This document shows, one piece after another, positions 1-64,000 of a stretch of 64,000 bases of DNA. A program made the position numbers and the translations under genes. Origin of the DNA: a virus. Lineage: Duplodnaviria > Caudoviricetes. The stretch is from the IMG/VR virus record IMGVR_UViG_3300021431_000094, positions 35,915 through 99,914 of that record, one strand, 5' to 3'. Positions within the stretch are counted from its first letter, which is position 1; each line of letters opens with the position of its first letter. Below the pieces are notes generated by a model. The model saw only the letters and a list, made by a program, of their open reading frames with translations. It did not search any database and was not told where the DNA came from.

Positions 1-10
1 TCTCCAGGCA

Positions 11-796
11 TTGAGAGTGAACAGAAAAAACAGAAGGATGCCGATACGTGTCATCGAAACTGTCACATCTCAATTCGGACGTGATGGAGAACAGGCTATA
101 TCAAATGCCTGGACAGAAATGATGAATGGAGATATAAAGGAAAAGGAATTTGCCCAGAATCTCTTTATCTATGCTGTTTCACGAGGTGGTTTTGGCTATC
201 TACCTCGTAATTTTGCCCATTTGGCACCCCCGGAGCTGAGACAACAGATATTGGGAGGAAGATATATCGAGAGCCTGCAAAGCCCAGAAGCATTATTGAA
301 GAGACATTCCTCGGATCATTCATCAAGTAAAGTAATGACTTATAACGATTGTGACAACTTCATCATGCAGTTTATCCTCAATCATGCCTATAATGAGAAA
401 TTTATTGAGGAATACGATGAAGTGCCAACAGCTGAAGACACTGATGCGTTGGTTGTCGCAGTAACAAACAAAGAAAAGTATTTGGACCGCCAGCTGATGG
501 TTAAAATACCGTCACGTAGAATGAGTTCCAAATCCCAAGTGCTATACACCAAAGCCAACGAACTTGGGGTAAGGTACAACTTGAAAGAGTACGACAGGCG
601 GACAGCAGCAGCCGACATGCTCAGTATGATTGATGAAGAAACGAGAGAAAAGCAAAACCGGTATCGTAAGAGAGCACCAAAAGAAACGATAGAACAGCGT
701 AATATCCGTAAGACAAGTCTATCTGAAAAACTGGGAGAAATCGCAGGACAGATAAACAAAGAGATAGAAGAAAATCCAGACAAATCATGTAACTAA
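11..796 (+). CDS. C-terminal part of a large crAss-like virion/cargo protein, probably truncated by the window edge
   Basis: ORF begins essentially at the window edge and ends 11 nt before the next giant gene; no diagnostic motif. Confidence 0.55.
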   Translation: MRVNRKNRRMPIRVIETVTSQFGRDGEQAISNAWTEMMNGDIKEKEFAQNLFIYAVSRGGFGYLPRNFAHLAPPELRQQILGGRYIESLQSPEALLKRHSSDHSSSKVMTYNDCDNFIMQFILNHAYNEKFIEEYDEVPTAEDTDALVVAVTNKEKYLDRQLMVKIPSRRMSSKSQVLYTKANELGVRYNLKEYDRRTAAADMLSMIDEETREKQNRYRKRAPKETIEQRNIRKTSLSEKLGEIAGQINKEIEENPDKSCN

Positions 797-807
797 AAAC
801 ATAAGGA

Positions 808-3800
808 ATGGGAGAATCTTGTAAGATAACACCGACATTGAGTAATGGCGAGGAAAGCCCCCTTTGGAAAAGTCTTATCGACTACACAAAGGGAGACAGA
901 TCGCTAGCGTCCGAGGCTTATAACATATCATTAACGCCTACCTTTCGTAAGATGGAGGGAGTAGAGCTTGACGAGAACGGCGAAGTAACAATGGCATCGT
1001 TAATAGAAAAGCTACGCTTGGATGAAGAGGTGAACGACAATAACAACACCAAAGAGAAATATGAGTTGGGTGCCATAACGCCAGATGGTAAGCTAAAATC
1101 ATATTCAGATGCTGAAGAAATAGGTAAGCGTGTCAGGGCATTTAATGAAAAGAATCCCGACAAAGTAGCCACAATTGAACGTGGCGGTGACGGATTTGTC
1201 ATCAAAGTAAACAATGTCGGGATAGAGAATGCAGGTGCCAAAGAAGAAATGGTGTTCCAGAATGCGTTAAACCAAAAACTGAGAAGCGTTTTGCGTTCAT
1301 TGGGATTTGATGTCAATGTAATAGAGAGTGAGAGCTTTGACGGCAGGTTTAGCGGAGTGGATGCAAGGCCAAACGCAGAAGGGCTTCTAACAGTTATAAG
1401 CATAGCCAAAGGAGAAATGGGGGAAGAGGCCTTCCCAGAGGAATTTGCCCATCTTTGGTTGAGGGGTATGCATGCAAAACCGTTAGTACAAAGATTAATC
1501 GCAGTATTGGATGAAGCTGCGGTACAAAAGATACTCGGGGACCAGTATGACCTTTATGCGGCCAGGTATGACAATAACTTCCTTAAATTGCGAGAGGAAG
1601 CTGCCGGAAAACTACTAGCATCGTACATCCAAGGGAATCCAATTGAATTGCAGCAGAAAGAAGCACCGAAGACGTTGCTCCGCAGAATATGGGATTGGAT
1701 TAAACGCAGTGTGCTAAGGATAAACGACCAGACTGTCAAAAACCTGTTGAGTGATGTGCCTACAATCGTAAACAGGATAACGGATGATATATTCGACGAA
1801 AGGCAACTGGCGGATTTTGACAAGAACCATGTTTTGGAAAGCGAGGCATTTTACAAACTAAATCGAGACATCAAGACCCTTTCAGACCTTGCGGAAGAGG
1901 CTGTGACGACAGAGATAAAGAGGCTCACGCTTGTGCAGCGTAGAAACAGAAGCAAGAAAATAAACAAGAAAGAACGCTTACGGCTTAATGCAATAACAGA
2001 ACGTATAGAAAACAAGCGATATTACAGCAGTATTACGCAGTTCCTTAAGGGCGGTATGGATGAGCTGAAATCCATCAAGGCTCAACTGAAACTGTATAGC
2101 AAGATCATTGAAGAAGGCAACCTATCTGTTGGTAGCGACCAACTGCGGTTGAGGAGGATGAAAGACACAGCCTCGACATTGCGTAATCTGTATGACTTCA
2201 TCAATGTGTATGGGGATTTTGTCAGCCAGCTAGTAAACCTTGACAAGACCTTGGGTGAAGAAGTAACTAAATCACTTACGAATGAACAGATAACCGCATT
2301 AAAAGATGCGGCAAAGGATTTCAACCAACTTATCACTGAAACAAACGGCATCTATGAATCGTTACGGTTCAATTTGGTTTACAGCTTTCTTAAAGAATAC
2401 TGGGGTGATGACAAAGTGGCAACGATGGGTAGAAATAAAGGAGATGCCTTTATCCTTGAAGACCTGCTGCAAAGAGCTGACAGCGATGTGTCGATGTTTG
2501 ACAGGCTGGTGTGTGCCATGGAAGATGCAGGTGACCCATTGCTTTCCTTATATGACAGGATAGTCAAAACAGCAAGGATGCGTACTGACAAGCGTCTGCA
2601 AGAAATGTTATACCGTATAGGAAAGATACAGGAACAGGCTGAGAAGAACAAGCTCGAAACAAAATTCATGTATGTGTTGGACCAGGACGGTAACCCAACA
2701 GGCGACATCATAGACGAAATTGACTATAACAGATACTATGAAGAAAGACGGCAATTCAAACGTTATCTGAAAGGGGACGTAAGCGAAGAAAATCCAGCTG
2801 TTTGGAGAAGAGTAGATGGCAAAGAAGAAAGAAAGACAACAAAGGCTTTGGACGCTAAAGGCAAACCTTTAAGCAACAGTATGATTTATCGGCGATTGTT
2901 AGCCTGGGAGAAGGAAAGGACGAAAGAAGTGTCATATGAAGTGATGGGGCCTGATGGAAGAAAGGTTACCCATACGGAGAAAGTACCCAAAAAGAGTCTC
3001 TATCCGTCAGATGCACTTGACAAACTGACAACCGAACAAAGAGAGTATTATGATGCCATGATGGAAATAAAGAAAGAGCTTACGGGATTGACACCCAAAG
3101 GTTCTATGCGAGTCCATCAGGCGGTAATGATGAGAAAGAGTGGACTACAGTCAATAAGGCCCAAAGCATTATGGCAACGCATCCAAGATCTGTTTGCGAA
3201 ACGAGAAACTGAACTTGATTTTGGTGACAATGAAAGCGTGGATACAGAGTCCGGAATCAAAAAGGATATGGACAAGCAAGAAAAAAAGAGATATGTCACA
3301 GTCGATGCCCAAGGGAATATCTATGATAGGGTGCCTTTATACTATGTGAAACGTCTAGACAACATGCAAGACCTTAACACAGACTTTTCCGCATCTATGC
3401 TGGCCTTTGCCGCTTCGGTAATCAACTACGATGAAATGTCGAATATTGTAGATTTGTTAGAACTAACGAAGCAGCAGCTTATGGAACGTGAGGTAGCCCA
3501 GCGGTCAGGTAGTTACCAATTATTTCGTAGATACAAAGCATTCAAGGAAGAAAGAGAGGAAGAGCATACCATGAAAGCATCCCAGCTGCGTATGGGTGAA
3601 TTGCTCAACCAATATACATTGAGTGCCGTTTATGGCAAAAGAAAGAATGCCGGATCGAGTATCAAAATAGGTTCGAAAGACATTATGTTGACCAAGGTTG
3701 GGGATGCAGTGAAGAATTACGTAAGTGTACTTGGAATGGGCTTCAACGTGTTTAGCGGTATCAACAATATCGTTATGGGAGCGCAGCAGATGTTTATTAG

Positions 3801-5064
3801 CTCTACCGGTGGGCGACTTTTCAACATTAATGATTTGCGGATTGCAAATGGTAGGTACTTTGCAGGATTGTGCGGTCATTTTAGACAAATTGGTGCCAAT
3901 GTGAAAGACAACAAGCTTGATATGCTTGTGAGAGAGTATGACTGCCTGGATGACTTCTATGATGGCATCACACGAACAAAGACCTATAACAATGCCATGT
4001 ATCGAATTATTGGCGATGGTTTTGAAAGTGCCTCGTTCTTCATGCAGGAAATTGGAGAACATTACTTGCATGTCATACCGATGTTTGCTATGTTACATGG
4101 TATTGCTGCGAAAGACGCAGATGGTAAAATCACGAACTTACTTGACAGTTATGAAGTTATACAAGATGACGAAAAGGGGATTCCTGTTTTGCGAGTGAAA
4201 CCTGGCACCATGGTGATGAAAACTGACGAGACAGGGAATCCTGTTGATGCAGATGGGAAGAGGCTAACAAAGGAAGAAGTCCGCAAAGGTGACAAAGTGA
4301 TATGGGAAGAGTTCGACAGAAAGAAATTTGAGAAAAAGAAGCAGCAGCTGAAATATGCCAACCATAGAATGCACGGAGCATACGGAGCTTTGGACAAGGG
4401 AATGATAAACCGTTCAGTATGGGGCCGCTTTATCATGCAGTTCAGACAATGGATGCCAGCAAGTATTGGCAGACGATATGGTAAATCCCATTGGTCGGCA
4501 AGTGCGGACGATTGGGTAGAAGGGTACTATAGGACAGTATTCCGTTGGATAGGGGACATCAGAAAACAAAATTTCAAGGTAAAAACCGTCTGGAATGAAC
4601 TGAGCGAACAGGAGAAAGCCAATATCAAGATGGCCGGTGTAGAGACATTTTTTAAAGTTGTTTTGATGATATTGCTAGGGAGAGGCTTATTCGGTTTAGG
4701 TGATGACGATGACGATAAAAAATGGATTGACAGCCTTGATAGTTGGTGGGGCAGGCAATTAAAGTATCAATTGAACCGTCTGTATATGGAAACAGCTGCA
4801 ATGACTCCTGGACTTGACATTATCGGAGAAGGACTTAAAATACTCAGGTCACCGGCAGCTGCTGTGAATGTAACCTCAAATGTGATTACAGTAATTAATC
4901 CTGCAAGTTGGTTTGATTATTACGAGAGTGGAAGATATGAGGGTCATTCCAAAGGATACAAGGCTTTGATAAGTTTGATACCCTGGTATTCACAAATTAA
5001 GAAAGCTTATGAATTAACCACAGAGGACTATGCATTCACGATATTTGAGGGAGGGTATAAATAG
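808..5064 (+). CDS. Giant crAss-like virion cargo protein (1418 aa) with a degenerate zincin-like motif
   Basis: FPEEFAHLWL followed later by REEAAGKLLA resembles zincin-like domains of phage polyvalent proteins; helical C-terminal region GRFIMQFRQWMP; large size and context. Confidence 0.65.
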   Translation: MGESCKITPTLSNGEESPLWKSLIDYTKGDRSLASEAYNISLTPTFRKMEGVELDENGEVTMASLIEKLRLDEEVNDNNNTKEKYELGAITPDGKLKSYSDAEEIGKRVRAFNEKNPDKVATIERGGDGFVIKVNNVGIENAGAKEEMVFQNALNQKLRSVLRSLGFDVNVIESESFDGRFSGVDARPNAEGLLTVISIAKGEMGEEAFPEEFAHLWLRGMHAKPLVQRLIAVLDEAAVQKILGDQYDLYAARYDNNFLKLREEAAGKLLASYIQGNPIELQQKEAPKTLLRRIWDWIKRSVLRINDQTVKNLLSDVPTIVNRITDDIFDERQLADFDKNHVLESEAFYKLNRDIKTLSDLAEEAVTTEIKRLTLVQRRNRSKKINKKERLRLNAITERIENKRYYSSITQFLKGGMDELKSIKAQLKLYSKIIEEGNLSVGSDQLRLRRMKDTASTLRNLYDFINVYGDFVSQLVNLDKTLGEEVTKSLTNEQITALKDAAKDFNQLITETNGIYESLRFNLVYSFLKEYWGDDKVATMGRNKGDAFILEDLLQRADSDVSMFDRLVCAMEDAGDPLLSLYDRIVKTARMRTDKRLQEMLYRIGKIQEQAEKNKLETKFMYVLDQDGNPTGDIIDEIDYNRYYEERRQFKRYLKGDVSEENPAVWRRVDGKEERKTTKALDAKGKPLSNSMIYRRLLAWEKERTKEVSYEVMGPDGRKVTHTEKVPKKSLYPSDALDKLTTEQREYYDAMMEIKKELTGLTPKGSMRVHQAVMMRKSGLQSIRPKALWQRIQDLFAKRETELDFGDNESVDTESGIKKDMDKQEKKRYVTVDAQGNIYDRVPLYYVKRLDNMQDLNTDFSASMLAFAASVINYDEMSNIVDLLELTKQQLMEREVAQRSGSYQLFRRYKAFKEEREEEHTMKASQLRMGELLNQYTLSAVYGKRKNAGSSIKIGSKDIMLTKVGDAVKNYVSVLGMGFNVFSGINNIVMGAQQMFISSTGGRLFNINDLRIANGRYFAGLCGHFRQIGANVKDNKLDMLVREYDCLDDFYDGITRTKTYNNAMYRIIGDGFESASFFMQEIGEHYLHVIPMFAMLHGIAAKDADGKITNLLDSYEVIQDDEKGIPVLRVKPGTMVMKTDETGNPVDADGKRLTKEEVRKGDKVIWEEFDRKKFEKKKQQLKYANHRMHGAYGALDKGMINRSVWGRFIMQFRQWMPASIGRRYGKSHWSASADDWVEGYYRTVFRWIGDIRKQNFKVKTVWNELSEQEKANIKMAGVETFFKVVLMILLGRGLFGLGDDDDDKKWIDSLDSWWGRQLKYQLNRLYMETAAMTPGLDIIGEGLKILRSPAAAVNVTSNVITVINPASWFDYYESGRYEGHSKGYKALISLIPWYSQIKKAYELTTEDYAFTIFEGGYK

Positions 5065-5073
5065 TCAAAAAGA

Positions 5074-5114
5074 ATAGAAGTGATAGAAAAAATAGAGAGT
5101 ATAGATATTATAAT
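5074..5114 (+). repeat. 9-bp-period ATAGA array
   Basis: ATAGA at 5074, 5083, 5092, 5101. Confidence 0.8.
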
Positions 5115-5115
5115 C

Positions 5116-5149
5116 AAAAAAAGGGTAGTCAAAAATGGCTACCCTTTTT
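5116..5149. terminator. Bidirectional intrinsic terminator between convergent giant genes
   Basis: aaaaagggtagtca-aaaa-tggctacccttttt, with A and T tracts on both sides. Confidence 0.9.
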
Positions 5150-5165
5150 AATTTGGTGATATTGA

Positions 5166-8100
5166 TTAGTGGCAGTTGATGAGGTTTTCAGCAAGAGCCT
5201 TGGCATCGCTTTTTGTCGCGTTTGACATCTGTTCTACCCATTTACGGCCTTGTTCCATAGACATCGACAAAACACGTCTTAGGCATTCATGTTTGAAAGG
5301 GAGCCAGTCTGTTCCGTTTATCTTGTAAGGTCCGAAAGAGAATCCGGCTTTCTCGTACCACTTGTTCATATCCTCTTCTACAATGCGTGCCTCGCCGACC
5401 TCATCGCTTTCGCCGTCCTTAAGAGCGTTGCGGAATAGTATACTCCAACGCCAATAACCATCATCGTCTTTCTTAATGGTGCCATGCTCGTCGGGGCCTT
5501 CTGCTTGTTCCTGGTATCTGCGAATGATAGAACGGTTAACCATTTCCCAAAGATGCTTTACAGCTTGTGCGAGTGGTAGAGGACCTTTCAAGAAGTCGGG
5601 GTGTTCCATGAGGAAATCCATACGTTCAAGTGTATTCAGAGACCAGTAGGTGTTCCAAAGTCTTACCAATTCGGGATCGTCATGGTAAAGGCCATCATTC
5701 GCTGGATTTTCCCAATTCTCTTCCGAGGCACCTTTGAACTTAGGCTTCATGGTGATAGCATCCGCACTTGGCTCAACATGATTGGAAGATTTTTGCTGGC
5801 TACTTTTCTGATTAGGTTCTGTGCCGATATCTTCTTTTGTCTTGGCAGAACGAGTCCTTGGAGCTTTGTTTTCAGGATTGGGTTTAGGAATTGGAGCTTC
5901 TTTGGGAGCAGGAGCTTTTTCCTCGGCAGAAACCTGCTGTCCTTGTTGTTCAAGCCAATTTGGGATAGAAACACCTGCGGCACGGTTGAATGCGTCGTTA
6001 GGATACATCTTAGGCTTGCGTGTTTTTAATCCATCATTGTTATCAAATGACTCAAATCCCACGACATTGCCGTCCCTGTCACATACGATAACAGTTAAAC
6101 ACTGTGTATCCAACTTACCATTTCCTCCGACGAAAGAGCCGACATAGACAATAGAATCAGGGAAGTTGCGTAGAACAATCCTGTGGCACTTTTTGAAAGT
6201 GTAGTTCACTTCTTTTCCTAATGAATTTGTGATTGTCGCATTCAGCGTAACGCCGTCTGCAGTGTTGTCCTCTGCAAATTCAAAGTCTTGGAACTGGTCT
6301 TGGGCATTGCTGAGCTTTTCTGCTCTAAGTTGGGCGGGGGACTTGGTGCCGGTGATTGTACCTTCAACAGCCTCTTTCATAGACTTTTCTTTTTTTCGTT
6401 CAGAATATTGTTTTTCAGTACCCATCCAAGCAACCTCAACAGAATCCTCGGTAGGATAATTCAATTCTGCTAAGTAAGTACGGCCACTAAATTGGAAAGA
6501 TACTACTTTATTTTGTATATTGAAGCTGTCGATTATTGCAGAAATCAGAGAAGAAATTTTTTGATTTTGTTTTTTCGCCTCATTGTCAGTGACGATAAAG
6601 TTATCCCCGACCTTTGTTCTGTAATAGATACGGGTTATACCATCAATAGTAACCTTGATATTTTCTGAAGGCTGTCGTTGTTCGGTGGAGCGGGTGGGTT
6701 TGGTCCTTACCACAGGTTTCTTAGAGGCATTAGTTTCGGTGCCTTCATATATAGTGAAGCCTCCATTTACGTTTCCGGCCACAGTATGGGTAGTAGAAAG
6801 AATTCCACTTTGTAGGATGAAATCTTCATAGGGCATATTCTGATAGCGGTTTTCATTGAAATAGAGGTCATGTAACGAAATGCGGGTTTCGATATTCTCG
6901 TATATATAGCGGATTAATGCTTCTGGAGATTCCAAGTTCTCGCTTGCAGGGTCGCCAGTGTTCATAATCGATACATGCTCATCATCAAAAATGATAGGCG
7001 TTGAAGGTCTATCGTTCTCGTCCCTATCAAGGAAATAGAGTAAGCTGTAGATTTGGTGACGAGCACTTAGACGTTCTTTTATATCAGCACTTTCAAAAAG
7101 TATTTTTGCTTGTTCACGTAGTTCTTTGACGAAAGGAGTATCCCAGTTAGCATCTAGGTCGTAAGCAGTTCTGTCGAACATTTTAAGAGTAACCTGTGAA
7201 GGGAACCAACGTCCGTCAGCCACTTTGAAATAAAGCCAAATAGAGCCGTTGTACCGGTCATCAAGCTCATCTTCTACATAAAGCCTGTATATGTCGCTTT
7301 CATTTACATCGGCTGGTAGGTTAACGATAGGATGGTTTTTCGGGCCGTAGTAGAACTGCAGAACGAGAGGCCTTCCGTCAAGCCACTCTCTAGTGACATC
7401 GTGAGGTTCTTCGCTTTCAATATATTTGCCAGTGTAAAGTTGTTTTACCTTGGTCGTGTACATGTCAGTGGACACAAAATCGTCACCATTCAAAAAGTCG
7501 GAATCATTGTCCATTGTTGAAAGGAATTGCTTTATGACGCGGTTTTCGGCTTCACCAGCTCCTTCTTCGTCAGAATAACCTAAGCAGCCTACCATCTGGA
7601 ATGTACGTCCATCCATAACGATGTCACCTTCTTCTGACTCGATTGCCAGGAAAAGATAAGGCATTTGGTTGGTATCTTGTTTCCAACGTAAGAAATAGAT
7701 TGGAGTATTGGGATTTGCACGAATGATGTCAGCAAATCTGCCACTATTGACAAAAGACAAAGCTCCATGTGATTCAAGTATATCGACAATGGAACTGTTG
7801 GGACCAATAGAACCTTTCTGAGTATTCTCTTCGTCACTATGCCCATAGAACACATACTTAGTCCTTTTCTGACTGGTTAGCAGACGTTCTTCGGAGTCGC
7901 CGTTGAGAGGAAGAATTTTGCCGGGGTTTTCAGAACTTTCGTCCACTGCTTCGGCTTCATCAATAGTTTCGTCTGGATTTCCTTTCAGCGTTGTCCGGTC
8001 GTCGAGTAGGTTTTGGAAGAAAATTTTAATTCTTTCATTGAGGTTTACCGTATGGATAATATCGTCCAGCTGTTTGTTAGAAAGGCTGTCAATCTCGTCC

Positions 8101-11100
8101 ATACCAATTTCATCATTGATTGCTGAGTCAATTTCATCGTCCGACATTTCGTCCGTGATTTCGACATTAGATAGTTTATCTACAATATCAGCAAGAATGT
8201 CAGAATCCGTGTTCGGCTCTAAATTTTCATCATTAAAATCTTCTTTTTTATTTTTTTTGTCTTCCTTAGACTGAGTATTTGTGTCTTGTTTTTTACGTTC
8301 TTCTTGTTTTTTTCTTTCTAATTCAAGAAGCTCATCCATTTCAAGATCAACCTGGTTATCCTCATCATCATTCTCTTCCGGTATATCATCCTTTGCAACA
8401 TCGCCCTTTCTTTGTTTAGCCTCTATATCAGCATCATCTTTTTTCTTCTTTTCTTTCGTTCCTTTTTTTGCTGGAGGTGTTTCACTTTTTCGTCTTGAAG
8501 CATTCTCTTTGACAGAAATCATGTTTGGGAGGTCGCGAAGAAGTCTCAAAAAGACATCTTTCATATCTTCCGTACATGTTTTATCATTTTTCAGATAATT
8601 CTGAATGGCTTCGGGTAGTTTGTCAATAGAATCAACGGTTTCAAGTAAAGCACGTACCACTGTCGCTACATTTGTGAAAGTAAGATTGACTTGATTTTTG
8701 TCTGCATTCTCATCTTTCAAATACTCCTGCCGCAGTTCTTCGAGTTTGTAATAGATGTCTTGACCAAGGATCATCTTGCCATATCCGTTCCTTTTTGCCC
8801 AATTCTTATAAAGTTCAGACTTTCCAATTTCAGTGGAAAGAATGTAAGTCTGGAGTTGTGTCCACTGGGAAGCGTTCAAATCCTTTCGGATGTCGTTCAT
8901 CGCGTTGTCGAAGCCCTCTTGCGTGGTTTCGTTTTGGAGTTTGTCCACACGTTTCTCGTAGATGCGTGATATGGCAATTGCTTGGTTGGTACGGATGCGT
9001 GAAGCCAGCTTGTTCGGATTGGAGGCTATATCCGCATTGTCCTTTATGGTCTGTTCGTAGGCTTTTTGGACACGTCCGAGGTCGCGTGCTTTGGAAGCGA
9101 AATCGGGGTCTATACGGTTGCCTTGCTCAAAGAAGATGTTGATAAATTCAAGTTGCTGTTTGTCGTAATGGGGCTTGTTCTTATCCTCTGCATTTGCAGC
9201 GTCATTGAGAACGTCCTGTATGAAACGGCTGCGCTGTTCGGGCGAAAGGGAAGCTATGACACCGGGTGTGGCGATACCCCAGAAGGGAGTGGGTGCGTTA
9301 ATATAGTTGTCAACAGCATCCAGCTTGTCCTCTACAGCCTTTTTTTCGTCTTCCAGTTTTTGGTTGTCCTTGTTCTCTTCTTTCGCTAACTCATTTTCGA
9401 GTTCCAAAAGCCGGGCCTCATACTGCGCTCTTAAATTTTTGGCGTTGTCAATAGAACGATACTTCATAATGTCCTCGACAAAAGCCTGTCGGTCAGAAAG
9501 GTTGTCTTTCCATATTTGATTTGTGACAGCACTTACTTCGTTAGTGAGCTTGTCAAGGCGTTCCGCAAGGTTGTCCTGTAAGATGCTGCCAAATATCATA
9601 GCTTTGCGAGCATCCACGGAAAGGTTATAGCCGTAGAGTCTGTTAAGGCGCTTGTCCTCTTTGGCAACCCGGTCGCGAATATCTAGTAGCTTTTGTGCGT
9701 TAGCCTTAATCTGACCGAACAAAGCCTTAGTGTCTAGATTGCCATCGTCATCGGTGTACATGTCGTTATCAGCTAAAGCCTCAGCAGCTATCTGTGCAAG
9801 CTGTGCTGCGTCATCCGAAGTCTCGGACATGTTAGCTATGCGCTGCATGGCATCATAGTACATCTTAGCGGCGTTACTGTTGGGACGTCTGCGGAAAAGC
9901 AAGGAAAGCTCCACTGCCTCTTCCAGCTTTGCGTTACGGTAAACGAAATCGTCACGGTTAAGCATGGCATCCTGTTTGCGATCCTGCAGGGTTATGAGCT
10001 TGACGACAGAACGGAGGTCTTCCAGTTTTTCTGGATTGTCGCCGACCATCGACTTTAGGCGTTCTTTGATCTCTTTCTCGTATTCAGCCATCTGCTTATT
10101 GTATGCCATGGCCTCACGAGCATTTGCTACAGGCGTAAAGCTGAGAGGTATTGCTCGGCGTATCGCCTGCCAGCGAGTCTCTTCCGAACCGTCCTCTCGT
10201 AGTCCTCTATGCAGCCATACATTTCTGTCGCTGCCATCCTTTGCCTTTGCAGTTACGTTGAAATTTGGCACTAACATTCCACCAATAGTTCCGAGAAGCA
10301 GGCTCTCGGCTGCCTGACGTGAGAACAGTGCCTTGCCGGCAGAACGGAAGTAGGCACCGACAGTAGGGATGTTGGGTTCGTCAGCGTCTGAGAGTCCGTC
10401 GGAGAATATTTCGATTGCGTCAGCATTGGAATAGTCTTTCAAGAACTGGTCTACATAGTGAAGGGAAGAACCCTGTGCTGCGTCGGTGGATGCCTCTTGT
10501 AGATATTCTTCCAGGCCCTCACCGATAGCACCTTTCACTATAGCCCATGTTGGGTTTATATAGTCCTCACCCATTACTATGGGCTCTTTGCCTTTTTTTG
10601 TTCTTCGTGAGTTGGCTCTTTCAAGTCTTCTCTGTCTAGCAGGCTCGGTACGCTGGCGGAGTGCTCTGTTCACACGGGAGCCGTGGATAGCGTCACGGAC
10701 GGCAGGGCTAAACAGAAACTGCTGTGTAGCCATGTTGATAGGACCATTAATGGCTGCGTTCACCCAGAAGTCCTTTCGTGCGGCTTCGCGACTTTTGTCA
10801 ATAATCATGTCGTTATAACCGCGCAAGTTCTCGTAGTTTTGCTGATACAGACGGTCATAAAGTTGCTGAGGATCCTCAGAAGAAGCTCCCATGTCAGCCA
10901 TCTGATGAAGCGTGAGGTTGTTCAAAATATCCTCAAAAGTGGAATTCTGCTGTGGGTTAAGACCCAGCTTGGTGGCAAGGGCCTGGTATTCGCCATGCTG
11001 TGCATCGTCATAAGTGCCGATAGCGTTCTGAACACCTTCTACGGATGATACTACGCCGGCGTTGAGCAGGTTCAGCGCATGATCAGTAGAAGCCATGACA

Positions 11101-12449
11101 TTGTTGAACTTAGTCAATGCTTTTTGAGTTGCCAACGTGTTCTTACTGGCGGTCTTGATGATGTTCGTGACAGTCTTATTCAAAGCTTTTGTGGTAGCTT
11201 TTGTAGTTGCGGACAATGCCACGGAGCCTGTCATAAAGCCAGCCATGTAGCCTAGCTGTTTGACGGTTTCGGGAATCAGCAGCCAAGGGTCGTTAAAAAC
11301 GTCCTGTCCAGGGCCACGCATAGCACCAGCGAACCGTCCGCCGATAGTCCTCATATCGTCAGTGATGTTGTTCGGGTTCCACGTCTGATATTCCATAAGG
11401 TCTTTTGCCCAGCGGGTCACTGCATTGTCGATGCCTATATTTAATCTGTTCTGAAACCAATTGTCGCTAGGGTTGTAAGCTGCATTGTTAGAGGCATTGA
11501 AGTCAAATACACTGCCTAACATACCTGCTAACGAAGCGACAGTAGATACTCCGTTGGTGATAAGACCGTAGCCTGCATTGACTACACGTTGTCCTAGTGG
11601 GGTATTATCGGCAATACGCTGCTGGACTGTGTTGTATAGGAAAGAGTAGGCGTCGTTTTCACCATACATCCGTAAGATGTCTTTCCATTTGCTGCCAATC
11701 ATTGATAGTTCCGCGTCTGAGAAGTCGAGGTATCTATGACCAAGATGGTTCTTGGAGTTTTCAAACTCACGGTAGTTGGGTAGCAGGTCGTGCATGATAG
11801 CCTTAGTGGAGTTAGGGCTTACGTCCACGTTGTCGTATTTCTGACCCGATTGTATTTGACGCTGGCGGATGATGTTGTCACGCTGGCGTTGCGGCATTGT
11901 TTCCGTTGCCACCAACTTGTACCTGTCGTTTACAACGTCGTTTAGGTACTGTTGGGCCAAGTCGAATTTGCCGTTGGAACGAAGAAGATTGTAGTTATAG
12001 CGGATATTCTTTAATTCTCCTTTCGACCAGTCATCCATGCCGAACATTGCAAGCCTGTCTTGCTGTGTAGCTCTTACAGTGCCTTGACGGAACAAGAAAG
12101 TTTGTTTCCAGTTGTTGATAGGTTGAGGATCGAAATAAGGCACATCTTTCAACTGGTCACGTTGCAGACCCATCAGAGTCGGTGAATCGATGGCATAAAG
12201 AGGATTCAGTTCTGCTTCAATAGGCTTTTGGTTGAACATATTATCCCAAAAGGTTCTAGGATTTTGTTCCTGGATATTCGCCAACTTTTGGGCTTGTTCA
12301 GCATCTTGCTGTTCTTGTTCTTGGAGTTTTGCCTCTACGGGATGCGTACGCAAATAATAGTCTCGTCTATCTTGCAAAGTTTTTTGACGTATTTCGTACT
12401 GTCTTTGACGTATGGCAGCAGAGCTTTCTAGATAATGAGGTATAGGCAT
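5166..12449 (-). CDS. Giant virion cargo/ejection protein (2427 aa)
   Basis: Gly/Ala-rich hydrophobic helices, GEGLEEYLQ motif typical of phage ejection/polyvalent proteins, coiled coils, acidic and Lys-rich linkers. Confidence 0.65.
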   Translation of the reverse strand: MPIPHYLESSAAIRQRQYEIRQKTLQDRRDYYLRTHPVEAKLQEQEQQDAEQAQKLANIQEQNPRTFWDNMFNQKPIEAELNPLYAIDSPTLMGLQRDQLKDVPYFDPQPINNWKQTFLFRQGTVRATQQDRLAMFGMDDWSKGELKNIRYNYNLLRSNGKFDLAQQYLNDVVNDRYKLVATETMPQRQRDNIIRQRQIQSGQKYDNVDVSPNSTKAIMHDLLPNYREFENSKNHLGHRYLDFSDAELSMIGSKWKDILRMYGENDAYSFLYNTVQQRIADNTPLGQRVVNAGYGLITNGVSTVASLAGMLGSVFDFNASNNAAYNPSDNWFQNRLNIGIDNAVTRWAKDLMEYQTWNPNNITDDMRTIGGRFAGAMRGPGQDVFNDPWLLIPETVKQLGYMAGFMTGSVALSATTKATTKALNKTVTNIIKTASKNTLATQKALTKFNNVMASTDHALNLLNAGVVSSVEGVQNAIGTYDDAQHGEYQALATKLGLNPQQNSTFEDILNNLTLHQMADMGASSEDPQQLYDRLYQQNYENLRGYNDMIIDKSREAARKDFWVNAAINGPINMATQQFLFSPAVRDAIHGSRVNRALRQRTEPARQRRLERANSRRTKKGKEPIVMGEDYINPTWAIVKGAIGEGLEEYLQEASTDAAQGSSLHYVDQFLKDYSNADAIEIFSDGLSDADEPNIPTVGAYFRSAGKALFSRQAAESLLLGTIGGMLVPNFNVTAKAKDGSDRNVWLHRGLREDGSEETRWQAIRRAIPLSFTPVANAREAMAYNKQMAEYEKEIKERLKSMVGDNPEKLEDLRSVVKLITLQDRKQDAMLNRDDFVYRNAKLEEAVELSLLFRRRPNSNAAKMYYDAMQRIANMSETSDDAAQLAQIAAEALADNDMYTDDDGNLDTKALFGQIKANAQKLLDIRDRVAKEDKRLNRLYGYNLSVDARKAMIFGSILQDNLAERLDKLTNEVSAVTNQIWKDNLSDRQAFVEDIMKYRSIDNAKNLRAQYEARLLELENELAKEENKDNQKLEDEKKAVEDKLDAVDNYINAPTPFWGIATPGVIASLSPEQRSRFIQDVLNDAANAEDKNKPHYDKQQLEFINIFFEQGNRIDPDFASKARDLGRVQKAYEQTIKDNADIASNPNKLASRIRTNQAIAISRIYEKRVDKLQNETTQEGFDNAMNDIRKDLNASQWTQLQTYILSTEIGKSELYKNWAKRNGYGKMILGQDIYYKLEELRQEYLKDENADKNQVNLTFTNVATVVRALLETVDSIDKLPEAIQNYLKNDKTCTEDMKDVFLRLLRDLPNMISVKENASRRKSETPPAKKGTKEKKKKDDADIEAKQRKGDVAKDDIPEENDDEDNQVDLEMDELLELERKKQEERKKQDTNTQSKEDKKNKKEDFNDENLEPNTDSDILADIVDKLSNVEITDEMSDDEIDSAINDEIGMDEIDSLSNKQLDDIIHTVNLNERIKIFFQNLLDDRTTLKGNPDETIDEAEAVDESSENPGKILPLNGDSEERLLTSQKRTKYVFYGHSDEENTQKGSIGPNSSIVDILESHGALSFVNSGRFADIIRANPNTPIYFLRWKQDTNQMPYLFLAIESEEGDIVMDGRTFQMVGCLGYSDEEGAGEAENRVIKQFLSTMDNDSDFLNGDDFVSTDMYTTKVKQLYTGKYIESEEPHDVTREWLDGRPLVLQFYYGPKNHPIVNLPADVNESDIYRLYVEDELDDRYNGSIWLYFKVADGRWFPSQVTLKMFDRTAYDLDANWDTPFVKELREQAKILFESADIKERLSARHQIYSLLYFLDRDENDRPSTPIIFDDEHVSIMNTGDPASENLESPEALIRYIYENIETRISLHDLYFNENRYQNMPYEDFILQSGILSTTHTVAGNVNGGFTIYEGTETNASKKPVVRTKPTRSTEQRQPSENIKVTIDGITRIYYRTKVGDNFIVTDNEAKKQNQKISSLISAIIDSFNIQNKVVSFQFSGRTYLAELNYPTEDSVEVAWMGTEKQYSERKKEKSMKEAVEGTITGTKSPAQLRAEKLSNAQDQFQDFEFAEDNTADGVTLNATITNSLGKEVNYTFKKCHRIVLRNFPDSIVYVGSFVGGNGKLDTQCLTVIVCDRDGNVVGFESFDNNDGLKTRKPKMYPNDAFNRAAGVSIPNWLEQQGQQVSAEEKAPAPKEAPIPKPNPENKAPRTRSAKTKEDIGTEPNQKSSQQKSSNHVEPSADAITMKPKFKGASEENWENPANDGLYHDDPELVRLWNTYWSLNTLERMDFLMEHPDFLKGPLPLAQAVKHLWEMVNRSIIRRYQEQAEGPDEHGTIKKDDDGYWRWSILFRNALKDGESDEVGEARIVEEDMNKWYEKAGFSFGPYKINGTDWLPFKHECLRRVLSMSMEQGRKWVEQMSNATKSDAKALAENLINCH

Positions 12450-12457
12450 AATGAAAT

Positions 12458-13921
12458 TTATTTAGCAGTCATAACGACATAATTGTCGCTCTTGGTTTTC
12501 ATAATAATGTAGTCCGGATTGTCGAGATTTGGATCAGCCTTAATAGCTTCCTGTACTTTCATAGGTATAGCGGCTGAGAAACCTGTCTTGATATTGGCGT
12601 TGATGTTGTTGCGTATTGGGTTGCCTTTATAGAAGCCATATCCGACAATAGTGCCCGTTTCCGCATCGTTTATATTGTTCACCTTTTTGCCTTTCCCATT
12701 TACACCCATTACAACTTCTCCTTTTGCGTTAAACGCTGCTACTGGTTTTAATGATATTTTAGCACCGTTAACATCATAGAATGAGAATCCTGAAGCGGGC
12801 AGATTGTCAAGTTTTTTATTGGGATTGATTTTCATTGGGTCTGAATCAACCACATTGGCAAAGCCTTTCATAGTCGGATGTTCGTTAATGTCGGGATAGC
12901 CATAGACATTTTCAAAAGAGTATACGGAAGGATCTTCATTTTTAGACTTCTTAGACTTGCCACTATTTGCTACTTGTTCCAAAGTCGTATAATCTACAAT
13001 ATTTGCACCTTTGGGTACAGTTAAACTTGGAACACCTAGACCGTTAACATAAGTACCGTCAGGCAGCTGTGCCCAAGTGTTGTTTAACGTGACCTTGTTG
13101 TTGTGGTCGATAAGGGCATCTTGGTATGCTAGGTTAGAAGTAGCCAACCTCATTTTTTTCAGCTGCTGGTCGAGCATCGGATTCTCCATTGCTTTCATCT
13201 GTTCGAGACCTGCGAAAGCACCGCGTTGGATAGCCATATCATACTGGCGCTTACTGTTGTCGTCAAGGTTGTTGTACTCGTCGCCGTACATTCCTTGGAT
13301 ATTTTGGACGAAAGGAGAGTATGGAGAGTCGTGCTGCATCAGTCCGAGAATATCGTTTGCCGACATACCCTGCGACATCATAATCATTGCGTCGTTCATG
13401 AAGCTTCCGCGTACCTGCGGAGGCATACTAGCAGATATGCTCTTGAACAAGTTTGCGCTCTGTTTCTCCACGTCGGCAGGATTGATGAAGCTGTACTGGC
13501 GGGTAGGCTGTTTGAGGAAATCCCAAAGCGAATATTCGGGACCTATTGCGCCAGGCATCTTACTTCTTGTATCTTTGTACTTGGTAAAGGAGTCGATAGC
13601 GGCAGTCATCTTGGCACCTTTGTCCTGCCATATATTGCGAAGTTGTTTATAGTTTTGGACCAGCTGAGAATAAGGCAGAGTGCCATTGGAGTAAGCCCGG
13701 GCGGTCTGGTCCATGAGGGCGTTGTAATCGGCCATGTAATTGCTGATTTCGTTGTCAGGATCTGTGCCGAGCATGGCTTGAAGCATAGCCGCTTTGTCTT
13801 TCTCGGCATCATATTTTTCTTCCAACTGGCTGTAAGCCTGCCGATAGATTTCGAGCGGGGCAGCGAGTTCCTGGAAAGTAGGAGCCTTGTAAGTAGGCGT
13901 GGGTGCGAAAAAAGTTGCCAT
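12458..13921 (-). CDS. crAss-like cargo protein (487 aa)
   Basis: N-terminus YKAPTFQELAAPL..YSQLEEKY resembles conserved crAss cargo-protein N-termini; lies directly upstream of the giant cargo gene. Confidence 0.6.
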   Translation of the reverse strand: MATFFAPTPTYKAPTFQELAAPLEIYRQAYSQLEEKYDAEKDKAAMLQAMLGTDPDNEISNYMADYNALMDQTARAYSNGTLPYSQLVQNYKQLRNIWQDKGAKMTAAIDSFTKYKDTRSKMPGAIGPEYSLWDFLKQPTRQYSFINPADVEKQSANLFKSISASMPPQVRGSFMNDAMIMMSQGMSANDILGLMQHDSPYSPFVQNIQGMYGDEYNNLDDNSKRQYDMAIQRGAFAGLEQMKAMENPMLDQQLKKMRLATSNLAYQDALIDHNNKVTLNNTWAQLPDGTYVNGLGVPSLTVPKGANIVDYTTLEQVANSGKSKKSKNEDPSVYSFENVYGYPDINEHPTMKGFANVVDSDPMKINPNKKLDNLPASGFSFYDVNGAKISLKPVAAFNAKGEVVMGVNGKGKKVNNINDAETGTIVGYGFYKGNPIRNNINANIKTGFSAAIPMKVQEAIKADPNLDNPDYIIMKTKSDNYVVMTAK

Positions 13922-13944
13922 AATATTGAATTATTAATTAGTTG

Positions 13945-13996
13945 CAAAGATAGAGGAAAAAATGTGTAGGGAAAGTAGTAAAAAGGTTGAAACTTT
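13945..13996 (-). promoter_or_regulatory. Structural-gene promoter: -7 box TATCTTTG plus upstream palindrome
   Basis: TAnnTTTG at 13952-13945 (minus strand); palindrome at 13982-13996; 29-nt spacer. Confidence 0.8.
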
Positions 13997-14003
13997 AAGA
14001 TAG

Positions 14004-14026
14004 ATAGAAAAGATAGATTAGATAGA
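14004..14026 (+). repeat. 9-bp-period ATAGA array between two divergent promoter boxes
   Basis: ATAGA at 14004, 14013, 14022. Confidence 0.7.
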
Positions 14027-14033
14027 CATGAAT

Positions 14034-14085
14034 AAAGGATGAACCTTTAAATGGAACTCAGAGAGGGAAGTACATTGTAATTTTG
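14034..14085 (+). promoter_or_regulatory. Capsid operon promoter: palindrome plus -7 box TAATTTTG
   Basis: aaaggatgaaccttt at 14034-14048; TAATTTTG at 14078-14085; 29-nt spacer. Confidence 0.8.
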
Positions 14086-14140
14086 CAGGTGAAAAATTAT
14101 AACGAACAAAAAAATAATATAATAACAAAAGGAGATAAAA

Positions 14141-15376
14141 ATGGCAGATGATTCTGATAATTACGGAGCAGGAATCGTTCTGGTGGATGATCCCGACTTC
14201 GTCCCTTTGGATGAATTGCTAGGGAAGACAGAAGAGGAGAAAGAGGTAGTAGAAAAGGAAGAGGGCAAGGAACCAGAGGGAAAGGAAGAAACAAAGAAAA
14301 ATAACTCAGAAGCCGAGGGCGAAGAAAAAAACACGTCCGGACAAGGTAGGCAGGAAGAGGAAAAGGAAAAAGAAGTGAGCGAGGACACCGACCCGAAAGG
14401 TCAAGGTTCTCCTGAAACACCATCCTCCATTGCCTTGGCTTTACAAGATTTGAAAAAGGTTGGTGTTCTACGCACACTTGATGATAAGACACTGGCATCG
14501 GTAAAAGAGGCTAGTGAACTAAAAGACCTATTCCAGCAGGAGATAGAGAATCTGCGGAGCGAGGACCAGAAGCGTTTAGCCGAAAATCAGAAGCGGCTGG
14601 AAGAGATACTGAGCACTGGGATGAACCCTAGCGCAGTGCAGTTCTACGAGCGCGAGACGAAGCGGCTGAACGACTATGACGAAAAGATGCTGGAAGAAGA
14701 AGGTCCGAATGGCGATGAAGCGCGAAAAGCCATTTTGACATTGCAGTACCGACTGAAACGATACTCTGATGAAGACATGAAGGAACTCATAGATAAGAGT
14801 TTCGACAGTGGCAAGGACAGGGATGATGCCAAGAAGGCATTGAGGTTCTGCCGAGAGACCTACGACAATGCCTACAAGAATGCCGTCGCTGAAGCCAAGG
14901 AAGCCCGTGAGAAACAGCTGGAGGATAACCGAAAGCGGATGGAAGCCATGCGTGAGGAAGTCATGAACGGCAAGGGCTACCTGGAGGACTTGAAGGTAGG
15001 AAAGAGTCAGCGGGAAGAAATCTTCGACTACATTGGCAAGCCGACGTATGAGTTGAAAGACGCAGATGGCAATGTGGTACGAGACAGTAAAGGAGACCCG
15101 GTGAAAGTGAGTGGGCTGACGAAGTTTTGCCGAGAGCATACAGACGAAGCGAATCGATTGTTTGCCACCATACTGGTGTTAACCAATGAGGGAAAAGACT
15201 TCTCGAAGCTCTTCAAAGGACCGGTAAGCGAAGCGGAGAAGCAGATAAACAAACGGCTTGAAGATGCCTTTGTGAACGGAACCTCGCGTAAGCCGAACGG
15301 TAGCTTTGCACCCACGGAAGGACTCAGCCAGGTGATAGACTTTGACCAGATAAAAGGGCTAGCCACCGACGAATAG
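14141..15376 (+). CDS. Putative capsid scaffolding protein
   Basis: Acidic disordered N-terminus followed by helical coiled coil; immediately upstream of MCP as in crAss-like phages. Confidence 0.7.
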   Translation: MADDSDNYGAGIVLVDDPDFVPLDELLGKTEEEKEVVEKEEGKEPEGKEETKKNNSEAEGEEKNTSGQGRQEEEKEKEVSEDTDPKGQGSPETPSSIALALQDLKKVGVLRTLDDKTLASVKEASELKDLFQQEIENLRSEDQKRLAENQKRLEEILSTGMNPSAVQFYERETKRLNDYDEKMLEEEGPNGDEARKAILTLQYRLKRYSDEDMKELIDKSFDSGKDRDDAKKALRFCRETYDNAYKNAVAEAKEAREKQLEDNRKRMEAMREEVMNGKGYLEDLKVGKSQREEIFDYIGKPTYELKDADGNVVRDSKGDPVKVSGLTKFCREHTDEANRLFATILVLTNEGKDFSKLFKGPVSEAEKQINKRLEDAFVNGTSRKPNGSFAPTEGLSQVIDFDQIKGLATDE

Positions 15377-15415
15377 AGAAGAAAAAGTAGAATATCAACC
15401 AAAAAATAAGAAACA

Positions 15416-16954
15416 ATGCCAAGTAATTTTAGACCGTATCAGTTTACCAGACCTCAGACGATAGCCACCGAGGTCACCCATCGTAAACACCTAGCAGCCT
15501 TGGGAATGTTGAAAGACATCAGCATCCCAGAGGTAATCCAACGATTTGGAACGGAGAATGACGACGTAAATTTCGACACACTCATCAGCAATCAGAAGAC
15601 GGAGTACTTTGACGATGACCGTCCCTTTAGCTGGCAGACTATCGGCCGCCGCCTGAAACGGTGTGAGCTGAAAGAGGCCCGTTTGATGAATGGCGCCGTG
15701 ATTGACGAGAACTACACTGGCGGCCCCATCGGTGTAGGAGGAGAGCATTTCTTCCTCGTCTTTCGTACCAAGCTTTTCCATTTTGGCGAGTTGCTTATCG
15801 GCAGAATGCGCAGCCACTATCAGATGCAGATCGTGCAGCAACCTATCAGTGAGGGCAGCGATACTGTGTACGAGGTGCAGTTGGTGACAGGCAACGACAC
15901 CGGTATGCAGAAAGACCTGCTGTACAGCGGAGAGCAGTTTACCTACGAGTATAGCCTTGCCGAGTCGGAGGGCTCAAATCCCCGTGGCGGTATCAGAGCT
16001 CAAACCATGAGCAGAGACCGCAGTGAATGGACTACCATCCGTAAGGACAAGACCTTTACTGGCCGAGCCGACCGACAGCAGGCATTCCTGGTAGACATAC
16101 CCGTCGTGACCAGTAGTGGTCAGAAAGGTGTTTACCATTCGTGGTTTGACCTGGAGTCGGAGATTTTCCGTGAAGAGTGGAAAGAAGAGAAAAGTCGTGT
16201 GCGTCTTTTTGCCCGCAGCAACCGCACTGCCAGCGGTCTGTACCTGAATTTGGGTGAGAGTGGCAACGTGGAGAAGCAGGGAGACGGTTTCATTGCCCAG
16301 ATTGAGCGCGGCAATGTAGGCGAGTATAACGGATTTGGCCGTTATTTCAGCCTGGAGCCCATGGTGAACATGCTGACCAAGGCCGTCATCGAAGGGAAGG
16401 TGCCTTTGAACCGCCGTAAGTGGGTTGTAGTGACCGGAGCCTATGGCATGAAACAGGCCAGCCAATGGATTGAAAGCCAAACCAAGGGATGGAAACAGTT
16501 GGAGATATCCTCGACATTGGGTATTGTCAATCGAGTATCGAGTAAGGATGCCAGTGTTGCCCTCGGCTATGGTGCCCAGTTTACCACCTACCGCGCACCT
16601 ATGGGAATCGAGCTAAACTTTATGGTGGATGCCCAGCTCGACGATCCCGACAGAAACATGGAGCCTGGCCCCGATGGTATTGGTACGATGAGTTCGTATG
16701 TATACTACATCATGGACCTGGGCAACGAAGCATTCCCGAACTTCGTGAACTGCCGACTGAAAGATACCAAGTTTGAAGATGAGTTCTTCTATGTCATCGG
16801 TGCCCGCAATCCTTGGGGATTTTCTCTGCCTAATAACCTCCGAGCCCATGGCAAGGACGAGAGCTCTATGGGAGTCATGGCCACCTTTGGCGGTTATGTA
16901 CGCGACCCATACAGATGTCTCGTGTATAAGCCTTCGGGCTATGTGCTTGGTTAA
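15416..16954 (+). CDS. Major capsid protein (crAss-like)
   Basis: 512 aa; crAss MCP-like segments (THRKHLAAL, YEVQLVTG, SEWTTIRK, GDGFIAQIE, YRAPMGIELNFMVD); gene order; downstream stabilising hairpin. Confidence 0.9.
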   Translation: MPSNFRPYQFTRPQTIATEVTHRKHLAALGMLKDISIPEVIQRFGTENDDVNFDTLISNQKTEYFDDDRPFSWQTIGRRLKRCELKEARLMNGAVIDENYTGGPIGVGGEHFFLVFRTKLFHFGELLIGRMRSHYQMQIVQQPISEGSDTVYEVQLVTGNDTGMQKDLLYSGEQFTYEYSLAESEGSNPRGGIRAQTMSRDRSEWTTIRKDKTFTGRADRQQAFLVDIPVVTSSGQKGVYHSWFDLESEIFREEWKEEKSRVRLFARSNRTASGLYLNLGESGNVEKQGDGFIAQIERGNVGEYNGFGRYFSLEPMVNMLTKAVIEGKVPLNRRKWVVVTGAYGMKQASQWIESQTKGWKQLEISSTLGIVNRVSSKDASVALGYGAQFTTYRAPMGIELNFMVDAQLDDPDRNMEPGPDGIGTMSSYVYYIMDLGNEAFPNFVNCRLKDTKFEDEFFYVIGARNPWGFSLPNNLRAHGKDESSMGVMATFGGYVRDPYRCLVYKPSGYVLG

Positions 16955-16971
16955 TCCAAGCCAAAAACAAT

Positions 16972-16997
16972 CTGTAGGGCGGGAGACTGCCCTACAG
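16972..16997 (+). promoter_or_regulatory. Strong GNRA-capped hairpin after MCP (mRNA stabiliser, partial terminator or GTAG-REP-like palindrome)
   Basis: ctgtagggcgg-gaga-ctgccctacag, 11-bp stem, no clear U tract. Confidence 0.7.
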
Positions 16998-17066
16998 GTT
17001 CTAGAATAAGAAAAAACATAAAGATATTAAAAGAATCTATAAGAAAATAAAAAAAGGAGATTAAAA

Positions 17067-18032
17067 ATGGCTTATGTAAAAAAAGAAAAACCGTCAGGAC
17101 TTGAAGACAATACTTTGTTGAAAGAACCTGTAACAGAAGAGACACCGAAAGAGGAAGTAGAGCTGAACCCGCTGCGACCAGATGTTATTGTGGTACGTTT
17201 CATTGAACGTTACCGCGGTATCACGGCAGACAAAGAAGGAGACTTCTATGGCGGAATGGGCTCCCGCAGCGAATGGCCGCTGTATGTGCCTACGAAAAGG
17301 GGCAGCAGTGAGTTGATGAACCCGCTGACGAAAGACGAAAAAGCCTACTTTGAGAAAGTGTTAGGTCGCGACCTGAGCGTGTACGGCAAACATGGCGAGC
17401 CGAGCTACTGGCATACGGGAGCTGAAGGAGCCTGGAACTGTGTGGTGTTAAAGAAAGGTGGTTTGGTGTTACGCCTAGACAATATCCGTGATTACTTCTA
17501 CTACAAGATTCTTTTGCTGCATAAAGAGATAGTAGCAGGAAGTCTTGAAGAGCTGGAGAACAATCCGCGTGCCACCCAGCTGTTCTACATGAGCAGTGAG
17601 AAAGCCGAGATAGAGAACAAGAGTAAGAAGGCCAACATGAAGTATGAGACATTCATGAAGTACGGCAAGTATCAGAACGATGAAGAGGTGCTGCGCTATA
17701 TCATCTTTATGATGGATAACCGCCATGAGTCTCGACTTGTGAGCCTTGACATGTTGCAACTGAAAGTGACGAACTATATTGACAATGACCTGAAACGGGT
17801 AAAAGGCTACTTCGACGACCCGATGTTGGAGACCAAGGCCCTGCTGGTAGCTGCAGCGCGAATCAAAGAAGTGCTGTATGACCAGAACACCGGTTTCTTC
17901 TATACCAAGGAAGAGCATTTGAAGATGTGTTTTGATGGAGAGGAGCCGAGGCTTGGGAATGCGGCAAAGTGGCTGAACGAGCCGGAGAACCACGACCTGT
18001 ACATGAAGATACAGAGAAAACTGAGAAAGTAA
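17067..18032 (+). CDS. Conserved crAss-like protein downstream of MCP
   Basis: Position after MCP; LMNPLTKDEKAYFE..LG.DLS.Y..SYW and LRLD..DYFYYKILL pattern. Confidence 0.7.
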   Translation: MAYVKKEKPSGLEDNTLLKEPVTEETPKEEVELNPLRPDVIVVRFIERYRGITADKEGDFYGGMGSRSEWPLYVPTKRGSSELMNPLTKDEKAYFEKVLGRDLSVYGKHGEPSYWHTGAEGAWNCVVLKKGGLVLRLDNIRDYFYYKILLLHKEIVAGSLEELENNPRATQLFYMSSEKAEIENKSKKANMKYETFMKYGKYQNDEEVLRYIIFMMDNRHESRLVSLDMLQLKVTNYIDNDLKRVKGYFDDPMLETKALLVAAARIKEVLYDQNTGFFYTKEEHLKMCFDGEEPRLGNAAKWLNEPENHDLYMKIQRKLRK

Positions 18033-18042
18033 GGAGGAGGAC

Positions 18043-18855
18043 ATGGCAAAAATTGAAACATACACATATGAAGGCAACCCTATCACCTTTACAAAAGACA
18101 ATAATGTGATGGTGAATGCGACTGAGATGGCTAAGCCGTTCGGAAAGAGAATTATTGATTGGCTGAATAATCAGTCTACCAAGAACTTTATTGCAGCATT
18201 ATGCGAGGTGAGAAAAAGCGTCTCGTCTGATTTAGTGAAAGTTATACATGGTGATAATGGTGGCACCTGGATGCATGAAGATGTAGCCATGGAGTTTGCC
18301 AGATGGCTTTCACCTATATTCGCCATCTGGTGTAATGACCGAATTAAAGAACTTATCAGTAAAGGTTATTCAATGATGCCTGACTTTTCGAATCCTGCCG
18401 AGGCTGCCCGAGCATGGGCAGACGAATATGAGCGCAGACAGCTGGCCGAGAGAGAGAACCTAAAGTTGACTGAGCGAATCGAGGAGATGGAGCCGAAGGT
18501 CAGTTATTATGACCAGGTTCTTCAAAGTCCTGACCTAGTGACCACTACGCAGATAGCGGCAGATTATGGAATGTCTGCCAAGACGTTCAATCAAAAACTT
18601 GCTTCATTGGGAATACAGCGCAAAATGAATTGCCAATGGTTACTTAGAAATGGATATACGCAGTCTAAGACAAGTGCCGTGGAGAATGGCAAAGGTGTAA
18701 TGACAGTGATGTGGACCTATTGGACGCAGAAAGGCCGTTTGTTTGTTTATGATTTATTCAAACAAAACGGAATCCTGCCTTTGATAGAACGTGATGATAC
18801 GAAGCAGGATGACTGCCCTGTAATAGTAAGAAAAATTGTAATCACAGAACTATAA
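18043..18855 (+). CDS. KilA-N plus KilAC/ANT phage antirepressor-family protein
   Basis: MVNATEMAKPFGK..GTWMHEDVAMEFARWLSP (KilA-N); PKVSYYD..TTTQIAADYGMSA..WTQKGRLF (KilAC). Confidence 0.9.
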   Translation: MAKIETYTYEGNPITFTKDNNVMVNATEMAKPFGKRIIDWLNNQSTKNFIAALCEVRKSVSSDLVKVIHGDNGGTWMHEDVAMEFARWLSPIFAIWCNDRIKELISKGYSMMPDFSNPAEAARAWADEYERRQLAERENLKLTERIEEMEPKVSYYDQVLQSPDLVTTTQIAADYGMSAKTFNQKLASLGIQRKMNCQWLLRNGYTQSKTSAVENGKGVMTVMWTYWTQKGRLFVYDLFKQNGILPLIERDDTKQDDCPVIVRKIVITEL

Positions 18856-18858
18856 GAA

Positions 18859-19551
18859 ATGACTACTAGGAACAAAGAGCTTTACGACACCTTCCAGCTG
18901 TTTTACGACAACGTGAGCAGCCAACAGGCTCCAGGTCTGACTTTGGAAGAGATAAGCATCTACCTGAGCGATGCCCAGAACGAGCTTGTGCGAACATTGT
19001 ACGAAAGTTATGAGTATGATGAGCGTTCTCGTAAAGCCTTAGTTCCATTGGTCAATAGTTTGATAGTGACCCCTAGTGTAGTAAGTCTGGAGAAGATAGC
19101 GGAAGAGAGCGTATTTTACAAATTGCCCACAATCACAGATGATATGGGCGAAGAGAAGAATGCTGTGTTATACGTTATCTATGAAGTGTTGAGAAGACGT
19201 AAGAGCGTAGGAAGATGCAAAATGCAGAAAGACGTGTTATTGCAACCGATAGCGCATGACGATTTCTACAATGTGTATAGGAACCCGTTCCGATATAACG
19301 AGCGGAGGGGGCTGCGGTTAGACATTGGAGGAGCCGGTGACATTTACGCGGAAGTGGTATGCAAGAGCCAAGGGGACTACTTTGTGTGTTATGTGGAGCG
19401 GCCCACGCCGATAATACTAACGGAGGGGACAGTGGCAGACTATGCGATAGACGGATTCAATCGAGAGCGAGAACCTGTGCTGGACCCGATATACGACAAT
19501 GTGATAGTGCAGGCGGCAGCGACTAAAGCCTATCAGCATTATAAGTCATAG
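18859..19551 (+). CDS. Putative head-tail ring protein
   Basis: FQLFYDNVSSQQAPG..EISIYLSDAQNELV, Y.ERPTPIIL; crAss ring-protein pattern. Confidence 0.7.
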   Translation: MTTRNKELYDTFQLFYDNVSSQQAPGLTLEEISIYLSDAQNELVRTLYESYEYDERSRKALVPLVNSLIVTPSVVSLEKIAEESVFYKLPTITDDMGEEKNAVLYVIYEVLRRRKSVGRCKMQKDVLLQPIAHDDFYNVYRNPFRYNERRGLRLDIGGAGDIYAEVVCKSQGDYFVCYVERPTPIILTEGTVADYAIDGFNREREPVLDPIYDNVIVQAAATKAYQHYKS

Positions 19552-19612
19552 GATAGAGGTAACGAAAAAATGTTTCAAAAAATAATATGTTTCACTAAAA
19601 AATTAAAGAATT

Positions 19613-20743
19613 ATGAATCTAGGGAATGAAGTTATCGTTAAGAACTTCCATGTTTTGAAAACAGGTCAGGAAGTTGTAGACCAAAAGAAAGACGGTAGAA
19701 TTTATTTCAAAATCCAAAAAGCAGGTGGCCCTACTACTGACGCAGAACGTGCTGAGGTCATTACCACCGACCAGTTCTGTTTAGACTGGATCAAACGTGT
19801 GCGACTGAGCCGGCCGACTGCTCCGGTGTTCAGAAAGTGGGAAATCACTATGCCAGACATTCGAGTCAATGCTGATGCCGACGCTACTCCTGCCGTAACT
19901 GGTACTGATGGCGTAATTCCCGGTACCTTGTTGACAGTGTACATGCATTTCACCAACCTGTATGGCTATGGTCTGACCGACCGATGGGAAAAGTTTGCTA
20001 CAATAATGGTAAAAAACAACTCCACAAAAGGTTCGCTGGCTAGCGATATGGCTGCAGAAATCAACAATCAGTACATCAAAGGGATGAAGCCCATCAACGC
20101 CACCGCAGACACCACTAACGGCAAGGTGATTCTGGAAGACAACACCTTTCCTGAGCAGAGACCTACCCGCCGTCGCATGGAGATGCAGATGGACCCGCAG
20201 CCCATTGAAATGTATATAACGACAAACCTTGTGACAAAATATGCAGGGAGAGTTGATAGTGTTGATGAGGATGAATGGCAGTGGGCTCCAGAGGTTGCCA
20301 CCGCTACTCAGGCTCACAAGCAGTATAACGGAGTAGAAGACACAGCCAAGAGCTATAACAATGCCTATCTAATTTGGGGGCTTGAGAAAGTCTCCCAAAT
20401 GAACAGTGTCGAAACCATGGCAGACTCCTGCAGTGGTTTTGCCGGATGGGACAGCGTGATGGACGGTCTGATTGATGGTGCCATGTTGAATGCCAACGCT
20501 GCCGATTATTGGGTGTTGGACATTGCTTATGAGACGCTGCCGAAGATGGGCGCACCTTCGAGTCGAAATCTGAAAGAGCTTTCGTTTGCATGTGTTGGCA
20601 CAGGGAAAGGTAAGACTGCTACGCCTCCTACTCAATTGACAGCTGTACTTACCGCTTTGGGTTTGCAGTATAACTCTACAACAAAGCAGGTCGAACCCAT
20701 TACTGTGAACACCAGTGGTGGCAACAATACCAGTGGTAATTAA
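19613..20743 (+). CDS. Putative auxiliary capsid protein
   Basis: 376 aa, beta-rich, YWVLDIAY near C-terminus; followed by a strong terminator; crAss gene order. Confidence 0.6.
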   Translation: MNLGNEVIVKNFHVLKTGQEVVDQKKDGRIYFKIQKAGGPTTDAERAEVITTDQFCLDWIKRVRLSRPTAPVFRKWEITMPDIRVNADADATPAVTGTDGVIPGTLLTVYMHFTNLYGYGLTDRWEKFATIMVKNNSTKGSLASDMAAEINNQYIKGMKPINATADTTNGKVILEDNTFPEQRPTRRRMEMQMDPQPIEMYITTNLVTKYAGRVDSVDEDEWQWAPEVATATQAHKQYNGVEDTAKSYNNAYLIWGLEKVSQMNSVETMADSCSGFAGWDSVMDGLIDGAMLNANAADYWVLDIAYETLPKMGAPSSRNLKELSFACVGTGKGKTATPPTQLTAVLTALGLQYNSTTKQVEPITVNTSGGNNTSGN

Positions 20744-20762
20744 AAATTAACCACAATAAGGG

Positions 20763-20794
20763 AAAAGAGGAATTTCACAATTCCTCTTTTTTTT
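20763..20794 (+). terminator. Intrinsic terminator
   Basis: aaaagaggaatt-tcac-aattcctctttt followed by T tract. Confidence 0.9.
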
Positions 20795-20805
20795 ATGTAT
20801 ATACA

Positions 20806-20837
20806 ATAGAGTAGATAGAAGAGATAGAGAGGATAAT
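20806..20837 (+). repeat. 9-bp-period ATAGA array
   Basis: ATAGA at 20806, 20815, 20824 (ATAAT at 20833). Confidence 0.75.
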
Positions 20838-20839
20838 AT

Positions 20840-20891
20840 AAAGGATGAAACTTTGATAAAGGAAAGATGCTGTATATAAATAGTACTTTTG
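20840..20891 (+). promoter_or_regulatory. Tail/muzzle operon promoter: palindrome plus -7 box TACTTTTG
   Basis: aaaggatgaaacttt at 20840-20854; TACTTTTG at 20884-20891; 29-nt spacer. Confidence 0.8.
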
Positions 20892-20911
20892 CATGAATAA
20901 AAAAAAATAAT

Positions 20912-21664
20912 ATGGCGACATTTGGACAGATAGCACACGCTATCCAGGATTTTTCGAAGACGATAAGTGATGATGCGATAATCAACATTGACCATATCAT
21001 CTTTCTAATGAGCAAATACCGAAACTATTTGCTTTCGAATCCGAACACAAAAATAAAAGATGCAGACTACCAGACAATATGTGTAGATGTAGAACCCGGC
21101 AATGATGGCAACATCTGTGGTGGTAAGTCGTATTTAGTTAGCACAGAAAAGGTGCCAACAGTGATAGGGAGAGGCAGCGTGAATGTTGCCCCACCAGCAG
21201 GCTTTCTGTACGGATACAGATTTCAGTGGGTTCCCTACCAGCAATTTCAGTTTGTAGGATACAACAAGTGGCTGTATGGGCTGATTTACGTGACGATAGG
21301 GCCGGATGGCAAACTATATGTGACGGGACATAATATGGGATTTATGCATCTGGAGCGGATAAGAATGACGGCCCTGTTTGACGATATAGAGGCAGCGGGT
21401 GATATGGAGTGTGACGATAACTGTGAAGTAGTGACGTGCGACATAGAAGACCGGGAATTTCCGATGGAGGCAGGTCGCATACCGTTGCTGATGAAATATG
21501 TAACGATGGAGATAACAGCGGCCGCATGGCAGCCCAGGGATGATAAGAACAACGCAAATGATGACCTATCAGAGTTTGCAAGAGCATTACAAGTATACAC
21601 AAATAATGCTTTCAAGCGCAAGATGCAAGGAAGCCAAGGAGAGGAGGAAAAGAATGCCTTATAG
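20912..21664 (+). CDS. Putative tail ring protein
   Basis: ISDD..HIIF..KYR..L, YQTIC, CDIEDREFPME, DDKNNANDDL; crAss ring-protein pattern. Confidence 0.7.
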   Translation: MATFGQIAHAIQDFSKTISDDAIINIDHIIFLMSKYRNYLLSNPNTKIKDADYQTICVDVEPGNDGNICGGKSYLVSTEKVPTVIGRGSVNVAPPAGFLYGYRFQWVPYQQFQFVGYNKWLYGLIYVTIGPDGKLYVTGHNMGFMHLERIRMTALFDDIEAAGDMECDDNCEVVTCDIEDREFPMEAGRIPLLMKYVTMEITAAAWQPRDDKNNANDDLSEFARALQVYTNNAFKRKMQGSQGEEEKNAL

Positions 21665-22076
21665 CCAAGAAACTAACTGGTTGAATATGACAATTAAAAG
21701 GGTGGGAGAACCGATACCAAAAGCGAAAATGAAGGAGCTTATGGATGAACTATTGTATCGTTTAGGAGATAAGATGATGGACGAAGGATATATCCTGAAA
21801 TTGCTTTATGATATGGGTGAGATCAATTTAGTTGCGACAGAGAACTATGAGTTCCAGAATAAGATATATGATTGGGAAAAGATGAATTCGGACCCGAAAC
21901 ATAAACGTAGATATAAAAATATCTCAAAGATACAATATTACTTTATGTGGCACAAAGGAAAGACACCCAAAGCGAGATTGTACTTTGTTCGAATCAGTGA
22001 AGATCTGAATAAACGATTGCACGACCGATTGATGAAAGGGGAGAAAGTTTTTAGTTACGAAAGGAAGAAGAAATGA
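21654..22076 (+). CDS. crAss-like HU/IHF-related small basic protein (likely start ATG 21654)
   Basis: G..LKL..MGEI, DW and F.WHK pattern; lies between ring and muzzle genes. Confidence 0.45.
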   Translation: MPYSQETNWLNMTIKRVGEPIPKAKMKELMDELLYRLGDKMMDEGYILKLLYDMGEINLVATENYEFQNKIYDWEKMNSDPKHKRRYKNISKIQYYFMWHKGKTPKARLYFVRISEDLNKRLHDRLMKGEKVFSYERKKK

Positions 22077-25000
22077 GAAAGAATGCAGTGATTACGCCTA
22101 TAGGTATGAACCGAGACCTTGCGATGAGCAAGTTTGATGCACGGTTTGCCTATGAGAATATGAACCTAAGACTCGTGACAGACCGACACACGAGCAAGTT
22201 TGTATTAACAAACGAAAAGGGCCCTGCAGAAATAACAGTAAAATTCAACACCAATGGTCAATGGATAAAGGACAATCTAAAAGGGACGGTCCTAGGAGTT
22301 GCAGTCATAGGCAACAAGATGGCAGTATTCACTCATGGAATTATATGGGTTAGGTATCCGGAAACGGGAGAGCTGATTTCCATTAATAGGGACTATATAT
22401 ATCGTTTAGACTTTGAAGACGGAGCAAGTGATGGAGCACCGATAAAGGGATATTTGCTGTATGAAGGAGACCTGAACTTTGACCTGGAATATCCAATAGA
22501 GGCAATGACTTTTTACGAAGCAGAAGAAATACAAAAAGTTTATTGGACGGATGGAAAGAACCAGCCAAGGCTCATCAACATCATGCAAGTAGACAAGACA
22601 TACAATGATAAAAGTTTCGATTATGCCCAAGAGATAGGAGGTAGTGAGTCGATGAGCATAGAACGCATAAACAATAGTAATGGTTTGTTTCCCAGTGGCA
22701 CGATTCAGTATGCCTTTACCTACTATCATGAATATGCGCAGGAAAGTAGTGTGGTATCAGTGTCGGATATGCATTATCTTTCGGATGACGAGCGAGGGAG
22801 TGCGCCAGATGAGACTGTTGCTTGTAGCTTTCGAATAATGATGAGCGGATTAAGAAAAGACTATGATGGAGTGCGGCTATATAGCATCATCAGAAGTGCG
22901 AAAGACGGGCTACCTATAGTGAAAAGGCTGGCAGACCTAAGCATAGATAGCGCAGGGCAGGCGGTTTTTGTGGATACAAATCGGTCAGGTGAGGATATGG
23001 AAAGTACCTATTTGCTTTATGTAGGGGCGAAAGACATCACCTGCCAAACGATGACCCAAAAAGACAATACCGCTTTTTACGGTAATATCAAAGAGAAGCA
23101 CTATTATGTAAGTAGTGCTGTGAGAGCGAAAGTAAAATTGGGGACACAGGTTGGGGGTGTTTTCAATAGTTTGGGATTTAGAAACAACAAAGAGATAGCA
23201 CTTTCTAAGACTCTTGGGAAATATGAATGGGAATCGCAGCTTGACAAATCTGCTTCTGAAATACGATATTTTAAATATCATGAAACCTATAGATTTGGAG
23301 TACAGTTTCAAGACCGATATGGGAACTGGAGTGATGTAGTTCGAATAGAAAGTGGAGATAGTGCTAGTGGAAATGATTTTTTACAGAACCTAAAACCACA
23401 AAGTGAAGTAAAAGAGTTGATGAACTATGGTATAAACGTGCTGGCGAGTGACCGTAATAACTTAAAAAGGCGAGTGGCTACATTCGGCGGTGAAATAAGG
23501 TTAGTGGAATTAGGTAGCTTATTGGACGATTATGTAGCGATGCGGCCAGTAGTAGTATATCCTGATTATGGAGACAGAAGCGTATTAGCCCAAGGCATAT
23601 TGACACCCTCGCTATACAATATTGAAGACCGAGTAAAAGGCGGAGTTTATGGAATGATGTCATGGTTCAGCAGGCCCTTGATTAGTGAGAGAGATCTGAG
23701 TCCGGCAGATATTGCCGACTTAGAAGAGCCCAATAGGATAACACGGCATGGAGGATTGGAAGTGAGACATTATCATCCCTTGCCGCCGACAAACAGGTAC
23801 TATGGAAGTGATGGGGGATATGGCAGTAATGCCGAGATTGTAAATAATTATGAAGGTTATATTGAAAATGGAAGTAATAGTCCGTTCAAGACCATAGACT
23901 ATACGATATGGGCTAATGTATATCCATGGCAAGAGAAGTCAGTAAGCAATAGTCAAGTGACAGTAGAAAACAGAGCAAGTCATTTGCGATCTGAGTTTTT
24001 TGTTGACCAGAGTATAGAGACGTTTCATAGTCCAGAAGTAGAATATTTAAGTGAGATGGCAAAGATGGATATGGACGGAGTGAAGATGAGGATAGTAGGC
24101 TTAGTGCCTCTGACATATCATAATGAGGGTGTATACATGGCAGCAGAACGAATAGCAGAAGATAATTATTTCCATACACCCAAAAGAGAGGTTCAGCAAG
24201 GCGGCGTGGCAAACACATACAAGGGCCAATGGCAGTTCACGGAATTTGGTGGGATACAAGCTGACTTCCATGATGATTATGTGGGGATGGATGAAGAGAA
24301 CCATCATGTGGACTACTATGGTACCAATAAGATATATCCATTCCATACCAAGACGCTGACCTATGAAGAGGTGATAGAGAACTATGATAGACTGAGAGGG
24401 CCAGGCCTAGGGACATTTTATCCAAGGTACCTTTGTGAGCCGAAAAGCACATTGCAAAAAAAGATATATGACAGTATCAGATACTCATTTGAAAGTATAC
24501 CGCTGGATGATGAAGTCATAATAGATATTGATAAGCCTAGCTATTATAACACAGTAGACAGTGGGTTGGTTCAATTTGAAGTAGACGGAAGTGCGAAAAT
24601 CTTTGACTTTAGCGTCAATAGGATGGTAGTACCAAATGTAAGAACTAAAGAATGGGGGAACTATGAATATACGAACCATTTCGTATATCCCGGAATCGGA
24701 ACATTGGTTGACAGGTATGCTGGCCAGGAAGACCGTCGGACAACAGCATCATCATGCGTAGTAGGAACAGAAGCCGTTCCAGTCCAATATCGAGGGACTA
24801 CAGGAATGGTGTTACACTTGAAATCAGTTACACGTAATAACAAAAAGGAAATAAGTGCACTGCCAAAATTTGGTACATACAATGACGTATATGCTAACAA
24901 TGGAACTCCGTTAGAAAGAAGTAGAGGTATAGAATGGGCAGACAATACAGAAAGTGCCGTAACATCTAGATCATTTGATATGAGTGGGAAGCGTTTTATG

Positions 25001-26653
25001 TGGGATACTATTGGCCAATATGGTGGATTCACACAGAAAACGGTCATAGCCAATACGCAACTAACGAATGTCATCTGTGGAAACAATTACGGTATATTCT
25101 ATCTGGCTGAGTTATACAGGGACGATCAAGACATACACAATCGATTTGGTGGTGAGAGTGAAGAAGCCTTGGCAGCAAATACATGGATTGTATGTGGGGA
25201 AGCTGTATCGTTGCGAGATAGTTATAACCGATTGAAAAGTGTAGTGCAGATAGAATGGAGCATGGGAGATACCTATTACCAGCGTTATGACAATCTGCAT
25301 ACCATTCCTAATACGGAAGAAGACCTAAACCAGATAGTGGATATAGTGTCATTTATGTGCGAGACGAGGGTGAACATAGATGGCCGATATGACAGGAACC
25401 GAGGATTGGAAAATAATGAGAACACGAGGCCCACGAATAGCAATAGGGTAAATGAGGCCTATGGTCAGACACCGAAATATTTTCAGTATAGGGCTTTGGA
25501 CCATAGAAAGAAGATACAAGAAGAATATCCGATGACCGTAGCCTGGACGAAGACAAAACAGAAAGGCGAATTCACGGACGTATTTACAAATATTACCTTG
25601 GCCAATACCATAGACATGGACGGAGCAAAGGGGGAAATCCGAGGGTTGGTTAAGCACTTCGACGATATACTAACATTCCAAGATAGTGGTGTTGGTAGAA
25701 TTCTCTTTAACGAACAGCAGGCGGTACAAACGGAATCAGGCGTACCGCTTGAGATTGCCAACAGTGGCAAGGTAACAGGTAGTTACTATCTGAACGAACA
25801 TCTGGGATGCCACAATAAATGGAGTATCGTGAAAAGTCCGTTGGGTACTTATTTCATGGATGACGGACAACGTGATTTGTTCTATATCGATGGTCAGCGT
25901 AGCATACATAGTATAGGAGTTGAGAAAGGTTTAGGTAGTTGGGCAAAAGAAGTGGCCGACATGTCCCACATATGGGGACTTAATCGTTTCGAATGCCTTC
26001 GCGGGCTATATGACAAAAAGAATAGTGAAGTGATGTTTGTCACCCGAATGACAGCACTTAGCTATAGTGAGCAGATAGGATATTTCACCTCGTTCTACGA
26101 CTATGAAGGAACACCATTTATGGAATCGGTCCTGGGACACGAAATAATGCTAAGAACTGTGGGGAGCGACTATGCTGGTTCTGGAGCCAGGACTATCCTC
26201 TATGAACACAATGCAGGTCATTATAACTATTTCTTTGGAAGCTATAAGACGTATTGGACGGAACTGATATGCCATAGTGACGGTTCAGATAAGGACAGCA
26301 CGTTGGCAGACAAGACATGGACTAATGTTAGCTTTCAATTTGATACATTTGATGACAGCAAAGAAGTCCAGAAAGACCGGTACAAAGAGAGTGAACATTT
26401 AGATCGATTAGACTGCATGACGGAATATCAGCAAGGAATGACGACATGGGAAGGACTCTATCCACGGATAGCCAAAAAGTTCAGGATGTGGCATAGCGAC
26501 ATGCCGCGAGACGGCTACACAGAAAAAGAGTATGGACAGATGGCAGACAGGTTTCGGAATCCATGGATAAAACTGCGGCTGACCAAGACAAAAAATCTCG
26601 ACAAAGACTGGAGAAGCGTATTGCATTCAGTTATTGTTGGCTATTTAGAATAG
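22073..26653 (+). CDS. Muzzle / tail stabilisation protein (P22 gp10-like)
   Basis: 1526 aa; GMNRDL..AYENMNLR, KVYWTDGKNQPR, YRFGVQFQD.YGNWS, KKFRMW, RNPWIKLRL. Confidence 0.85.
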   Translation: MRKNAVITPIGMNRDLAMSKFDARFAYENMNLRLVTDRHTSKFVLTNEKGPAEITVKFNTNGQWIKDNLKGTVLGVAVIGNKMAVFTHGIIWVRYPETGELISINRDYIYRLDFEDGASDGAPIKGYLLYEGDLNFDLEYPIEAMTFYEAEEIQKVYWTDGKNQPRLINIMQVDKTYNDKSFDYAQEIGGSESMSIERINNSNGLFPSGTIQYAFTYYHEYAQESSVVSVSDMHYLSDDERGSAPDETVACSFRIMMSGLRKDYDGVRLYSIIRSAKDGLPIVKRLADLSIDSAGQAVFVDTNRSGEDMESTYLLYVGAKDITCQTMTQKDNTAFYGNIKEKHYYVSSAVRAKVKLGTQVGGVFNSLGFRNNKEIALSKTLGKYEWESQLDKSASEIRYFKYHETYRFGVQFQDRYGNWSDVVRIESGDSASGNDFLQNLKPQSEVKELMNYGINVLASDRNNLKRRVATFGGEIRLVELGSLLDDYVAMRPVVVYPDYGDRSVLAQGILTPSLYNIEDRVKGGVYGMMSWFSRPLISERDLSPADIADLEEPNRITRHGGLEVRHYHPLPPTNRYYGSDGGYGSNAEIVNNYEGYIENGSNSPFKTIDYTIWANVYPWQEKSVSNSQVTVENRASHLRSEFFVDQSIETFHSPEVEYLSEMAKMDMDGVKMRIVGLVPLTYHNEGVYMAAERIAEDNYFHTPKREVQQGGVANTYKGQWQFTEFGGIQADFHDDYVGMDEENHHVDYYGTNKIYPFHTKTLTYEEVIENYDRLRGPGLGTFYPRYLCEPKSTLQKKIYDSIRYSFESIPLDDEVIIDIDKPSYYNTVDSGLVQFEVDGSAKIFDFSVNRMVVPNVRTKEWGNYEYTNHFVYPGIGTLVDRYAGQEDRRTTASSCVVGTEAVPVQYRGTTGMVLHLKSVTRNNKKEISALPKFGTYNDVYANNGTPLERSRGIEWADNTESAVTSRSFDMSGKRFMWDTIGQYGGFTQKTVIANTQLTNVICGNNYGIFYLAELYRDDQDIHNRFGGESEEALAANTWIVCGEAVSLRDSYNRLKSVVQIEWSMGDTYYQRYDNLHTIPNTEEDLNQIVDIVSFMCETRVNIDGRYDRNRGLENNENTRPTNSNRVNEAYGQTPKYFQYRALDHRKKIQEEYPMTVAWTKTKQKGEFTDVFTNITLANTIDMDGAKGEIRGLVKHFDDILTFQDSGVGRILFNEQQAVQTESGVPLEIANSGKVTGSYYLNEHLGCHNKWSIVKSPLGTYFMDDGQRDLFYIDGQRSIHSIGVEKGLGSWAKEVADMSHIWGLNRFECLRGLYDKKNSEVMFVTRMTALSYSEQIGYFTSFYDYEGTPFMESVLGHEIMLRTVGSDYAGSGARTILYEHNAGHYNYFFGSYKTYWTELICHSDGSDKDSTLADKTWTNVSFQFDTFDDSKEVQKDRYKESEHLDRLDCMTEYQQGMTTWEGLYPRIAKKFRMWHSDMPRDGYTEKEYGQMADRFRNPWIKLRLTKTKNLDKDWRSVLHSVIVGYLE

Positions 26654-26682
26654 AAAAAATGAAATAATAGAAAGGATAAAAT

Positions 26683-29364
26683 ATGGCACAAGTTAAAGGA
26701 AGATATACAATAAATCCATTTGGAGAGAATCCGTTGCCTACAGGAACGGAATTTATGGATCAGTGGCCGGTGTTTGCGAAGCCTCCGGCAGGAACAGAAG
26801 GTACGAACACCTACCGGTGGATAGCCCAGCAAGCAGGGCTTATCCCGCAGGATGAGATTGAAGTTGGGAGTCCTAAACCTGATACGCCTCAGGGACGGTC
26901 GTCATACATGCCTTATTTGGCAGCAGCAGGCGCAGCAGCAGGGATGGCTGCAGATATATACGGAACAGCGAATGACTATACTGAAAATAGTTTTAAGTCG
27001 GAGGCCGTTAAAGTACCAACAAGTCAAGAAGGTTTAGCCAGACTATCCCGTATCGACCCACTACCACGTTATGACGGATATGATTTCGGGGAGACAGACT
27101 ATTTTAAATGCGGTGGTAAGATGGGTCATAGATATGACCACGGTGGTTATTGGACTGATGTAGTTGGAAACGCTCTCACTGGGGCCTCAGCCGGAAGCAT
27201 GATTGCTCCGGGAATAGGTACGGCGATTGGCGCAGGTATTGGTTTGTTTGGTAGCATCATTGGAAACGAGGTACGCAACAGCCGAGCTCGACGAGAGGCT
27301 GATATCTACAACCAGGAGAGACAGGAACAGGAAGCGAACAGAGCCTATGCATTGGCATTAGGTGCAGGACAGATAAATCATGACCGATTGGGGCAATTTG
27401 CGAGAGATTATGTATATGCCGAAGGTGGCGTAGTGAGAAGTCCTATGAGCGGAGGGAATGGAGTGACAGAGATAAAAGCCGGCGGAAGTCATGAACGCAA
27501 CCCATTAGGTGGCGTGCCTATTGGAGTGGCTCCTGACGGAATGCCGAATTTGGTAGAAGAGGGAGAAGTCAAATGGGACAAAGAGAATTATATCTTCTCG
27601 AACCGACTAAAACCACGCAAGGGCATTTTGAAAGATTTTGTGCTTTCGAACAAACGATATGAAGGCAAGAGCTATGCGGAGATAGCCAAGATGATACAGA
27701 AAGAAAGTGAGGAGCGAGAGAATGACCTTGTGGCCCGTGAGACGGTGGATGACATGTTGGGTAGGCTTATGGATGCGCAAGAACTGACAAGAGCCGAGAA
27801 AGCCGCCAAAGAGCTCCAAAAAATGATGAGCTACATGACTCCTGATGAGATAGCGGCATTGGCTGGTGGAATGCCGATGCAGGCCCCTGAAGGCGTACAG
27901 AGTATGGGATATGGTATGCCGACAGAGGGAATTGGCATGCAGGCGCCTCAGATGCCACAGGAAGCCCCAATGCAGCAGCCGATGCAGCAGCCGATACAGG
28001 GTATGCCAGCCATGGGAGCAGAAGCTCCTATGATGGCCATGGGAGGACATCTATATCCCGATGGAGGAAAACCCAAAGCAGGAACTATCAGTTTTAGGAA
28101 CGGTGCATGGGGCAATGAAAGCGGTTCTGCCTGGAACGGCAGCACTGATTCCGGTTGGCTGGAGGCTTTGGCAGCAGCAAAGTCAGAGGGTGTAAACTTG
28201 ACGGAATCCGATAGAAAGACAGTGGCCCAGTATATGCGAAATAGCAAAGCCTACCAACAGGGTACTGCATGGCTGAAGGCAGGGGAAGAGAATATGAGAA
28301 GATACCTTAACGACGTGATAGCCTCGGCAGACACGCCGGCAGCGGCAAAGAAATGGGCGAGAAAGTTCGTGAATGAAGATGGCACTTGGAAGGCTGGTGT
28401 GGCCCATAGCTATAACGACATCTTCAACAAGCGAGAAGATGATTACCCTGGTACCTACTGGAAGACACCACAATGGATTTTGGACGAAGTGAATGCTCCC
28501 ACACCAAAAGAACCTGTAGTAGAAACTGTGCCTGATCCATTGACAGGCATCAGATACTATATCAAGGACGGCAAGAACTACACGCTGATAGGCAACCCTG
28601 ACGAATACAACCAATGGGTGTTAAGCCATGCAGACTACACATCGCCTTACCAGTTCAGAACACCAACAGAAGACGGTGTGAGATACACAGACTATTTTGT
28701 TGAGGCACCTGGTGCGCCAGCTGAAAAGATACCATATCCTGGCTACAGCCCATGGCCGGGAATAGCCTCGGCGGGAATTGCGTTGGCTGAAGCATGGAAC
28801 CGTCCAGATTATGAGAAAGCGATGTTGCTAGACACCTACAGACCCGAGCCTGTAGACTATGTTCCGATAGGTCACTATCTTGCCTACGACCCAATGGATA
28901 TAGACTATATGACCAATGTGCTGAGAGGTCAGAGCGCAGGCACTAGGGCTGCAATAAACAACAGGATAAGTCCATCTGTTGGTGCGGAGCAGTTGGCGGC
29001 GGATTACAACGCAGCCTTGGCTCTTGGCAACGCATACGAACAGGCCCTTCAGTACAACCAAAAGGAACGGCAGGCTGTGGCAGAATTTAATAGAGGAACA
29101 GACCAATTCAATGCTGGAGCAGCCAACCAAGCAGAACAGACGAATTTCGGTCTTAATGGTTTGAACTGGGAGCGTACAAAGGCCTACGCAGATGCAAGGG
29201 ATGCAGCATCGTCTATTGCAAGCCAAGCCAACAGTGCGGCTGTTACGAGTGCTATGCAGAACCTCAACGAGGCCTATAAGGACTGGTACAATACACAGGG
29301 CCTTGGATGGCTTGTGCAGAACAACGTGTATCCTGGAGTAGAATACAGAAAGAAAAAAGCATAG
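26683..29364 (+). CDS. Cargo protein with glycine-zipper membrane segment
   Basis: GGSHERNPLGGVPIG..NLVEEGEV..YIFSNRL; GASAGSMIAPGIGTAIGAGIG; repeated xxGG motifs; directly follows muzzle. Confidence 0.75.
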   Translation: MAQVKGRYTINPFGENPLPTGTEFMDQWPVFAKPPAGTEGTNTYRWIAQQAGLIPQDEIEVGSPKPDTPQGRSSYMPYLAAAGAAAGMAADIYGTANDYTENSFKSEAVKVPTSQEGLARLSRIDPLPRYDGYDFGETDYFKCGGKMGHRYDHGGYWTDVVGNALTGASAGSMIAPGIGTAIGAGIGLFGSIIGNEVRNSRARREADIYNQERQEQEANRAYALALGAGQINHDRLGQFARDYVYAEGGVVRSPMSGGNGVTEIKAGGSHERNPLGGVPIGVAPDGMPNLVEEGEVKWDKENYIFSNRLKPRKGILKDFVLSNKRYEGKSYAEIAKMIQKESEERENDLVARETVDDMLGRLMDAQELTRAEKAAKELQKMMSYMTPDEIAALAGGMPMQAPEGVQSMGYGMPTEGIGMQAPQMPQEAPMQQPMQQPIQGMPAMGAEAPMMAMGGHLYPDGGKPKAGTISFRNGAWGNESGSAWNGSTDSGWLEALAAAKSEGVNLTESDRKTVAQYMRNSKAYQQGTAWLKAGEENMRRYLNDVIASADTPAAAKKWARKFVNEDGTWKAGVAHSYNDIFNKREDDYPGTYWKTPQWILDEVNAPTPKEPVVETVPDPLTGIRYYIKDGKNYTLIGNPDEYNQWVLSHADYTSPYQFRTPTEDGVRYTDYFVEAPGAPAEKIPYPGYSPWPGIASAGIALAEAWNRPDYEKAMLLDTYRPEPVDYVPIGHYLAYDPMDIDYMTNVLRGQSAGTRAAINNRISPSVGAEQLAADYNAALALGNAYEQALQYNQKERQAVAEFNRGTDQFNAGAANQAEQTNFGLNGLNWERTKAYADARDAASSIASQANSAAVTSAMQNLNEAYKDWYNTQGLGWLVQNNVYPGVEYRKKKA

Positions 29365-29375
29365 GAGGATAGAAT

Positions 29376-31466
29376 ATGCGATGGGATGAAATGAGTATGT
29401 CGCAGAAGAGCGAGGCCATAGGGCTTATGGTGCGTAACGGTGTCACTGATATTGGCACTATGAAACAGATGTGGGATGACATGGACGGACGGAAGAAGAA
29501 GAAACCATCATACGCTGAGTGGGTGAAAGGTGTCAATCCTTTGTTTGTGGGCCCCGACTACAACCTTAAAGCAGCGTATGATGAACTGCCTTTTGAGACA
29601 ATGGAAGCGTGGAGGAGAGATCCGAATGCAAACCATTTGCCAGACACATATAAGTTGCCGTCCCATCCCACGTTCAGTTTAGAGAGCAAAGACCCTGTGA
29701 CCGGCATGAAAGGTGGTGCGTGGTTGGGTGATAGATTCTATCCGTCGCAAGCAAACAGATTGTTCAATCCCGATATCTATCCACATTCAGGTGCATATAT
29801 GGAATTGCCTTATGGGTATATGGTGCCAGAGACTATACAATTGCCAAAGCCAAAGTTGAGTTTTGCAGAAGGAGGATTTACTTCTCCATCATATCCACCT
29901 TTTAATAATACTCCTCAGAGGACTGATATATATGATAATGAAAAAAGAGCTAGGGGTAAATGGCATGTAGAGAATGCGAAAGGAAATCCCAGTAGTGTGA
30001 TTACAAAGGCATTTAATGAAGCAAAGTCTAAGGGTTTTAATGATAATCAAGCATATGAATATGTTTTTGATGTTGCAAGTAGCAAAGGGTGGGCAAAAGA
30101 AGGGTCTGTAATACAAGAAAGAACTATACCTTATAAGGCTACTATTAATAATATTCAGGATAATACTTATGTTGCTAAAAGACCACAAATAGTACCCATA
30201 CAACCTAAATTTGTAGATTATGATAAACATCAAGAAGAGGATTTAAGGTATAAAGCAGAAGAACAGGAAAAAGAATTACAGGCCAGGAAAGATATTGCTA
30301 CAGCAGCTAGTTTAGCTGGGGCTGCAATGGCTGATAAAAATCCTATACTGGGTGCCATGATGCAAATACCAGATATTTATATGGACTGGCGTTATGGTAA
30401 ATATCCAACAACTGAAACAGCATTTAATGCTTTTTTAGAGGCAATGGCTATTGCTGATAATAGTGTTATAGGTGATAAGGTAGAAAATGTATTATTTAAA
30501 GTACCGAAATTCGGTAAATATCTTGGAGGTGGTTATCATTTATTTAGAGGATTAAATGATTATGGTATTCCTGTAGGAGTAACAAATGATGCAATTGACC
30601 TCCTCACAGGAAAATCAGGAATAGAACATATTGGAGTTATGTTAGAAGATAGTGATGAAGTGGCTGCAAATATGTTAAGAACTAATATTGCCAAATCAAA
30701 TATTAGCTTTGCGGAGGGTGGTAGTATCGATGACCCTCCTGATAAGAAGCCAGTAATACCCGTTGGAGGATATATGCCTGACTATTATCCAAGTCAGCAA
30801 GAGTGGTTAAGAAACTGGTTTAGAAACAGAGAAGAGCAGGTAAATGACAACTTCAATGGCATAGCATTAGGCGTAAATGGATTTGACACGAGCAGAAGTA
30901 TTCCTGTCCAATATGTGGAAATGGCCATTGACGGAAGTATGAAAGTACCTGTGAAATACCAGAGCATTTTCAATGACCCGAACAATCCTACAAGCGCATA
31001 CAACAGAGATACGGGGCAGATATTTATTGACCCAAATATGCAGGACATTGAGAGCACGCTCCTCCATGAAAGAACCCACGCATTAAATCACCAATTACCA
31101 CAACGGGTAGTAGGCCAGCAAGGTTATGAAATGTCGCCAATAGAGAGCAAAGTCCGTGATGTCATGATGCCTTGGTATAAGGAAAATAAGCAGGATTTGG
31201 ACGAGTATTGGGATGACCCTGTAGAGATATATGCCAGGATGATGCAGATGCGTTACAGGCTAAATTTAGACCCAACGAAGAAAGTAACCAAAGATGATTT
31301 GAAGAAGTGGAGAAAAGACGGGTTACTGAGACAATACGAAATGGGTGTTTATGATGATGATACCTTGCTCCAATTGTTCAATGAGGTAGCAGATAACAGG
31401 CAACTACAAAATAATCAACAAAATACGTATGTAATACCTACAGACATAGGCCTTGGATACGTTTAA
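29376..31466 (+). CDS. Multidomain putative virion protein with C-terminal zincin-like domain
   Basis: LLHERTHAL..EIYAR; two SFAEGG motifs separate three modules. Confidence 0.65.
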   Translation: MRWDEMSMSQKSEAIGLMVRNGVTDIGTMKQMWDDMDGRKKKKPSYAEWVKGVNPLFVGPDYNLKAAYDELPFETMEAWRRDPNANHLPDTYKLPSHPTFSLESKDPVTGMKGGAWLGDRFYPSQANRLFNPDIYPHSGAYMELPYGYMVPETIQLPKPKLSFAEGGFTSPSYPPFNNTPQRTDIYDNEKRARGKWHVENAKGNPSSVITKAFNEAKSKGFNDNQAYEYVFDVASSKGWAKEGSVIQERTIPYKATINNIQDNTYVAKRPQIVPIQPKFVDYDKHQEEDLRYKAEEQEKELQARKDIATAASLAGAAMADKNPILGAMMQIPDIYMDWRYGKYPTTETAFNAFLEAMAIADNSVIGDKVENVLFKVPKFGKYLGGGYHLFRGLNDYGIPVGVTNDAIDLLTGKSGIEHIGVMLEDSDEVAANMLRTNIAKSNISFAEGGSIDDPPDKKPVIPVGGYMPDYYPSQQEWLRNWFRNREEQVNDNFNGIALGVNGFDTSRSIPVQYVEMAIDGSMKVPVKYQSIFNDPNNPTSAYNRDTGQIFIDPNMQDIESTLLHERTHALNHQLPQRVVGQQGYEMSPIESKVRDVMMPWYKENKQDLDEYWDDPVEIYARMMQMRYRLNLDPTKKVTKDDLKKWRKDGLLRQYEMGVYDDDTLLQLFNEVADNRQLQNNQQNTYVIPTDIGLGYV

Positions 31467-31620
31467 AAAGCGAAAATATGAAGAGAAAAGTGTCATTTTG
31501 CAGACGTAGATTTGGTGGATGAATAAAAAAAATTGAAATTTGAGGCATTGATTATAAACTATATGCGAAAAAAAATAAAAAAAATTCGCACAAATTGGTC
31601 GACATATCGATTTTTCTTTG

Positions 31621-31628
31621 TATCTTTG
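31621..31628 (+). promoter_or_regulatory. Bacteroidota sigma70-type -7 box (no upstream palindrome)
   Basis: TATCTTTG(CA) in AT-rich intergenic DNA 45 nt upstream of the tRNA-like element. Confidence 0.7.
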
Positions 31629-31672
31629 CATCGTCTTTGAAAGAGTTTTTTTAAGGATTAAATTAGTTAGGT

Positions 31673-31745
31673 GACTGTGTAGCTCAGATATGTAGAGCGG
31701 CGGTGATTAAACCACAGGTCAATGGTGCAAATCCATTCGCAGTCG
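31673..31745 (+). tRNA. Degenerate tRNA-like gene (Asn-like body, 6-nt anticodon loop GATTAA)
   Basis: Acceptor gactgtg/cgcagtc, D stem gctc/gagc, anticodon stem gcggt/accac with one mismatch, variable loop aggtc, T arm aatgg-tgcaaat-ccatt. Confidence 0.7.
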
Positions 31746-31842
31746 CAAAGCCAAAAGAAAGGCAAACACTATGGAGGTTTTCTGGGGAGTTAACTTCAAG
31801 GATGTTAAAGAATAATGGTTAGGCTACCATAAAAGGCCAAGC

Positions 31843-31895
31843 ACCCTTGCATAACTCCCCCGGAGCAATCCGATGCAGGGGTTTTCTTTTTTTTT
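31843..31895 (+). terminator. Terminator-like hairpin with large bulge (possible attenuator)
   Basis: acccttgcat/atgcaggggt, inner cgga-gcaa-tccg, long T tract. Confidence 0.7.
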
Positions 31896-31907
31896 GCTTT
31901 ATCATAC

Positions 31908-32186
31908 GCGAGACCAGTTAAAGTTTCCCACCATAACGTATGATTAAGGCTATGGGGAAGTGCAAAAGCCGATGGTGAAGGGAAAGCGAAAGTTGGCAAC
32001 ACACCAGCACAAGGGATTACCCTGAAATAGTTGCCTGCAAGTGCCTAGTAATCGAGGTAACTGCCGAAGTGAGTGTCCGAAGTCTGACGGGGTCAGCAGA
32101 AAGATAGTCACAGAGTTTCGAAGTTGTGATGAGAATCATGACTAAAGGGAAACTCTGTTCGGAACCGAGCATTCAAGGGTTGCAGT
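31908..32186 (+). ncRNA. Putative large structured non-coding RNA
   Basis: No plus-strand ORF; multiple nested helices with G-U pairs and a GNRA loop (see findings). Confidence 0.6.
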
Positions 32187-32236
32187 AAAAATTAAAATAT
32201 AAGAGATTAGAATAATAATAACATATAGTTAGAAAT

Positions 32237-32404
32237 ATGACTGACAGAGAAATTGCAAACTGGGCGGTGAGTAGAGTAGAAGAGATAGTACCGATAAAAG
32301 ACAAGGATGCACGACAAATCGCTTATTATGCAGCGTTGTTTGCTGCAAACAAGGCTGTAAATGAAGAAATAAAAACACAAATTAGAAAAGATTTTGGGTT
32401 ATGA
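32237..32404 (+). CDS. Small hypothetical protein (55 aa, not in the ORF track)
   Basis: MTDREIANWAVSRVEE...; AT-rich leader; ATGA overlap with the next gene. Confidence 0.6.
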   Translation: MTDREIANWAVSRVEEIVPIKDKDARQIAYYAALFAANKAVNEEIKTQIRKDFGL

Positions 32405-32832
32405 AATACAGAATCGTTGAAACAGGTGCAGGGTTTGTTATTCAAATCAAATTGCTTTTCTGGTGGACAGATTTTTCATACAGACAATTATATTATGCTG
32501 GTCGCTATTTAGGATGGGAATTTGGCCCACTAAAAACTGATTGTTGGAAATCAAAGGATGATGCAGTAAAGCAATTAAATTTCATACGGCAATATCCGAT
32601 AGAGTATAAAGGTCATACTATTCATGCTACAAATCGATATAATGATCCTATATTTTATGAGATAGCATCCTTTTTTTCTGAACGTACTATTAAATTAGTT
32701 TCAAAAAATATAGGTCAGTTGTGCGAAGCGATTGACAAAGAAGAAGAGGAAAAACTTAAGATTATAAGAATGTCAAGAATACTCAGAATATACGATGAAA
32801 AAGGAAATCAAAAGAACAGACAAAGATATTAA
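32401..32832 (+). CDS. Hypothetical protein
   Basis: ORF in operon; MKYRIV..F.IQ.K..FWW N-terminus common in Bacteroidota phages. Confidence 0.65.
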   Translation: MKYRIVETGAGFVIQIKLLFWWTDFSYRQLYYAGRYLGWEFGPLKTDCWKSKDDAVKQLNFIRQYPIEYKGHTIHATNRYNDPIFYEIASFFSERTIKLVSKNIGQLCEAIDKEEEEKLKIIRMSRILRIYDEKGNQKNRQRY

Positions 32833-32944
32833 TGATCTGTATGATAAATGCTCAAAACTTGAAGAAGAATGTGCTGACGAATATGCAGCAGCAATAAAAG
32901 CAACAATAGACTGGCTGTATGGAGGAACCAATCCAATAGAATAA
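32795..32944 (+). CDS. Small hypothetical protein (49 aa, not in the ORF track)
   Basis: MKKEIKRTDKDINDLYD..YAAAIKATIDWLYG; fills the gap between neighbouring genes. Confidence 0.55.
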   Translation: MKKEIKRTDKDINDLYDKCSKLEEECADEYAAAIKATIDWLYGGTNPIE

Positions 32945-32946
32945 AT

Positions 32947-33348
32947 ATGAAAAGTAATATTGACATAACGGGGAATGCCCAGTGGCTTTGGACAAATTAT
33001 TGTGATGATACCAATCTTGATTTTGGAATAATAACTGCCAAAGCGTATGTTATACCCAGTGGTGATCAATACATAGCAAGATGTTCTATTACTTTAATGC
33101 CAGATTATCCTGTAGGTTATGTAACGGATGGGGAGAATTATGAAAAAAGTATAGAGCCAATCGAACTAGCTTCATCAGGTAAAATGTTGTTTGAAACACG
33201 AGTAGAAGCCGAACAAGAATGCCGTAAATGGTTTAATGAACATGTCGTGTTAGCTATGGTTAAGGCATTAAGTTTTATACTTGAACAGAAAGATTTCAAA
33301 TTGTTTTTAAACGCAAGAGATCTAGAAAAATTAGCAAAAGAAGATTGA
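32947..33348 (+). CDS. Hypothetical protein
   Basis: ORF in a tightly packed operon. Confidence 0.6.
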   Translation: MKSNIDITGNAQWLWTNYCDDTNLDFGIITAKAYVIPSGDQYIARCSITLMPDYPVGYVTDGENYEKSIEPIELASSGKMLFETRVEAEQECRKWFNEHVVLAMVKALSFILEQKDFKLFLNARDLEKLAKED

Positions 33349-33356
33349 ATTAATAC

Positions 33357-33764
33357 ATGAAAGAGATAACTATATACGAGTGTATTGATGGGGCCCGCTT
33401 TGATAAAAAGGCGGATGCAGAACGTTATGAAGAAATCTACGGACGGGTAGAGCTTATCCTTGACAAAATGTTAGGTATAAAGATACAAGACAGGGTTGCC
33501 GTTGGGAAACTGGATCCACAGGAAGTCAGCGCTGCTTTGGCTGAGTTTATGAAAGTATGCGCCGAGGCAATACCTAGTTTCAAATTTTGCTTTGAGAAAA
33601 TTGATATGAGTAAACTTTGGGTACATAGTTTATACAAAACTCTTGCAGATTATGCTTCTGACTGGCCTGTGTTGTGGAATGCGTATTACAGGTTCCTGTG
33701 CATAAATCCAAACACATTTAATGATGAGTATTCGCTGACTTCTACTACTACATGTACAAAATAA
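33357..33764 (+). CDS. Hypothetical protein
   Basis: ORF in operon; YECIDGARF..A..YE N-terminus. Confidence 0.6.
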   Translation: MKEITIYECIDGARFDKKADAERYEEIYGRVELILDKMLGIKIQDRVAVGKLDPQEVSAALAEFMKVCAEAIPSFKFCFEKIDMSKLWVHSLYKTLADYASDWPVLWNAYYRFLCINPNTFNDEYSLTSTTTCTK

Positions 33765-33771
33765 AATTATC

Positions 33772-34221
33772 ATGAATACGCCAGACTTCATATTAGTTTT
33801 TCCCGGGTATTTTGAACTCAATATGATGTTCAGATACATTCTTTTTGAAAGAAACAATAAGCCTATTGTTAAGGAGTTTCCAGTGCAAACAAAATCGTTA
33901 AACACGATGGTACTAGCGGCAATCCTGGATTGTGTTTATAGATTACATGAAAGAATTGATTTAGAAATTAAGACAAAATCCAACTATATCAAAAAGCTGT
34001 TCGATGAAAAGGATTATGATTTATGCAAAAAGGAAATAGACAAGAAATACTTTTTCAACATTTTGTATGAAATCTCATGGAAAAATCTCCATGTAGATGT
34101 GAAGATGCTAAACAAGAAAGCATATGTCAGTCCGAATGGGATTATAGTTGAAAATCTTAACATTCCTGAGTGGAACGACAGTATAGAAAGGACAGATATA
34201 AAATTTCAATATAATGTTTAA
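33772..34221 (+). CDS. Hypothetical protein, possible catalytically dead RNase HI fold
   Basis: TKSLNTMVLAAILDCV..LEIKTKSNYI aligns by eye with RNase HI TNNRMEL.A.I.AL..V.LYTDSQYV. Confidence 0.4.
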   Translation: MNTPDFILVFPGYFELNMMFRYILFERNNKPIVKEFPVQTKSLNTMVLAAILDCVYRLHERIDLEIKTKSNYIKKLFDEKDYDLCKKEIDKKYFFNILYEISWKNLHVDVKMLNKKAYVSPNGIIVENLNIPEWNDSIERTDIKFQYNV

Positions 34222-34231
34222 AGATTAAACT

Positions 34232-34771
34232 ATGGTAAATTTAGACACAGAAAAACTGAACCGTTGGGCGAAAGAAATCCACGATAACGCCACCACCCAC
34301 GGGTGGCACGAAGAAAAGCACTCACCGGAACACGGGCTTGCTCTTGTCATGTGTGAGGTAGCCGAAGCTATTGAAGCTGACAGAAAAGGGAAATACTATA
34401 TCTTCAAAGAGCCAGAACCGCCTGTAAAAGTCAGCAAACATTTCTTTCACTTTTGGTATGAAAATAATGTGAAAGGAACTGTTGATGAAGAATTTGCCGA
34501 CATAGTGATACGTCTGCTTGACATGGCCGAAGAAGCCAATTGTCGTATTCTTGATTTTGAATGTTTCGGGTTTAATGAAAAAAATTTTACTGAGCAAGCG
34601 TGGTGTTTTGTCACACATCTTTTGGGTGTTTCTGTTTTCGATATTAGTGCGTCAATATCATTCATGTATACTTGGGCAGAACACCTCGGCATCAACCTCG
34701 ACCAACACATCGAGTGGAAGATGAGATACAACAAGTACCGTCCGTACAAGCACGGAGGAAAGAAATATTAG
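34232..34771 (+). CDS. MazG-like NTP pyrophosphohydrolase
   Basis: IH.NA..HGW, EVAEAIEA, EEFADIVIRLLD, KMRYN..RPYKHG. Confidence 0.85.
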   Translation: MVNLDTEKLNRWAKEIHDNATTHGWHEEKHSPEHGLALVMCEVAEAIEADRKGKYYIFKEPEPPVKVSKHFFHFWYENNVKGTVDEEFADIVIRLLDMAEEANCRILDFECFGFNEKNFTEQAWCFVTHLLGVSVFDISASISFMYTWAEHLGINLDQHIEWKMRYNKYRPYKHGGKKY

Positions 34772-34799
34772 AACGATAATTTTTTTAAAATAAAAGAAT

Positions 34800-35072
34800 A
34801 TGAGTAAAGAGTCTGAAAGTTATGAAACGATTTCAATTGACAATGTGAATCATCCTAGTCATTATACCTCGCATCCATCAGGTGTTGAATGCATTGAAAT
34901 CACGCGCCATTATTGTTTTACCATAGGGTCTGCCATCAAATATTTATGGAGGGCTGGGCTGAAAAAGGAAGAGGGTCTAACAAACAGAGAGAAAGAGATT
35001 GAGGATTTGGAGAAAGCAGTATGGTATATCAAAGATAGAATCAAACAGTTAAAAAAAGAGAACAATGGATAA
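34800..35072 (+). CDS. DUF3310 (SaV-like) protein
   Basis: DNVNHPSHY..ECIE..F.IG.AIKYLWRAG.K..EDLEKA.WY. Confidence 0.9.
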   Translation: MSKESESYETISIDNVNHPSHYTSHPSGVECIEITRHYCFTIGSAIKYLWRAGLKKEEGLTNREKEIEDLEKAVWYIKDRIKQLKKENNG

Positions 35073-35511
35073 GGAATTAAAGCGTGAAATACTATTCCGA
35101 GGATGGAATAAAAAAAACAAGTGCTGGCTCTATGGATATTATCTAAAGAACCGAGGTGTGCATTTTGTATGTGCGGATGAATTTGCTATAGGTAAGACTT
35201 GGGAAGACTATGAAGTAGAACCTGAAACGGTAGGTCAGTATACGGGACAGACTGCCTGTAAGAGGAAAATGGATGGAACACTTCAGCGAGGAGTAAAGAT
35301 ATTTGAAGACGACGTTCTCGCTGACCAAGAGGATAAAATACTTGGCACCGTAAAGTTTGATCAAACAATGGGTCTTGGTTGGATAATAGATAAAGAGGGC
35401 AAGCAACAAGCATTATATGATTACACGGATCGAAATGACTCGAAAGAGGCTGTGATAATATGTACAAAGTTTGACCATTTGGAATTGAAAAACATGGTTA
35501 AAAAATTATAA
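35065..35511 (+). CDS. YopX-family protein
   Basis: REILFRG..WLYG..TVGQYTG..IFEDD. Confidence 0.85.
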   Translation: MDKELKREILFRGWNKKNKCWLYGYYLKNRGVHFVCADEFAIGKTWEDYEVEPETVGQYTGQTACKRKMDGTLQRGVKIFEDDVLADQEDKILGTVKFDQTMGLGWIIDKEGKQQALYDYTDRNDSKEAVIICTKFDHLELKNMVKKL

Positions 35512-35569
35512 ATATCCTAGAAAAGTAGAATATTTTATTACAAAAACCAAACAAGTCGATTTTTATTTG

Positions 35570-35577
35570 TATTTTTG
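35570..35577 (+). promoter_or_regulatory. Bacteroidota -7 box (no upstream palindrome)
   Basis: TATTTTTG(CA) in intergenic DNA. Confidence 0.65.
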
Positions 35578-35588
35578 CAAACGGAAAA

Positions 35589-35638
35589 GTGGGAAGGGAA
35601 GATTATTATATCGGTGGTTCGAGTCCACCACCCACACA
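35589..35638 (+). ncRNA. tRNA minihelix-like element (acceptor plus T arm only)
   Basis: gtggg/cccac stem and perfect T arm ggtgg-TTCGAGT-ccacc; D and anticodon arms absent. Confidence 0.55.
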
Positions 35639-35651
35639 AACATAGTCGTTT

Positions 35652-35984
35652 ATGGCTGACGAGAAATATGATAGAATATTGGTAGAATGCTGCGCTTGCT
35701 GTCTATGTCTAGAGAACCCACAGCAAATAGAGTTGGACGGTAAGACGATGAACATATGTCCTTATTGTGGCAGTTCGGAGACTGAGCATCTAACAATAGC
35801 CAACTGGGATTTGAAATTCCAGAGGAAGTATGGACTTGGGAAATACATTAATCTACCGAAAGGGATGAAGTGGAGAGAGATTATGACCCATGTGAATGAT
35901 GAGACGAGAGAGGAAGAGAATATTAGACGGTATATTCGGAACAAAGAATCAGAAAAGCTAACGTTGAAACAACAATTAAAATAG
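35652..35984 (+). CDS. Zn-ribbon protein
   Basis: CxxC..CPYCGS. Confidence 0.7.
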   Translation: MADEKYDRILVECCACCLCLENPQQIELDGKTMNICPYCGSSETEHLTIANWDLKFQRKYGLGKYINLPKGMKWREIMTHVNDETREEENIRRYIRNKESEKLTLKQQLK

Positions 35985-35993
35985 GAGATAATT

Positions 35994-36284
35994 ATGGAGA
36001 AACAGCAAGAAAAAGCAAATCTATCTGACAAGGAGATGATAAAAAGAATGCGGATTCAGATGCAAGACCTTTTTCAGGAAAATCAACGGCTTAAGACTTT
36101 ATTGAGTATTGACAGCAGGATCAAGTTGCTGTTGAGCATAGAGGAAAGCCATTGTATTTTTGATGAGGAATTCCTGAGGTTGGTGAGAAACGAAATCATG
36201 TATCTCGTTAATGGCTATGACCCACAAGGATTGTATAAGGAAGATAATCGAGGACAGGTTAACGATTCGGACTCTAAGCAGTAG
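35994..36284 (+). CDS. Hypothetical coiled-coil protein
   Basis: ORF in the operon upstream of terminase. Confidence 0.65.
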   Translation: MEKQQEKANLSDKEMIKRMRIQMQDLFQENQRLKTLLSIDSRIKLLLSIEESHCIFDEEFLRLVRNEIMYLVNGYDPQGLYKEDNRGQVNDSDSKQ

Positions 36285-36287
36285 GTC

Positions 36288-36770
36288 ATGAAAGTTCGGC
36301 AGATAAGGTGTGAAGACATGTTCCAGTTCTATCGATACTGGCTTGAAATCATCTGTCTCAAAGTCAACAAGGATAAAGGAGACGACATAGATTTTCCAAG
36401 TGGTCGTCAACACCATATCCTTACGAGTAGGCAGATGGACGTTCTTGCCATGATGATGAAGAACAGGCATGAGCTCTCTGTCACCAAAAATCTGAAAGAT
36501 GACGACATATTAGACCAGCTATCCACTAACGAAAGTGGTCGTTATAAGATACGTATAGCCCTAGGAATAACCTCACAGCGTATGTATGAGTTACTACGTG
36601 ATATGGAGGAGAATCCGGAACACGTATTAAAACGAAACAATTTTGATAATGGGAAGCTGGATTTCTATAGCATCAATCCAAAATTCAGACCGATGATAGC
36701 TCCTAAGAATCCACGTAATGTAATTTCTGAAATGGCAGTACAATTCTTATGCGGTACAGAGGAAAAATAA
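36288..36770 (+). CDS. Putative winged-helix DNA-binding protein
   Basis: LTSRQMDVLA..KIRIALGITSQRMYELLRDM..INPKF. Confidence 0.55.
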   Translation: MKVRQIRCEDMFQFYRYWLEIICLKVNKDKGDDIDFPSGRQHHILTSRQMDVLAMMMKNRHELSVTKNLKDDDILDQLSTNESGRYKIRIALGITSQRMYELLRDMEENPEHVLKRNNFDNGKLDFYSINPKFRPMIAPKNPRNVISEMAVQFLCGTEEK

Positions 36771-37054
36771 CTTTGCCGTTGGATTTAGTAAATGAGCTGG
36801 CAGAAAAGTATGGTTGTAAACCGGACCTGATCCATATGATGTATAGAAATCTTATGGCTTGTATAAAGCGGCAGATGGTATTCAATGTAAAATATCTGTT
36901 GCCCAAGGGAGAGAAACCCAAAGACCTAATAATCCCACACATCTGCAATATATATGTAAATGTAAAATTTCAAAAGTTCACACAAAATGCAAAGAAGAAA
37001 AGAATACAAAAAAATCGTACCAACGTACAATCAAATAGTAACGACAGCCTATAA
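36749..37054 (+). CDS. Small basic HU/IHF-like protein
   Basis: LVNELAEKYG..IH.MY..IIPHICNIYV; basic tail; crAss pre-terminase block. Confidence 0.4.
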   Translation: MRYRGKITLPLDLVNELAEKYGCKPDLIHMMYRNLMACIKRQMVFNVKYLLPKGEKPKDLIIPHICNIYVNVKFQKFTQNAKKKRIQKNRTNVQSNSNDSL

Positions 37055-37400
37055 GTACGAAGAAGACCAGACGGCTGTTCCTGGCGTAGTAGATATTACA
37101 AAAAAGAAAGGAGATTATAGCCATCAGCAACAGGTAGTTTCTGTTGGCCCCACAGTTCGATTTGTGAAACCAGGTGACTGGATTGAAATTGATTTCTCAA
37201 ATGGTCGATACATTGAATATTCGGAAGCCTATTTGAGAAAGAATCAGTCACTGGCTGGTCTAGACCCGTTAGCTCGGGCCTCTCATTTGAATACTCCAGG
37301 GATAAGCATTCGCTATCCTGTGGTCAATGAAAATGGTGAAGAAAGGTTTCTTATCTTTGACAATGATGTTTTGTTTGGCTTTGAACCCATAGAAAAATGA
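36987..37400 (+). CDS. GroES-like co-chaperonin
   Basis: P..NQIV..VVSVGP..VKPGDWI..LIFDNDV. Confidence 0.65.
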   Translation: MQRRKEYKKIVPTYNQIVTTAYKYEEDQTAVPGVVDITKKKGDYSHQQQVVSVGPTVRFVKPGDWIEIDFSNGRYIEYSEAYLRKNQSLAGLDPLARASHLNTPGISIRYPVVNENGEERFLIFDNDVLFGFEPIEK

Positions 37401-37410
37401 TAGTTTTTTT

Positions 37411-37441
37411 GGGGTCATGTTGTGAAACGTGGCCCTTTTTT
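37411..37441 (+). terminator. Intrinsic terminator-like hairpin
   Basis: gggtcatgtt-gtga-aacgtggccc followed by T tract. Confidence 0.65.
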
Positions 37442-37454
37442 AAAATGGTTTATT

Positions 37455-38006
37455 ATGAAACTACTGACATACGAAGATTATGAGGTCAAGATAGCACCTG
37501 AAGCTTTGAGTCTTTCAGTTTTTCGTGACATCTGGGAACGTGATAAGAATAAAGATAAACGTATGGCCCGGATGGAAATATCGTACATATATCTAATGGA
37601 AGACCCAAGGAGTGACTACCTGGCCATTACGGACCTCAAGCAACGCTCATCTGAAATAATCAAAGATGAGGGTTTGCCAAAAGGATGGAAGCCGGATGAA
37701 AAGATAAGAGCAGCTCAGGACTTTTACAAAGAGAAATTGCCGGTGCAGGCAAAATGGCTGGCCTCAGAGCAGGTTTATATCAACAAACTGGAAGAGCTTA
37801 TGCTGAATATTAATCCAGGAGCTACCAACAAGGAAGGCCGTTTCATCAATCCACTGAATCAGTCCACCCAGCTGATAGAGACATACAACAAAGCCATCAA
37901 ACAATATACGGAAACAGAGAAAACCATTTTTGCCGACCTGCAGCACGAAGAAAAGATACGAGGAACACAAGAAAAGGGAATGTTCGAGAATTTGGATGAT
38001 GTATAA
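37455..38006 (+). CDS. Conserved crAss pre-terminase protein (possible small terminase subunit); likely start ATG 37455
   Basis: F..IW.RDK.KDK..A..E..YIY.M.DPRSDY, LP.GWKPD; TAATG overlap with terL. Confidence 0.65.
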   Translation: MKLLTYEDYEVKIAPEALSLSVFRDIWERDKNKDKRMARMEISYIYLMEDPRSDYLAITDLKQRSSEIIKDEGLPKGWKPDEKIRAAQDFYKEKLPVQAKWLASEQVYINKLEELMLNINPGATNKEGRFINPLNQSTQLIETYNKAIKQYTETEKTIFADLQHEEKIRGTQEKGMFENLDDV

Positions 38007-40306
38007 TGGACCTTACAGCATTACAATTAAACAAGTATCAGACAAAATACACTAACGAACTACTACAAAAACTACCCGAAATTGTAGTTCAATGGCTCGA
38101 TGATGCCATAACGAACCATGTCTTTATCCAGCGGCTCATTTCAAAAGACAGACCATTGGCTAAAGACTGTGAGAAAGACGAAAAAGGAAGAGCAATATTA
38201 GATCTTACCAATCCGTATATCCTCACCGATGTAAGTTATTTCACGCAGACAGCGGACTTTTTTCGTAACAACAAATGCTATACCTTCATTAAAAGGAACC
38301 CAAATCCCAATTCAGAATATAGACGATTCTGGCGGCAAGAGATAAGGCGGTGTTGGGACGGAATGGTAAGACCTGAAGATGGTGCCTATGTGACAGGTCT
38401 TGAATACTTCTACCTGAACTTTTACCGGATGCTAGTCTCAAAGACAACAGAAGGTTCAAAGAGGGCAAGACGTATATATGACTTTCCAAGTTTTTTTGAA
38501 CTGGCACATTACCGCTACCGGTATTTGGAATATGCATTGGAAGCAGGTCTTAATGCGATAGAACTATCAAAACGTGGTAGCGGAAAAAGTTACTCTATAG
38601 CATCTATTCTGGCTCACAATCTTATATTAGGCATAGATGCCGAACAGAGAAAGGGGACGGTGGGAGGATTCATTGCTTCTGATAAGACCTATCTTGACAC
38701 AAAGAAAGATGGAACGTTGAAGAAATTCGTGGATGAACTGGCGTTCCTGCGTAAGAATACTGAGTTTCCCCGACTGATGACCAGCCAGAGCGGTAATGAA
38801 ATGGCTTGGAAGAAAGGTTACAAGGATACTGGTGGTGGTGAAGACGGAGAGAGCAATATTGTATTCGGGACAAGTGTGGCCAACGAATCAGACAAGCTTC
38901 GAGGCAAGCGAGGCTGGTTCATGTATGAGGAAATGGGTAACTTCCCGAATCTTTATGAGACCTACAATGCCAATCTACGTGGTGCTTCGGAAGGTGACTA
39001 CAGTATCGGATTAATCTATCTTATCGGTACTGCCAACAATAAGGAGAGCAACTTTGAAAGTGCCAAGACCTTACTTTATAAACCCAAAGAACATTCCATA
39101 TATAGTCTTCCCAATGTCTATGATGAGCAGAACAAAGGTCGTGATGAATTTGGCTTATTCACACCAGCTTTTTTGAATCGTCTGGGCTGTTATAATAAAG
39201 ACGGTATCAGTGATGTCACAAAGGCATTGCTTCAAATTATGCTGGCCCGTTACAAGGCTTATGAATCTGGAGAAGCATTCGCCCTGTTGCATGCAATCGC
39301 AGAAGACCCTATAGACCCTGCAGAAGCCATGATTCAAAGCCGTAAGGCATACTTCCCCACGACGGCTTTGAACGAACGACTGACGTGGCTTAACACCCAC
39401 CCTGAGGAACTGAACCGTCATTTGGTAGGAGAACTTGTTATGAAAGATGATGGAGAAGTGGTTTTTAAGCCAACCCATGATATACCACTACGCCATTGGA
39501 ATAGGAGCAAGGAGAATAAGAGTGATGAAAATATCGAGGGAGCATTAGAGATATTTGAAATGCCACAGAAATCACCACGTACTGGTAAGATAATTGAAGA
39601 TAGGTATATAATTGGCGTGGATCCTGTGGACCAGGAAGAGGGAGTAAGTGCATCATTGTTTAGTGTGTTGGTATTCGACCGCATGACAAACACTATTGTA
39701 GCAGAATATACTGGACGTAAGGAATTTTCTGATCAGAACTATGAAATTGTTAGACTGCTTTGCTATTACTATAATGCCAGATGTCTCTATGAGAACAATA
39801 TCCACGGAATGTATAACTATTTCAAACAATATAACTGTACCTATTTGCTGTATGACTGTCCGGAATGGTTGAAACAACAGGACAAAGTACATTATAATGG
39901 TGTCGGTGTCACCGTTAAGGGAGTACGAAGGACCAAACCCATCATCGATGTGCAGATAAAGCTGATTCATGACTGGCTTCTCACACCCCAAGACATATCT
40001 GTCGTAGATGATAATGGCAATATTCAGGTTGTAAATAAACCATTGTTATATACTATAGACAGTCCTGCATTGCTGGAAGAGTTAATAGGCTATTATGACA
40101 AGGCAAATGTAGATAGAATAAGTGCGTTAGGCATGGTGATGATAGCTCGGGAACAATATATGGAAATGGGTGAAGACAAGATAAATGACGGGCAAGACCT
40201 TATGGCAGATAAAAACTATCTTGGAAACAGTAAGTTTTTCACGAACCTGTATGACAAACGTAGGTCTGTAACCTATGGAGGTGTTTTTCCCAGAGATACC
40301 AATTAA
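38006..40306 (+). CDS. terL: Terminase large subunit
   Basis: Walker A KRGSGKS, Walker B MYEEMG, nuclease IGVDPVD, YENN, NVDRISALG. Confidence 0.95.
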   Translation: MDLTALQLNKYQTKYTNELLQKLPEIVVQWLDDAITNHVFIQRLISKDRPLAKDCEKDEKGRAILDLTNPYILTDVSYFTQTADFFRNNKCYTFIKRNPNPNSEYRRFWRQEIRRCWDGMVRPEDGAYVTGLEYFYLNFYRMLVSKTTEGSKRARRIYDFPSFFELAHYRYRYLEYALEAGLNAIELSKRGSGKSYSIASILAHNLILGIDAEQRKGTVGGFIASDKTYLDTKKDGTLKKFVDELAFLRKNTEFPRLMTSQSGNEMAWKKGYKDTGGGEDGESNIVFGTSVANESDKLRGKRGWFMYEEMGNFPNLYETYNANLRGASEGDYSIGLIYLIGTANNKESNFESAKTLLYKPKEHSIYSLPNVYDEQNKGRDEFGLFTPAFLNRLGCYNKDGISDVTKALLQIMLARYKAYESGEAFALLHAIAEDPIDPAEAMIQSRKAYFPTTALNERLTWLNTHPEELNRHLVGELVMKDDGEVVFKPTHDIPLRHWNRSKENKSDENIEGALEIFEMPQKSPRTGKIIEDRYIIGVDPVDQEEGVSASLFSVLVFDRMTNTIVAEYTGRKEFSDQNYEIVRLLCYYYNARCLYENNIHGMYNYFKQYNCTYLLYDCPEWLKQQDKVHYNGVGVTVKGVRRTKPIIDVQIKLIHDWLLTPQDISVVDDNGNIQVVNKPLLYTIDSPALLEELIGYYDKANVDRISALGMVMIAREQYMEMGEDKINDGQDLMADKNYLGNSKFFTNLYDKRRSVTYGGVFPRDTN

Positions 40307-40356
40307 AGGCTCAGCCTTTTAACGGAGCCATGACATACATTTTCTTTCTATTTTTG
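40305..40356 (+). promoter_or_regulatory. Portal promoter: palindrome plus -7 box TATTTTTG
   Basis: aaaggctcagccttt at 40305-40319; TATTTTTG at 40349-40356; 29-nt spacer. Confidence 0.8.
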
Positions 40357-40376
40357 CAATAGAAAAAAAATAGAAG

Positions 40377-42779
40377 ATGTCAGAAGATAATAAAATAAAG
40401 GAATTCCCACCACAGCGCATACCTAATTCGAAGAAAACAAAGAAATGGCGTGAAGACTGCATCCGGTATGCAGAGAACGTTAGTGTTTTGTCGAATTCAT
40501 CAGTCAGGATGAATAAGATCAATATCCGACGTAACTACCGACTTTTTGGCGGTAAGCTAGATATGCGTGATGTGGAACAAATCCTAAACCCCGAAGGAAT
40601 AGACTACGGTGTTGAGACGAAAAAGATACAACATTATCCTATTCTTAATTCCAAGATTGACATATTACTTGGAGAAGAGCGCAATAGTATAATTGAGGAC
40701 AGGGTTGTCATAAGTAATCCATCTGCCATATCCGAGATAGAGGAAGCAAAGATACAAGAAATCAAGAACAGACTGCAGGCAGATATTGTCGATGAAACTA
40801 TGAGCGAAGAGGAACGCCAAATGCGGTTGCAGGAGTTTGATTTAACATTCAATTATGACTATCAAGACCTTAAGGAAAAGAATCTCAACGAATTGTTGAA
40901 CCATTATAAGACAGAATATAATTTTCCTGCCATGTTTAACGAGGGATACATGGATGCCCTTGTAGCCAAGACAGAATGCTATTATTGCTATATAGAATGT
41001 GGTGAACCAAAAGTAGAAAGAGTCAATCTACAAGAACTATCTTTTTGGGGGAGTAAGAGTAATCGAATCGAAGATTATCCTTATGTTGTTCGCGAAAGAT
41101 ATATGTCGGCTAATAACATTTTAGATATATGGGGAGACCAAATGAGCGATGCCGATTACAGAAAATTCGATAGACTTATTCGAGGAGAGTTTGAAGGGAA
41201 TAATCTTTATGTCAGTGAAGACTATTATCATTTCCGTTATGGAGATAATCCGACCTTTGTGGACTCCCAGGGTTATTTTAAATTTGATGATGATACAGAC
41301 ATAAGCGAGCTACCTTATGATATAGGGAGCGGCATCAGGGTTTTGGAAGTCTTTTGGAAATCGATGTCTCAAGTATTAGCGGTACATTACTTTGATGAAG
41401 ACGGAAATAAGCAGGTGAAGTTTAGAACTCCTGGTTATATACCGGATGAAGACGCGGGAGAGACAGTAAAAAAGTATTGGAAAAACGAAGCATGGCATGG
41501 TGTGATGATTGGAGCCGGCAAGGATGCCATCTTTGTTGACGTAGGGCCTTGCCAGGTTCAATATAACAGATTGGGAAATCCTTCAAAGTGTCACTTTGGT
41601 TTTGTCGGCACTATCTATAACAATAACGACTACGAAGGAATGAGTGCAGTAGACAAGCTAAAGCCATTGTCATATCAATATGATGTAGTGATGGCAAAGC
41701 TAAATGAGCTTATTGCACGCAACTACGGCAAATTGACAGTGATGGATTTCGCCAGAGTACCGGCAGGATGGGAGCCTGAAAAATGGGCTTACTTCTTAAA
41801 GCTCGGTATATTCGCCATAGATTCTATGAAAGAAGGAGCCATAGGTGCTGCTAAAGGTAAACTGGCAGGCGGTGTTGCCAACACACCTTTGACTGCAGAT
41901 GGAGAGTTAGGTTCGAGCATCCTCAATTATGTTCAACTTTTAATGAACATAGACGCGAGTATGGAAAAGATGTTGGGCCTAACGCCTCAGCGAATGGGTT
42001 CTGTAAAAAATAGAGAGACTGTAGGAGGTGTCGAAAGAGCCGTGGCTCAGAGTAGTAATGTTACTTATTCCATGAGTTCAAAACATGATGATTTAAAGAT
42101 TCGTGTTGAATGGGTGTTTCTAGAAACGGCGAAGATTGCGATGAGAGGAAAAACGAAAAAATTCCCCTATATTCTTTCTGATGGTTCAATCAGACATGTC
42201 ATGTTGGATGGAAACGAAGTATCTGAACTTGATTTTGGCATGGTGCTGATGAATGGTTATGACGTTCAATCGATGCAACAGAGCATTGACCTTTTGGCAC
42301 AAGCAAAGATGCAGAACAACCTACTATCTGCTAGTGCTTATATGGAACTAAAGCGTATGACATCCATTTCCGAAAAGATAAAATTGTTGAAACGAGAAGA
42401 GGCTAGAATGCGTCAGGAAGCCCAACAGGCCCAGCAGCAGCAATTGCAGACACAGCAGATGGAAATTCAGATGAAGATGCAGCTTGAACAGCTAAAGTTG
42501 AGATTAGAAGAGCAAAACAATATCAGAGACAACGAGACAAAGATATTGGTTGCTCAGATTACTGCACAAAATTCAATCGAATTGCAGTCATCGCAAACGC
42601 AGGCAAATGGAGACAACTCTATAGAGAACGAGAAGTTAAGGAATGAAATGGAGAAATTCAATCAGGAAATGGAGTTAGAGAAAGAAAAGTTAGCATCACA
42701 AGAGAGGATGAATAGAGACAATAACGAGGTAAAAAAACAAATTGCACGAATGAAACCACATAAAACAAGCCAAAAGTAA
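40377..42779 (+). CDS. Portal protein (crAss-like)
   Basis: FPPQR..KK..KW, IQHYPI..KI..LLGEE, G.TPQR.G..RETVGGVERAV.QSS, Q-rich coiled-coil barrel. Confidence 0.9.
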   Translation: MSEDNKIKEFPPQRIPNSKKTKKWREDCIRYAENVSVLSNSSVRMNKINIRRNYRLFGGKLDMRDVEQILNPEGIDYGVETKKIQHYPILNSKIDILLGEERNSIIEDRVVISNPSAISEIEEAKIQEIKNRLQADIVDETMSEEERQMRLQEFDLTFNYDYQDLKEKNLNELLNHYKTEYNFPAMFNEGYMDALVAKTECYYCYIECGEPKVERVNLQELSFWGSKSNRIEDYPYVVRERYMSANNILDIWGDQMSDADYRKFDRLIRGEFEGNNLYVSEDYYHFRYGDNPTFVDSQGYFKFDDDTDISELPYDIGSGIRVLEVFWKSMSQVLAVHYFDEDGNKQVKFRTPGYIPDEDAGETVKKYWKNEAWHGVMIGAGKDAIFVDVGPCQVQYNRLGNPSKCHFGFVGTIYNNNDYEGMSAVDKLKPLSYQYDVVMAKLNELIARNYGKLTVMDFARVPAGWEPEKWAYFLKLGIFAIDSMKEGAIGAAKGKLAGGVANTPLTADGELGSSILNYVQLLMNIDASMEKMLGLTPQRMGSVKNRETVGGVERAVAQSSNVTYSMSSKHDDLKIRVEWVFLETAKIAMRGKTKKFPYILSDGSIRHVMLDGNEVSELDFGMVLMNGYDVQSMQQSIDLLAQAKMQNNLLSASAYMELKRMTSISEKIKLLKREEARMRQEAQQAQQQQLQTQQMEIQMKMQLEQLKLRLEEQNNIRDNETKILVAQITAQNSIELQSSQTQANGDNSIENEKLRNEMEKFNQEMELEKEKLASQERMNRDNNEVKKQIARMKPHKTSQK

Positions 42780-42785
42780 CAACGT

Positions 42786-43628
42786 ATGGATAAGAATTTC
42801 ATATCATTGAAGAGTGTAGCAGCAGACGTTTATAGTAAAGAGAAGATGCGCGACATGCCATTTGAAATGTTGATAAGCCTTACACTAGAACTTATGCAGA
42901 TAACTGGTTGTCCGCTTCTATTTCTTGACAAGGAAGAAGTGTTGGAAGTACATGAACACCGAGTAGAGTTGCCATGTAATTTTTATGAACTTCGACAAAT
43001 CAAGCTTGAAAGGTTATGCCATGGTGATAGAATGGCTAGTCCAATGAGGGTAATAGAGCAAACCCATACAACAGAATATGAAAAAGGAAATAATAAGGAA
43101 GCCGTTACTGTCACACGAAGGATAGGTTTCCAGGAAGTCGCTATCGTACCTCAGCATCGCCGTCCTGATAGTCCTATGTTCAAAGAGTCCACATCTACAT
43201 TTGTTGATGCCAACTTTCATCCTGGTGCCGACTTGACATATAAAGTACAAGGTAATATCATCATAACCTCCATACCGGAAGGTTTTATTCGTATTGCCTT
43301 TCGTGAAATAGCATCTGACGAAGATGGTTTTCCCATGATAGTGAATGATGCTTCTTTTCTGAGGGCGTTGAAGTCTTATATCAAATACAAATGGTATACA
43401 GATCTGTTAGACGAAGGCAAGCTCGGACAAGATGCCCATTACATATATGAAAAGGCAGAACAAGATTATTATGCCAACATATCCCAGGCAGAAAAATCAT
43501 TGCTTAACATTACGCCGGAGAAGATGCGGAATATTGCAAATATTTTGACAGACATGATGCCACGCAAGTATGAACATGCCTCCGGGTATAATGATCTGAA
43601 CAAGGAACATTCGCTCCGGGTACATTAG
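42786..43628 (+). CDS. Tail tubular/ring protein (P22 gp4-like)
   Basis: LPCNFY, YKVQGNIIITS..G.I.IA..D.DGFP.I..F.RAL..YI. Confidence 0.75.
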   Translation: MDKNFISLKSVAADVYSKEKMRDMPFEMLISLTLELMQITGCPLLFLDKEEVLEVHEHRVELPCNFYELRQIKLERLCHGDRMASPMRVIEQTHTTEYEKGNNKEAVTVTRRIGFQEVAIVPQHRRPDSPMFKESTSTFVDANFHPGADLTYKVQGNIIITSIPEGFIRIAFREIASDEDGFPMIVNDASFLRALKSYIKYKWYTDLLDEGKLGQDAHYIYEKAEQDYYANISQAEKSLLNITPEKMRNIANILTDMMPRKYEHASGYNDLNKEHSLRVH

Positions 43629-43642
43629 AAGTTTTTCATTTC

Positions 43643-43835
43643 TGTTTATATTCTGTTTACAAAGTAAGGCAACTGATTGAAATTCAGTTGCCTTTGTACC
43701 CTACGGCAGAGTCTATGTTATTTTGGATTTTTGGTATCTAATTGTATATTATGTACCTTTCTATGAGGTGATTTTAGAAAACATGGATATTTCTGGAGAT
43801 TATAGATGGTAAAAGTGTTTACATTTTTGTTTACA
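43643..43835. mobile_element. Putative attP region
   Basis: Immediately downstream of int; paired direct TGTTTAYA repeats at 43643/43654 and 43816/43828; inverted repeat 43666-43694 adjacent to a tRNA-3'-end-like CCGTAGGGTACA on the minus strand. Confidence 0.6.
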
Positions 43836-43857
43836 CAAAAGCACTCCTTTACTTAAT

Positions 43858-45072
43858 CTACAAAGAATTGAATTTTTTCATACTTTCTTCTTTCATTTTG
43901 TCGACAATCCCTAAGTAGCGTTTTAGCGTGTTGAATGATTTGTGGCCAGTCCACTTCATGAAGACCGCCGGCTGTATGTCTAAATAAAGAGCCATAGTGA
44001 TGAATGTCTTTCGGGCTACATGAAAGGTCAATGCTTCTGCTAATGTCATTTCCTTAATAATCCTTTCATTTCCTAAGAATATAGTCTTGTGTATCATTCG
44101 GTTAAGACCTGCCATCTCACCTATTGCTTTAAGGTATAAATTGGTTGATTGGTTGCTTAAAACAGGTAAAGCAAAATCACCTTTGATGTTCTTATATTTT
44201 TCCAAAATACCTTTGCTATAGTCATTTAGTTCAATTTTAAGGGAGTCATTTGTTTTTTCAGTGATGATTTCAAAATAATCCTCATGAATATTAGTTTTGC
44301 GTAATTGTTTGACATCGGAATACCTTAGTCCAGAAAAGCAGCAGAAGATAAAGACATCTCTTGTGGCTCTGTATTGAACTGGCAAATTACAGTTAGCTAC
44401 TTTTTTTATTTCGTCGGGATTTAGATAGATAGGTTCATCAAAGGCATAATGGAGTTTTGGTTGTAAAGTGAATCCTATATCAGTAGGAGTATATTTGTTT
44501 TCGAAGGCCCATTTCATAAAGCGTCTGAATTTGCGTAATATAGAATCGACCGATAAATTAGTCAATCCTTTATTTTGTAGGAAAGAAAGAAAACCAAGTA
44601 TAATGTTTTCGTCTATTTGAGCTATTGGTGTTCCTGGTCTATATTCGTGAAAATCCGTTTTGACGGTTAGAAGGTTTTTTTTAGTGTTGGGGCTCCATTG
44701 CTGCATGAGTTGTTCCTTTTGGATAAAGATGTTGAAGACCTCTTCAAAGGTTTGGCCATCATTATTCTTTTCATCCTGGTTTAGACCTAGAATTTTTCTT
44801 ATATCATCTTTAGTAGGAACTTCAAATTTCTCACCCTTCTCGTAGAAGAAATCCTGTAAGTTTTTTTTCATTTGAGTGAGCTGCCTATTGATAAATGCAG
44901 CGTCCCTCCAGTTTGGCTTGCATTGCTGTCTATTCTTATCCCACATCTTTTGTTCCACATGCCAAGGCAGATAAATCTGGAGTCTTTGATTGGCCCAGGT
45001 GAGACTAAGTGATATGCTATAACCGTCTTTCCTTTTTACAGGGTGAAGATAGTAACGTATGTTGTATTTCAT
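43858..45072 (-). CDS. int: Tyrosine integrase (Bacteroidota type)
   Basis: N-terminal arm-binding domain; SGLRYSD, KT, FHVARKTF, TGHK, KRY catalytic residues all present. Confidence 0.95.
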   Translation of the reverse strand: MKYNIRYYLHPVKRKDGYSISLSLTWANQRLQIYLPWHVEQKMWDKNRQQCKPNWRDAAFINRQLTQMKKNLQDFFYEKGEKFEVPTKDDIRKILGLNQDEKNNDGQTFEEVFNIFIQKEQLMQQWSPNTKKNLLTVKTDFHEYRPGTPIAQIDENIILGFLSFLQNKGLTNLSVDSILRKFRRFMKWAFENKYTPTDIGFTLQPKLHYAFDEPIYLNPDEIKKVANCNLPVQYRATRDVFIFCCFSGLRYSDVKQLRKTNIHEDYFEIITEKTNDSLKIELNDYSKGILEKYKNIKGDFALPVLSNQSTNLYLKAIGEMAGLNRMIHKTIFLGNERIIKEMTLAEALTFHVARKTFITMALYLDIQPAVFMKWTGHKSFNTLKRYLGIVDKMKEESMKKFNSL

Positions 45073-45079
45073 AGTTCAA

Positions 45080-45571
45080 TTATGTACCAAAAGGTTCTTC
45101 GTTCAAATTTAACAGGGAAGATTGTTCTAAGTCTTTTTTATTATATGGTTCTACATGCTGTGGGTTCATTTCTTTATAAAGAGATAGCTGTTCTTTGAGA
45201 GAGTTTATAAGTTCGTTTTTTAGCTCAGCATTCTTTTTTATAGCATCAATTAGTTCATCCTTTTGTTCAATCAATCGAATGAGTTGGGAGGAAGTCCATC
45301 CATAGTATTTATCTTTTTCGTCCTTTGGTTCAAGACCGTCGACATACATATTGCCATTACCGGTGAGCAACCATTCGATGTTGAATTCTTGGAAATGGTC
45401 ACAAACTTTATTGCACATCTTTCTCGACAGGTCCAATCTGCCGCTGCTTATCTGCCGTAAGGTAGATTCCTTGACACCGATCTCATCAGCCATTTGCTGC
45501 CAAGTCATCTTTTTGATTTCCTTTATTCTGACTAACCTTTTGCAGGCATTAATATCAATAGCTTTATTCAT
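45080..45571 (-). CDS. CI-like XRE helix-turn-helix repressor
   Basis: TWQQMADEIGVKESTL..G, NIEWLLTGNGNM; upstream of int and divergent from the lytic operon. Confidence 0.85.
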   Translation of the reverse strand: MNKAIDINACKRLVRIKEIKKMTWQQMADEIGVKESTLRQISSGRLDLSRKMCNKVCDHFQEFNIEWLLTGNGNMYVDGLEPKDEKDKYYGWTSSQLIRLIEQKDELIDAIKKNAELKNELINSLKEQLSLYKEMNPQHVEPYNKKDLEQSSLLNLNEEPFGT

Positions 45572-45741
45572 TTTTTTAAGGATTAAATTGGTTAAACATG
45601 AGTTTTAAGTCTAGCTATATTTTGTCTTTGACATTTCCTTTGTATTTTTTAACACATCAATAATACATTTTATTACAATGATTTAGGTAATTGCATAGAT
45701 TATTTAATAAACATTTTACTCCACATATCAATATTTATTTG

Positions 45742-45749
45742 TACCTTTG
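45742..45749 (+). promoter_or_regulatory. Early rightward promoter -7 box in the immunity region
   Basis: TACCTTTG(CA) in the AT-rich divergent intergenic region. Confidence 0.65.
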
Positions 45750-45853
45750 CAATATGATATAATAAATACATTTATCTATAATTTATGTATTCGAAGAGGT
45801 AAAATTATTTTATGAATATAGTATATTAAAGTATGTTTTAACTTTATTTAGAT

Positions 45854-46108
45854 ATGTTAGTAATAGAAAGTGAAGAAAAGTTTTCGGAAATCCTGAAAAA
45901 GGCAATGAAAGAAGTAGGGAGAGAAAGTAAAAACGTGAATCCGATAATAGGAGGATGGGACAATGTAATAGATTTCCTAGGCATCGATAAGCATCAGATA
46001 AAGCAGAACTACAAATCAGGCTTTTATGGTGATGCTTTACAAATACTGGGCCATTCTGTGGTACTGAATACACAAAGGCTTTGGGAAATATTAAAATCAC
46101 GTAAGTAG
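45854..46108 (+). CDS. Excisionase/Cro-like small DNA-binding protein
   Basis: First gene divergent from the repressor; I.G...V.DFLG..G.Y.DA..Q/I.G pattern. Confidence 0.6.
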   Translation: MLVIESEEKFSEILKKAMKEVGRESKNVNPIIGGWDNVIDFLGIDKHQIKQNYKSGFYGDALQILGHSVVLNTQRLWEILKSRK

Positions 46109-46111
46109 GGA

Positions 46112-46537
46112 ATGGAACCTATCATCATAGAAAAAAAGAAAGGCAGACTACTAGGTCGAAGCATTATGAAAACGTTGCTCAATGGATTGGGCGATGGTTT
46201 TTATAAGGTTACGATAAAGAAGATGCACCACAGCCGTAGTAATCAACAGAACAGATGGCTGTGGGGGCAGATATATCCGAGGATACTGCATGGCCTGATT
46301 GATGCTGGATGGGAGAACGTAACGACAGAAGAGCAGGTACATGAAATGTGTAAGGTGATGTTTGCCGGAACCGATATAGTAAATCCTAATACAGGTGAGA
46401 TTACAACAATACCTAATAGGACGAGTGAAATGGATACAGTTACTTTCAGCCTATATTGTATGCAACTAAGGATGTTTGCGAGTGATATGTTAGGGATTAC
46501 GATTCCGGAACCTAATGAAAGGCTATTGCAAGAATGA
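46112..46537 (+). CDS. NinB-like recombination protein
   Basis: RSNQQNRWLW..HE..K..TSEMD..F..Y..LGI.IP. Confidence 0.7.
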   Translation: MEPIIIEKKKGRLLGRSIMKTLLNGLGDGFYKVTIKKMHHSRSNQQNRWLWGQIYPRILHGLIDAGWENVTTEEQVHEMCKVMFAGTDIVNPNTGEITTIPNRTSEMDTVTFSLYCMQLRMFASDMLGITIPEPNERLLQE

Positions 46538-46733
46538 AAAGGTATCAGAAAGAAAGGCCAAACTAGGAACATGTTCTGATTGTGAGTATAGTACTCCCAA
46601 AGGAACAAAGAGTCTTAAAGGAGAGTTTTTCATGGGCGGTTGTGACTTTTGGACACCAGATGTTAAACACCCTAATTTTTACTTTCTAGATAAAGAATGT
46701 GAGAATGGGCATTATAAGAAGCGAAAGGATTAA
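46515..46733 (+). CDS. Small Cys-rich protein
   Basis: CSDC..GC..C. Confidence 0.55.
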   Translation: MKGYCKNEKVSERKAKLGTCSDCEYSTPKGTKSLKGEFFMGGCDFWTPDVKHPNFYFLDKECENGHYKKRKD

Positions 46734-46751
46734 TTATTAGTTTATAGTTAT

Positions 46752-46817
46752 AGGGGCTAGATCGGAAGTCATGAGCCGGTGACAAGGGTTTTTTGTCAAG
46801 TTGTTTTACCCGCCCCT
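46752..46817 (+). ncRNA. C4/CI-antisense-like three-way-junction RNA
   Basis: aggggc/gcccct, atcgg/ccggt, gacaag/tttgtc; segments complementary to downstream 46827-46835 and 46857-46863. Confidence 0.6.
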
Positions 46818-46866
46818 TTATTTAAAAACTTGACATTCGATTAATGAATAATAAAAATGACTTGAT

Positions 46867-47607
46867 ATGGAAAAAGAGTATGTAAGACTTTACAGAGAAT
46901 ACGACTGCCACAAATGGATAACTGATCCAAATACCATGGCTGTGCTTGTAAGATGTTTGTTTAACGCAAATACTAATGACACTTTTTTTGAGGGTCATCT
47001 TATATCGAAAGGAAGTTTTGCGACAAGTGTATCATTACTTTCAAAACAAACAGGTGTTAAACAAAATGCAATCAGGACAGCATTGAAACGACTAACAACT
47101 GACAAAATAATTAACATTCAACCCACAAACAGATTTACAATAATAACAGTCTGTGAATATGGATATTACAATGATTTTCCACAAACCAAATTAGAAACAA
47201 CTAACAAACAACTAACAAACAACCCCCTATTCAACTCACAAACAACTGACGAACAACCCACTCTTCAACTCATAACAGAAGAAGATAAAGAACAAGGTAT
47301 TCTAAAGAAAAAAGAAGATGCTAAAGTATTTTCTAATAAAAAAGAAAAAGGTTTTGTCAAACCAACTATTGATGAAATCCGAGATTATTGTCATCAAAGA
47401 GGGAATCACGTCGATGCAGAAAAGTTTTGGAACTATTACGAGAGCATAGGTTGGAAAGTCGGTAAAAATCCAATGAAAGATTGGAAGGCTGCAGTGAGAA
47501 CTTGGGAAAGAAAAGAAACCGATGTGAATAGAGAATCTACCCAGCTATCGTCACGCTGGGGCGAAAAAATTAATGTTGAACGCAAAGATAATTATTGGCA
47601 AGAATGA
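46867..47607 (+). CDS. Phage replication initiator (lambda O/DnaD-like)
   Basis: N-terminal winged helix (GSFATS..L..TIIT.C.Y..Y); C-terminal F.KPT.DEI..Y..FW.YY...GW..MKDWKAAVRTWE. Confidence 0.85.
   Translation: MEKEYVRLYREYDCHKWITDPNTMAVLVRCLFNANTNDTFFEGHLISKGSFATSVSLLSKQTGVKQNAIRTALKRLTTDKIINIQPTNRFTIITVCEYGYYNDFPQTKLETTNKQLTNNPLFNSQTTDEQPTLQLITEEDKEQGILKKKEDAKVFSNKKEKGFVKPTIDEIRDYCHQRGNHVDAEKFWNYYESIGWKVGKNPMKDWKAAVRTWERKETDVNRESTQLSSRWGEKINVERKDNYWQE
47195..47275 (+). repeat. Iteron array (putative origin) inside the initiator gene
   Basis: CAACnnAC-type units at 47198, 47209, 47220, 47232, 47243, 47254, 47266, followed by an A-rich tract. Confidence 0.7.
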
Positions 47608-49667
47608 TAGACAGGGAACAGATATACACTTGGTGGAAGATATTCCAGGACAATGGTGCCAAGCTTTGCGAAATACGCTGTCTTGATGGCAAAAGGTCCT
47701 ACAGTGGCTATTTTCGTTCATTAGATAACATCATCCGCGAAATAGAGCCTTTGTCGGAGCGTGACAATATGCAGATCTATTTTGTGATGAACAGCATCAA
47801 AGAAGAATGTTACGACAGACAACAGAAAGAACGGCTGATTGAGAATGCTAAAAATCAAACTTCGGACAACGATATTAATGGCCGTTCCTTCATACTGCTT
47901 GATTTTGACCCCGAACGTCCTGCCGGTATAGGTAGTACAGAAGCACAATTAGAAGCTGCTCACAAAGTAGCAAGGACAGTGTACAACTATCTTTTGGAAC
48001 AAGGACTAGGAAGTCTTATCGTATGCAAATCAGGCAATGGAATACATATATTGATACCTGTTCGAATGGCTAATACGGAAGAGAACAAAAACGTTGTGGA
48101 GCGTTTTTTAAAGACCATTGCAATGATGTTTGACACGGAAGAGGTACATTGCGATACGAAAGTGGCCAATGCAAGCCGGATTACAAAACTCTATGGTACA
48201 TATGCGAAAAAAGGAACAAACACTAAAGCGCATCCTTGGCGTTTGTCTAAGTTTTGGAAAATACCAGATGCGATAGAACCAAATTCGATAGAGTATGTAA
48301 AGAAGATAGCTGACCTTTTTCCTAACGAAAAGCCAACACCATCTAAAGAGAATAATTTCGGTAGGAGTCAATTTGACATTGTAGAATTTTTAAATAGACA
48401 CAATATAGAATACAGAACCGTTCGTATATCCGGTGGTACACGATACATACTCAAAGAATGCCCATTTGACTCGAACCATAAGGATCCAGATAGCATGGTA
48501 TTCCAACATGACAATGGCGCATTGGCATTTTTCTGCTATCACAGCTCATGTTCGTCCTATACCTGGCGAGATTTTAGGCTGCATTTTGAGCCTGATGCCT
48601 ATGACCAGAATGCTTATCGTGACTATCAGTATAAGCGACAGCATGTGATGATGAAGAGTGAAGTTAAGCCAATAGCTGAACCGATAGTAGAAGACAATGA
48701 GAAAGGCCCTATATGGTTACGAATGTCAGAAATCAAACGACCGAAGTTTGACATATCCAACTATATCCCATCTGGTGTAGAACAGATAGACAGGCTCACT
48801 GTTGGATTCCGTCGTAAGCATGTCACCGTGTGGTCAGGCTATAGGGGTTCCGCAAAGACAACCGTACTGAACATGCTCATTCTGAATGCTGCACAGAGAG
48901 GATATAAAACAGCACTTTGGACTGGCGAACTTGATGGAGAAGAAGAAAAGAACTGGCTGTACCTACAAGCAGCAGGAAAGATGTTCAACGTTCCAACAAA
49001 CGTATCAGGTTTCTACGAAACACCAGATTGGGTATGTGATAAGATAGACCCATGGATTGACAAACACATGAGAATATTCAACAACAAATATGGTAATGAC
49101 TTTAACCAAATAGTAGATAGAATACGGTTGTTGAAGAAAGAAATAGACCTCGATGTTGTGATGTTTGACAACCTAATGACATTGGATATAGACAGCCTAG
49201 ACGGAGATAAGAACGAAAGGCAGAAACGGACAATGCTCATCTTGACAGACCTAGCCAAGGAACTAGACATACACATTCATGTAGTAGCTCATCCGAACAA
49301 GTCCGGGAACTTTCTACGTATGAATAACATTTCGGGCACAGGCAATATACCAGACCTAGCGCAAAATGTTTTGATACTACATAGAGTAAATCAGGACTTC
49401 ATGATTAACTCCAAAGAATTTCTACCTAATCTGACTATACAGGAAATACTAGAATCGAAATGTACAAACTGCATAGAGATATGCAAGTGGCGTGACAAAG
49501 GATCTGCCGTAGACAACTTTATCAAACTCTATTTTGAGAAAGAGAGTAACCGGCTTAAGAATTCACTAGCTGAAAACATCCACTATAATTGGGAGGAAAG
49601 TTTGAACAAAGCAGTCCGAACAGAACCATACACAGATTTTTTTAAAGAAACTAATTGCCCGTATTAA
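47595..49667 (+). CDS. Primase-helicase fusion (AEP-like primase, Zn finger, SF4 helicase)
   Basis: LLDFD..SGNGIH; CPF..H..C.H..C; GYRGSAKTT, FDNLM, VAHPNK. Confidence 0.85.
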   Translation: MARMIDREQIYTWWKIFQDNGAKLCEIRCLDGKRSYSGYFRSLDNIIREIEPLSERDNMQIYFVMNSIKEECYDRQQKERLIENAKNQTSDNDINGRSFILLDFDPERPAGIGSTEAQLEAAHKVARTVYNYLLEQGLGSLIVCKSGNGIHILIPVRMANTEENKNVVERFLKTIAMMFDTEEVHCDTKVANASRITKLYGTYAKKGTNTKAHPWRLSKFWKIPDAIEPNSIEYVKKIADLFPNEKPTPSKENNFGRSQFDIVEFLNRHNIEYRTVRISGGTRYILKECPFDSNHKDPDSMVFQHDNGALAFFCYHSSCSSYTWRDFRLHFEPDAYDQNAYRDYQYKRQHVMMKSEVKPIAEPIVEDNEKGPIWLRMSEIKRPKFDISNYIPSGVEQIDRLTVGFRRKHVTVWSGYRGSAKTTVLNMLILNAAQRGYKTALWTGELDGEEEKNWLYLQAAGKMFNVPTNVSGFYETPDWVCDKIDPWIDKHMRIFNNKYGNDFNQIVDRIRLLKKEIDLDVVMFDNLMTLDIDSLDGDKNERQKRTMLILTDLAKELDIHIHVVAHPNKSGNFLRMNNISGTGNIPDLAQNVLILHRVNQDFMINSKEFLPNLTIQEILESKCTNCIEICKWRDKGSAVDNFIKLYFEKESNRLKNSLAENIHYNWEESLNKAVRTEPYTDFFKETNCPY

Positions 49668-49685
49668 CATTTAAAATATACAGAT

Positions 49686-49889
49686 ATGAATCACGACATA
49701 AAACATTGCAATGGAGAAAACTGTCCTGTAAGAGAGACCTGCCATAGATATGTGGCACACGTTGATCTAATCGAACCAGCCAAAGTAAACGAACCAATCA
49801 GTGGTTTTCAGTCCTATTTAAATGCATCAACATGCATCAGTGAAGATCTTAAGATGTACTGGGGAGAGAATTATCAAATTAAGTGCTAG
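49686..49889 (+). CDS. Small Cys-rich protein
   Basis: DI.HC.G..CP.RETC.RY. Confidence 0.65.
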   Translation: MNHDIKHCNGENCPVRETCHRYVAHVDLIEPAKVNEPISGFQSYLNASTCISEDLKMYWGENYQIKC

Positions 49890-49895
49890 GGTGTC

Positions 49896-50093
49896 ATGGG
49901 TAAGCAATACACACTTTTTGATATAGCCGAAATAGAAATAAGGCCTTGTTGTGGAAATTGTGAAAATTACTCCTGGGTTAAATATTTTGGTGGTAGACAC
50001 CAAGAGTGCAGCCGAGTGCTGAACAGAGCCCACCGGCCATACAGACCCAAAGCCAGTGGAGTAATATGCCCCTATTATAAACGAAAGGAATAA
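49896..50093 (+). CDS. Small Cys-rich protein
   Basis: CCGNC..C..CPYY. Confidence 0.6.
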   Translation: MGKQYTLFDIAEIEIRPCCGNCENYSWVKYFGGRHQECSRVLNRAHRPYRPKASGVICPYYKRKE

Positions 50094-50095
50094 AG

Positions 50096-50314
50096 ATGGA
50101 AATAGAGACTAAATTTGGCCTAGGTGAATCAATATTTTATATTGACAAAGGATTGGTTAGAGAAGCGAAAATCATTGAAATCAATATAAGAATGATACAA
50201 TGTAGCATACTAACGGTCATTTATGGACTAGAGGATGGTAATTGTATCTTAGAGGGTGGGGCCTTTAGTTCAAAAAAAGCCCTTCATGATTATATAGATG
50301 CGCAATGTCGCTAA
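50096..50314 (+). CDS. Hypothetical protein
   Basis: IETKFGLGE..F.SK..L pattern common in Bacteroidota phages. Confidence 0.6.
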   Translation: MEIETKFGLGESIFYIDKGLVREAKIIEINIRMIQCSILTVIYGLEDGNCILEGGAFSSKKALHDYIDAQCR

Positions 50315-50329
50315 TTAAAAGTAAGTATT

Positions 50330-50381
50330 AAAGTTTCATCCTTTACGGATTGTGACAAAAAAAAATACCTTGCTATTTTTG
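50330..50381 (+). promoter_or_regulatory. Tail hub/fibre/lysis operon promoter: palindrome plus -7 box TATTTTTG
   Basis: aaagtttcatccttt at 50330-50344; TATTTTTG at 50374-50381; 29-nt spacer. Confidence 0.8.
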
Positions 50382-50402
50382 CAATATAAAATAGCAAGGT
50401 AA

Positions 50403-50933
50403 ATGACTGTATCTCGGTTTGACATAGATTATAATAACAGGAAGCTGCATATCACCGCTGATGCAGGTGAAGGACATACTATTGCAGCCATCAAGATAGA
50501 TAGCTGTAGAACGTTCAATTGTGGAGAGGAAGCCAGCATACGGTCAATAACCGTGTATGAAGGCCAGACCCAAACCCTAGACAATTATGAAATTGATTTA
50601 GATCTGATTGAGATAAATGGATTAACATTATCCCAATCATTATTTTTTGCGTATATCTATACAGATGACGGCCAGGCAGGAGAGACGGAATTAATACCGT
50701 TCTATGATTTAATGGCATTAAAGCGTTATGTTTATAATGCAATCAAAGACGAACTTTTGCCATGTAACAAGTGTGAGTCTGTCAGCGATATGGTTGTTGA
50801 CAAGGTAATGCTTTACTTTGGATTTACACATGCGGTAGAGTTGGGGCAATACCGTGATGCTTGTGAATTCATCAATAGTATATATAGAAACCAAGTAAAC
50901 GGTAGTAGGAGGTGTGGGTGCCATGGACGTTAA
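50403..50933 (+). CDS. crAss-like tail ring/hub protein
   Basis: L.I..I.ID..TF N-terminus; C-terminal CGCHG. Confidence 0.55.
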   Translation: MTVSRFDIDYNNRKLHITADAGEGHTIAAIKIDSCRTFNCGEEASIRSITVYEGQTQTLDNYEIDLDLIEINGLTLSQSLFFAYIYTDDGQAGETELIPFYDLMALKRYVYNAIKDELLPCNKCESVSDMVVDKVMLYFGFTHAVELGQYRDACEFINSIYRNQVNGSRRCGCHGR

Positions 50934-51228
50934 CCCCATAATGAAATATCTGAAGACGCTGAAAAGTGTTGGAACCATAAGCGGGGTAGAGATAAGATAC
51001 CTTGCGCTTTATGCCTTTTTGGCAGAAATGTTTGAGCAGAGTAGCCTTACAAAAGAAGAAACGTGTGAAATTAATACAATACTAGATTGCCTAAGACGAA
51101 AGTCTTGTCTTATTGCTAATATAGAAGATTTTGAAGAAGCAGTAGAACAATCATTAGGATTATTGATGACCGCAGGAAGAACTAATATCAAAACTGCCAA
51201 TGGCACTTATATTCGTTTGATGAGTTAA
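50914..51228 (+). CDS. crAss-like tail hub protein
   Basis: Y.K.L..G..L..F..E..I..L.CL...SCLI. Confidence 0.55.
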   Translation: MGAMDVNPIMKYLKTLKSVGTISGVEIRYLALYAFLAEMFEQSSLTKEETCEINTILDCLRRKSCLIANIEDFEEAVEQSLGLLMTAGRTNIKTANGTYIRLMS

Positions 51229-51240
51229 TAATGTAATAAA

Positions 51241-52638
51241 ATGGCTGAAAAGAGTAAAACAATATTAGAGCTTGACAAACTAGCAAAGGCAGAGCCACAT
51301 GATCAAATACCTGTTGCTAGAGTTTCGCGTCCCCATGGCGATGATAAGATTGAGCTAGGAGATATAATATCTTTTGATGAAACTAACAAAACACTAACCT
51401 TATATGGCACATATGTTTTAGACGTATCATCACTTTTAGATAAGAAATACACAGTATCAGTAGCAATAAAAGACGAACGGACAGATTTAGGTGAAGTTAA
51501 TATAGACAATAACGGCACAACAAAAACTGTCAAAGAAGGGACAACAGTTGTTCTAAATGCGATCCCAATTACAGAAAGAACACCTAAAGTATACTTTGTC
51601 CAATGGTTAGAAGATAACATTCCCTCACCTACAAGACAAATAAATGTAGATAGTGATAAAACATATACAGCAGAATTTGCTGAAGAAGTACATATCGTTG
51701 TACAGATAGATGGTACCAGTATAGGTACTGGAACAGTTGACGTAGCTGCTAAGCGAAAAAATGACCCAATAGATTTGCAAAGTGATGGGATAAGAGTAGG
51801 TGATGTTGTGACGTTGACAGCCACAGGTGTGACCAATAAACCTAGCGCATGGAAAGACGGGAAGGGCAATGCCATCGAAGACGGTGAAGTGTATGCCATA
51901 GACACGTCGGCAGACGAAATTACAATGACCTGTACGTTCACGTATAAGGATGGGATGCCGTTAGCTTATAAGGCTGAGTTTAATGGGGCCAAAATAACCA
52001 CAAAACTTACAATAGGTGTACAATCTTACCCTGGAACGACAGCAGGAACCGCTGTGATACAGCAGAACGGCACGACCATAGCAGAAGAGAAACCCATAGA
52101 GATAGCGGATGGGTCCAACATCGTGCTTGTGGCATCTGCGAAAGAAGGATGGAAGTTTGCCGGATGGTGGAAAGGAGGAAAGGAAATACAAGGAGCCCCT
52201 CAGTCATACGGCATAACTGTTAGTGCTGATACGGCAGGGACGTATACTGCCAAGTTTAAGCGGAGCGGAGCACCGGACTTTTACTATGGTGCCGTGGTGC
52301 CAGATGCGACTAGCGGGAACGCTTACGATAAGCAAAACCTGATTAACGAACTGACCCCCGGTTACGTGGATGGCAGCACGTTTACCACACCGGACCTGGC
52401 GGTAGGGTTAGGAAAGAAGTTCATCATGCTGTATAACCCAAGCAAAGTGAAGCCGACGAGTGGGCAAATGCTGTCGGGAGGATTGACAACGGACTATGTG
52501 GAATCGGACTTTTCAAACGCTCGAAAATTTTTGCTATCCACAATTACGCATAATAATGTACAATATAATACATTTGAAAGTAAAGAACCAATGAAGTCAA
52601 ACGATGTTACTTATAATATAACATTGACAAAACAATAA
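51241..52638 (+). CDS. Fibre/adhesin protein with InlB-B-repeat-like beta domains
   Basis: YFVQW..YTAEF, WKFAGW..YTAKF repeats. Confidence 0.65.
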   Translation: MAEKSKTILELDKLAKAEPHDQIPVARVSRPHGDDKIELGDIISFDETNKTLTLYGTYVLDVSSLLDKKYTVSVAIKDERTDLGEVNIDNNGTTKTVKEGTTVVLNAIPITERTPKVYFVQWLEDNIPSPTRQINVDSDKTYTAEFAEEVHIVVQIDGTSIGTGTVDVAAKRKNDPIDLQSDGIRVGDVVTLTATGVTNKPSAWKDGKGNAIEDGEVYAIDTSADEITMTCTFTYKDGMPLAYKAEFNGAKITTKLTIGVQSYPGTTAGTAVIQQNGTTIAEEKPIEIADGSNIVLVASAKEGWKFAGWWKGGKEIQGAPQSYGITVSADTAGTYTAKFKRSGAPDFYYGAVVPDATSGNAYDKQNLINELTPGYVDGSTFTTPDLAVGLGKKFIMLYNPSKVKPTSGQMLSGGLTTDYVESDFSNARKFLLSTITHNNVQYNTFESKEPMKSNDVTYNITLTKQ

Positions 52639-52683
52639 TTACATTTAATCAACCTAATGTTTAATAATTAAAAAAGTAAAGAC

Positions 52684-53154
52684 ATGGCAGAAGAGAACAT
52701 GCACAACGGATTAAGCCCTTACGAGGCACTCAAAGTGAGTAAATTGACTAGCAGACCCAGCGGTGTGGGCATTGGCGGCTTGGTAGTCGGCGTTGGAGCC
52801 GCAGTGGTTGGTGTTGGCGGATGGATATACGCCCACGGACAGGCAAAGCGAGCCCAGGAAGTAGCAGCCGCCAATAACAATGCAACTCAGAAGCAACTTG
52901 ACTTGCTCACTCAGCTGTTGAGTTCTGAGCGCAACGAGCGAATTGCCGGCGACCGTAACCTTACCATCAGTATCAACGACTCAGTCAGCGGCCAGCAGCA
53001 GGCCACCCAGTCGCAGAGTACCGTGCAGAGTGTTGAACAGAGTCTGTTCAAGGATGCCGTTATGGGCAATCTGCGCCAAGCCCCTGTTGAAGTTGTCCGT
53101 GTAAGTGGTCAGCGTCAGTGTGGTTGTGACGACGGTTGCGGCTGTAACGGCTAA
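52684..53154 (+). CDS. Membrane-anchored protein with coiled coil and Cys-rich tail
   Basis: GVGIGGLVVGVGAAVVGVGG; C-terminal CGCDDGCGCNG. Confidence 0.7.
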   Translation: MAEENMHNGLSPYEALKVSKLTSRPSGVGIGGLVVGVGAAVVGVGGWIYAHGQAKRAQEVAAANNNATQKQLDLLTQLLSSERNERIAGDRNLTISINDSVSGQQQATQSQSTVQSVEQSLFKDAVMGNLRQAPVEVVRVSGQRQCGCDDGCGCNG

Positions 53155-53164
53155 ATTCAATCAT

Positions 53165-53216
53165 TAAGGTGGGTAGGGAGAGTGTTCTGTGTACTTTAGC
53201 TTTCCCACCCACCTTA
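53165..53216 (+). promoter_or_regulatory. Intergenic hairpin (stabiliser or weak terminator)
   Basis: taaggtgggt/acccacctta with inner ggga/tccc. Confidence 0.55.
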
Positions 53217-53233
53217 TTTAAAGTACACACACA

Positions 53234-53605
53234 ATGTTATTCGATAAAAAAAAGAAGATGGCCAATTACGCGAATGCGATGCAGAATTTCCGACCGACGA
53301 GCAAGTATGCCTTAAAGCATTTTTGCCTGATAGCCACAGGTCTGGACCTGGAAGAGGCACAAAAACTCTATGCTTTCTTGTCAGAAGGATTGGAGACATT
53401 GCCAGACTTTGACCCGCTGCCGCCCACGTTTATGGATAAAACTAAGGCAACGATCGCCGAAGTGTTTGGACTTATAAAAGAGCATGAGGACGAGTTAGGT
53501 AAAGGATATGGGATACTGCAAGCATTGTTGGCTAAAAAGGGGACGGTGCTGCCTGATATAGATAGTGCTGCATTAGCAGAACCGCTGCCACCGATTAACG
53601 GATAG
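53234..53605 (+). CDS. Hypothetical protein
   Basis: ORF in the small-gene cluster. Confidence 0.65.
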   Translation: MLFDKKKKMANYANAMQNFRPTSKYALKHFCLIATGLDLEEAQKLYAFLSEGLETLPDFDPLPPTFMDKTKATIAEVFGLIKEHEDELGKGYGILQALLAKKGTVLPDIDSAALAEPLPPING

Positions 53606-53642
53606 AAGAGATAGATATAATAGAAAGGATAGATATGATAGG
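53602..53642 (+). repeat. 9-bp-period ATAGA array
   Basis: ATAGA at 53602, 53611, 53620, 53629 (ATAGG at 53638). Confidence 0.8.
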
Positions 53643-53823
53643 TGCTAAGGTGGCATTTAACGTATATGCCAAAAGTCAAGAAGAAGCCGAAGTGGCAAGT
53701 AAAGCAATAGCCGACTTCGTTGACAAGATGGCAAAACAGGGAGTGGCAGTAACGGCAGAGAAACTGACACAAGCTGTGAGAAATTGGGGGAACAATCCAT
53801 TGGTAAGAAACTATTTTAAATGA
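53635..53823 (+). CDS. Hypothetical protein
   Basis: ORF in cluster. Confidence 0.65.
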   Translation: MIGAKVAFNVYAKSQEEAEVASKAIADFVDKMAKQGVAVTAEKLTQAVRNWGNNPLVRNYFK

Positions 53824-53832
53824 CGATATAAT

Positions 53833-54057
53833 ATGGTTGAAAATACCGTGAAAAAATGTCCGCACGATTGTCTGAAATGTAGTATGGCGCAACAGATATA
53901 CTGCACATCGCAGAACACGCACGACATTGCGATGATGCTGTCTGAATGGCGTGGAATGATGTTTGGCGGAGTTGGCAAAGTAACTAATAGCACAGAAGAG
54001 GACGGTGCAGAGAATAGACCCTCAAATGAACAACCTCAAAACTATAATGAACAATGA
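53833..54057 (+). CDS. Cys-rich hypothetical protein
   Basis: CPHDCLKC...QQIYC. Confidence 0.6.
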   Translation: MVENTVKKCPHDCLKCSMAQQIYCTSQNTHDIAMMLSEWRGMMFGGVGKVTNSTEEDGAENRPSNEQPQNYNEQ

Positions 54058-54545
54058 GTTGTAACTGCAAAAAGAACGGTACCACGGAAATTGACTTTCT
54101 AACCTTGGTACCTGGTGGGACCACCACCGATGCCAACTATCAATTGGCAGTGACACATTACCTATGTGGCAACCGCAAGGTATGTGCTAACGGTAATTTT
54201 CCTGTGATGGGAGAATTGAAATACCAAGTCATGGGTACGCCGGAATCTCTAGGTAACGGTACCTATTGTTGTCAGGTGCTCTGTACTGGCACCGTGACGT
54301 ATATGCCTTACAAATCGGGCCAGAACTGTGGCTGTAATGGTTGCAATTGCCCCAAGACCGACAATGTGTATTTTATGCTGTGTGTGCCATGTGAGAGTAT
54401 GGCAGTGCCTACAATCACTGGCGGTGTTGTCGTGGCCGCGCCCACCAATCTGAGCGATTGCTGCAATGTGACCAACGCCGTTGAGCTGACTACCAGCATC
54501 AATGTGGCCACAGCCCAGACTGCAACGACAAGCAAAAAGGCATAA
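54054..54545 (+). CDS. Cys-rich beta protein
   Basis: Many Cys including SCNC, CC, CGCNGCNC. Confidence 0.7.
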   Translation: MSCNCKKNGTTEIDFLTLVPGGTTTDANYQLAVTHYLCGNRKVCANGNFPVMGELKYQVMGTPESLGNGTYCCQVLCTGTVTYMPYKSGQNCGCNGCNCPKTDNVYFMLCVPCESMAVPTITGGVVVAAPTNLSDCCNVTNAVELTTSINVATAQTATTSKKA

Positions 54546-54550
54546 AGAAG

Positions 54551-54898
54551 ATGGTGGACGTTGCGATGATAGTGTTGTCGGCAGTATTGGCCAACCACCT
54601 CGAACTGATAGAGGCGGTAGAAAAAGTTATACGCCATGAGATACCAATTGTGAACTGCAGCAAGTGCCTTACATTCTGGTCGGTTTTGGCGTATATGCTT
54701 CTAACGGGCCACGCTGTGATAGCCTGCATTGCAACGTCTTTTTTATGTGCTTGGGTAGCGACTTGGATAGAGTTGCTGCTTGGTATCATAGACCACTTTT
54801 ATTTACGAATCTATGAAAATTTTTATTCCGAAACAACCAATGCCGAAGATACCGAAGAAACGGTGTCCGAAGTGCAACAAATAGAGAAAGAACTATGA
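54551..54898 (+). CDS. Membrane protein with CxxCxxxW (DUF1360-like)
   Basis: NCSKCLTFWS flanked by hydrophobic helices. Confidence 0.6.
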   Translation: MVDVAMIVLSAVLANHLELIEAVEKVIRHEIPIVNCSKCLTFWSVLAYMLLTGHAVIACIATSFLCAWVATWIELLLGIIDHFYLRIYENFYSETTNAEDTEETVSEVQQIEKEL

Positions 54899-55350
54899 AG
54901 TATTGTGACATAATAAAGTCGTCGCCCAATAATGGCGAAAAAGGAATGTGGGCAAGTGTGGATAGAATGTCTAACTTCCTTGAAAAAGTGAAGGAGAATC
55001 ATCCCCATGAAGTGAAAAGATTTTTGAGAGAAGAGTATATAGCCATGAACGGCAAACACTTGAATGAGGGTGTGGCCCGTAAGTTGGTATCGGACATGCA
55101 CCACAGCAAGGGCAACAAGGTCTATCGTGGCGAAATGATAAGCCCAGAAGAAGCTGCATCAAAGTTTGGCAAAAAAGAAGAATGGTATTGGGATGCATAC
55201 GTTGCTGCTAATGCCATGATGCACGATTTGGCTAACACTGAATTAAGTAATAGTCAGATTCTTGATGTAGCCAATAAGTTTTTCTTCGAGGATGAAGATT
55301 TCTCGGACGAAAACAAACTATTTTGGTATTTTGAATGGTTATTGTTTTAA
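54895..55350 (+). CDS. Hypothetical helical protein
   Basis: G.HLNE..A..V..M, WDAYVA.N...HD, FF.DED..K..WYF. Confidence 0.65.
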   Translation: MKYCDIIKSSPNNGEKGMWASVDRMSNFLEKVKENHPHEVKRFLREEYIAMNGKHLNEGVARKLVSDMHHSKGNKVYRGEMISPEEAASKFGKKEEWYWDAYVAANAMMHDLANTELSNSQILDVANKFFFEDEDFSDENKLFWYFEWLLF

Positions 55351-55369
55351 ATTTTAAAGTTGTAATATT

Positions 55370-56425
55370 ATGTCAGTAACAATAGGTTCCCCTATATCAC
55401 TTAATGCGGACTACCCTAACGTAGACGATAGGTACACAATTGATGGCAATCCATACGCCAGTGTGTCTAATGCTGCAGAGGCCCTAAGCACGAAGATAAA
55501 CGAATTGTATATAGGTTTGACTGTTTTGGTAAAAGAAAGCAGTTGGCCGAAGGCTAAGGAGTATTGGGTGCAGCCGTATGACAACAACGGAGTGACAGCG
55601 TATCATCTGGAGGAAAAGCTCGGTAGCCAGGCAGAGCAAAAACAAAGCGACTGGAACCAGGCCGACGAAAATGAGAAAGATTTTATCAAGAACAAACCTA
55701 CCAAGGTAAGCCAATTCTCCAATGATGCCGGCTATGCCACGAGGGAACAGGTCAATGCCAGGCAGGAGGCTTTGGTGTCTGGTACTAACATTAAGACCAT
55801 TAACAACCAGAGCCTGTTAGGTGGCGGCAATATCAGCATACCCGCTGTTGTTGTTGACCAGGCTCTCTCTCCTACCAGCACCAATCCTGTGCAGAATAAG
55901 CGGATATTCGAAGCTTTGGCTAACAAAGTCGATAGGGTCAGTGGCAAGCAGCTGAGCACGGAGGACTTTACGGCCATCTTAAAACAGAAACTGGAGTCTA
56001 TGCCAACCATCAGTGTTGACGGCGATGTCCTTATCATCAATGGCAAGGAATATAAACTCTCCCCGGTGCCTGTAGTGGCAGACTACTATATTGGGTGGGA
56101 CACTGGTTCCAAGGCTGACTTTGCAGCCAAGACCGATGCACAGATTCTTGAGCTGGCCACAGGATATAACGTCAAAAGCAATCCAACTTACCGCCGTGCC
56201 TTTGGTTCGAACAATATTTTCTTTTTGCTGTATCAGAGCCAGCTGCTACCGACGAAAGTCGTCTTTACTTCCCAAAACATCGACCAGGTGCAGAATATTG
56301 ACTCAGAAGACAATTCCTGCCCGCATGCCGATGTCGTAATCGAAGGTGTAACCTATAAAGTATTTGGCATAAGAATGGTGACAGGTTACGACCAAACAGA
56401 TTCTATCACAATAAATTATGAATAA
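55370..56425 (+). CDS. Fibre protein
   Basis: QSDWNQ..FIKNKP, SQFSNDAGY, SGTNIKTINNQSLLG, KVD..GKQLSTEDFT fibre repeats. Confidence 0.75.
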   Translation: MSVTIGSPISLNADYPNVDDRYTIDGNPYASVSNAAEALSTKINELYIGLTVLVKESSWPKAKEYWVQPYDNNGVTAYHLEEKLGSQAEQKQSDWNQADENEKDFIKNKPTKVSQFSNDAGYATREQVNARQEALVSGTNIKTINNQSLLGGGNISIPAVVVDQALSPTSTNPVQNKRIFEALANKVDRVSGKQLSTEDFTAILKQKLESMPTISVDGDVLIINGKEYKLSPVPVVADYYIGWDTGSKADFAAKTDAQILELATGYNVKSNPTYRRAFGSNNIFFLLYQSQLLPTKVVFTSQNIDQVQNIDSEDNSCPHADVVIEGVTYKVFGIRMVTGYDQTDSITINYE

Positions 56426-56450
56426 AAAATTTAACAAATAAATTGGAAAA

Positions 56451-59261
56451 ATGGGAAACTTAACTATTTCAGGAGGTGGTGTAATAACCACGATAGGTCT
56501 AGCAAACATTGATAGACGCTATGGGCCCTACGAATCGGTGGCAGCAGCCTATGCCGCGCTGAGTGCGGATGGGCTGATAACCCCGGGTCTCACCGTGGGT
56601 ATACTCTCGGGGAACACGGTAACCGAATATTGGTTTAACGGCGGTGTGACCCAGGCGCACTTGGTGCCGAAACAGACGGCGCAGAGTACTAACTGGTCTG
56701 ACATTGAAGGTAAACCTGCAGACCTGGTGCAGGATGCGCAGTATGTGCATACTGACAACAACTACAGCGATGAGGATAAGGCCAAGCTGACGAAGGTTGA
56801 TAAGAAGCAGGACACGCTTGTGCCTGGTACGAATATCAAGACGGTGAACGGACAGTCGCTCTTGGGCGCAGGCAATCTAGAAGTGACCGGGAAGTCGGCC
56901 TATGAGGTTTACGTGGATAACGTGCCAGCTGGTGAGACACGGCTTAGCGAAGCGGAGTGGCTGGAGTCGTTGAAGGGCGAGACCGGAAGCACGGGGCATA
57001 ACCCGTGTTTGGGTCGATACAATATGTTCCCCGACCCGGCACCCGAGGCAGTGGCTGGCGACTACCTGTTTGTCGACGACACAACGGAAAGCCCTGTGGT
57101 GACCTATGTGTATAAGTATGACGGTAAGGCATGGGACAGCGGAGCCGTGGTGGTCACCAGCGAGACTGGGACAGACACGGGGACGGAGACGCAGATCGTG
57201 ACGGAAGAAGTGAGCCTGAGTTCGGGGTTGAAAGTAGGCCAATTGTCTAAATCTAACGGTGTTTATGTTTATAAAAATTGGTCTAATATTAATCATCTGA
57301 TGGTCCCAGCAGCAGGTTATTCAAAGGTGATATTCACCTCCAAACCAGAAGGGTCAGACGGTTTTGTGTTTGCATTCCTAGCATCTGATACTTTGGTAGT
57401 AGACAAAGCACCGACATATGCACCAGGAGAGACGTCTGTGCGTTGGTTCCAAGCTGACGGAGCCGACCATGAGGTGGAAATACCGAAAGGGACCACCCAC
57501 ATCTATGTAGGAATGTCTGGTGAAGGAGACGGGTCACATAGATATCAGCCTGCACGGATGCAGCTGGTGAAAGAGGTGACCACGACAACGGTGAAAAACG
57601 AAAAGAAGACCATGAATGTTGTCCTGCGGCGGATGTTCTTTGCGCAGGGCAGATATGCCAGTAAGGACAGCTACACCGAAGACCCAACGGTGGTGACATC
57701 GGGCATAGTGCAGGGCGGACGAGGCTTTGCGTTAGAGTTGAAAACGGGCTATGTGGTGAGAGCAGTCCACATGACAGACCTTAAAGGAAACGTAGTGAAG
57801 TTGAATTATTGGCCTCCTGATACTACCTTGGTATGGGGAAGCGGCTCTGGTAAGAACTATTACAGCAGTATGAATGTGCCTCCGAAGTATGGCGTTGTGA
57901 TAGAAGTGAAACGTGAAGACGGCGGCACTTTAGGATATGACGATGCCATGGTGGAGATGTTCGAATACCTGGATGACGCAAAGCTGACGAGGGACACGAG
58001 CAATCCGGCCTATGACAAGGTACAATACCGCCTGCGTCAGATGTGCCATTTGGTCTATACGCCGCTGCGAGACATACCTTTCACCGTACCCACTTCTTGG
58101 GCACCGAACCAGGAAGGTAAGTTCCAACTTGCAGGTGAGCTTATGGTAGGACCTCCATACAGCGACGTTGGTATATGTCAAAAATATATCGGGCAGCACG
58201 TTTCTTTCTACACCTTTCTGACGGCTGTGCGCAACCCGCTGTCGCTGCTTTACACTGAAAAGGTAGGTAGCAAAAGTTCGCACTATGGTATCGATTACAC
58301 AGGGACCACCGATTCGAGCATTACGCAAACTTATTTTGGTGCTGTATGCAGCTCATTTGCCCAATACATATCAGGTATGAAACATATAAGCGTCGTGTCA
58401 TGGTTGGGCAAAAAAAATGGCATGACAGAGGTGACGATAGATTTCGACACAGTACAGTTGTTCGACTTTTTGTGTTTGAGCGGTCATGTGTATATGGCAA
58501 CGGACATTATTAGCGAGGGAGGCCAGCGGAAATATGTCGTTCTGTCCGAGATGAGTCGGCCAACGTCCATAAGTGTTGCCTATACAAGAGATACTTTTAC
58601 AGCACACCGTATGGGCGGGGTCGTCCATGTGTGGCGATGGAACGGCTGGGAAAACGTGCCTGCAGCTGAAGCCACCCCGTTCATCAACCAGGGAATGGAC
58701 GACTATGAGGACGCTATCGATTACAACGAGGATATATGCACCTTTGCCGGAGATAAGGCAACGTTCGGTGTGGGCGACAAAATCTACCTCAATATTCGAC
58801 GCGACGGGAAATACACTTCCGTCAAGCTCTCGAACGAGGACGGCAGCTTTGTCGAGACCATTCCAATCTCTGAACTGGCAGCGGACACTTCGTTGACCCC
58901 CAATTCCAGAGACTGGGTATCTCTCAACCTCACTACCTATAACTTGGCAGCTGGCCTCTATAACGCCTGCGCGTTGGATGCAGATGGCAATGCTTCAGGA
59001 TATACCTACTTCGAAGTGTTGGACGTGCAGCTGAGTGTCGAGGGTTCCGGAAACAGCTACACTGCCACGTTCTCCTCATCCAATGGCCAATGCTATCTTG
59101 TCGAGGGCGAAAACACAGGCGGGTTCCCCGGCAACTACTACATCGACGGATTGGAAGACGGCAGCGTGGCCGTCACGCTGACCAGCAGCACGCGTTACAT
59201 CAGGGTCTTCGCCAGAGGCCAATACGGCGTGGCGACCAAACGTGTTTATGTAGACGCTTAA
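56451..59261 (+). CDS. Large fibre/spike protein with possible papain-like (NlpC/P60-type) domain
   Basis: VHTDNNY, GTNIKTVNGQSLLG, GKSAYE..EWLESLKG; later VCSSF..GHV. Confidence 0.7.
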   Translation: MGNLTISGGGVITTIGLANIDRRYGPYESVAAAYAALSADGLITPGLTVGILSGNTVTEYWFNGGVTQAHLVPKQTAQSTNWSDIEGKPADLVQDAQYVHTDNNYSDEDKAKLTKVDKKQDTLVPGTNIKTVNGQSLLGAGNLEVTGKSAYEVYVDNVPAGETRLSEAEWLESLKGETGSTGHNPCLGRYNMFPDPAPEAVAGDYLFVDDTTESPVVTYVYKYDGKAWDSGAVVVTSETGTDTGTETQIVTEEVSLSSGLKVGQLSKSNGVYVYKNWSNINHLMVPAAGYSKVIFTSKPEGSDGFVFAFLASDTLVVDKAPTYAPGETSVRWFQADGADHEVEIPKGTTHIYVGMSGEGDGSHRYQPARMQLVKEVTTTTVKNEKKTMNVVLRRMFFAQGRYASKDSYTEDPTVVTSGIVQGGRGFALELKTGYVVRAVHMTDLKGNVVKLNYWPPDTTLVWGSGSGKNYYSSMNVPPKYGVVIEVKREDGGTLGYDDAMVEMFEYLDDAKLTRDTSNPAYDKVQYRLRQMCHLVYTPLRDIPFTVPTSWAPNQEGKFQLAGELMVGPPYSDVGICQKYIGQHVSFYTFLTAVRNPLSLLYTEKVGSKSSHYGIDYTGTTDSSITQTYFGAVCSSFAQYISGMKHISVVSWLGKKNGMTEVTIDFDTVQLFDFLCLSGHVYMATDIISEGGQRKYVVLSEMSRPTSISVAYTRDTFTAHRMGGVVHVWRWNGWENVPAAEATPFINQGMDDYEDAIDYNEDICTFAGDKATFGVGDKIYLNIRRDGKYTSVKLSNEDGSFVETIPISELAADTSLTPNSRDWVSLNLTTYNLAAGLYNACALDADGNASGYTYFEVLDVQLSVEGSGNSYTATFSSSNGQCYLVEGENTGGFPGNYYIDGLEDGSVAVTLTSSTRYIRVFARGQYGVATKRVYVDA

Positions 59262-59265
59262 CCGC

Positions 59266-59556
59266 ATGAAAAAAAATGCTAATCACAAGACGCAGTGGCA
59301 CACGGTGGTTTTCGCCGTGTGCCTGGCTGTGTCAATAGGTCTCATCGTAGGCGGCTTCTTTGTTCCACCAATGGGCATAATCGATGGGTCCGTGCTGACG
59401 GCTGTGGGGATGCTATTTGGCTATGCGGCATTGGCGCAGCTGCCATACGTAGTCCGGAGCCGCAAGGCCATGACCATCAAACACGGCAATATGTCTGTGT
59501 CAGTCGGAGAGCCTGCTGGGGCCGACGACGGTGAGGAGGACCAAGACCCATGCTGA
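59266..59556 (+). CDS. Putative holin
   Basis: Two TM helices (FFVPPMG.IDGSVL); directly upstream of the endolysin. Confidence 0.65.
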   Translation: MKKNANHKTQWHTVVFAVCLAVSIGLIVGGFFVPPMGIIDGSVLTAVGMLFGYAALAQLPYVVRSRKAMTIKHGNMSVSVGEPAGADDGEEDQDPC

Positions 59557-59561
59557 TTTTT

Positions 59562-59602
59562 TTAGAGGTGATAGAGAGGATAGATTTGATAGAGAGGATA
59601 GA
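59562..59602 (+). repeat. 9-bp-period ATAGA array
   Basis: ATAGA at 59571, 59580, 59589, 59598 (TTAGA at 59562). Confidence 0.8.
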
Positions 59603-59604
59603 CT

Positions 59605-60027
59605 ATGAATAGAAAAATAAACGAAATTATATTACACTGTACGGCTACTCCAGAGGGGAAAGACTATACGGTGGAGGACATCAGAAAATGGCACGTTAAA
59701 GGTAACGGATGGAAGGACATCGGTTACCATTATGTAATCTACCGTGATGGGACTATCCATATAGGAAGGCCTATTGAACAGGTTGGTGCGCATTGCAGCG
59801 GGCATAATGCTAATACTATCGGCATTGTGTATGTCGGTGGGCTGGCTGCGGACGGAAAGACGGCAAAGGACACGCGGACAGATGCACAGAAGGAGGCGAT
59901 GTACACACTATGCAAGATTTTGTGTGATACTTTAGGGATTAAGAAGATTACAGGCCATAGGGAGTATGCTGCCAAGGCATGTCCATCGTTTGATGTGCAG
60001 AAGTGGAGAAAGGAGGTGGGGTTATGA
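59605..60027 (+). CDS. Endolysin, N-acetylmuramoyl-L-alanine amidase (Amidase_2, T7 lysozyme-like)
   Basis: IILHCTAT, IGYHYVI, GAHC, GHRE..KACPSFDV. Confidence 0.95.
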   Translation: MNRKINEIILHCTATPEGKDYTVEDIRKWHVKGNGWKDIGYHYVIYRDGTIHIGRPIEQVGAHCSGHNANTIGIVYVGGLAADGKTAKDTRTDAQKEAMYTLCKILCDTLGIKKITGHREYAAKACPSFDVQKWRKEVGL

Positions 60028-60413
60028 TTTACAAATATCCGATGGGAATATATCCCCGTATATTGTGGATAACGTTTGATGCTACGCCGGAGGAGTTGAA
60101 CACCATGTTTCCGACTGGCGATTCAAAAGATGTTCCTTTCGCAGAACTCGATAGGTGTACTAATGCATGTGTTGATTCTGTGTGCGACGCAGAAAACAAA
60201 GGTGGTTTATTGATACGCTTTGATAGAATAGAGAATGCTAATATGTGTGAGGTGGCCCATGAAGCAAATCATGTGGCTGATGAGGTATATAGATACATAG
60301 GTGCGACCCCAGACGTGACTAATAATGAGCCGCATAGTTATCTTGTTGGATGGGTGGCTAATTGTGTGGAGGAGGCAATGAAAGAACAAGAAAAGCAAAT
60401 TACAGGCAAATAA
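60024..60413 (+). CDS. Small HExxH zincin-like protein (likely start ATG 60024)
   Basis: VAHEANH..NEPHSYLVGW. Confidence 0.65.
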   Translation: MIYKYPMGIYPRILWITFDATPEELNTMFPTGDSKDVPFAELDRCTNACVDSVCDAENKGGLLIRFDRIENANMCEVAHEANHVADEVYRYIGATPDVTNNEPHSYLVGWVANCVEEAMKEQEKQITGK

Positions 60414-60482
60414 AGAGGTGTTCAGAATCAGTAAGTTAAAATTGAAACGGATTTAGTTTGCAAATAAGAAGCAAAAAGATTT

Positions 60483-60749
60483 ATGAGAATAATTAAAGTT
60501 GAATGGATTGACAGTACAGCATCCAACCAGAATTGGTTGATGAAAGCAGATATTGACAATTGGGACGATGTAGAGCCATTATCAATCTTTACCTATGGTG
60601 CATTGGTGCAGGAAGATAAAAACTATATCGTCGTGGCCCAAAACTACGGCTTTGACCCCGAACAGTGCTGCAACCTTATGTCGATACCGAAAGGCTGCAT
60701 AAAAGAAATCAAGACAATCGAAGAATTATTAAAACCAACAGAAAAATGA
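60483..60749 (+). CDS. Hypothetical protein
   Basis: VEWIDS..W..G.L..IPKGCI phage family pattern. Confidence 0.65.
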   Translation: MRIIKVEWIDSTASNQNWLMKADIDNWDDVEPLSIFTYGALVQEDKNYIVVAQNYGFDPEQCCNLMSIPKGCIKEIKTIEELLKPTEK

Positions 60750-60982
60750 AACAGTATATCACAACAGAAGAAGCAATAAAACACTGCGAAGAGGATGGCT
60801 ATGTAATTCCGAGCGTATTTATCTCGGTATTCCCGAACAACCTCGGCATTAACCTTTGCGCCGTCAAAGGATTCGAGATAGAGATAACTGATGACGGGCA
60901 GTACAAGTCCCTCCGTGTTGACTTCATCCCAGAGGAGCATGATCAGTTGAATCCTGAGTACCACAGAGAGTTGCATTTCTAA
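60746..60982 (+). CDS. Hypothetical protein (likely start ATG 60746)
   Basis: ATGA overlap with the upstream gene. Confidence 0.55.
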   Translation: MKQYITTEEAIKHCEEDGYVIPSVFISVFPNNLGINLCAVKGFEIEITDDGQYKSLRVDFIPEEHDQLNPEYHRELHF

Positions 60983-61064
60983 CCCTCAAAGCTAACAACA
61001 ATGTATAGAGCAAAAGAAGTTGAAGATGCACTTGCAACACAAGAAAACAAAAACATATAATAAT

Positions 61065-61490
61065 ATGGATATTAATGTAGACACGGACAACGGGTGCGGG
61101 TGCTTTTTAGCACTTGTGCTATTTGTTTTGCTTTCTGTTGCGGCATTGCTGGTGGGTGGTTGTTCCAGCACAAAGGAGGTCGAACACGTCTACCACCACG
61201 ATACTGTGTATAGCAATTCTGTGGTGCATGACTCGGTGGATAGGTGGCACACTCACTATGAGTTTGTAAAGGGCGACACTCTGCACATGATTGATACGTT
61301 TTGGCGTGATAGGTGGCATATTGCCTACGATACGGCATATAAGACCGTGGTGGAGGTGCAGACCAACGATGTGGAAAAGATTGTAGAGAAGAAGGTATAT
61401 GTATGGTGGTCATTTTGGGTCATACTTGGAATAGCCGTTGCACTTGGCTTGGGGTGGTTGATTAAGAACAAGTTTCAACACCCTTGCTAG
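61065..61490 (+). CDS. Putative unimolecular spanin
   Basis: Lipoprotein signal LVGGC, beta-rich DT repeats, C-terminal TM helix; ends the lysis operon. Confidence 0.6.
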   Translation: MDINVDTDNGCGCFLALVLFVLLSVAALLVGGCSSTKEVEHVYHHDTVYSNSVVHDSVDRWHTHYEFVKGDTLHMIDTFWRDRWHIAYDTAYKTVVEVQTNDVEKIVEKKVYVWWSFWVILGIAVALGLGWLIKNKFQHPC

Positions 61491-61507
61491 GAAAGAGGAA
61501 GAGCAAT

Positions 61508-61554
61508 AAAAAAAAAGAGCCTACAAGAATCAATACTGACTCCTGTAGGCTCTT
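61508..61554. terminator. Terminator between convergent units
   Basis: aagagcctaca...tgtaggctctt with A tract (U tract on the minus strand). Confidence 0.8.
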
Positions 61555-61555
61555 A

Positions 61556-63088
61556 TTATGTAATTGAAAGACGTTCTGCCAATGCCTCGCAAAGAACACG
61601 GCTTTGATTTACTTCCACTGCATTGCCGATATACTTCTTCTGCTCACTTTGGGTACCAACAAGAATATAGTCAGCTGGGAAGCCCATAATTGCCTTCAGC
61701 TCGGATACCTTGAGCATACGCATCTTGATGTCGATAATACAGTACTGGGCCATAAATTCCTTAATCCGACGTGTCATAGGACTGTCTGTTTCGTAGACTT
61801 TGATGCCTAAACCTTTTTCAGTTTGAATGAGATAAGGTGGCATTTTATCCATTCTAGCGATGAGTGTGAAACATGGTTTATCAACAGAACCACCAGCACT
61901 ATTATACTGAGGATTCATTAAAAAACAATCCACATTAACAATCTTTTGTTTCGGTGTAGTCAATATGGAAGGGCTAATGCTGTCGATACTTGATAGTTGA
62001 CCACCTCCACTATATTCGTTAGCAATAAAAGTAATCTTCGCTAGACGATCATGAGTGGATAATGTAGGTGAAGGTTTATCAATTGAAACAGCAGAACCGT
62101 TGCCGTAGTAGGTGATAAGAGCGTGATGGTCAACACAAGTAACAGTACCAGCTGGTTTTTCAATACTAGTGTTTTTTCCAGAAGGTTCGCCACCAAATTG
62201 TTTGGATAAGAAACAACCATTAGGTCGTATGTTCTCACCAGCTACAAACTTAACCAATCCGGCATAAATACGTTTCAAAGTTGATTCCACTAAGGGCTTT
62301 TTTCTAGTAAAAATACTACTTCCTATGTCGTCTAAGTCAAGCACTTCGCGGACTGCTTTGTAGCGGTGCAGACCTTCACCAAATAGGTTATCTGCCGTTG
62401 CACCATCCTTTGAGTATGTTGGTGTAGGAAATGCGTGTGGAAGGCCTTGCTTAGCGAACTGACCAAAGTAACGTTTGCGGCTTGTGTAAGCCCCGTAGTC
62501 GGCTGCGTTGAGGATATGCCACACATAGGAGTAGCCATAGGACTGAATGCGGTTGCACCAGCGCACGTAGTCGGTGCCATTGAGTTTGTCGATGGGCTTT
62601 CCATTCTCGTCCACCTCACCCCAGGCCATAAATTCCTCAACGTTTTCGATTTGGATATAGTCGGGGTCGATGGCCTCGATGTAGCGGAAAAGGTGGTTGG
62701 CGAGTGTTCGGCTGTCAGCATCGCGTGGCTGGCCGCCTTTGGCTTTGGAGAAGTTAGTACATTCAATGGATGCCCACAGCACCAGCTTGGCGTTTGGATA
62801 CTGTCTGCGGGCCCTCCTCACTATCTCTATGAGCGGTTCCATTTTTAGCGTTCTGATGTCTTCAACGAAGTGGTAAGTGCCGGGGTGGTTGGCCTTGTGC
62901 GATGCGATAGCATGAGCGTCGTGGTTAACGCAGGCAATAACGTGAGCGCATTTTTGTCCGTGTAGGGTGGCTTGCTCCACGCCAGTAGACGTGCCACCAG
63001 CACCACAGAACAAATCCACGTAAAGGAGTTTGATATTGTCATTTGTCATGTCTTTTGATTTATTCATTTTTGGTTTATGATTCGGCAC
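61556..63088 (-). CDS. Orphan C5-cytosine DNA methyltransferase
   Basis: DLFCGAGG, ASIECTNFS, IENVEEF, YGAYTSRKR, MGFP..Y, IGNAV; true start may be 63067 or 63049. Confidence 0.9.
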   Translation of the reverse strand: MPNHKPKMNKSKDMTNDNIKLLYVDLFCGAGGTSTGVEQATLHGQKCAHVIACVNHDAHAIASHKANHPGTYHFVEDIRTLKMEPLIEIVRRARRQYPNAKLVLWASIECTNFSKAKGGQPRDADSRTLANHLFRYIEAIDPDYIQIENVEEFMAWGEVDENGKPIDKLNGTDYVRWCNRIQSYGYSYVWHILNAADYGAYTSRKRYFGQFAKQGLPHAFPTPTYSKDGATADNLFGEGLHRYKAVREVLDLDDIGSSIFTRKKPLVESTLKRIYAGLVKFVAGENIRPNGCFLSKQFGGEPSGKNTSIEKPAGTVTCVDHHALITYYGNGSAVSIDKPSPTLSTHDRLAKITFIANEYSGGGQLSSIDSISPSILTTPKQKIVNVDCFLMNPQYNSAGGSVDKPCFTLIARMDKMPPYLIQTEKGLGIKVYETDSPMTRRIKEFMAQYCIIDIKMRMLKVSELKAIMGFPADYILVGTQSEQKKYIGNAVEVNQSRVLCEALAERLSIT

Positions 63089-63518
63089 TTTTGGCTTTTT
63101 TTAGCAAGGATGGGTTGTCATGGATGTTGCCGATAACGGATAGTTTTGTTGTTGCTCTGTTTATCATATATCCGACATTGGCACAGTTGTCATCTGATGT
63201 GAAGTTGCAATATGTGTCTGTGTTGATATAAAAGTTTCCTTCATGATACCATTTCACTACGCCAAAAATCTCTATTTCCCCAGTGTCGGAGTCTAAATAG
63301 CCGATAATGTAACCTTCAAAGACTTGCTTTCCATTTCTGTCGACAACACCTGTGTATTGGCAAAGCGTTTCTTCAACGATGTCTGTTTCTATACCAGTGG
63401 CAGGGTCGTATATAGTCCATTTCTCTGTGTGTGGGTTTCGGGCGTAGTGTCTCGGCTGTCCGTACACCCAATGCTCGCCACTGCACATACTGACTGCTCT
63501 CCATATTATTTCACGCAT
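63075..63518 (-). CDS. YopX-family protein
   Basis: MREIIWRA..WVYG..QYTG..D.NG..VFEG..VIGNIHDNP. Confidence 0.85.
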   Translation of the reverse strand: MREIIWRAVSMCSGEHWVYGQPRHYARNPHTEKWTIYDPATGIETDIVEETLCQYTGVVDRNGKQVFEGYIIGYLDSDTGEIEIFGVVKWYHEGNFYINTDTYCNFTSDDNCANVGYMINRATTKLSVIGNIHDNPSLLKKAKSAES

Positions 63519-63915
63519 TGGAGCCTCCTTTCATTAATTCTGGATTATCAGATTTATTACCAATAATACGTGATTCATCGTCGTTAATTAACACCCATCC
63601 CAAGTCAAACATACAATCTTCGTCATTTACATCTACGCACGTATAGCATGCATATTTTTCGTTCCACTGTACATAAACTGTATGTTGAGTGTCTGCTCCA
63701 TCATAGTCGAAAATTGATACAGCAAGAATGTCCCCATCGAAGATTTTATTACCATCTACATCAGTCAGTCCGGTGTACTGGCCGACAGTCTCGCCACATA
63801 CACGCGAAACACCCTTTCCTGGGACTCCAATCTCGTATTCATCATTGATGTGAAGAAGGTCGCCATACACCCATTCTCCGGACTCCTTCTTGCCTCTAAA
63901 CAGAATGTCACGCAT
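63511..63915 (-). CDS. YopX-family protein (likely start 63915)
   Basis: MRDILFRGK..WVYG..TVGQYTGL.D..G.KIFDGDI..IIGN..DNPEL. Confidence 0.85.
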   Translation of the reverse strand: MRDILFRGKKESGEWVYGDLLHINDEYEIGVPGKGVSRVCGETVGQYTGLTDVDGNKIFDGDILAVSIFDYDGADTQHTVYVQWNEKYACYTCVDVNDEDCMFDLGWVLINDDESRIIGNKSDNPELMKGGSNA

Positions 63916-64000
63916 TGGCACCTCCTTCCTTGGTCGATTTGACGAAAATGACACCGCACTTGTCGCTCCTCACCGACCTCCAGCAGGCCCCCCCCCCCCC

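Follow-up and report, generated by a model that had tools for sequence, protein, structure and literature searches.

A putative activator box at a fixed distance from the -7 element in virion-gene promoters of a crAss-like phage

What reads a 15-bp palindrome that recurs, always at the same distance from a host-type -7 element, in front of the virion genes of a crAss-like phage? The initial annotation of the window (the whole stretch of 64,000 nucleotides analysed here) had described five such palindromes heading structural and lysis blocks and had proposed that a dimeric phage-encoded activator recruits host RNA polymerase to them. Below, the composite element is mapped across the genome, compared with its counterparts in relatives and set against other ways of reading it.

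A composite element in front of virion operons

All five palindromes were found where they had been described (Table 1), and the distance of 29 nt from palindrome to TAnnTTTGCA was exact at each of them. The consensus AAAGKNTSANMCTTT matched five times in the window against 0.02 expected. The full count is six rather than five, one site lying beyond the window: an identical composite at genome positions 27654-27705 (window position -8260) is followed 21 nt later by the start codon (ATG) of the virion RNA polymerase gene, a 2994-aa ORF with a DFDID motif. Genome-wide, these six compare with a simulated mean of 0.02 and a maximum of 1, and a search of the genome for degenerate composites (up to three mismatches, spacers of 27 to 31 nt) returned none. 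The core AAAG-N7-CTTT occurs 12 times in the genome, and the six copies with the full consensus are exactly the six that stand beside a -7 box.

Written with its 5' T, the dyad is T-AAAGKnTSAnMCTTT, its symmetry reaching positions 5/11 (K/M) and 7/9 (T/A). All six copies also share a T immediately before the box and an S immediately before the TA. The two 4-bp half-sites lie 11 bp apart centre to centre, one helical turn. When the T of TAnnTTTG is taken as -12, the dyad spans approximately -56 to -42 with its centre near -49, which matches neither the classic class I nor the class II activator position of E. coli. In the divergent promoter pair, each promoter has its own copy of the box at 29 nt.

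The element TAnnTTTG, which had been recognized as the -7 element of the Bacteroidota primary sigma factor, was present at all six sites and was extended in every case to TAnnTTTGCA. A -33 TTG (19 to 21 nt upstream of the TA) was found at one of the six, the 50330 promoter, at 21 nt. The six box promoters head the RNA polymerase/cargo, 487-aa plus 2427-aa, major capsid protein (MCP), virion-structural, portal and tail/lysis operons; "late" is used here as judged from gene content (virion and lysis operons), and by gene content the box is confined to virion or RNA polymerase-cargo operons, as the first description had it. Gene assignments were made for MCP (15416-16954; phrog_11589, E 9e-55), portal (phrog_6547, E 5e-104), the large terminase TerL (phrog_6681) and the amidase (59605-60027; phrog_822), and the operon headed by the 20840 copy gave matches to phrog_9863 and phrog_28748 (E 1e-58). 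The ATG of the gene at 12458-13921 lies 21 nt past its -7 box.

The -7 boxes at 31621, 35570 and 45742 had been described as lacking the palindrome, and none is there. These box-less (class-2) promoters serve tRNA, nucleotide-metabolism, regulator/TerL and replication genes. The phage, uncultured and crAss-like, is apparently temperate; its genes include those for an integrase and for an HTH protein of cI-like type. The data support the box as a discrete element with fixed geometry, confined to virion-gene operons.

Table 1. Promoter elements and candidate regulator genes in the window
Feature	Position	Strand	Sequence	Context
Late box copy	13982-13996	minus	AAAGTTTCAACCTTT	Leftward promoter of 487-aa plus 2427-aa operon; unchanged in sibling contig
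-7 box	13943-13952	minus	TATCTTTGCA	29 nt downstream of box 13982-13996
Late box copy	14034-14048	+	AAAGGATGAACCTTT	Rightward promoter of 411-aa / major capsid protein operon; unchanged in sibling contig
-7 box	14078-14087	+	TAATTTTGCA	Partner of box 14034
Late box copy	20840-20854	+	AAAGGATGAAACTTT	Before genes for 250-aa virion protein, 178-aa, 1526-aa virion structural, 893-aa and 696-aa proteins; same in sibling contig
-7 box	20884-20893	+	TACTTTTGCA	Partner of box 20840
Late box copy	40305-40319	+	AAAGGCTCAGCCTTT	Heads portal gene; overlaps large terminase stop codon; unchanged in sibling contig
-7 box	40349-40358	+	TATTTTTGCA	Partner of box 40305
Late box copy	50330-50344	+	AAAGTTTCATCCTTT	Heads 176-aa gene and tail block up to amidase gene; unchanged in sibling contig
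-7 box	50374-50383	+	TATTTTTGCA	Inside 14-bp perfect inverted repeat 50366-50401
Class-2 promoter without box	31607-31630	+	ATCGATTTTTCTTTG abutting TATCTTTGCA	Heads tRNA-Leu, pyrophosphatase, nucleotide-kinase-like and YopX genes
Class-2 promoter without box	35556-35579	+		Heads small regulator genes, GroES-like gene and TerL
Class-2 promoter without box	45728-45751	+		Divergent from cI-like repressor gene; heads NinB-like, DnaD-like and primase-helicase genes
Candidate box-binding protein, 160-aa winged-helix	36288-36770	+		Orthologue of IAS virus gp091 "VpsT-like regulator", E 6e-11
Second candidate regulator, 110-aa Cys-rich, zinc-ribbon-like	35652-35984	+		Syntenic with and weakly similar to IAS virus gp093 "putative transcription factor" (pairwise E 2e-4)

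Conservation and distribution of the box

A sibling contig, approximately 94% identical, keeps all six composites. Relative to it, 0 of 90 positions had changed in the box, 0 of 60 in the -7 element plus CA and 13 of 174 in the spacers, with no spacer indel (box plus -7, 0/150, versus spacer, 13/174; Fisher p = 2.8e-4). To judge from these substitutions, purifying selection on the box relative to the spacer is supported.

In IMG/VR, the strict composite was present in more than one copy only in this lineage, and 185,579 prokaryote species genomes yielded seven single matches, four of them in Bacteroidota. These seven and the two IMG/VR matches beyond the lineage showed no protein similarity to the phage and were taken as chance. 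A loose AAAG-N7-CTTT scan of IMG/VR gave mostly single chance matches among the matches listed, and IAS virus has no AAAG-N7-CTTT composite. Such counts support the view that the box is not a widespread host element.

The initial annotation had suggested a motif search over the whole genome and relatives, which gave the six composites here and, in distant relatives, a different 15-bp box at the same position to within 1 nt, confined to late promoters. The 56 unique portal promoters of the relatives share a conserved imperfect dyad, TTAATAAwTyAyTTA, that ends 28 nt upstream of the TA; its proximal block was present in 48 of 55 of their portal promoters versus 7 of 136 promoters upstream of the regulator genes (p = 7e-30). 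Another lineage carries TAAG-N7-CTTA, in the same 4-N7-4 frame, at 28 nt, and in the IAS-virus lineage the palindrome of the late promoters has the -33 TTG at its centre. Since the box sequence varies by phage lineage (CTTT, CTTA and others) over a constant -7 box, the pattern fits a factor carried along by the phage itself. The portal homologues P0002-P0009 are 56-68% identical, and a portal-alignment scan of IMG/VR and of JGI/ENA metagenomes recovered the sibling and otherwise only relatives of 40-44% identity. A scan for CTTACA-N5-TGTAAG gave 11 single matches, none accompanied by a winged-helix, portal, TerL or MCP homologue, and added nothing on co-variation.

Candidate proteins and competing readings

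The gene at 36288-36770 had been nominated as a possible activator. Its AF2 model (pLDDT 82) has four helices followed by a beta hairpin, a winged helix-turn-helix with TSQRMYELLRDM as putative recognition helix; the top Foldseek matches were the MarR-family proteins ZitR, MepR, SlyA and RovA, at weak E values of 0.03-0.2, a profile search against the PDB gave ZitR (E 0.14), and homodimer structure prediction scored 0.16, neutral as to a dimer. The family was found in 126 of 159 relatives' loci, and in Steigviridae-type crAss-like phages this "VpsT-like" winged-helix gene sits just upstream of the terminase gene. CTTA half-sites always go with a helix that reads (A/P)HFQ(V/M)I.., and another helix is present in this phage (CTTT) and in two lineages without the CTTA block; this co-variation covers some six lineages, with phylogeny as a confounder. 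The winged-helix fold given in the nomination is borne out, and the link to the box is conjectural. The zinc-ribbon-like protein 35652-35984 and the Cys-rich ORFs at 49686-50314, which directly precede one late promoter, are as well placed for regulators as 36288-36770. Pfam and PHROGs gave no match for 36288-36770, 35994-36284, 36749-37054 or these Cys-rich ORFs. HU-like genes had also been put forward; 36749-37054 is without similarity to the IAS HU protein and 21540-22076 bears only a weak resemblance to the HU/IHF-like protein of IAS virus (E 0.066); neither was confirmed as a candidate.

On balance, the box is probably an activator site for a phage-encoded dimer that acts together with host sigma-A RNA polymerase. 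The 15-bp dyad would be the operator of a late-gene regulon, and a homodimeric phage DNA-binding protein, for which 36288-36770 is the best candidate, would be made from a box-less class-2 promoter. The homodimer would contact both 4-bp half-sites at their spacing of one helical turn (11 bp) and touch region 4 of host sigma-A or the alpha C-terminal domain, making up for the missing -33, upon which host RNA polymerase would initiate transcription of the six virion operons. Lysogeny would keep the class-2 promoters off and the activator from being made, leaving the six late promoters silent. The activator proposed in the initial annotation finds partial support in the discrete, conserved box and the missing -33; binding, dimer state, activation, late timing and the use of host RNA polymerase are what we infer from these patterns. 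A broader idea, which we offer tentatively as a possibility, is that the "VpsT-like" winged-helix protein is the late-gene specificity factor of Steigviridae-type crAss-like phages, reading a 4-N7-4 15-bp box 28-29 nt upstream of the -7 element, with helix and box co-evolving (HFQ with CTTA; SQRMY with CTTT here).

An upstream block need not mean an activator, because in one study the tripartite-class promoters of phi14:2 ran in vitro on E. coli sigma-70 holoenzyme alone (bioRxiv 10.1101/2020.03.07.982082). The host could then read the box without any phage factor, through one of its transcription factors or through the alpha subunit of its RNA polymerase, for which the box would be an UP-like element; UP elements do occupy the span from about -56 to -42. 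We consider this rather unlikely, given that the composite is not enriched in the 185,579 species genomes (the seven single matches being unrelated to the phage), that the box contains G/C and is dyad-symmetric, unlike A/T-tract UP elements, and that its sequence shifts between phage lineages over a constant -7 box; a factor private to the phage's own host species may nevertheless be involved. Another reading makes the box a negative operator, at which a repressor or other phage protein silences virion genes in lysogeny or early infection, the -7 box alone then sufficing for transcription. With an integrase and a cI-like HTH protein among its products, the phage does need to silence its virion genes in a lysogen; repressor operators typically have dyad symmetry, and the MarR-like winged-helix proteins nearest in fold to the candidate are mostly repressors. 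A negative operator is nonetheless unlikely, as the box lies wholly upstream of the would-be -33, an activator-type position, and five of the six promoters, having no -33 TTG, should be weak unaided. The cI-cro intergenic region carries repeats of ACAYATCAATA and no AAAG-N7-CTTT, which also led us to reject the box as a cI operator.

The loss of the -33 with retention of the -7 element would equally suit a phage protein that remodels or replaces sigma region 4 (compare T4 AsiA/MotA), the box substituting for the -33, and the IAS-lineage palindrome centred on the -33 TTG points the same way. Here, however, the box ends 29 nt upstream of the TA, some 8-10 bp beyond the -33 position, and no AsiA-, MotA- or sigma-like gene was present among the scanned proteins, which makes such appropriation quite improbable. 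That the palindromes are terminators or RNA hairpins of preceding operons, standing before promoters by coincidence, is hardly credible: three copies (20840, 40305 and 50330) do come after a co-directional gene, but the other three (13982 on the minus strand, 14034 on the plus strand and genome 27654) have no co-directional gene upstream, the hairpins, at 0 to -5.3 kcal/mol, are weak and lack a consistent T-run, a terminator scan does not list box 40305 or 50330, and this reading would not account for a distance of exactly 29 nt between palindrome and -7 box.

Relation to known promoter systems

A tripartite motif that host RNA polymerase recognizes has been described for middle/late promoters of phi14:2 and the beta-crassvirinae (Drobysheva et al., bioRxiv 10.1101/2020.03.07.982082). 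It stands before RNA polymerase, portal and other virion genes, and its use is rifampicin-sensitive, pointing to the host enzyme; for the third, upstream block, the available part of the text proposes neither interpretation nor factor, and it does not split middle from late classes (bioRxiv 10.1101/2020.03.07.982082). The promoters described here share the host-type -7/-10-like box, the upstream block and the placement before RNA polymerase, portal and virion genes, and promoters of the same positional class were found in IAS-like relatives. The tripartite promoters keep a -35-like TTG, which this phage has lost at five of six sites, and the phi14:2 upstream block is an A-tract, whereas the box here is a clean 15-bp dyad of other sequence. 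The work of Drobysheva and colleagues is said to have been published in Nature in 2021. The initial annotation had regarded its mechanism as not described for crAss-like phages. The tripartite motif qualifies that statement; our searches of the literature turned up no work on a Crassvirales late activator or dyad box.

For crAss-like gene timing after the injected RNA polymerase, published work goes as far as a motif, common to middle and late genes, from which host polymerase reads them. The present phage is a very clean case, with six promoters of equal geometry, a box-less class, few candidate regulators and relatives with another box; given this clean promoter set, the short candidate list and the relatives' boxes, the late switch is directly testable. 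If the specificity-factor reading is true, it would describe the middle-to-late switch of the most abundant human gut phages. Should the phage indeed be temperate, the late-promoter circuit would explain the silence of virion genes in the lysogen. Such promoters could also serve as portable, orthogonal, phage-controlled promoters for engineering of Bacteroidales.

Bayley and colleagues reportedly defined in 2000 the canonical Bacteroidota sigma-A promoter as -33 TTTG / -7 TAnnTTTG. Measured against it, each of the six promoters has a perfect -7 element followed by CA, whereas the -33 is absent in five of six and an extra dyad stands 29 nt upstream. Activator-dependent late promoters are familiar from the temperate phages P2, 186 and P4 (Ogr, B, Delta), Mu (C, Mor) and P1 (Lpa). 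Promoters of the Ogr/C/Lpa type likewise place a dyad or a conserved box at a constant distance ahead of a sigma-70-type -10 whose -35 is poor, in several copies, one per late operon, and in the proposed model they would also have in common an activator from an earlier operon and the use of host RNA polymerase. They differ in that the promoters here, known from sequence alone, have the Bacteroidota -7 TAnnTTTG, another box sequence and a centre near -49, and in that the candidate is a winged-helix protein rather than a zinc finger or a Mor/C protein. Most likely, a phage-made switch protein docks at the box, a classical phage design that would be new for the crAss-like group.

Putative late promoters of the virion operons

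The initial annotation had described a 15-bp palindrome (the late box), placed 29 nt upstream of a host-type -7 box, at five virion-gene loci, and this observation was borne out in full. The window contains five copies of the box AAAGKNTSANMCTTT, where 0.02 would be expected, and TAnnTTTGCA follows each one after exactly 29 nt. All five loci are present, but the total is six: an identical composite of box, spacer and -7 box (AAAGGCTGAAACTTT, 29 nt, TATTTTTGCA) lies outside the window at genome position 27654-27705 (window -8260 to -8209), separated by 21 nt from the ATG of a 2994-aa RNA polymerase gene. The whole genome (the 99,914-bp IMG/VR record, of which the window is bases 35915-99914) contains six composites against a simulated mean of 0.02. 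A genome search that tolerated up to three mismatches and spacer lengths from 27 to 31 nt returned no further credible copy, and therefore the regulon is discrete. The symmetry of the box continues inward (K/M at positions 5/11, T/A at 7/9), and a T directly precedes every copy.

All six sites are also present in the one sibling contig, IMGVR_UViG_3300037400_003531, whose DNA is ~94% identical. Across the six aligned promoters no change was found in the box (0/90) or in the -7 box plus CA (0/60), while 13 of 174 spacer positions differ and no spacer carries an indel (Fisher p = 2.8e-4 for box plus -7 versus spacer; 5e-3 when the box is compared by itself). The spacers are thus free to vary in sequence but not in length, and both elements are under constraint.

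The dyad is absent from all three other intergenic TAnnTTTGCA boxes, which we call class-2 promoters and which share the extension (A/G)TC(G/A)AT(T/A)TTTnTTTG abutting the TA. Since gene content differs between the two promoter types, the functional split proposed earlier is real, with virion genes under dyad promoters and other gene sets under the box-less class.

Features of the phage and of related promoters (window coordinates unless a genome or locus is named)
Feature	Position	Strand	Genes downstream or remarks
Dyad promoter	genome 27654		RNA polymerase (2994 aa), 1418-aa protein
Dyad promoter	13982	-	487-aa and 2427-aa proteins
Dyad promoter	14034		411-aa protein, capsid protein, four further genes
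Dyad promoter	20840		Virion protein, 1526-aa virion structural protein, two large proteins
Dyad promoter	40305		Portal
Dyad promoter	50330		Tail block as far as amidase
Class-2 promoter	31621 (31607-31630)		tRNA-Leu, MazG-like pyrophosphatase, nucleotide-kinase-like protein, YopX
Class-2 promoter	35570 (35556-35579)		Small regulator-like genes, GroES-like gene, TerL
Class-2 promoter	45742 (45728-45751)		NinB-, DnaD-, primase-helicase-like genes
Major capsid protein	15416-16954
Anti-repressor-like gene	18043-18855		270 aa, Ant/KilAC type
Zinc-ribbon-like protein	35652-35984		Weakly like IAS gp093
Winged-helix protein	36288-36770		160 aa
Large terminase (TerL)	38006-40306
crAss-type portal	40377-42779
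Tyrosine integrase	43858-45072	-	Phage_int_SAM_5, Phage_integrase, Arm-DNA-bind_5
cI-like HTH protein	45080-45571	-	HTH_19/HTH_3, beside integrase
Cys-rich ORF	46515-46733
Three small Cys-rich ORFs	49686-50314		Directly before 50330 promoter, at replication operon end
ATAGA arrays	5074-5105, 14000-14026, 20806-20828, 53602-53633, 59571-59613	+	9-bp period
IAS-lineage palindrome	L009 (IAS virus) 9660-9715, 23360-23415, 24330-24380		Also in loci L127, L132, L137, L140, L144

Several other sequence features were observed around these promoters. Two of the five ATAGA arrays lie directly upstream of late boxes, between the divergent pair 13982/14034 and before 20840, and ATAGA is twofold commoner on the plus strand (221 vs 109). 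At the 50330 promoter, the -7 box and the leader lie inside a perfect 14-bp inverted repeat (TACCTTGCTATTTT / AAAATAGCAAGGTA, 50366-50401), which resembles an antisense-transcription terminator or a second operator, because a T-run follows it on the minus strand.

The polymerase ORF lies mostly left of the window (its C-terminus is window 2-796) and carries at residue 2207 DFDID, the motif of crAss virion RNA polymerases; it is identified as the virion RNA polymerase. The leftward replication arm contains a single TAnnTTTGCA box (genome 25372, minus strand; window -10542), directly 3' of a G5/C5 hairpin and lacking both the late box and the class-2 extension. No host-type promoter was found in the remainder of this arm, which fits transcription by an injected polymerase.

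Promoter anatomy and alternative readings of the box

With the T of TA set as -12, the dyad falls at roughly -56 to -42; 11 bp, or one helix turn, separates its half-sites, which adjoin the upstream side of the expected sigma region 4 position. A TTG at 19-21 nt from TA is present in just one of the six dyad promoters, and upstream TTG-type elements occur in class-2 promoters and in promoters of relatives. Judged from sequence, the dyad position, half-site phasing and lack of TTG are the anatomy of an activator-dependent promoter.

The boxes are not terminators: their hairpins are weak (0 to -5.3 kcal/mol) and lack a consistent T-run, and three boxes have no co-directional upstream gene. A general host promoter element is ruled out by the distribution of the strict composite: in IMG/VR, more than one copy per genome is found only in the phage's own lineage, and among 185,579 species, each represented by one genome, there are seven single matches at loci without similarity to the phage. 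Nor is the box a repeat of the cI-cro intergenic region, where the repeats differ.

Candidate regulators and a possible cascade

For an activator of the dyad promoters, the initial annotation had guessed at a dimeric phage protein, either the winged-helix protein or the HU-like genes. The discrete virion-operon dyad and the fold modelled for the winged-helix protein support this in part; the HU-like candidates were not confirmed. The winged-helix protein matches IAS virus gp091, a 'VpsT-like regulator' (35% over 74 aa, E 6e-11), which occupies the same position upstream of TerL, and the family is present in 126 of 159 relatives' loci. Its AlphaFold model (23-sequence alignment, pLDDT 82, confident) has four helices and a beta-hairpin wing; the best structural neighbours, the MarR-family dimers ZitR, MepR, SlyA and RovA, are weak (E 0.03-0.2), as is the profile match to PDB (E 0.14). 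The putative recognition helix is (A/P)HFQ(V/M)I.. wherever the promoter half-site is CTTA and TSQRMYELLRDM in this phage, where the half-site is CTTT. Two lineages without the upstream block in their portal promoters also differ, with QQMQN and PQFNG; the winged-helix homologue of L303 has the helix MSQAHFQMILAKL. That helix sequence tracks the half-site is suggestive only, because independent lineages are few and phylogeny confounds the match.

Further candidates are the zinc-ribbon-like protein and the three Cys-rich ORFs before the 50330 promoter, the latter placed like lambda Q, in the late-regulator position of lambdoid phages. The four Cys-rich ORFs (65-72 aa) gave no family match.

The phage appears temperate, since its crAss-like genome carries tyrosine integrase and cI-like HTH genes, both divergent from the 45742 promoter. 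A cascade would follow naturally from this context: the cI-like repressor would shut the class-2 promoters, a class-2 operon would include the activator gene, and the dyad promoters, lacking a -33 element, would be silent in the absence of the activator. The cI-cro intergenic region contains ACAYATCAATA at two places, among them 45652-45662; one copy overlaps the 45742 promoter, and the repeat is a candidate operator of the cI-like repressor that overlaps core promoters. The anti-repressor-like gene (phrog_63, E 1e-38) lies within the capsid operon.

Comparison with the promoters of relatives

Among GenBank phages, those closest to this one belong to the Steigviridae (IAS virus, DAC15/17, the crAss001 group), with a portal identity of only ~41%. 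In phage phi14:2, middle promoters consist of an A-tract, TTG, N19 and TAnnTTTG, a type of motif termed extended tripartite; middle and late genes were reported as rifampicin-sensitive, and the sigma-70 holoenzyme alone sufficed for transcription (Drobysheva et al., bioRxiv 10.1101/2020.03.07.982082). Within the portion of the Crassvirales literature covered, no description of a late activator or dyad box was found.

Two promoter classes were found in about 125 gut loci of relatives (portal identity 40-44%). Promoters upstream of regulator genes mostly have a plain TTG (112/136); the block [CT]A[CT]T[TA]A, placed 5 nt upstream of the TTG, occurs in only 7 of the 136, versus 48 of 55 portal promoters (p = 7e-30), and in 44 of 91 promoters downstream of the portal. 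Alignment of 56 unique portal promoters showed that the block belongs to a longer conserved element, the 15-bp imperfect dyad TTAATAAwTyAyTTA, of which it is the proximal part and which ends 28 nt upstream of TA. The crAss-like L303-L306 lineage (L303, IMGVR_UViG_3300037453_000171; L304/L305, IMGVR_UViG_3300033463_000056; and L306), whose genomes are complete at roughly 94-100 kb and whose portal identity is about 40%, carries TAAGYG-N3-YRCTTA as a dyad placed 28 nt upstream of TAnnTT(T/C)G before its portal and capsid operons, with an additional middle block, GTAnTTCG.

With 15-bp boxes at 28 nt in relatives and at 29 nt in this phage, the 4-N7-4 late box, set 28-29 nt before the -7 box, is therefore family-wide. 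Late promoters of the IAS-virus lineage contain TCACTTAGA-N6-TCTAAGTGA, a nearly perfect palindrome whose centre coincides with the -33 TTG; this geometry is unlike that of this phage and of most gut relatives. Compared with the late box of its relatives, the version in this phage is private and more symmetric, and the TTG has been lost.

Follow-up and report, generated by a model that had tools for sequence, protein, structure and literature searches.

The DNA analyzed here, a window of 64,000 nucleotides, belongs to a complete 100-kb crAss-like phage from the cattle gut, a member of a group whose phages are generally described as non-integrating. We consider it likely that the sequence represents a temperate crAss-like phage in its free (attP) form, which would integrate at a tRNA-Glu(CTC) gene and replicate without a DNA polymerase of its own. 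No attL or attR junction was seen, and lysogeny is therefore a strong inference and not a direct observation. This branch of the group very probably forms prophages because it combines an integrase that looks functional, a tRNA-derived attP, a repressor and its own origin with the lack of a DNA polymerase.

A crAss-type virion and a native block

The genome (99,914 bp) was assembled from a metagenome and lacks terminal repeats, and its virion genes are unmistakably crAss-type. The window opens with the C-terminal 264 aa (2–796, plus strand) of a 2994-aa virion RNA polymerase encoded at genome positions 27726–36710; this open reading frame matches the φ14:2 gp66 RNA polymerase (PDB 6VR4; phmmer, E 1.3e-28), which places it among the giant virion-packaged enzymes. 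Also on the plus strand are genes for the major capsid protein (15416–16954; Pfam Crass_capsid, 272.9 bits, E 5e-81), the terminase large subunit TerL (38006–40306; phrog_6681, E 1e-86), the portal (40377–42779; phrog_6547, E 5e-104) and tail ring protein 1 (42786–43628; Pfam CrAss_Ring_1, E 4e-47), with further matches to Ring_2 (3e-33), Ring_3_4 (5e-31), crAss_MUZ (3e-231) and crAss_CARG1 (5e-39). A preliminary description of this DNA had placed a lysogeny and replication module between the portal/ring and tail-hub genes. TerL, the portal and ring protein 1 lie to its left; to its right, the structural operon appears to resume with tail hub A and B (50403–51228, plus strand), whose matches to crAss_THA (26.4 bits, 6.6e-6) and crAss_THB (21.6 bits, 2e-4) lie just under the Pfam cut-off of 27 bits.

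All 120 of 120 hits in a tblastn comparison of the portal with GenBank phages are to crAss-like or Flavobacteriia crAss-related phages, the best being Steigviridae portals (Pamirivirus, IAS virus and DAC15) at ~41% identity. This best-hit identity suggests a separate subfamily or family.

The block at 43.6–50.3 kb is native and represents neither a chimera nor an element in its own right, the two outcomes that the preliminary description had named as fatal to its proposal. The assembly, with its metagenomic origin and missing terminal repeats, might in principle have fused crAss-phage DNA with that of a temperate phage or with a piece of bacterial DNA, but a 73-kb Logan contig from the source run covers 38–54 kb with zero differences and an even depth of ~101. 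Both block borders are, moreover, common to a sister phage from another metagenome (L003) and an independent 21-kb contig from a third study. A chimera is thus extremely improbable.

Integrase and attachment site

The integrase gene (43858–45072, minus strand) encodes a heterobivalent-type tyrosine integrase in which Arm-DNA-bind_5, SAM_5 and Phage_integrase all score over the Pfam cut-offs (phrog_1, E 2e-30), the N-terminal arm-type DNA-binding domain Arm-DNA-bind_5 doing so with 25.3 bits (cut-off 22.6). The catalytic set R250, K273, H351, R354, H377 and Y386 (R, K, H-x-x-R, H and Y) is unchanged across 8 aligned homologues, in keeping with the earlier claim of an enzyme with all catalytic residues. 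The protein is not a Xer equivalog, scoring far under the XerC and XerD cut-offs. It is only ~30–34% identical to any annotated integrase, its best GenBank phage matches being temperate phages of P. gingivalis (34% identity), and no solved-structure relative was found by sequence. The same Arm-DNA-bind_5, SAM_5 and catalytic architecture is seen in the tRNA-targeting heterobivalent integrases known from elements and phages of Bacteroidota (IntDOT/IntN1-type; Porphyromonas gingivalis prophages).

Relatives of the integrase (61–66% identical) and of the portal (63–68% identical) form nine pairings on contigs of the same length (83130, 24410, 76212, 19471, 12790, 97079, 97733, 97403 and 21399 bp), co-occurrence being judged from these equal lengths. 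The integrase module therefore appears to be old in the clade, having been kept with the portal across a divergence of ~35% in protein sequence. The closest integrases all lie on phage-sized contigs of at most 100.4 kb. The prophage search by capsid and integrase that the preliminary description had proposed came back empty: GTDB species genomes yielded no close homologue of the integrase, and 401 sampled Bacteroidota genomes no crAss capsid gene; for the latter search, a six-frame Crass_capsid search of the phage served as a working positive control (E 1e-82).

Between ring protein 1 and the integrase is a gap that has the organization of an attachment site. Its candidate arm-type integrase sites are (i) a P-arm with two TGTTTAYA repeats 11 nt apart (43643–43661, plus strand), kept in L003, and (ii) a P′-arm adjoining int, with two TGTTTACA repeats 12 nt apart (43816–43835, plus strand). 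Four of the eight TGTTTAYA octamers in the window fall within 193 nt of this gap, forming one tandem pair on either side of the core (starts 43643/43654 and 43816/43828), against ~0.02 expected there by our arithmetic. The common core itself (43666–43700) is a hairpin with an 11-bp stem plus TTGTACC. Its 35 nt occur once in the JGI metagenome collection, as an exact match on a bacterial contig (L012), where they lie immediately downstream of a tRNA-Glu(CTC) gene called with ARAGORN. Taken together, the octamer clustering and the 35-nt match to a tRNA flank indicate that the att-like gap is not a chance arrangement, and they uphold the earlier view of the site as an excised attP form.

The phage and L012 are otherwise unrelated, having only 48 nt in common, and a kinase-LRR gene on L012 has homologues on bacterial contigs of up to 885 kb. 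Next to the core, the phage carries a remnant resembling a tRNA 3′ end (T-loop end, T-stem and acceptor strand; 43701–43720, minus strand) with 6 mismatches to the L012 tRNA; the exact phage version was not found in the 401 Bacteroidota genomes or in IMG/VR. Because the tRNA-like part of attP differs at these 6 positions, L012 may belong to a host relative and not to the host itself; alternatively, crossover may be confined to the 35-nt block. In the Bacteroidota tRNA-targeting systems, arm repeats likewise flank a core with exactly the sequence of a tRNA-gene 3′ end region, but here the block of identity lies mostly downstream of the tRNA, in the terminator hairpin, and not inside it. Neither an attL/attR junction nor an integrated copy was recovered in assembled contigs, which cannot show minor forms.

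Support for integration at this tRNA also comes from the sister phage, which is 94% identical and has lost the integrase and half of the repressor. L003 (from IMG/VR) and the independent contig (run X3) both lack exactly 43701–45296, and the deletion junction reads core, G, CAT and then repressor sequence. The G is the base of the bacterial tRNA and not that of the phage, CAT is common to the tRNA and the repressor gene, and the leftover repressor stub is frameshifted in both assemblies. The junction resembles a scar left by aberrant (illegitimate) excision of a prophage from that tRNA-Glu, an argument built on one breakpoint coincidence and one base.

Repressor and replication module

Adjacent to the integrase, as described earlier, is the gene for an HTH repressor of the XRE family whose C-terminal half is coiled-coil-like (45080–45571, minus strand; phrog_8/2328). 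Its Pfam matches are limited to HTH_19/HTH_3 at residues 11–73, with none to an S24 peptidase domain of the LexA/CI self-cleavage type, so that 'lambdoid', the term applied in the preliminary description, is a loose one. For the same reason, induction more likely proceeds through the anti-repressor Ant, a KilA-N and ANT protein encoded within the structural operon (18043–18855, plus strand; KilA-N 2e-22, ANT 6e-23, phrog_63 1e-38). An AT-rich, putative divergent control region (45572–45853) separates the repressor from a rightward operon on the plus strand, which begins with an 84-aa protein (45854–46108). A language-model atlas groups this protein with DUF3853, HTH_17 and MerR-type HTH proteins (score 0.93), and its structure has a TM-score of 0.61 to HTH_17; it has no Pfam or PHROG match. 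The divergent gene of the preliminary description is thus present, and its possible Cro- or Xis-like identity is a lead only. Next comes a NinB/Orf-like recombination mediator (46112–46537; phrog_72, E 2e-14). The arrangement resembles lambda immunity in having a repressor and int on one strand opposite a divergent early operon, and in its NinB homologue, but differs in that the repressor lacks the self-cleavage domain of lambda CI and the promoters are of the Bacteroidota type.

The operon continues with a DnaD/lambda-O-like initiator (46867–47607; phrog_2514 1e-16, phrog_186 and phrog_678) whose gene contains a candidate origin, an iteron array of 5.6 copies with an 11-nt period followed by an A-rich tract (47195–47272, plus strand). 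It also encodes a fusion of PrimPol (AEP) to a DnaB-like helicase (47595–49667; LigD_Prim-Pol 5e-7, DnaB_C 2e-7, phrog_19 5e-40) that is 40% identical to a protein of Bacteroides uniformis phage C3_41T2LP. The ninB-like, initiator and primase-helicase genes were therefore correctly recognized at the outset. The reported lack of a DNA polymerase gene in the window extends to the whole 99.9-kb genome, where six-frame searches gave no match to PolA, PolB, protein-primed PolB or PolIII-alpha (PF00476, PF00136, PF03175 and PF07733). The DnaG-family primase of Bacteroidota origin that characterizes crAss-like phages was not found among the Pfam and PHROG matches of the ORFs scanned, in which the AEP/PrimPol domain is the only primase. 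Since the phage encodes no DNA polymerase, that of the host would have to carry out replication, a dependence judged from absence. Lambda O-dependent replication is alike in its initiator gene with an internal iteron origin and its reliance on the host DNA polymerase; unlike lambda, the present phage has no P-type helicase loader, and the PrimPol–DnaB fusion takes the place of host DnaB/DnaG recruitment.

The order int, repressor, divergent small HTH regulator, initiator and primase-helicase recalls phage-inducible islands, and the block might accordingly be viewed as a separate integrative element of the satellite or PICI-like kind, inserted into a crAss genome as a passenger. Int lies at one end of the block, and GC reaches its lowest value here (33.5% at 44–46 kb). 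Several observations make this very unlikely. No word of at least 10 nt is shared between 43560–43900 and 49500–50500 and no direct repeats bracket the block, which contains the only initiator and primase found in a genome without DNA polymerase or DnaG. The sister genome keeps the block, with the same borders and a similar divergence (93.5% identity in the block, 94.7% in the flanks), and int accompanies the portal throughout the diverged clade. Finally, the att site lies at the block border beside phage genes, and its partner is in a bacterial tRNA rather than in the phage.

Lifestyle and relation to other crAss-like phages

In the model that we favor, the heterobivalent integrase would bind the two pairs of arm repeats and recombine the core (terminator hairpin and TTGTACC) with the identical sequence that a Bacteroidales tRNA-Glu(CTC) gene carries at its 3′ end, giving a prophage whose two ends would carry ring-1/portal and int, respectively. 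The repressor, co-transcribed with int, would face the rightward operon, whose products (small HTH protein, NinB, initiator with its internal origin and PrimPol–DnaB) would start replication for the host DNA polymerase to complete, and Ant would provide the route to induction. The genes, the arm repeats, the attP/attB-like match at a tRNA, the missing DNA polymerase, the retention of int throughout the clade and the decay of a sister lineage are directly evident, whereas we infer integration itself, where crossover occurs, how induction proceeds and the use of the host polymerase.

Alternatively, the phage may be a non-integrating phage-plasmid or persist in a carrier state, with int and its site resolving multimers or circularizing the genome and the repressor and iteron replicon keeping the episome. 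Cre/lox has such functions in P1. The iteron initiator and repressor would suit plasmid-like maintenance, the close relatives are all on phage-sized contigs and the prototypic crAssphage has been reported as a phage-plasmid (PMC10983915). However, an arm-binding domain and attP arm repeats typify directional integration and excision rather than resolvases of the Cre or Xer type, and the low XerC/XerD scores also count against this reading. The identity of the core to a bacterial tRNA flank, the bacterial-type base at the sister's deletion junction and the lack of any partition gene family among the ORFs scanned likewise make the episomal reading an unlikely one.

The preliminary description took cultured Crassvirales to encode PolA or PolB and to lack lysogeny modules. 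This background is not fully right: epsilon crAss-like phages lack a DNA polymerase gene, other groups having family A or B (PMC7886860), and for mouse-gut Crassvirales there are annotation-based reports of integrase modules (PMC13503771). Its proposal of a crAss virion joined to an integration module and to replication without a phage DNA polymerase, seen in the excised form, withstood every test that was run. The epsilon phages (crAssE-Sib) resemble the present phage in having no DNA polymerase, a repressor, KilA/ANT-type anti-repressors and a suspected temperate lifestyle (PMC11054128, PMC7886860), but they form a different branch in which no integrase could be found (PMC11054128). The present phage has both an intact integrase and an intact attP, and its virion genes lie closest to those of the beta group. 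That group, Steigviridae (Pamirivirus faecium cr116_1, IAS virus, DAC15 and PhiCrAss001 relatives), has in common with it the ~100-kb genome, the TerL-portal order, capsid, ring, muzzle and cargo proteins of the crAss type, probably the tail-hub proteins, and the giant virion RNA polymerase. In contrast to Steigviridae, the present phage has an integrase, attP, repressor, Ant, NinB, Sak4 and lambdoid-style initiator, no PolA/PolB or DnaG-type primase was found, and the lysogeny/replication module divides its structural genes into blocks.

Published catalogues already record integrases for some Crassvirales, and the polymerase-less epsilon group was known as well; new here are the 35-nt tRNA-Glu core match, the scarred sister phage and the clade-wide pairing of integrase and portal. 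On balance, we lean slightly toward a broader proposal, a ~97–100-kb ruminant-gut crAss-like clade, sister to Steigviridae, that is temperate via tRNA-Glu and a conserved integrase, has had a lambdoid initiator and PrimPol-helicase relying on the host polymerase swapped in for the canonical crAss replisome and repeatedly gives rise to obligately lytic derivatives by aberrant excision. If this is true, aberrant excision would be a natural way for temperate crassviruses to become 'virulent' ones.

Gene content of the module and the virion

The block at 43.6–50.3 kb lies between ring protein 1, which ends at 43628, and tail-hub A, which starts at 50403, and domain and profile matches bear out the genes that the preliminary description had named between these borders. 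A gap of 229 nt, read here as attP, separates ring protein 1 from a tyrosine integrase composed of arm-binding, SAM-like and catalytic domains, with invariant catalytic residues. An XRE-type repressor is encoded on the integrase strand, and past it lie a divergent AT-rich region of 282 nt, a gene for an 84-aa protein, a NinB homologue, a DnaD/lambda-O-like initiator and, as the last gene of the module, a PrimPol–DnaB helicase fusion. For the gene previously called xis/cro-like, the presence of a small divergent ORF is upheld; its HTH character, like its identity as xis or cro, is a lead only, from a language-model atlas that groups the 84-aa protein with DUF3853, HTH_17 and MerR HTH proteins. 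The nearest annotated phage relatives of the integrase are Porphyromonas gingivalis prophage integrases (34%), no solved structure is related to it by sequence, and the PrimPol–helicase has its closest relative in a Bacteroides uniformis phage (40%). We also note that the 9-mer TACGGCAGA is found three times in the window, all within the block, at 43702 (attP remnant), 45451 (repressor gene) and 49503 (end of the helicase gene); the chance expectation is 0.37, none of 100 shuffles gave three copies, and two of the TACGGCAGA copies extend to 13/14 and 15/18 matches.

The virion is of the crAss type, as proposed: the major capsid protein (Crass_capsid, E 5e-81), ring proteins 1, 2 and 3/4, cargo protein 1, portal and TerL are all present, profile searches give a muzzle protein match at E 3e-231, and tail-hub A/B have weak matches only. 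A 2994-aa ORF ending at window position 796 matches the phi14:2 virion RNA polymerase (6VR4, E 1e-28). Two large ORFs, one of 2427 aa on the minus strand (5166–12449) and one of 1418 aa next to this gene on the plus strand (808–5064), have no Pfam, PHROG or PDB sequence match. At 31673–31746, with the cargo genes on one side and the pre-terminase operon on the other, there is a single tRNA-Leu(TAA) gene. The portal is ~41% identical to those of Steigviridae (Pamirivirus cr116_1, IAS virus and DAC15), its best matches among 50,697 GenBank phage records; as a single query it has no match in GTDB genomes, and its only match in IMG/VR is L003, a sister phage contig. The IMG/VR record (99,914 bp), of which the window covers bases 35,915–99,914, is classed by CheckV as linear and 99% complete. 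YopX paralogues are located on the minus strand at both record ends and a minus-strand gene block exits one end and continues at the other; both features fit a circularly permuted, essentially complete genome. So does the position of a C5 cytosine methyltransferase gene and three YopX genes, which are spread over the two record ends on the minus strand (window 61556–63915; genome 124–528).

Two alternatives to a native module had been raised, a chimeric assembly join and an independent inserted element with its own attL and attR. The first is rejected, because one 73-kb Logan contig from the likely source run spans 38–54 kb with zero differences and at an even depth of ~101, and because both block borders are present in L003 (69.5 kb, from another metagenome), which is collinear at ~94% identity, and in a 21-kb contig of a third study (bovine gut metagenome, run X3) with the same structure as L003. 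The second is rejected on these common borders, on the absence of any repeat of at least 10 nt common to the attP gap and the right border, and on divergence from L003 that is like that of the flanks (93.5% identity in the block versus 94.7%). The block is thus native to the phage.

The same association is suggested at greater distance. The integrase is rare in databases. All of its closest relatives (61–66% identity, 8 clusters) derive from Logan and ENA assemblies, and no close integrase is on a contig exceeding 100.4 kb. Portal relatives exist at 63–68% identity. Cluster look-ups place integrase and portal variants on contigs of the same size in nine cases (83130, 24410, 76212, 19471, 12790, 97079, 97733, 97403 and 21399 bp). 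These matches, in which co-occurrence is read from contig size, argue that the integrase has probably travelled with the virion across ~35% protein divergence.

Replication genes

The absence of a DNA polymerase gene, claimed for the window, extends to the whole genome: six-frame searches of the entire record with PolA, PolB, protein-primed PolB and PolIII-alpha profiles gave no match. The small minus-strand genes of the left 27 kb are of kinds typical for temperate phages and for mobile elements of Bacteroidota: a further DnaB-like helicase, a Sak4-like annealase, a PD-(D/E)XK nuclease, VRR-NUC and RadC, as well as PcfJ/PcfK, DUF3873, YopX and a C5 methylase. No canonical crAss replication or nucleotide-metabolism genes were found among them, and the initiator and primase at 46.9–49.7 kb are therefore the only ones of the genome. 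As in the lambda O gene with its ori, an iteron array (here with an 11-nt period) lies within the initiator gene, and an A-rich tract comes next. Towards the 3′ end of this gene, ~60 nt at 47448–47513 are common to many unrelated contigs of all four runs, with 5–8 mismatches. Summed depth rises over this segment (172 versus 101 in run X1), which has many loose ends to its left and right and is possibly a conserved motif or a recombination hotspot of the initiator family.

The attachment site and its bacterial counterpart

Four of the window's eight copies of the octamer TGTTTAYA fall within the 229-nt gap. They form two tandem pairs in one orientation, with spacings of 11 and 12 nt and ~155 nt between the pairs, a layout that makes them candidate arm-type sites (P arm, 43643–43661; P′ arm, 43816–43835). 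Between the pairs lies a hairpin with an 11-bp stem followed by TTGTACC (43666–43700), preceded on the minus strand by sequence resembling the last 19 nt of a tRNA (43701–43720). In IMG/VR, the P-arm pattern is found in L003 only, and the P′-arm pattern and the phage's tRNA-like 17-mer are absent. A CTnDOT-like GTANNTTTGC site as the core was dropped after a check by eye.

The JGI metagenome collection contains the 35-nt word formed by the hairpin and TTGTACC just once, on the 7.5-kb bacterial contig L012, which has only 48 nt in common with the phage. There the word directly adjoins the 3′ end of a tRNA-Glu(CTC) gene, oriented as predicted, and a T-tract comes after it, from which we take it to be the tRNA's own terminator. 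On the minus strand, phage and L012 are identical from the outer end of the hairpin through GGTAC; six positions in the T-stem and acceptor strand then differ, and agreement resumes at GACTCTG. This pattern identifies L012 as an attB-like site, and the att-like site suspected at 43.6 kb gains candidate arm-type octamer pairs and a core that exactly matches the 3′ flank of a bacterial tRNA-Glu(CTC) gene. Either crossover takes place within the 35-nt block and the tRNA-like remnant would be a relic, or the tRNA of the true host would differ from that of L012. The phage's exact 17-mer is not a common Bacteroidota tRNA end, scoring at chance level in 401 genomes (2 one-mismatch matches versus 1 control match).

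Beside tRNA-Glu, L012 carries genes for a DUF6939 protein (no match in 121 genomes), a 941-aa Ser/Thr kinase with LRR_5 repeats, a 304-aa protein and an AAA_15/SMC_N ATPase (1045–6817). This island looks variable and is possibly defence-related. Homologues of the kinase–LRR gene occur on bacterial contigs of up to 885 kb, and the host can be described as 'Bacteroidales-like'.

A decayed sister lineage and a probable integrated state

Both L003 and the X3 contig lack window positions 43701–45296, a segment comprising the tRNA-like remnant, the P′ arm, the integrase and the last 72 repressor codons; the repressor stub left behind has a 1-bp deletion and is frameshifted after ~27 codons. The junction reads, in order, phage P arm, hairpin, TTGTACC, G, CAT and repressor sequence. 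Its left breakpoint is the exact end of the identity block between phage and bacterium. The G is the base of the L012 tRNA at this position, whereas the intact phage has C, as does the repressor gene before CAT, and CAT itself is present in both the tRNA and the repressor gene. Such a junction could be produced by microhomology-mediated illegitimate excision of a prophage residing in a tRNA-Glu gene, in a manner reminiscent of lambda gal/bio formation: aberrant excision would leave behind the end of the prophage nearest the integrase and carry along one to four bases of bacterial DNA. The coincidence of one position, together with one base, is thus suggestive of a fossil of a past integrated state. 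L003 also lacks 164 nt in a Cys-rich 72-aa ORF (window 46550–46713; L003 14577) and 2.7 kb past the tail-hub genes (window 52674–55339; L003 20522–20540) that hold small ORFs, one encoding a DUF7841 protein; the latter stretch is possibly a variable cassette close to the tail-fibre genes.

Neither an attL nor an attR junction was found in assembled contigs, which drop minor forms. Contigs of four Logan runs over 38–54 kb show neither a joint nor a loose end at the attP gap among the matches listed, a result that, with minor forms invisible, speaks neither for nor against integration. Nor were prophages with this capsid protein or integrase, as envisaged earlier, encountered: no member of the crAss capsid family was found in 401 sampled Bacteroidota genomes (a control on the phage's own genome was positive), and the integrase alignment A3 has no close match in GTDB species genomes, only a 32% Hymenobacter integrase, and none in IMG/VR or the JGI metagenomes. 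The evidence supports a crAss-like phage, related to Steigviridae, whose integration and immunity module is native and conserved and targets the 3′ end of a tRNA-Glu gene, whose replication module, of the initiator/PrimPol–helicase type, lacks a polymerase, and which was captured in free form. The initial reading as the excised (attP) form of a temperate phage is supported; integration itself we infer.

Cultured crAss-like phages lack lysogeny genes (PMC8042965), and their long persistence in the gut is usually put down to phase variation, carrier states or a plasmid-like lifestyle (PMC8375218, PMC10983915). The statement that crAss phages encode their own PolA or PolB holds for all groups except epsilon and a few environmental genomes (PMC7886860), and the present phage widens this polymerase-less set. 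Epsilon phages have a repressor and anti-repressors and, unlike our phage, no detectable integrase; incomplete prophages related to them exist in Parabacteroides (PMC11054128). A pig-gut survey lists 12 crAss-like prophages (PMC12454387). In a 2026 mouse-gut catalogue, Intestiviridae and the zeta group are enriched in integrase, excisionase and CI annotations, which are rare among Steigviridae (PMC13503771). The combination of a crAss-type virion with a complete integration system whose tRNA target can be identified indicates that this particle type can also adopt classical lysogeny. Bacteroidales with a tRNA-Glu terminator matching the core provide a handle on the host, and the intact genome and its integrase-deleted, repressor-dead sister form a natural pair for the origin of lifestyle switches. 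For phage therapy or marker use, membership of the crAss group is no guarantee of a non-integrating phage.

Follow-up and report, generated by a model that had tools for sequence, protein, structure and literature searches.

We propose that the spacer in front of a phage replication initiator gene encodes an uncatalogued antisense leader RNA, made from the same strand as its target, that probably gates translation of the initiator, acting in the manner of the C4 and CI RNAs without being a member of their family. Very probably, the RNA is structured and has loops that can base-pair with two boxes in the leader of the initiator, one of them at the start codon; this RNA-RNA pairing probably throttles synthesis of the replication protein. 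The layout of the element, its complementarities and their statistics are observed in the sequence, as is the same design, written in different letters, in three related phages.

The stretch of DNA analysed here (the window, 64,000 nucleotides) makes up the right-hand 64 kb of a virus record of 99.9 kb that is 99% complete according to CheckV. The phage is temperate and crAss-like, encoding a CrAss ring protein at 42786-43628 and a lysogeny module that consists of an integrase (43858-45072, minus strand) and an HTH repressor (45080-45571, minus strand). On the plus strand, the repressor is followed by an 84-aa gene, a NinB-like gene, a 72-aa gene and a 133-nt spacer (46734-46866). On the 3′ side of the spacer lie the DnaD/O-like initiator and then a primase-polymerase/DnaB helicase. 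The PHROG matches of the initiator are to a DnaD-like helicase loader and an O-like replication initiation protein. Homologues of the initiator number more than 4,600, and three of these (P0002, P0003 and P0004) are 77%, 55% and 50% identical to the window protein.

Canonical Bacteroidota promoters (TAnnTTTG, then CA) stand before the main operons of the phage, at 14078, 20884, 31507, 31621, 35570, 40349, 45742 and 50374, which fixes the phylum of the host and indicates that the host RNA polymerase reads much of the genome. A TTGACA box was considered as a sigma-70 promoter and rejected, since all promoters of the phage are of the Bacteroidota type, TAnnTTTG(CA). The spacer at 46734-46866 contains no TAnnTTTG box, and a look-alike at 46738-46745 is weak, matching four of the six specified positions. 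As there is no promoter in the spacer and the nearest one upstream is at 45742, the element appears to be transcribed within the early rightward operon. The source and the putative target of this transcript are:

45742-45749, plus strand: canonical Bacteroidota -7 promoter box, the nearest upstream of the element and its probable transcript source.
46867-47607, plus strand: putatively regulated gene, a DnaD-like or lambda-O-like replication initiator of 246 aa, with PHROG matches.

Inside the initiator gene, at 47195-47272, lie about 5.6 copies of a tandem 11-nt repeat, with a 34-nt period as well. These repeats sit in the Q/N/T-rich linker that joins the two domains of the initiator, and resemble the iterons of the lambda origin inside gene O, which makes them a candidate replication origin. 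An origin in the spacer is unlikely, because the iteron-like repeats sit within the initiator gene.

The spacer itself can be divided into a three-way junction, a U-rich tail and two target sites:

46752-46757, plus strand: 5′ strand of the closing stem P1, pairing with 46812-46817 (ensemble pairing probability 0.93).
46761-46780, plus strand: hairpin P2, with stem 46761-46765/46776-46780 and a 10-nt loop at 46766-46775 (pairing probability 0.35-0.47).
46781-46785, plus strand: linker J23 from P2 to P3, starting with GAC, as in all four lineages that carry the element.
46786-46811, plus strand: hairpin P3, with stem 46786-46789/46808-46811 and an 18-nt loop at 46790-46807, present in the minimum-energy fold.
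46812-46823, plus strand: 3′ strand of P1 and U-rich tail (46817-46823, six of seven U), terminator-like.
46824-46835, plus strand: T1, the first target of the P3 loop, with nine exact pairs (46827-46835), a mismatch and two more pairs.
46854-46867, plus strand: T2, the second target of the P3 loop, with 14 contiguous base pairs (three of them G-U) to 46794-46807.

A three-way junction in this position had been proposed from the sequence beforehand, and its closing stem holds. The hairpin bearing the loop that the proposal stressed is less secure, as in about 41% of the ensemble this P2 loop is taken up by a competing hairpin, and a different third arm is favoured. The layout listed here thus joins the second arm of the original prediction to the third arm of the minimum-energy fold (46786-46789/46808-46811), which displays 46790-46807 as a loop and is favoured by comparison with relatives. 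The P1 stem occupies the same position as P1 in the leaders of three distant homologues (L263, L347 and L142), with compensatory changes among the lineages, and a U-rich stretch follows immediately 3′ of P1 in all four. A simple terminator scan made no call at P1 and its U-tail, because the part enclosed by the stem is longer than the loop limit of the scan.

Both complementarities on which the original prediction was built are present. The first box (46766-46772, effector E1), contained in the P2 loop, is an exact complement of 46857-46863, which lies inside T2 and ends 3 nt before the ATG at 46867. The second (46794-46802) is an exact complement of 46827-46835, extends to 12 nt with one mismatch, and forms the core of effector E2 in the P3 loop. 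What the prediction missed is the main pairing, 46794-46807 with 46854-46867. T2 spans -13 to +1 of the initiator start, so that this duplex reaches the A of the start codon. T1, which starts 9-10 nt after P1, and T2 form a 9-nt direct repeat differing by two transitions, and both copies still pair with the P3 loop through G-U pairs. Such pairing works only at the RNA level, and only on the plus strand. A weaker upstream site, GTGACTT, had also been predicted and is indeed present at 46642-46648. It is dispensable, however, since it falls in a 163-bp segment that is missing from the only close relative of the phage (L001).

These complementarities exceed chance in some tests and not in others. 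Taken as bare k-mers at any place in the spacer, they are at chance level: an exact inverted repeat of at least 9 nt occurs in 4.5% of spacer shuffles, 12% of the shuffles contain a 7-mer complementary to the start region, such a 7-mer is seen at 5 of the 57 genes in the window, and both the 7-mer and the 9-mer are at background frequency across the window. The fold is thermodynamically unremarkable, being no more stable than shuffled sequence (z +0.23 for 46745-46875, -0.82 for 46750-46826 and -0.77 in a third fold test). Duplexes between loop and target, by contrast, are above chance. The P3 loop pairs with the start region at -13.4 kcal/mol, which none of 3000 composition-keeping loop shuffles equalled, and with 46818-46845 at -11.7 kcal/mol (p 0.0013, loop shuffles). 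For the P2 loop and the start region the corresponding values are -7.5 kcal/mol and p 0.003-0.01; at p about 0.01, we regard this loop as a second, lineage-specific effector. A dinucleotide-keeping shuffle of the whole 66-nt junction, which is a less tailored test than the loop shuffles, gave p values of 0.007 for the start region and 0.008 for the mid leader. The duplex of junction and start region ranks second among the 57 window genes, four of which have duplexes of -14 kcal/mol or stronger when tested in a comparable way.

On these figures, an ordinary spacer is an unlikely explanation, though one with evidence to recommend it. Under this alternative, a weak branched intrinsic terminator ends the early cro-like/ninB genes, the leader is unstructured and A/U-rich, and the complementarities are chance. 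It would account for the background k-mer statistics, the non-significant fold z-scores, the lack of any Rfam match and the average conservation of the spacer in L001. A chance-level reading based on k-mer counts, exact-repeat shuffles and fold z-scores was initially adopted, and was withdrawn after the loop-conditioned tests and the comparison with relatives. Two independent loop-target duplexes, each at p about 0.001 or less in composition-preserving shuffles, speak against an ordinary spacer, as does the recurrence of the same unusual layout, with different letters, before homologous genes of three other phages.

This recurrence emerged from about 240 loci encoding initiator homologues, which were fetched and their leaders read. 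Many of the homologues have no spacer upstream at all. The three that share the layout of the window (L263, L347 and L142) are distant, with 31-37% protein identity to the window initiator or to the homologue at L134. In each, a 2-3-nt linker with U as its first base joins a 6-bp P1 to P2, and a linker that opens with GAC leads on to P3, which abuts the 3′ strand of P1 directly. A U-rich stretch of 8-10 nt, T1, a spacer and T2 then follow, with 0-4 nt between T2 and the AUG. T1 and T2 are direct repeats complementary to a 9-11-nt P3 loop. Loop and targets differ among the three loci, yet each loop matches its own two targets, and all three stems differ in their letters while their pairing is kept. 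The P3 loop of the window is the homologue of this effector loop and is complementary to both T1 and T2. Indeed, in every one of the four lineages, loop shuffles support two complementarities of the P3 loop, one with the start region and one with an upstream site in the leader (p ≤0.005 each). The P2 loops of L263, L347 and L142 showed no complementarity to the leader in the same test. The effector in all three relatives is the loop of the third hairpin, and not the loop that the original prediction stressed.

The window element thus shares with L263, L347 and L142 the downstream gene family, the order of helices and linkers, the U-rich tail and the design in which one loop matches two targets. 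The distance from P1 to T1 is 8-10 nt in the four lineages, whereas the T1-T2 spacing varies from 16 to 32 nt, being 32 nt in the window and 16-21 nt in the relatives. The effector loop is also longer in the window (18 nt against 9-11), and its P2 loop is complementary to T2 and may act as a second effector, where the relatives have a conserved AGCU-type P2 loop. Further, the window element has no promoter of its own, whereas the three relatives have a canonical promoter directly upstream that puts the transcript start at the first base of P1. In these relatives, the succession of promoter, junction and U-tract consequently looks like a discrete small-RNA unit.

A larger set of initiator homologues is preceded by a simpler version of the same arrangement:

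L198-L203, L211, L216-L221, L223-L224, L226, L228, L236-L237, L239 and L302: simpler leaders, ending at an ATG near position 601 (501 in L302).

These leaders resemble the window element in the gene family downstream and in the design of loop and site. They comprise a Bacteroidota promoter, a first site near the promoter, and a terminator-like hairpin whose loop matches this site; several have a third site that touches the ATG and is also complementary to the hairpin loop. Seven distinct sets of loop and site letters can be told apart (L198; L211/216; L200/203/218/219; L220/226; L221/223/224/228; L236; and L237/239), and L302 is a further case. A class of leaders built on loops and matching sites before initiator homologues is real. 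Family-wide enrichment of exact matches gave p 0.09-0.3 even for clearly covarying leaders, which marks it as a test without power, and MAFFT misaligned the start-codon site of the simpler leaders. In Rfam 15, none of the families matches any of eleven related leaders, whether the cut-off is the gathering score or an E value of 10.

A covariance model built from L263, L347 and L142 alone, with the window sequence left out, finds its best match in 44000-50000 at 46750-46823. The match is full length (9.2 bits, E 0.13 for 12 kb) and aligns P1, the GACA linker and P3, with four non-standard pairs flagged. Across the whole window the same match ranks only fourth (E 1.4) and is not significant, a point in favour of an ordinary spacer; the matches that outrank it are short plain terminators that mimic P1 and its tail. 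The evidence from the model counts as support only because this location had been predicted beforehand. L001 falls below E 0.6 with this three-relative model.

Comparison within the lineage relies on one close relative, L001 (contig G002), and true covariation is absent at this level. Searches for closer relatives of the spacer in phage records (DNA and protein) and in IMG/VR (protein, alignment and three DNA patterns) returned only L001, and metagenome contigs and GTDB genomes added none. The sole new match to a DNA pattern, L361, was dismissed as a chance match. L001 has 94% DNA identity to the window phage, and its spacer is 96.2% identical, which is ordinary for spacers of this phage pair (85-100%). 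None of the five differences in the spacer lies in a stem: three are in linkers, one adds a U to the U-run of the loop, and one is at 46802. The last converts a G-U pair into G-C in the duplex of loop and T2 (-13.2 to -16.0 kcal/mol) and breaks the terminal pair of the duplex of loop and T1 (-11.7 to -10.4 kcal/mol).

L001 also lacks three segments of the window phage: 43701-45296, with the integrase and the C-terminal two thirds of the repressor gene; 46551-46713, with the 72-aa gene; and 52674-55339, with a cluster of small proteins at 52.7-55.3 kb. Two crAss-like phages that are otherwise nearly identical thus differ by an indel of the lysogeny module.

Sites that are repeated and vary in concert from phage to phage could also be protein operators. 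Three related 9-bp boxes, two direct and one inverted, might be bound as DNA by a phage protein, such as the initiator itself in autoregulation or a repressor, and would differ between phages as the specificity of the protein differs. The centre-to-centre spacings of 32-33 bp, about three helical turns, would suit such an element, and the left box overlaps a 7-8-nt word common to the 11-nt tandem repeats within the gene, although this word is one base out of register. We nevertheless judge a DNA-level element improbable. The inverted copy always lies in the loop of a hairpin with covarying stems, and the pairing extends through G-U pairs, which are mismatches at the DNA level. Further, an RNA unit agrees with the U-rich tail and with the promoter of the relatives, from which transcripts begin at the first base of P1.

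As an RNA, the element finds its closest parallels among regulators of other phages. In P1 and P7, the C4 effector is made from the same strand and transcript as its target, and acts through short complementary boxes, one of which lies at the translation start of the downstream gene. The element had been predicted to be of the C4/CI type, and as regards its layout this was apt: the effector is encoded on the strand and transcript of its targets, and its short boxes find their two complements in the leader downstream, one of them at the start codon. Membership of the C4 family (RF01695) is another matter. The window element has no similarity in sequence or structure to C4, being a three-way junction with a terminator-like end instead of a tRNA-like RNase P substrate; its target is a replication initiator and not the icd/ant operon; and its host belongs to the Bacteroidota, in which translation starts without a Shine-Dalgarno sequence.

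In the satellite phage P4, the leader is the source of the CI RNA, which shuts off the replication genes by pairing with two complementary sites (PMC4825925). The parallel with the pairing of P4 seqB to seqA and seqC is close, with one effector, two target sites in the same untranslated leader, and replication genes as the controlled cargo. Unlike the window element, P4 has targets that flank the effector, and the outcome is premature termination of transcription. In the window, both targets follow the terminator-like stem, and control at the level of translation is suggested by the position of the second, over the start codon. The window element and P4 CI showed no detectable homology. A third comparison is with IsrK of the Gifsy-1 prophage, a promoter-proximal structured RNA that ends at a terminator, with read-through giving the mRNA, and in which the long form can be a trans target of the short one (PMC4825925). 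The window element would share this arrangement of a structured RNA with a terminator-like end and a read-through mRNA. IsrK differs in that it activates the translation of its target; structurally, it is grouped with the enterobacterial C4/seqA RNAs.

A true, RNase P-processed homologue of the P1/P7 C4 and P4 CI family would have similar logic and size and would likewise sit upstream of replication genes, but we find this origin scarcely credible. The covariance search proposed as a check found RF01695 neither in the spacer nor anywhere in the 99.9-kb genome, with E values up to 10 admitted. ARAGORN reported no tRNA-like feature at the element, and no CCA-type 3′ end follows P1. More broadly, no Rfam family matched at its gathering score in the window, and none at E up to 10 in 46300-47100.

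We infer that the antisense leader RNA folds in the cell, is released by termination or processing, acts in cis or in trans, and represses the initiator. In this model, the spacer at 46734-46866 would encode a cis-encoded, plus-strand regulatory RNA, a GC-closed three-way junction with a U-rich, terminator-like tail, whose P3 loop (46790-46807) could pair with either T1 or T2 in the same leader. The P2 loop may add a second contact with T2 in this phage, which would reproduce the two-box geometry of the original prediction. Bacteroidota ribosomes rely on an unstructured A-rich region, not on a Shine-Dalgarno sequence, so that a loop laid over -13 to +1 should block initiation. Pairing at T2 would hide the A-rich landing site of the ribosome, and less replication initiator would be made.

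T1 may serve as a built-in decoy, occupying the loop in cis on the full-length transcript. The constancy of the distance from P1 to T1, while that between T1 and T2 varies, suggests such pairing in cis. A junction RNA that stopped at the U-tract, or was cut out, would lack T1; its loop would be free and could bind T2 of other transcripts. Output of the initiator might then fall as copies of the element accumulate, a dosage-dependent repression like that of plasmid antisense control, P1 C4 and P4 CI. Having no promoter of its own, the window element would be the 3′ end of an early transcript or a processed piece of it.

Other start regions of the phage also carry inverted repeats. Exact inverted repeats of 10-14 nt lie over the start regions of four other genes (20912, 40377, 50403 and 53234). 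In three of the four, the left arm overlaps the -7 promoter box, so that the hairpin could form only on read-through transcripts. At 53155-53233 lies a strong GC hairpin whose loop is 23 nt long. The tail that follows it resembles the one after P1, and an 11-nt stretch of the loop is complementary to the bases just 5′ of the next ATG; this may be another loop-to-start design in the same phage.

RNA control of phage replication genes is textbook knowledge for P1, P4 and enterobacterial plasmids. We know of nothing comparable that has been catalogued for phages of Bacteroidota, which are the dominant phage hosts of the gut. As these hosts start translation without a Shine-Dalgarno sequence, a loop placed over the A-rich start region is a plausible off switch. 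We tentatively suggest, as a possibility somewhat short of an even chance, that in Bacteroidota phages, including a temperate crAss-like one, the output of the replication initiator is set by same-strand antisense leader RNAs of an undescribed family, in which the loop of a three-way junction is 'programmed' to its own decoy and start-codon sites. As the loop letters vary from phage to phage, such an RNA would double as a phage-specific lock on replication, serving copy control or the exclusion of close relatives. Such a family of RNAs with exchangeable loops would offer a handle on replication dosing or the lysogeny choice in crAss-like and other gut phages, natural orthogonal RNA regulators for Bacteroides genetics, and an annotation marker for replication modules.
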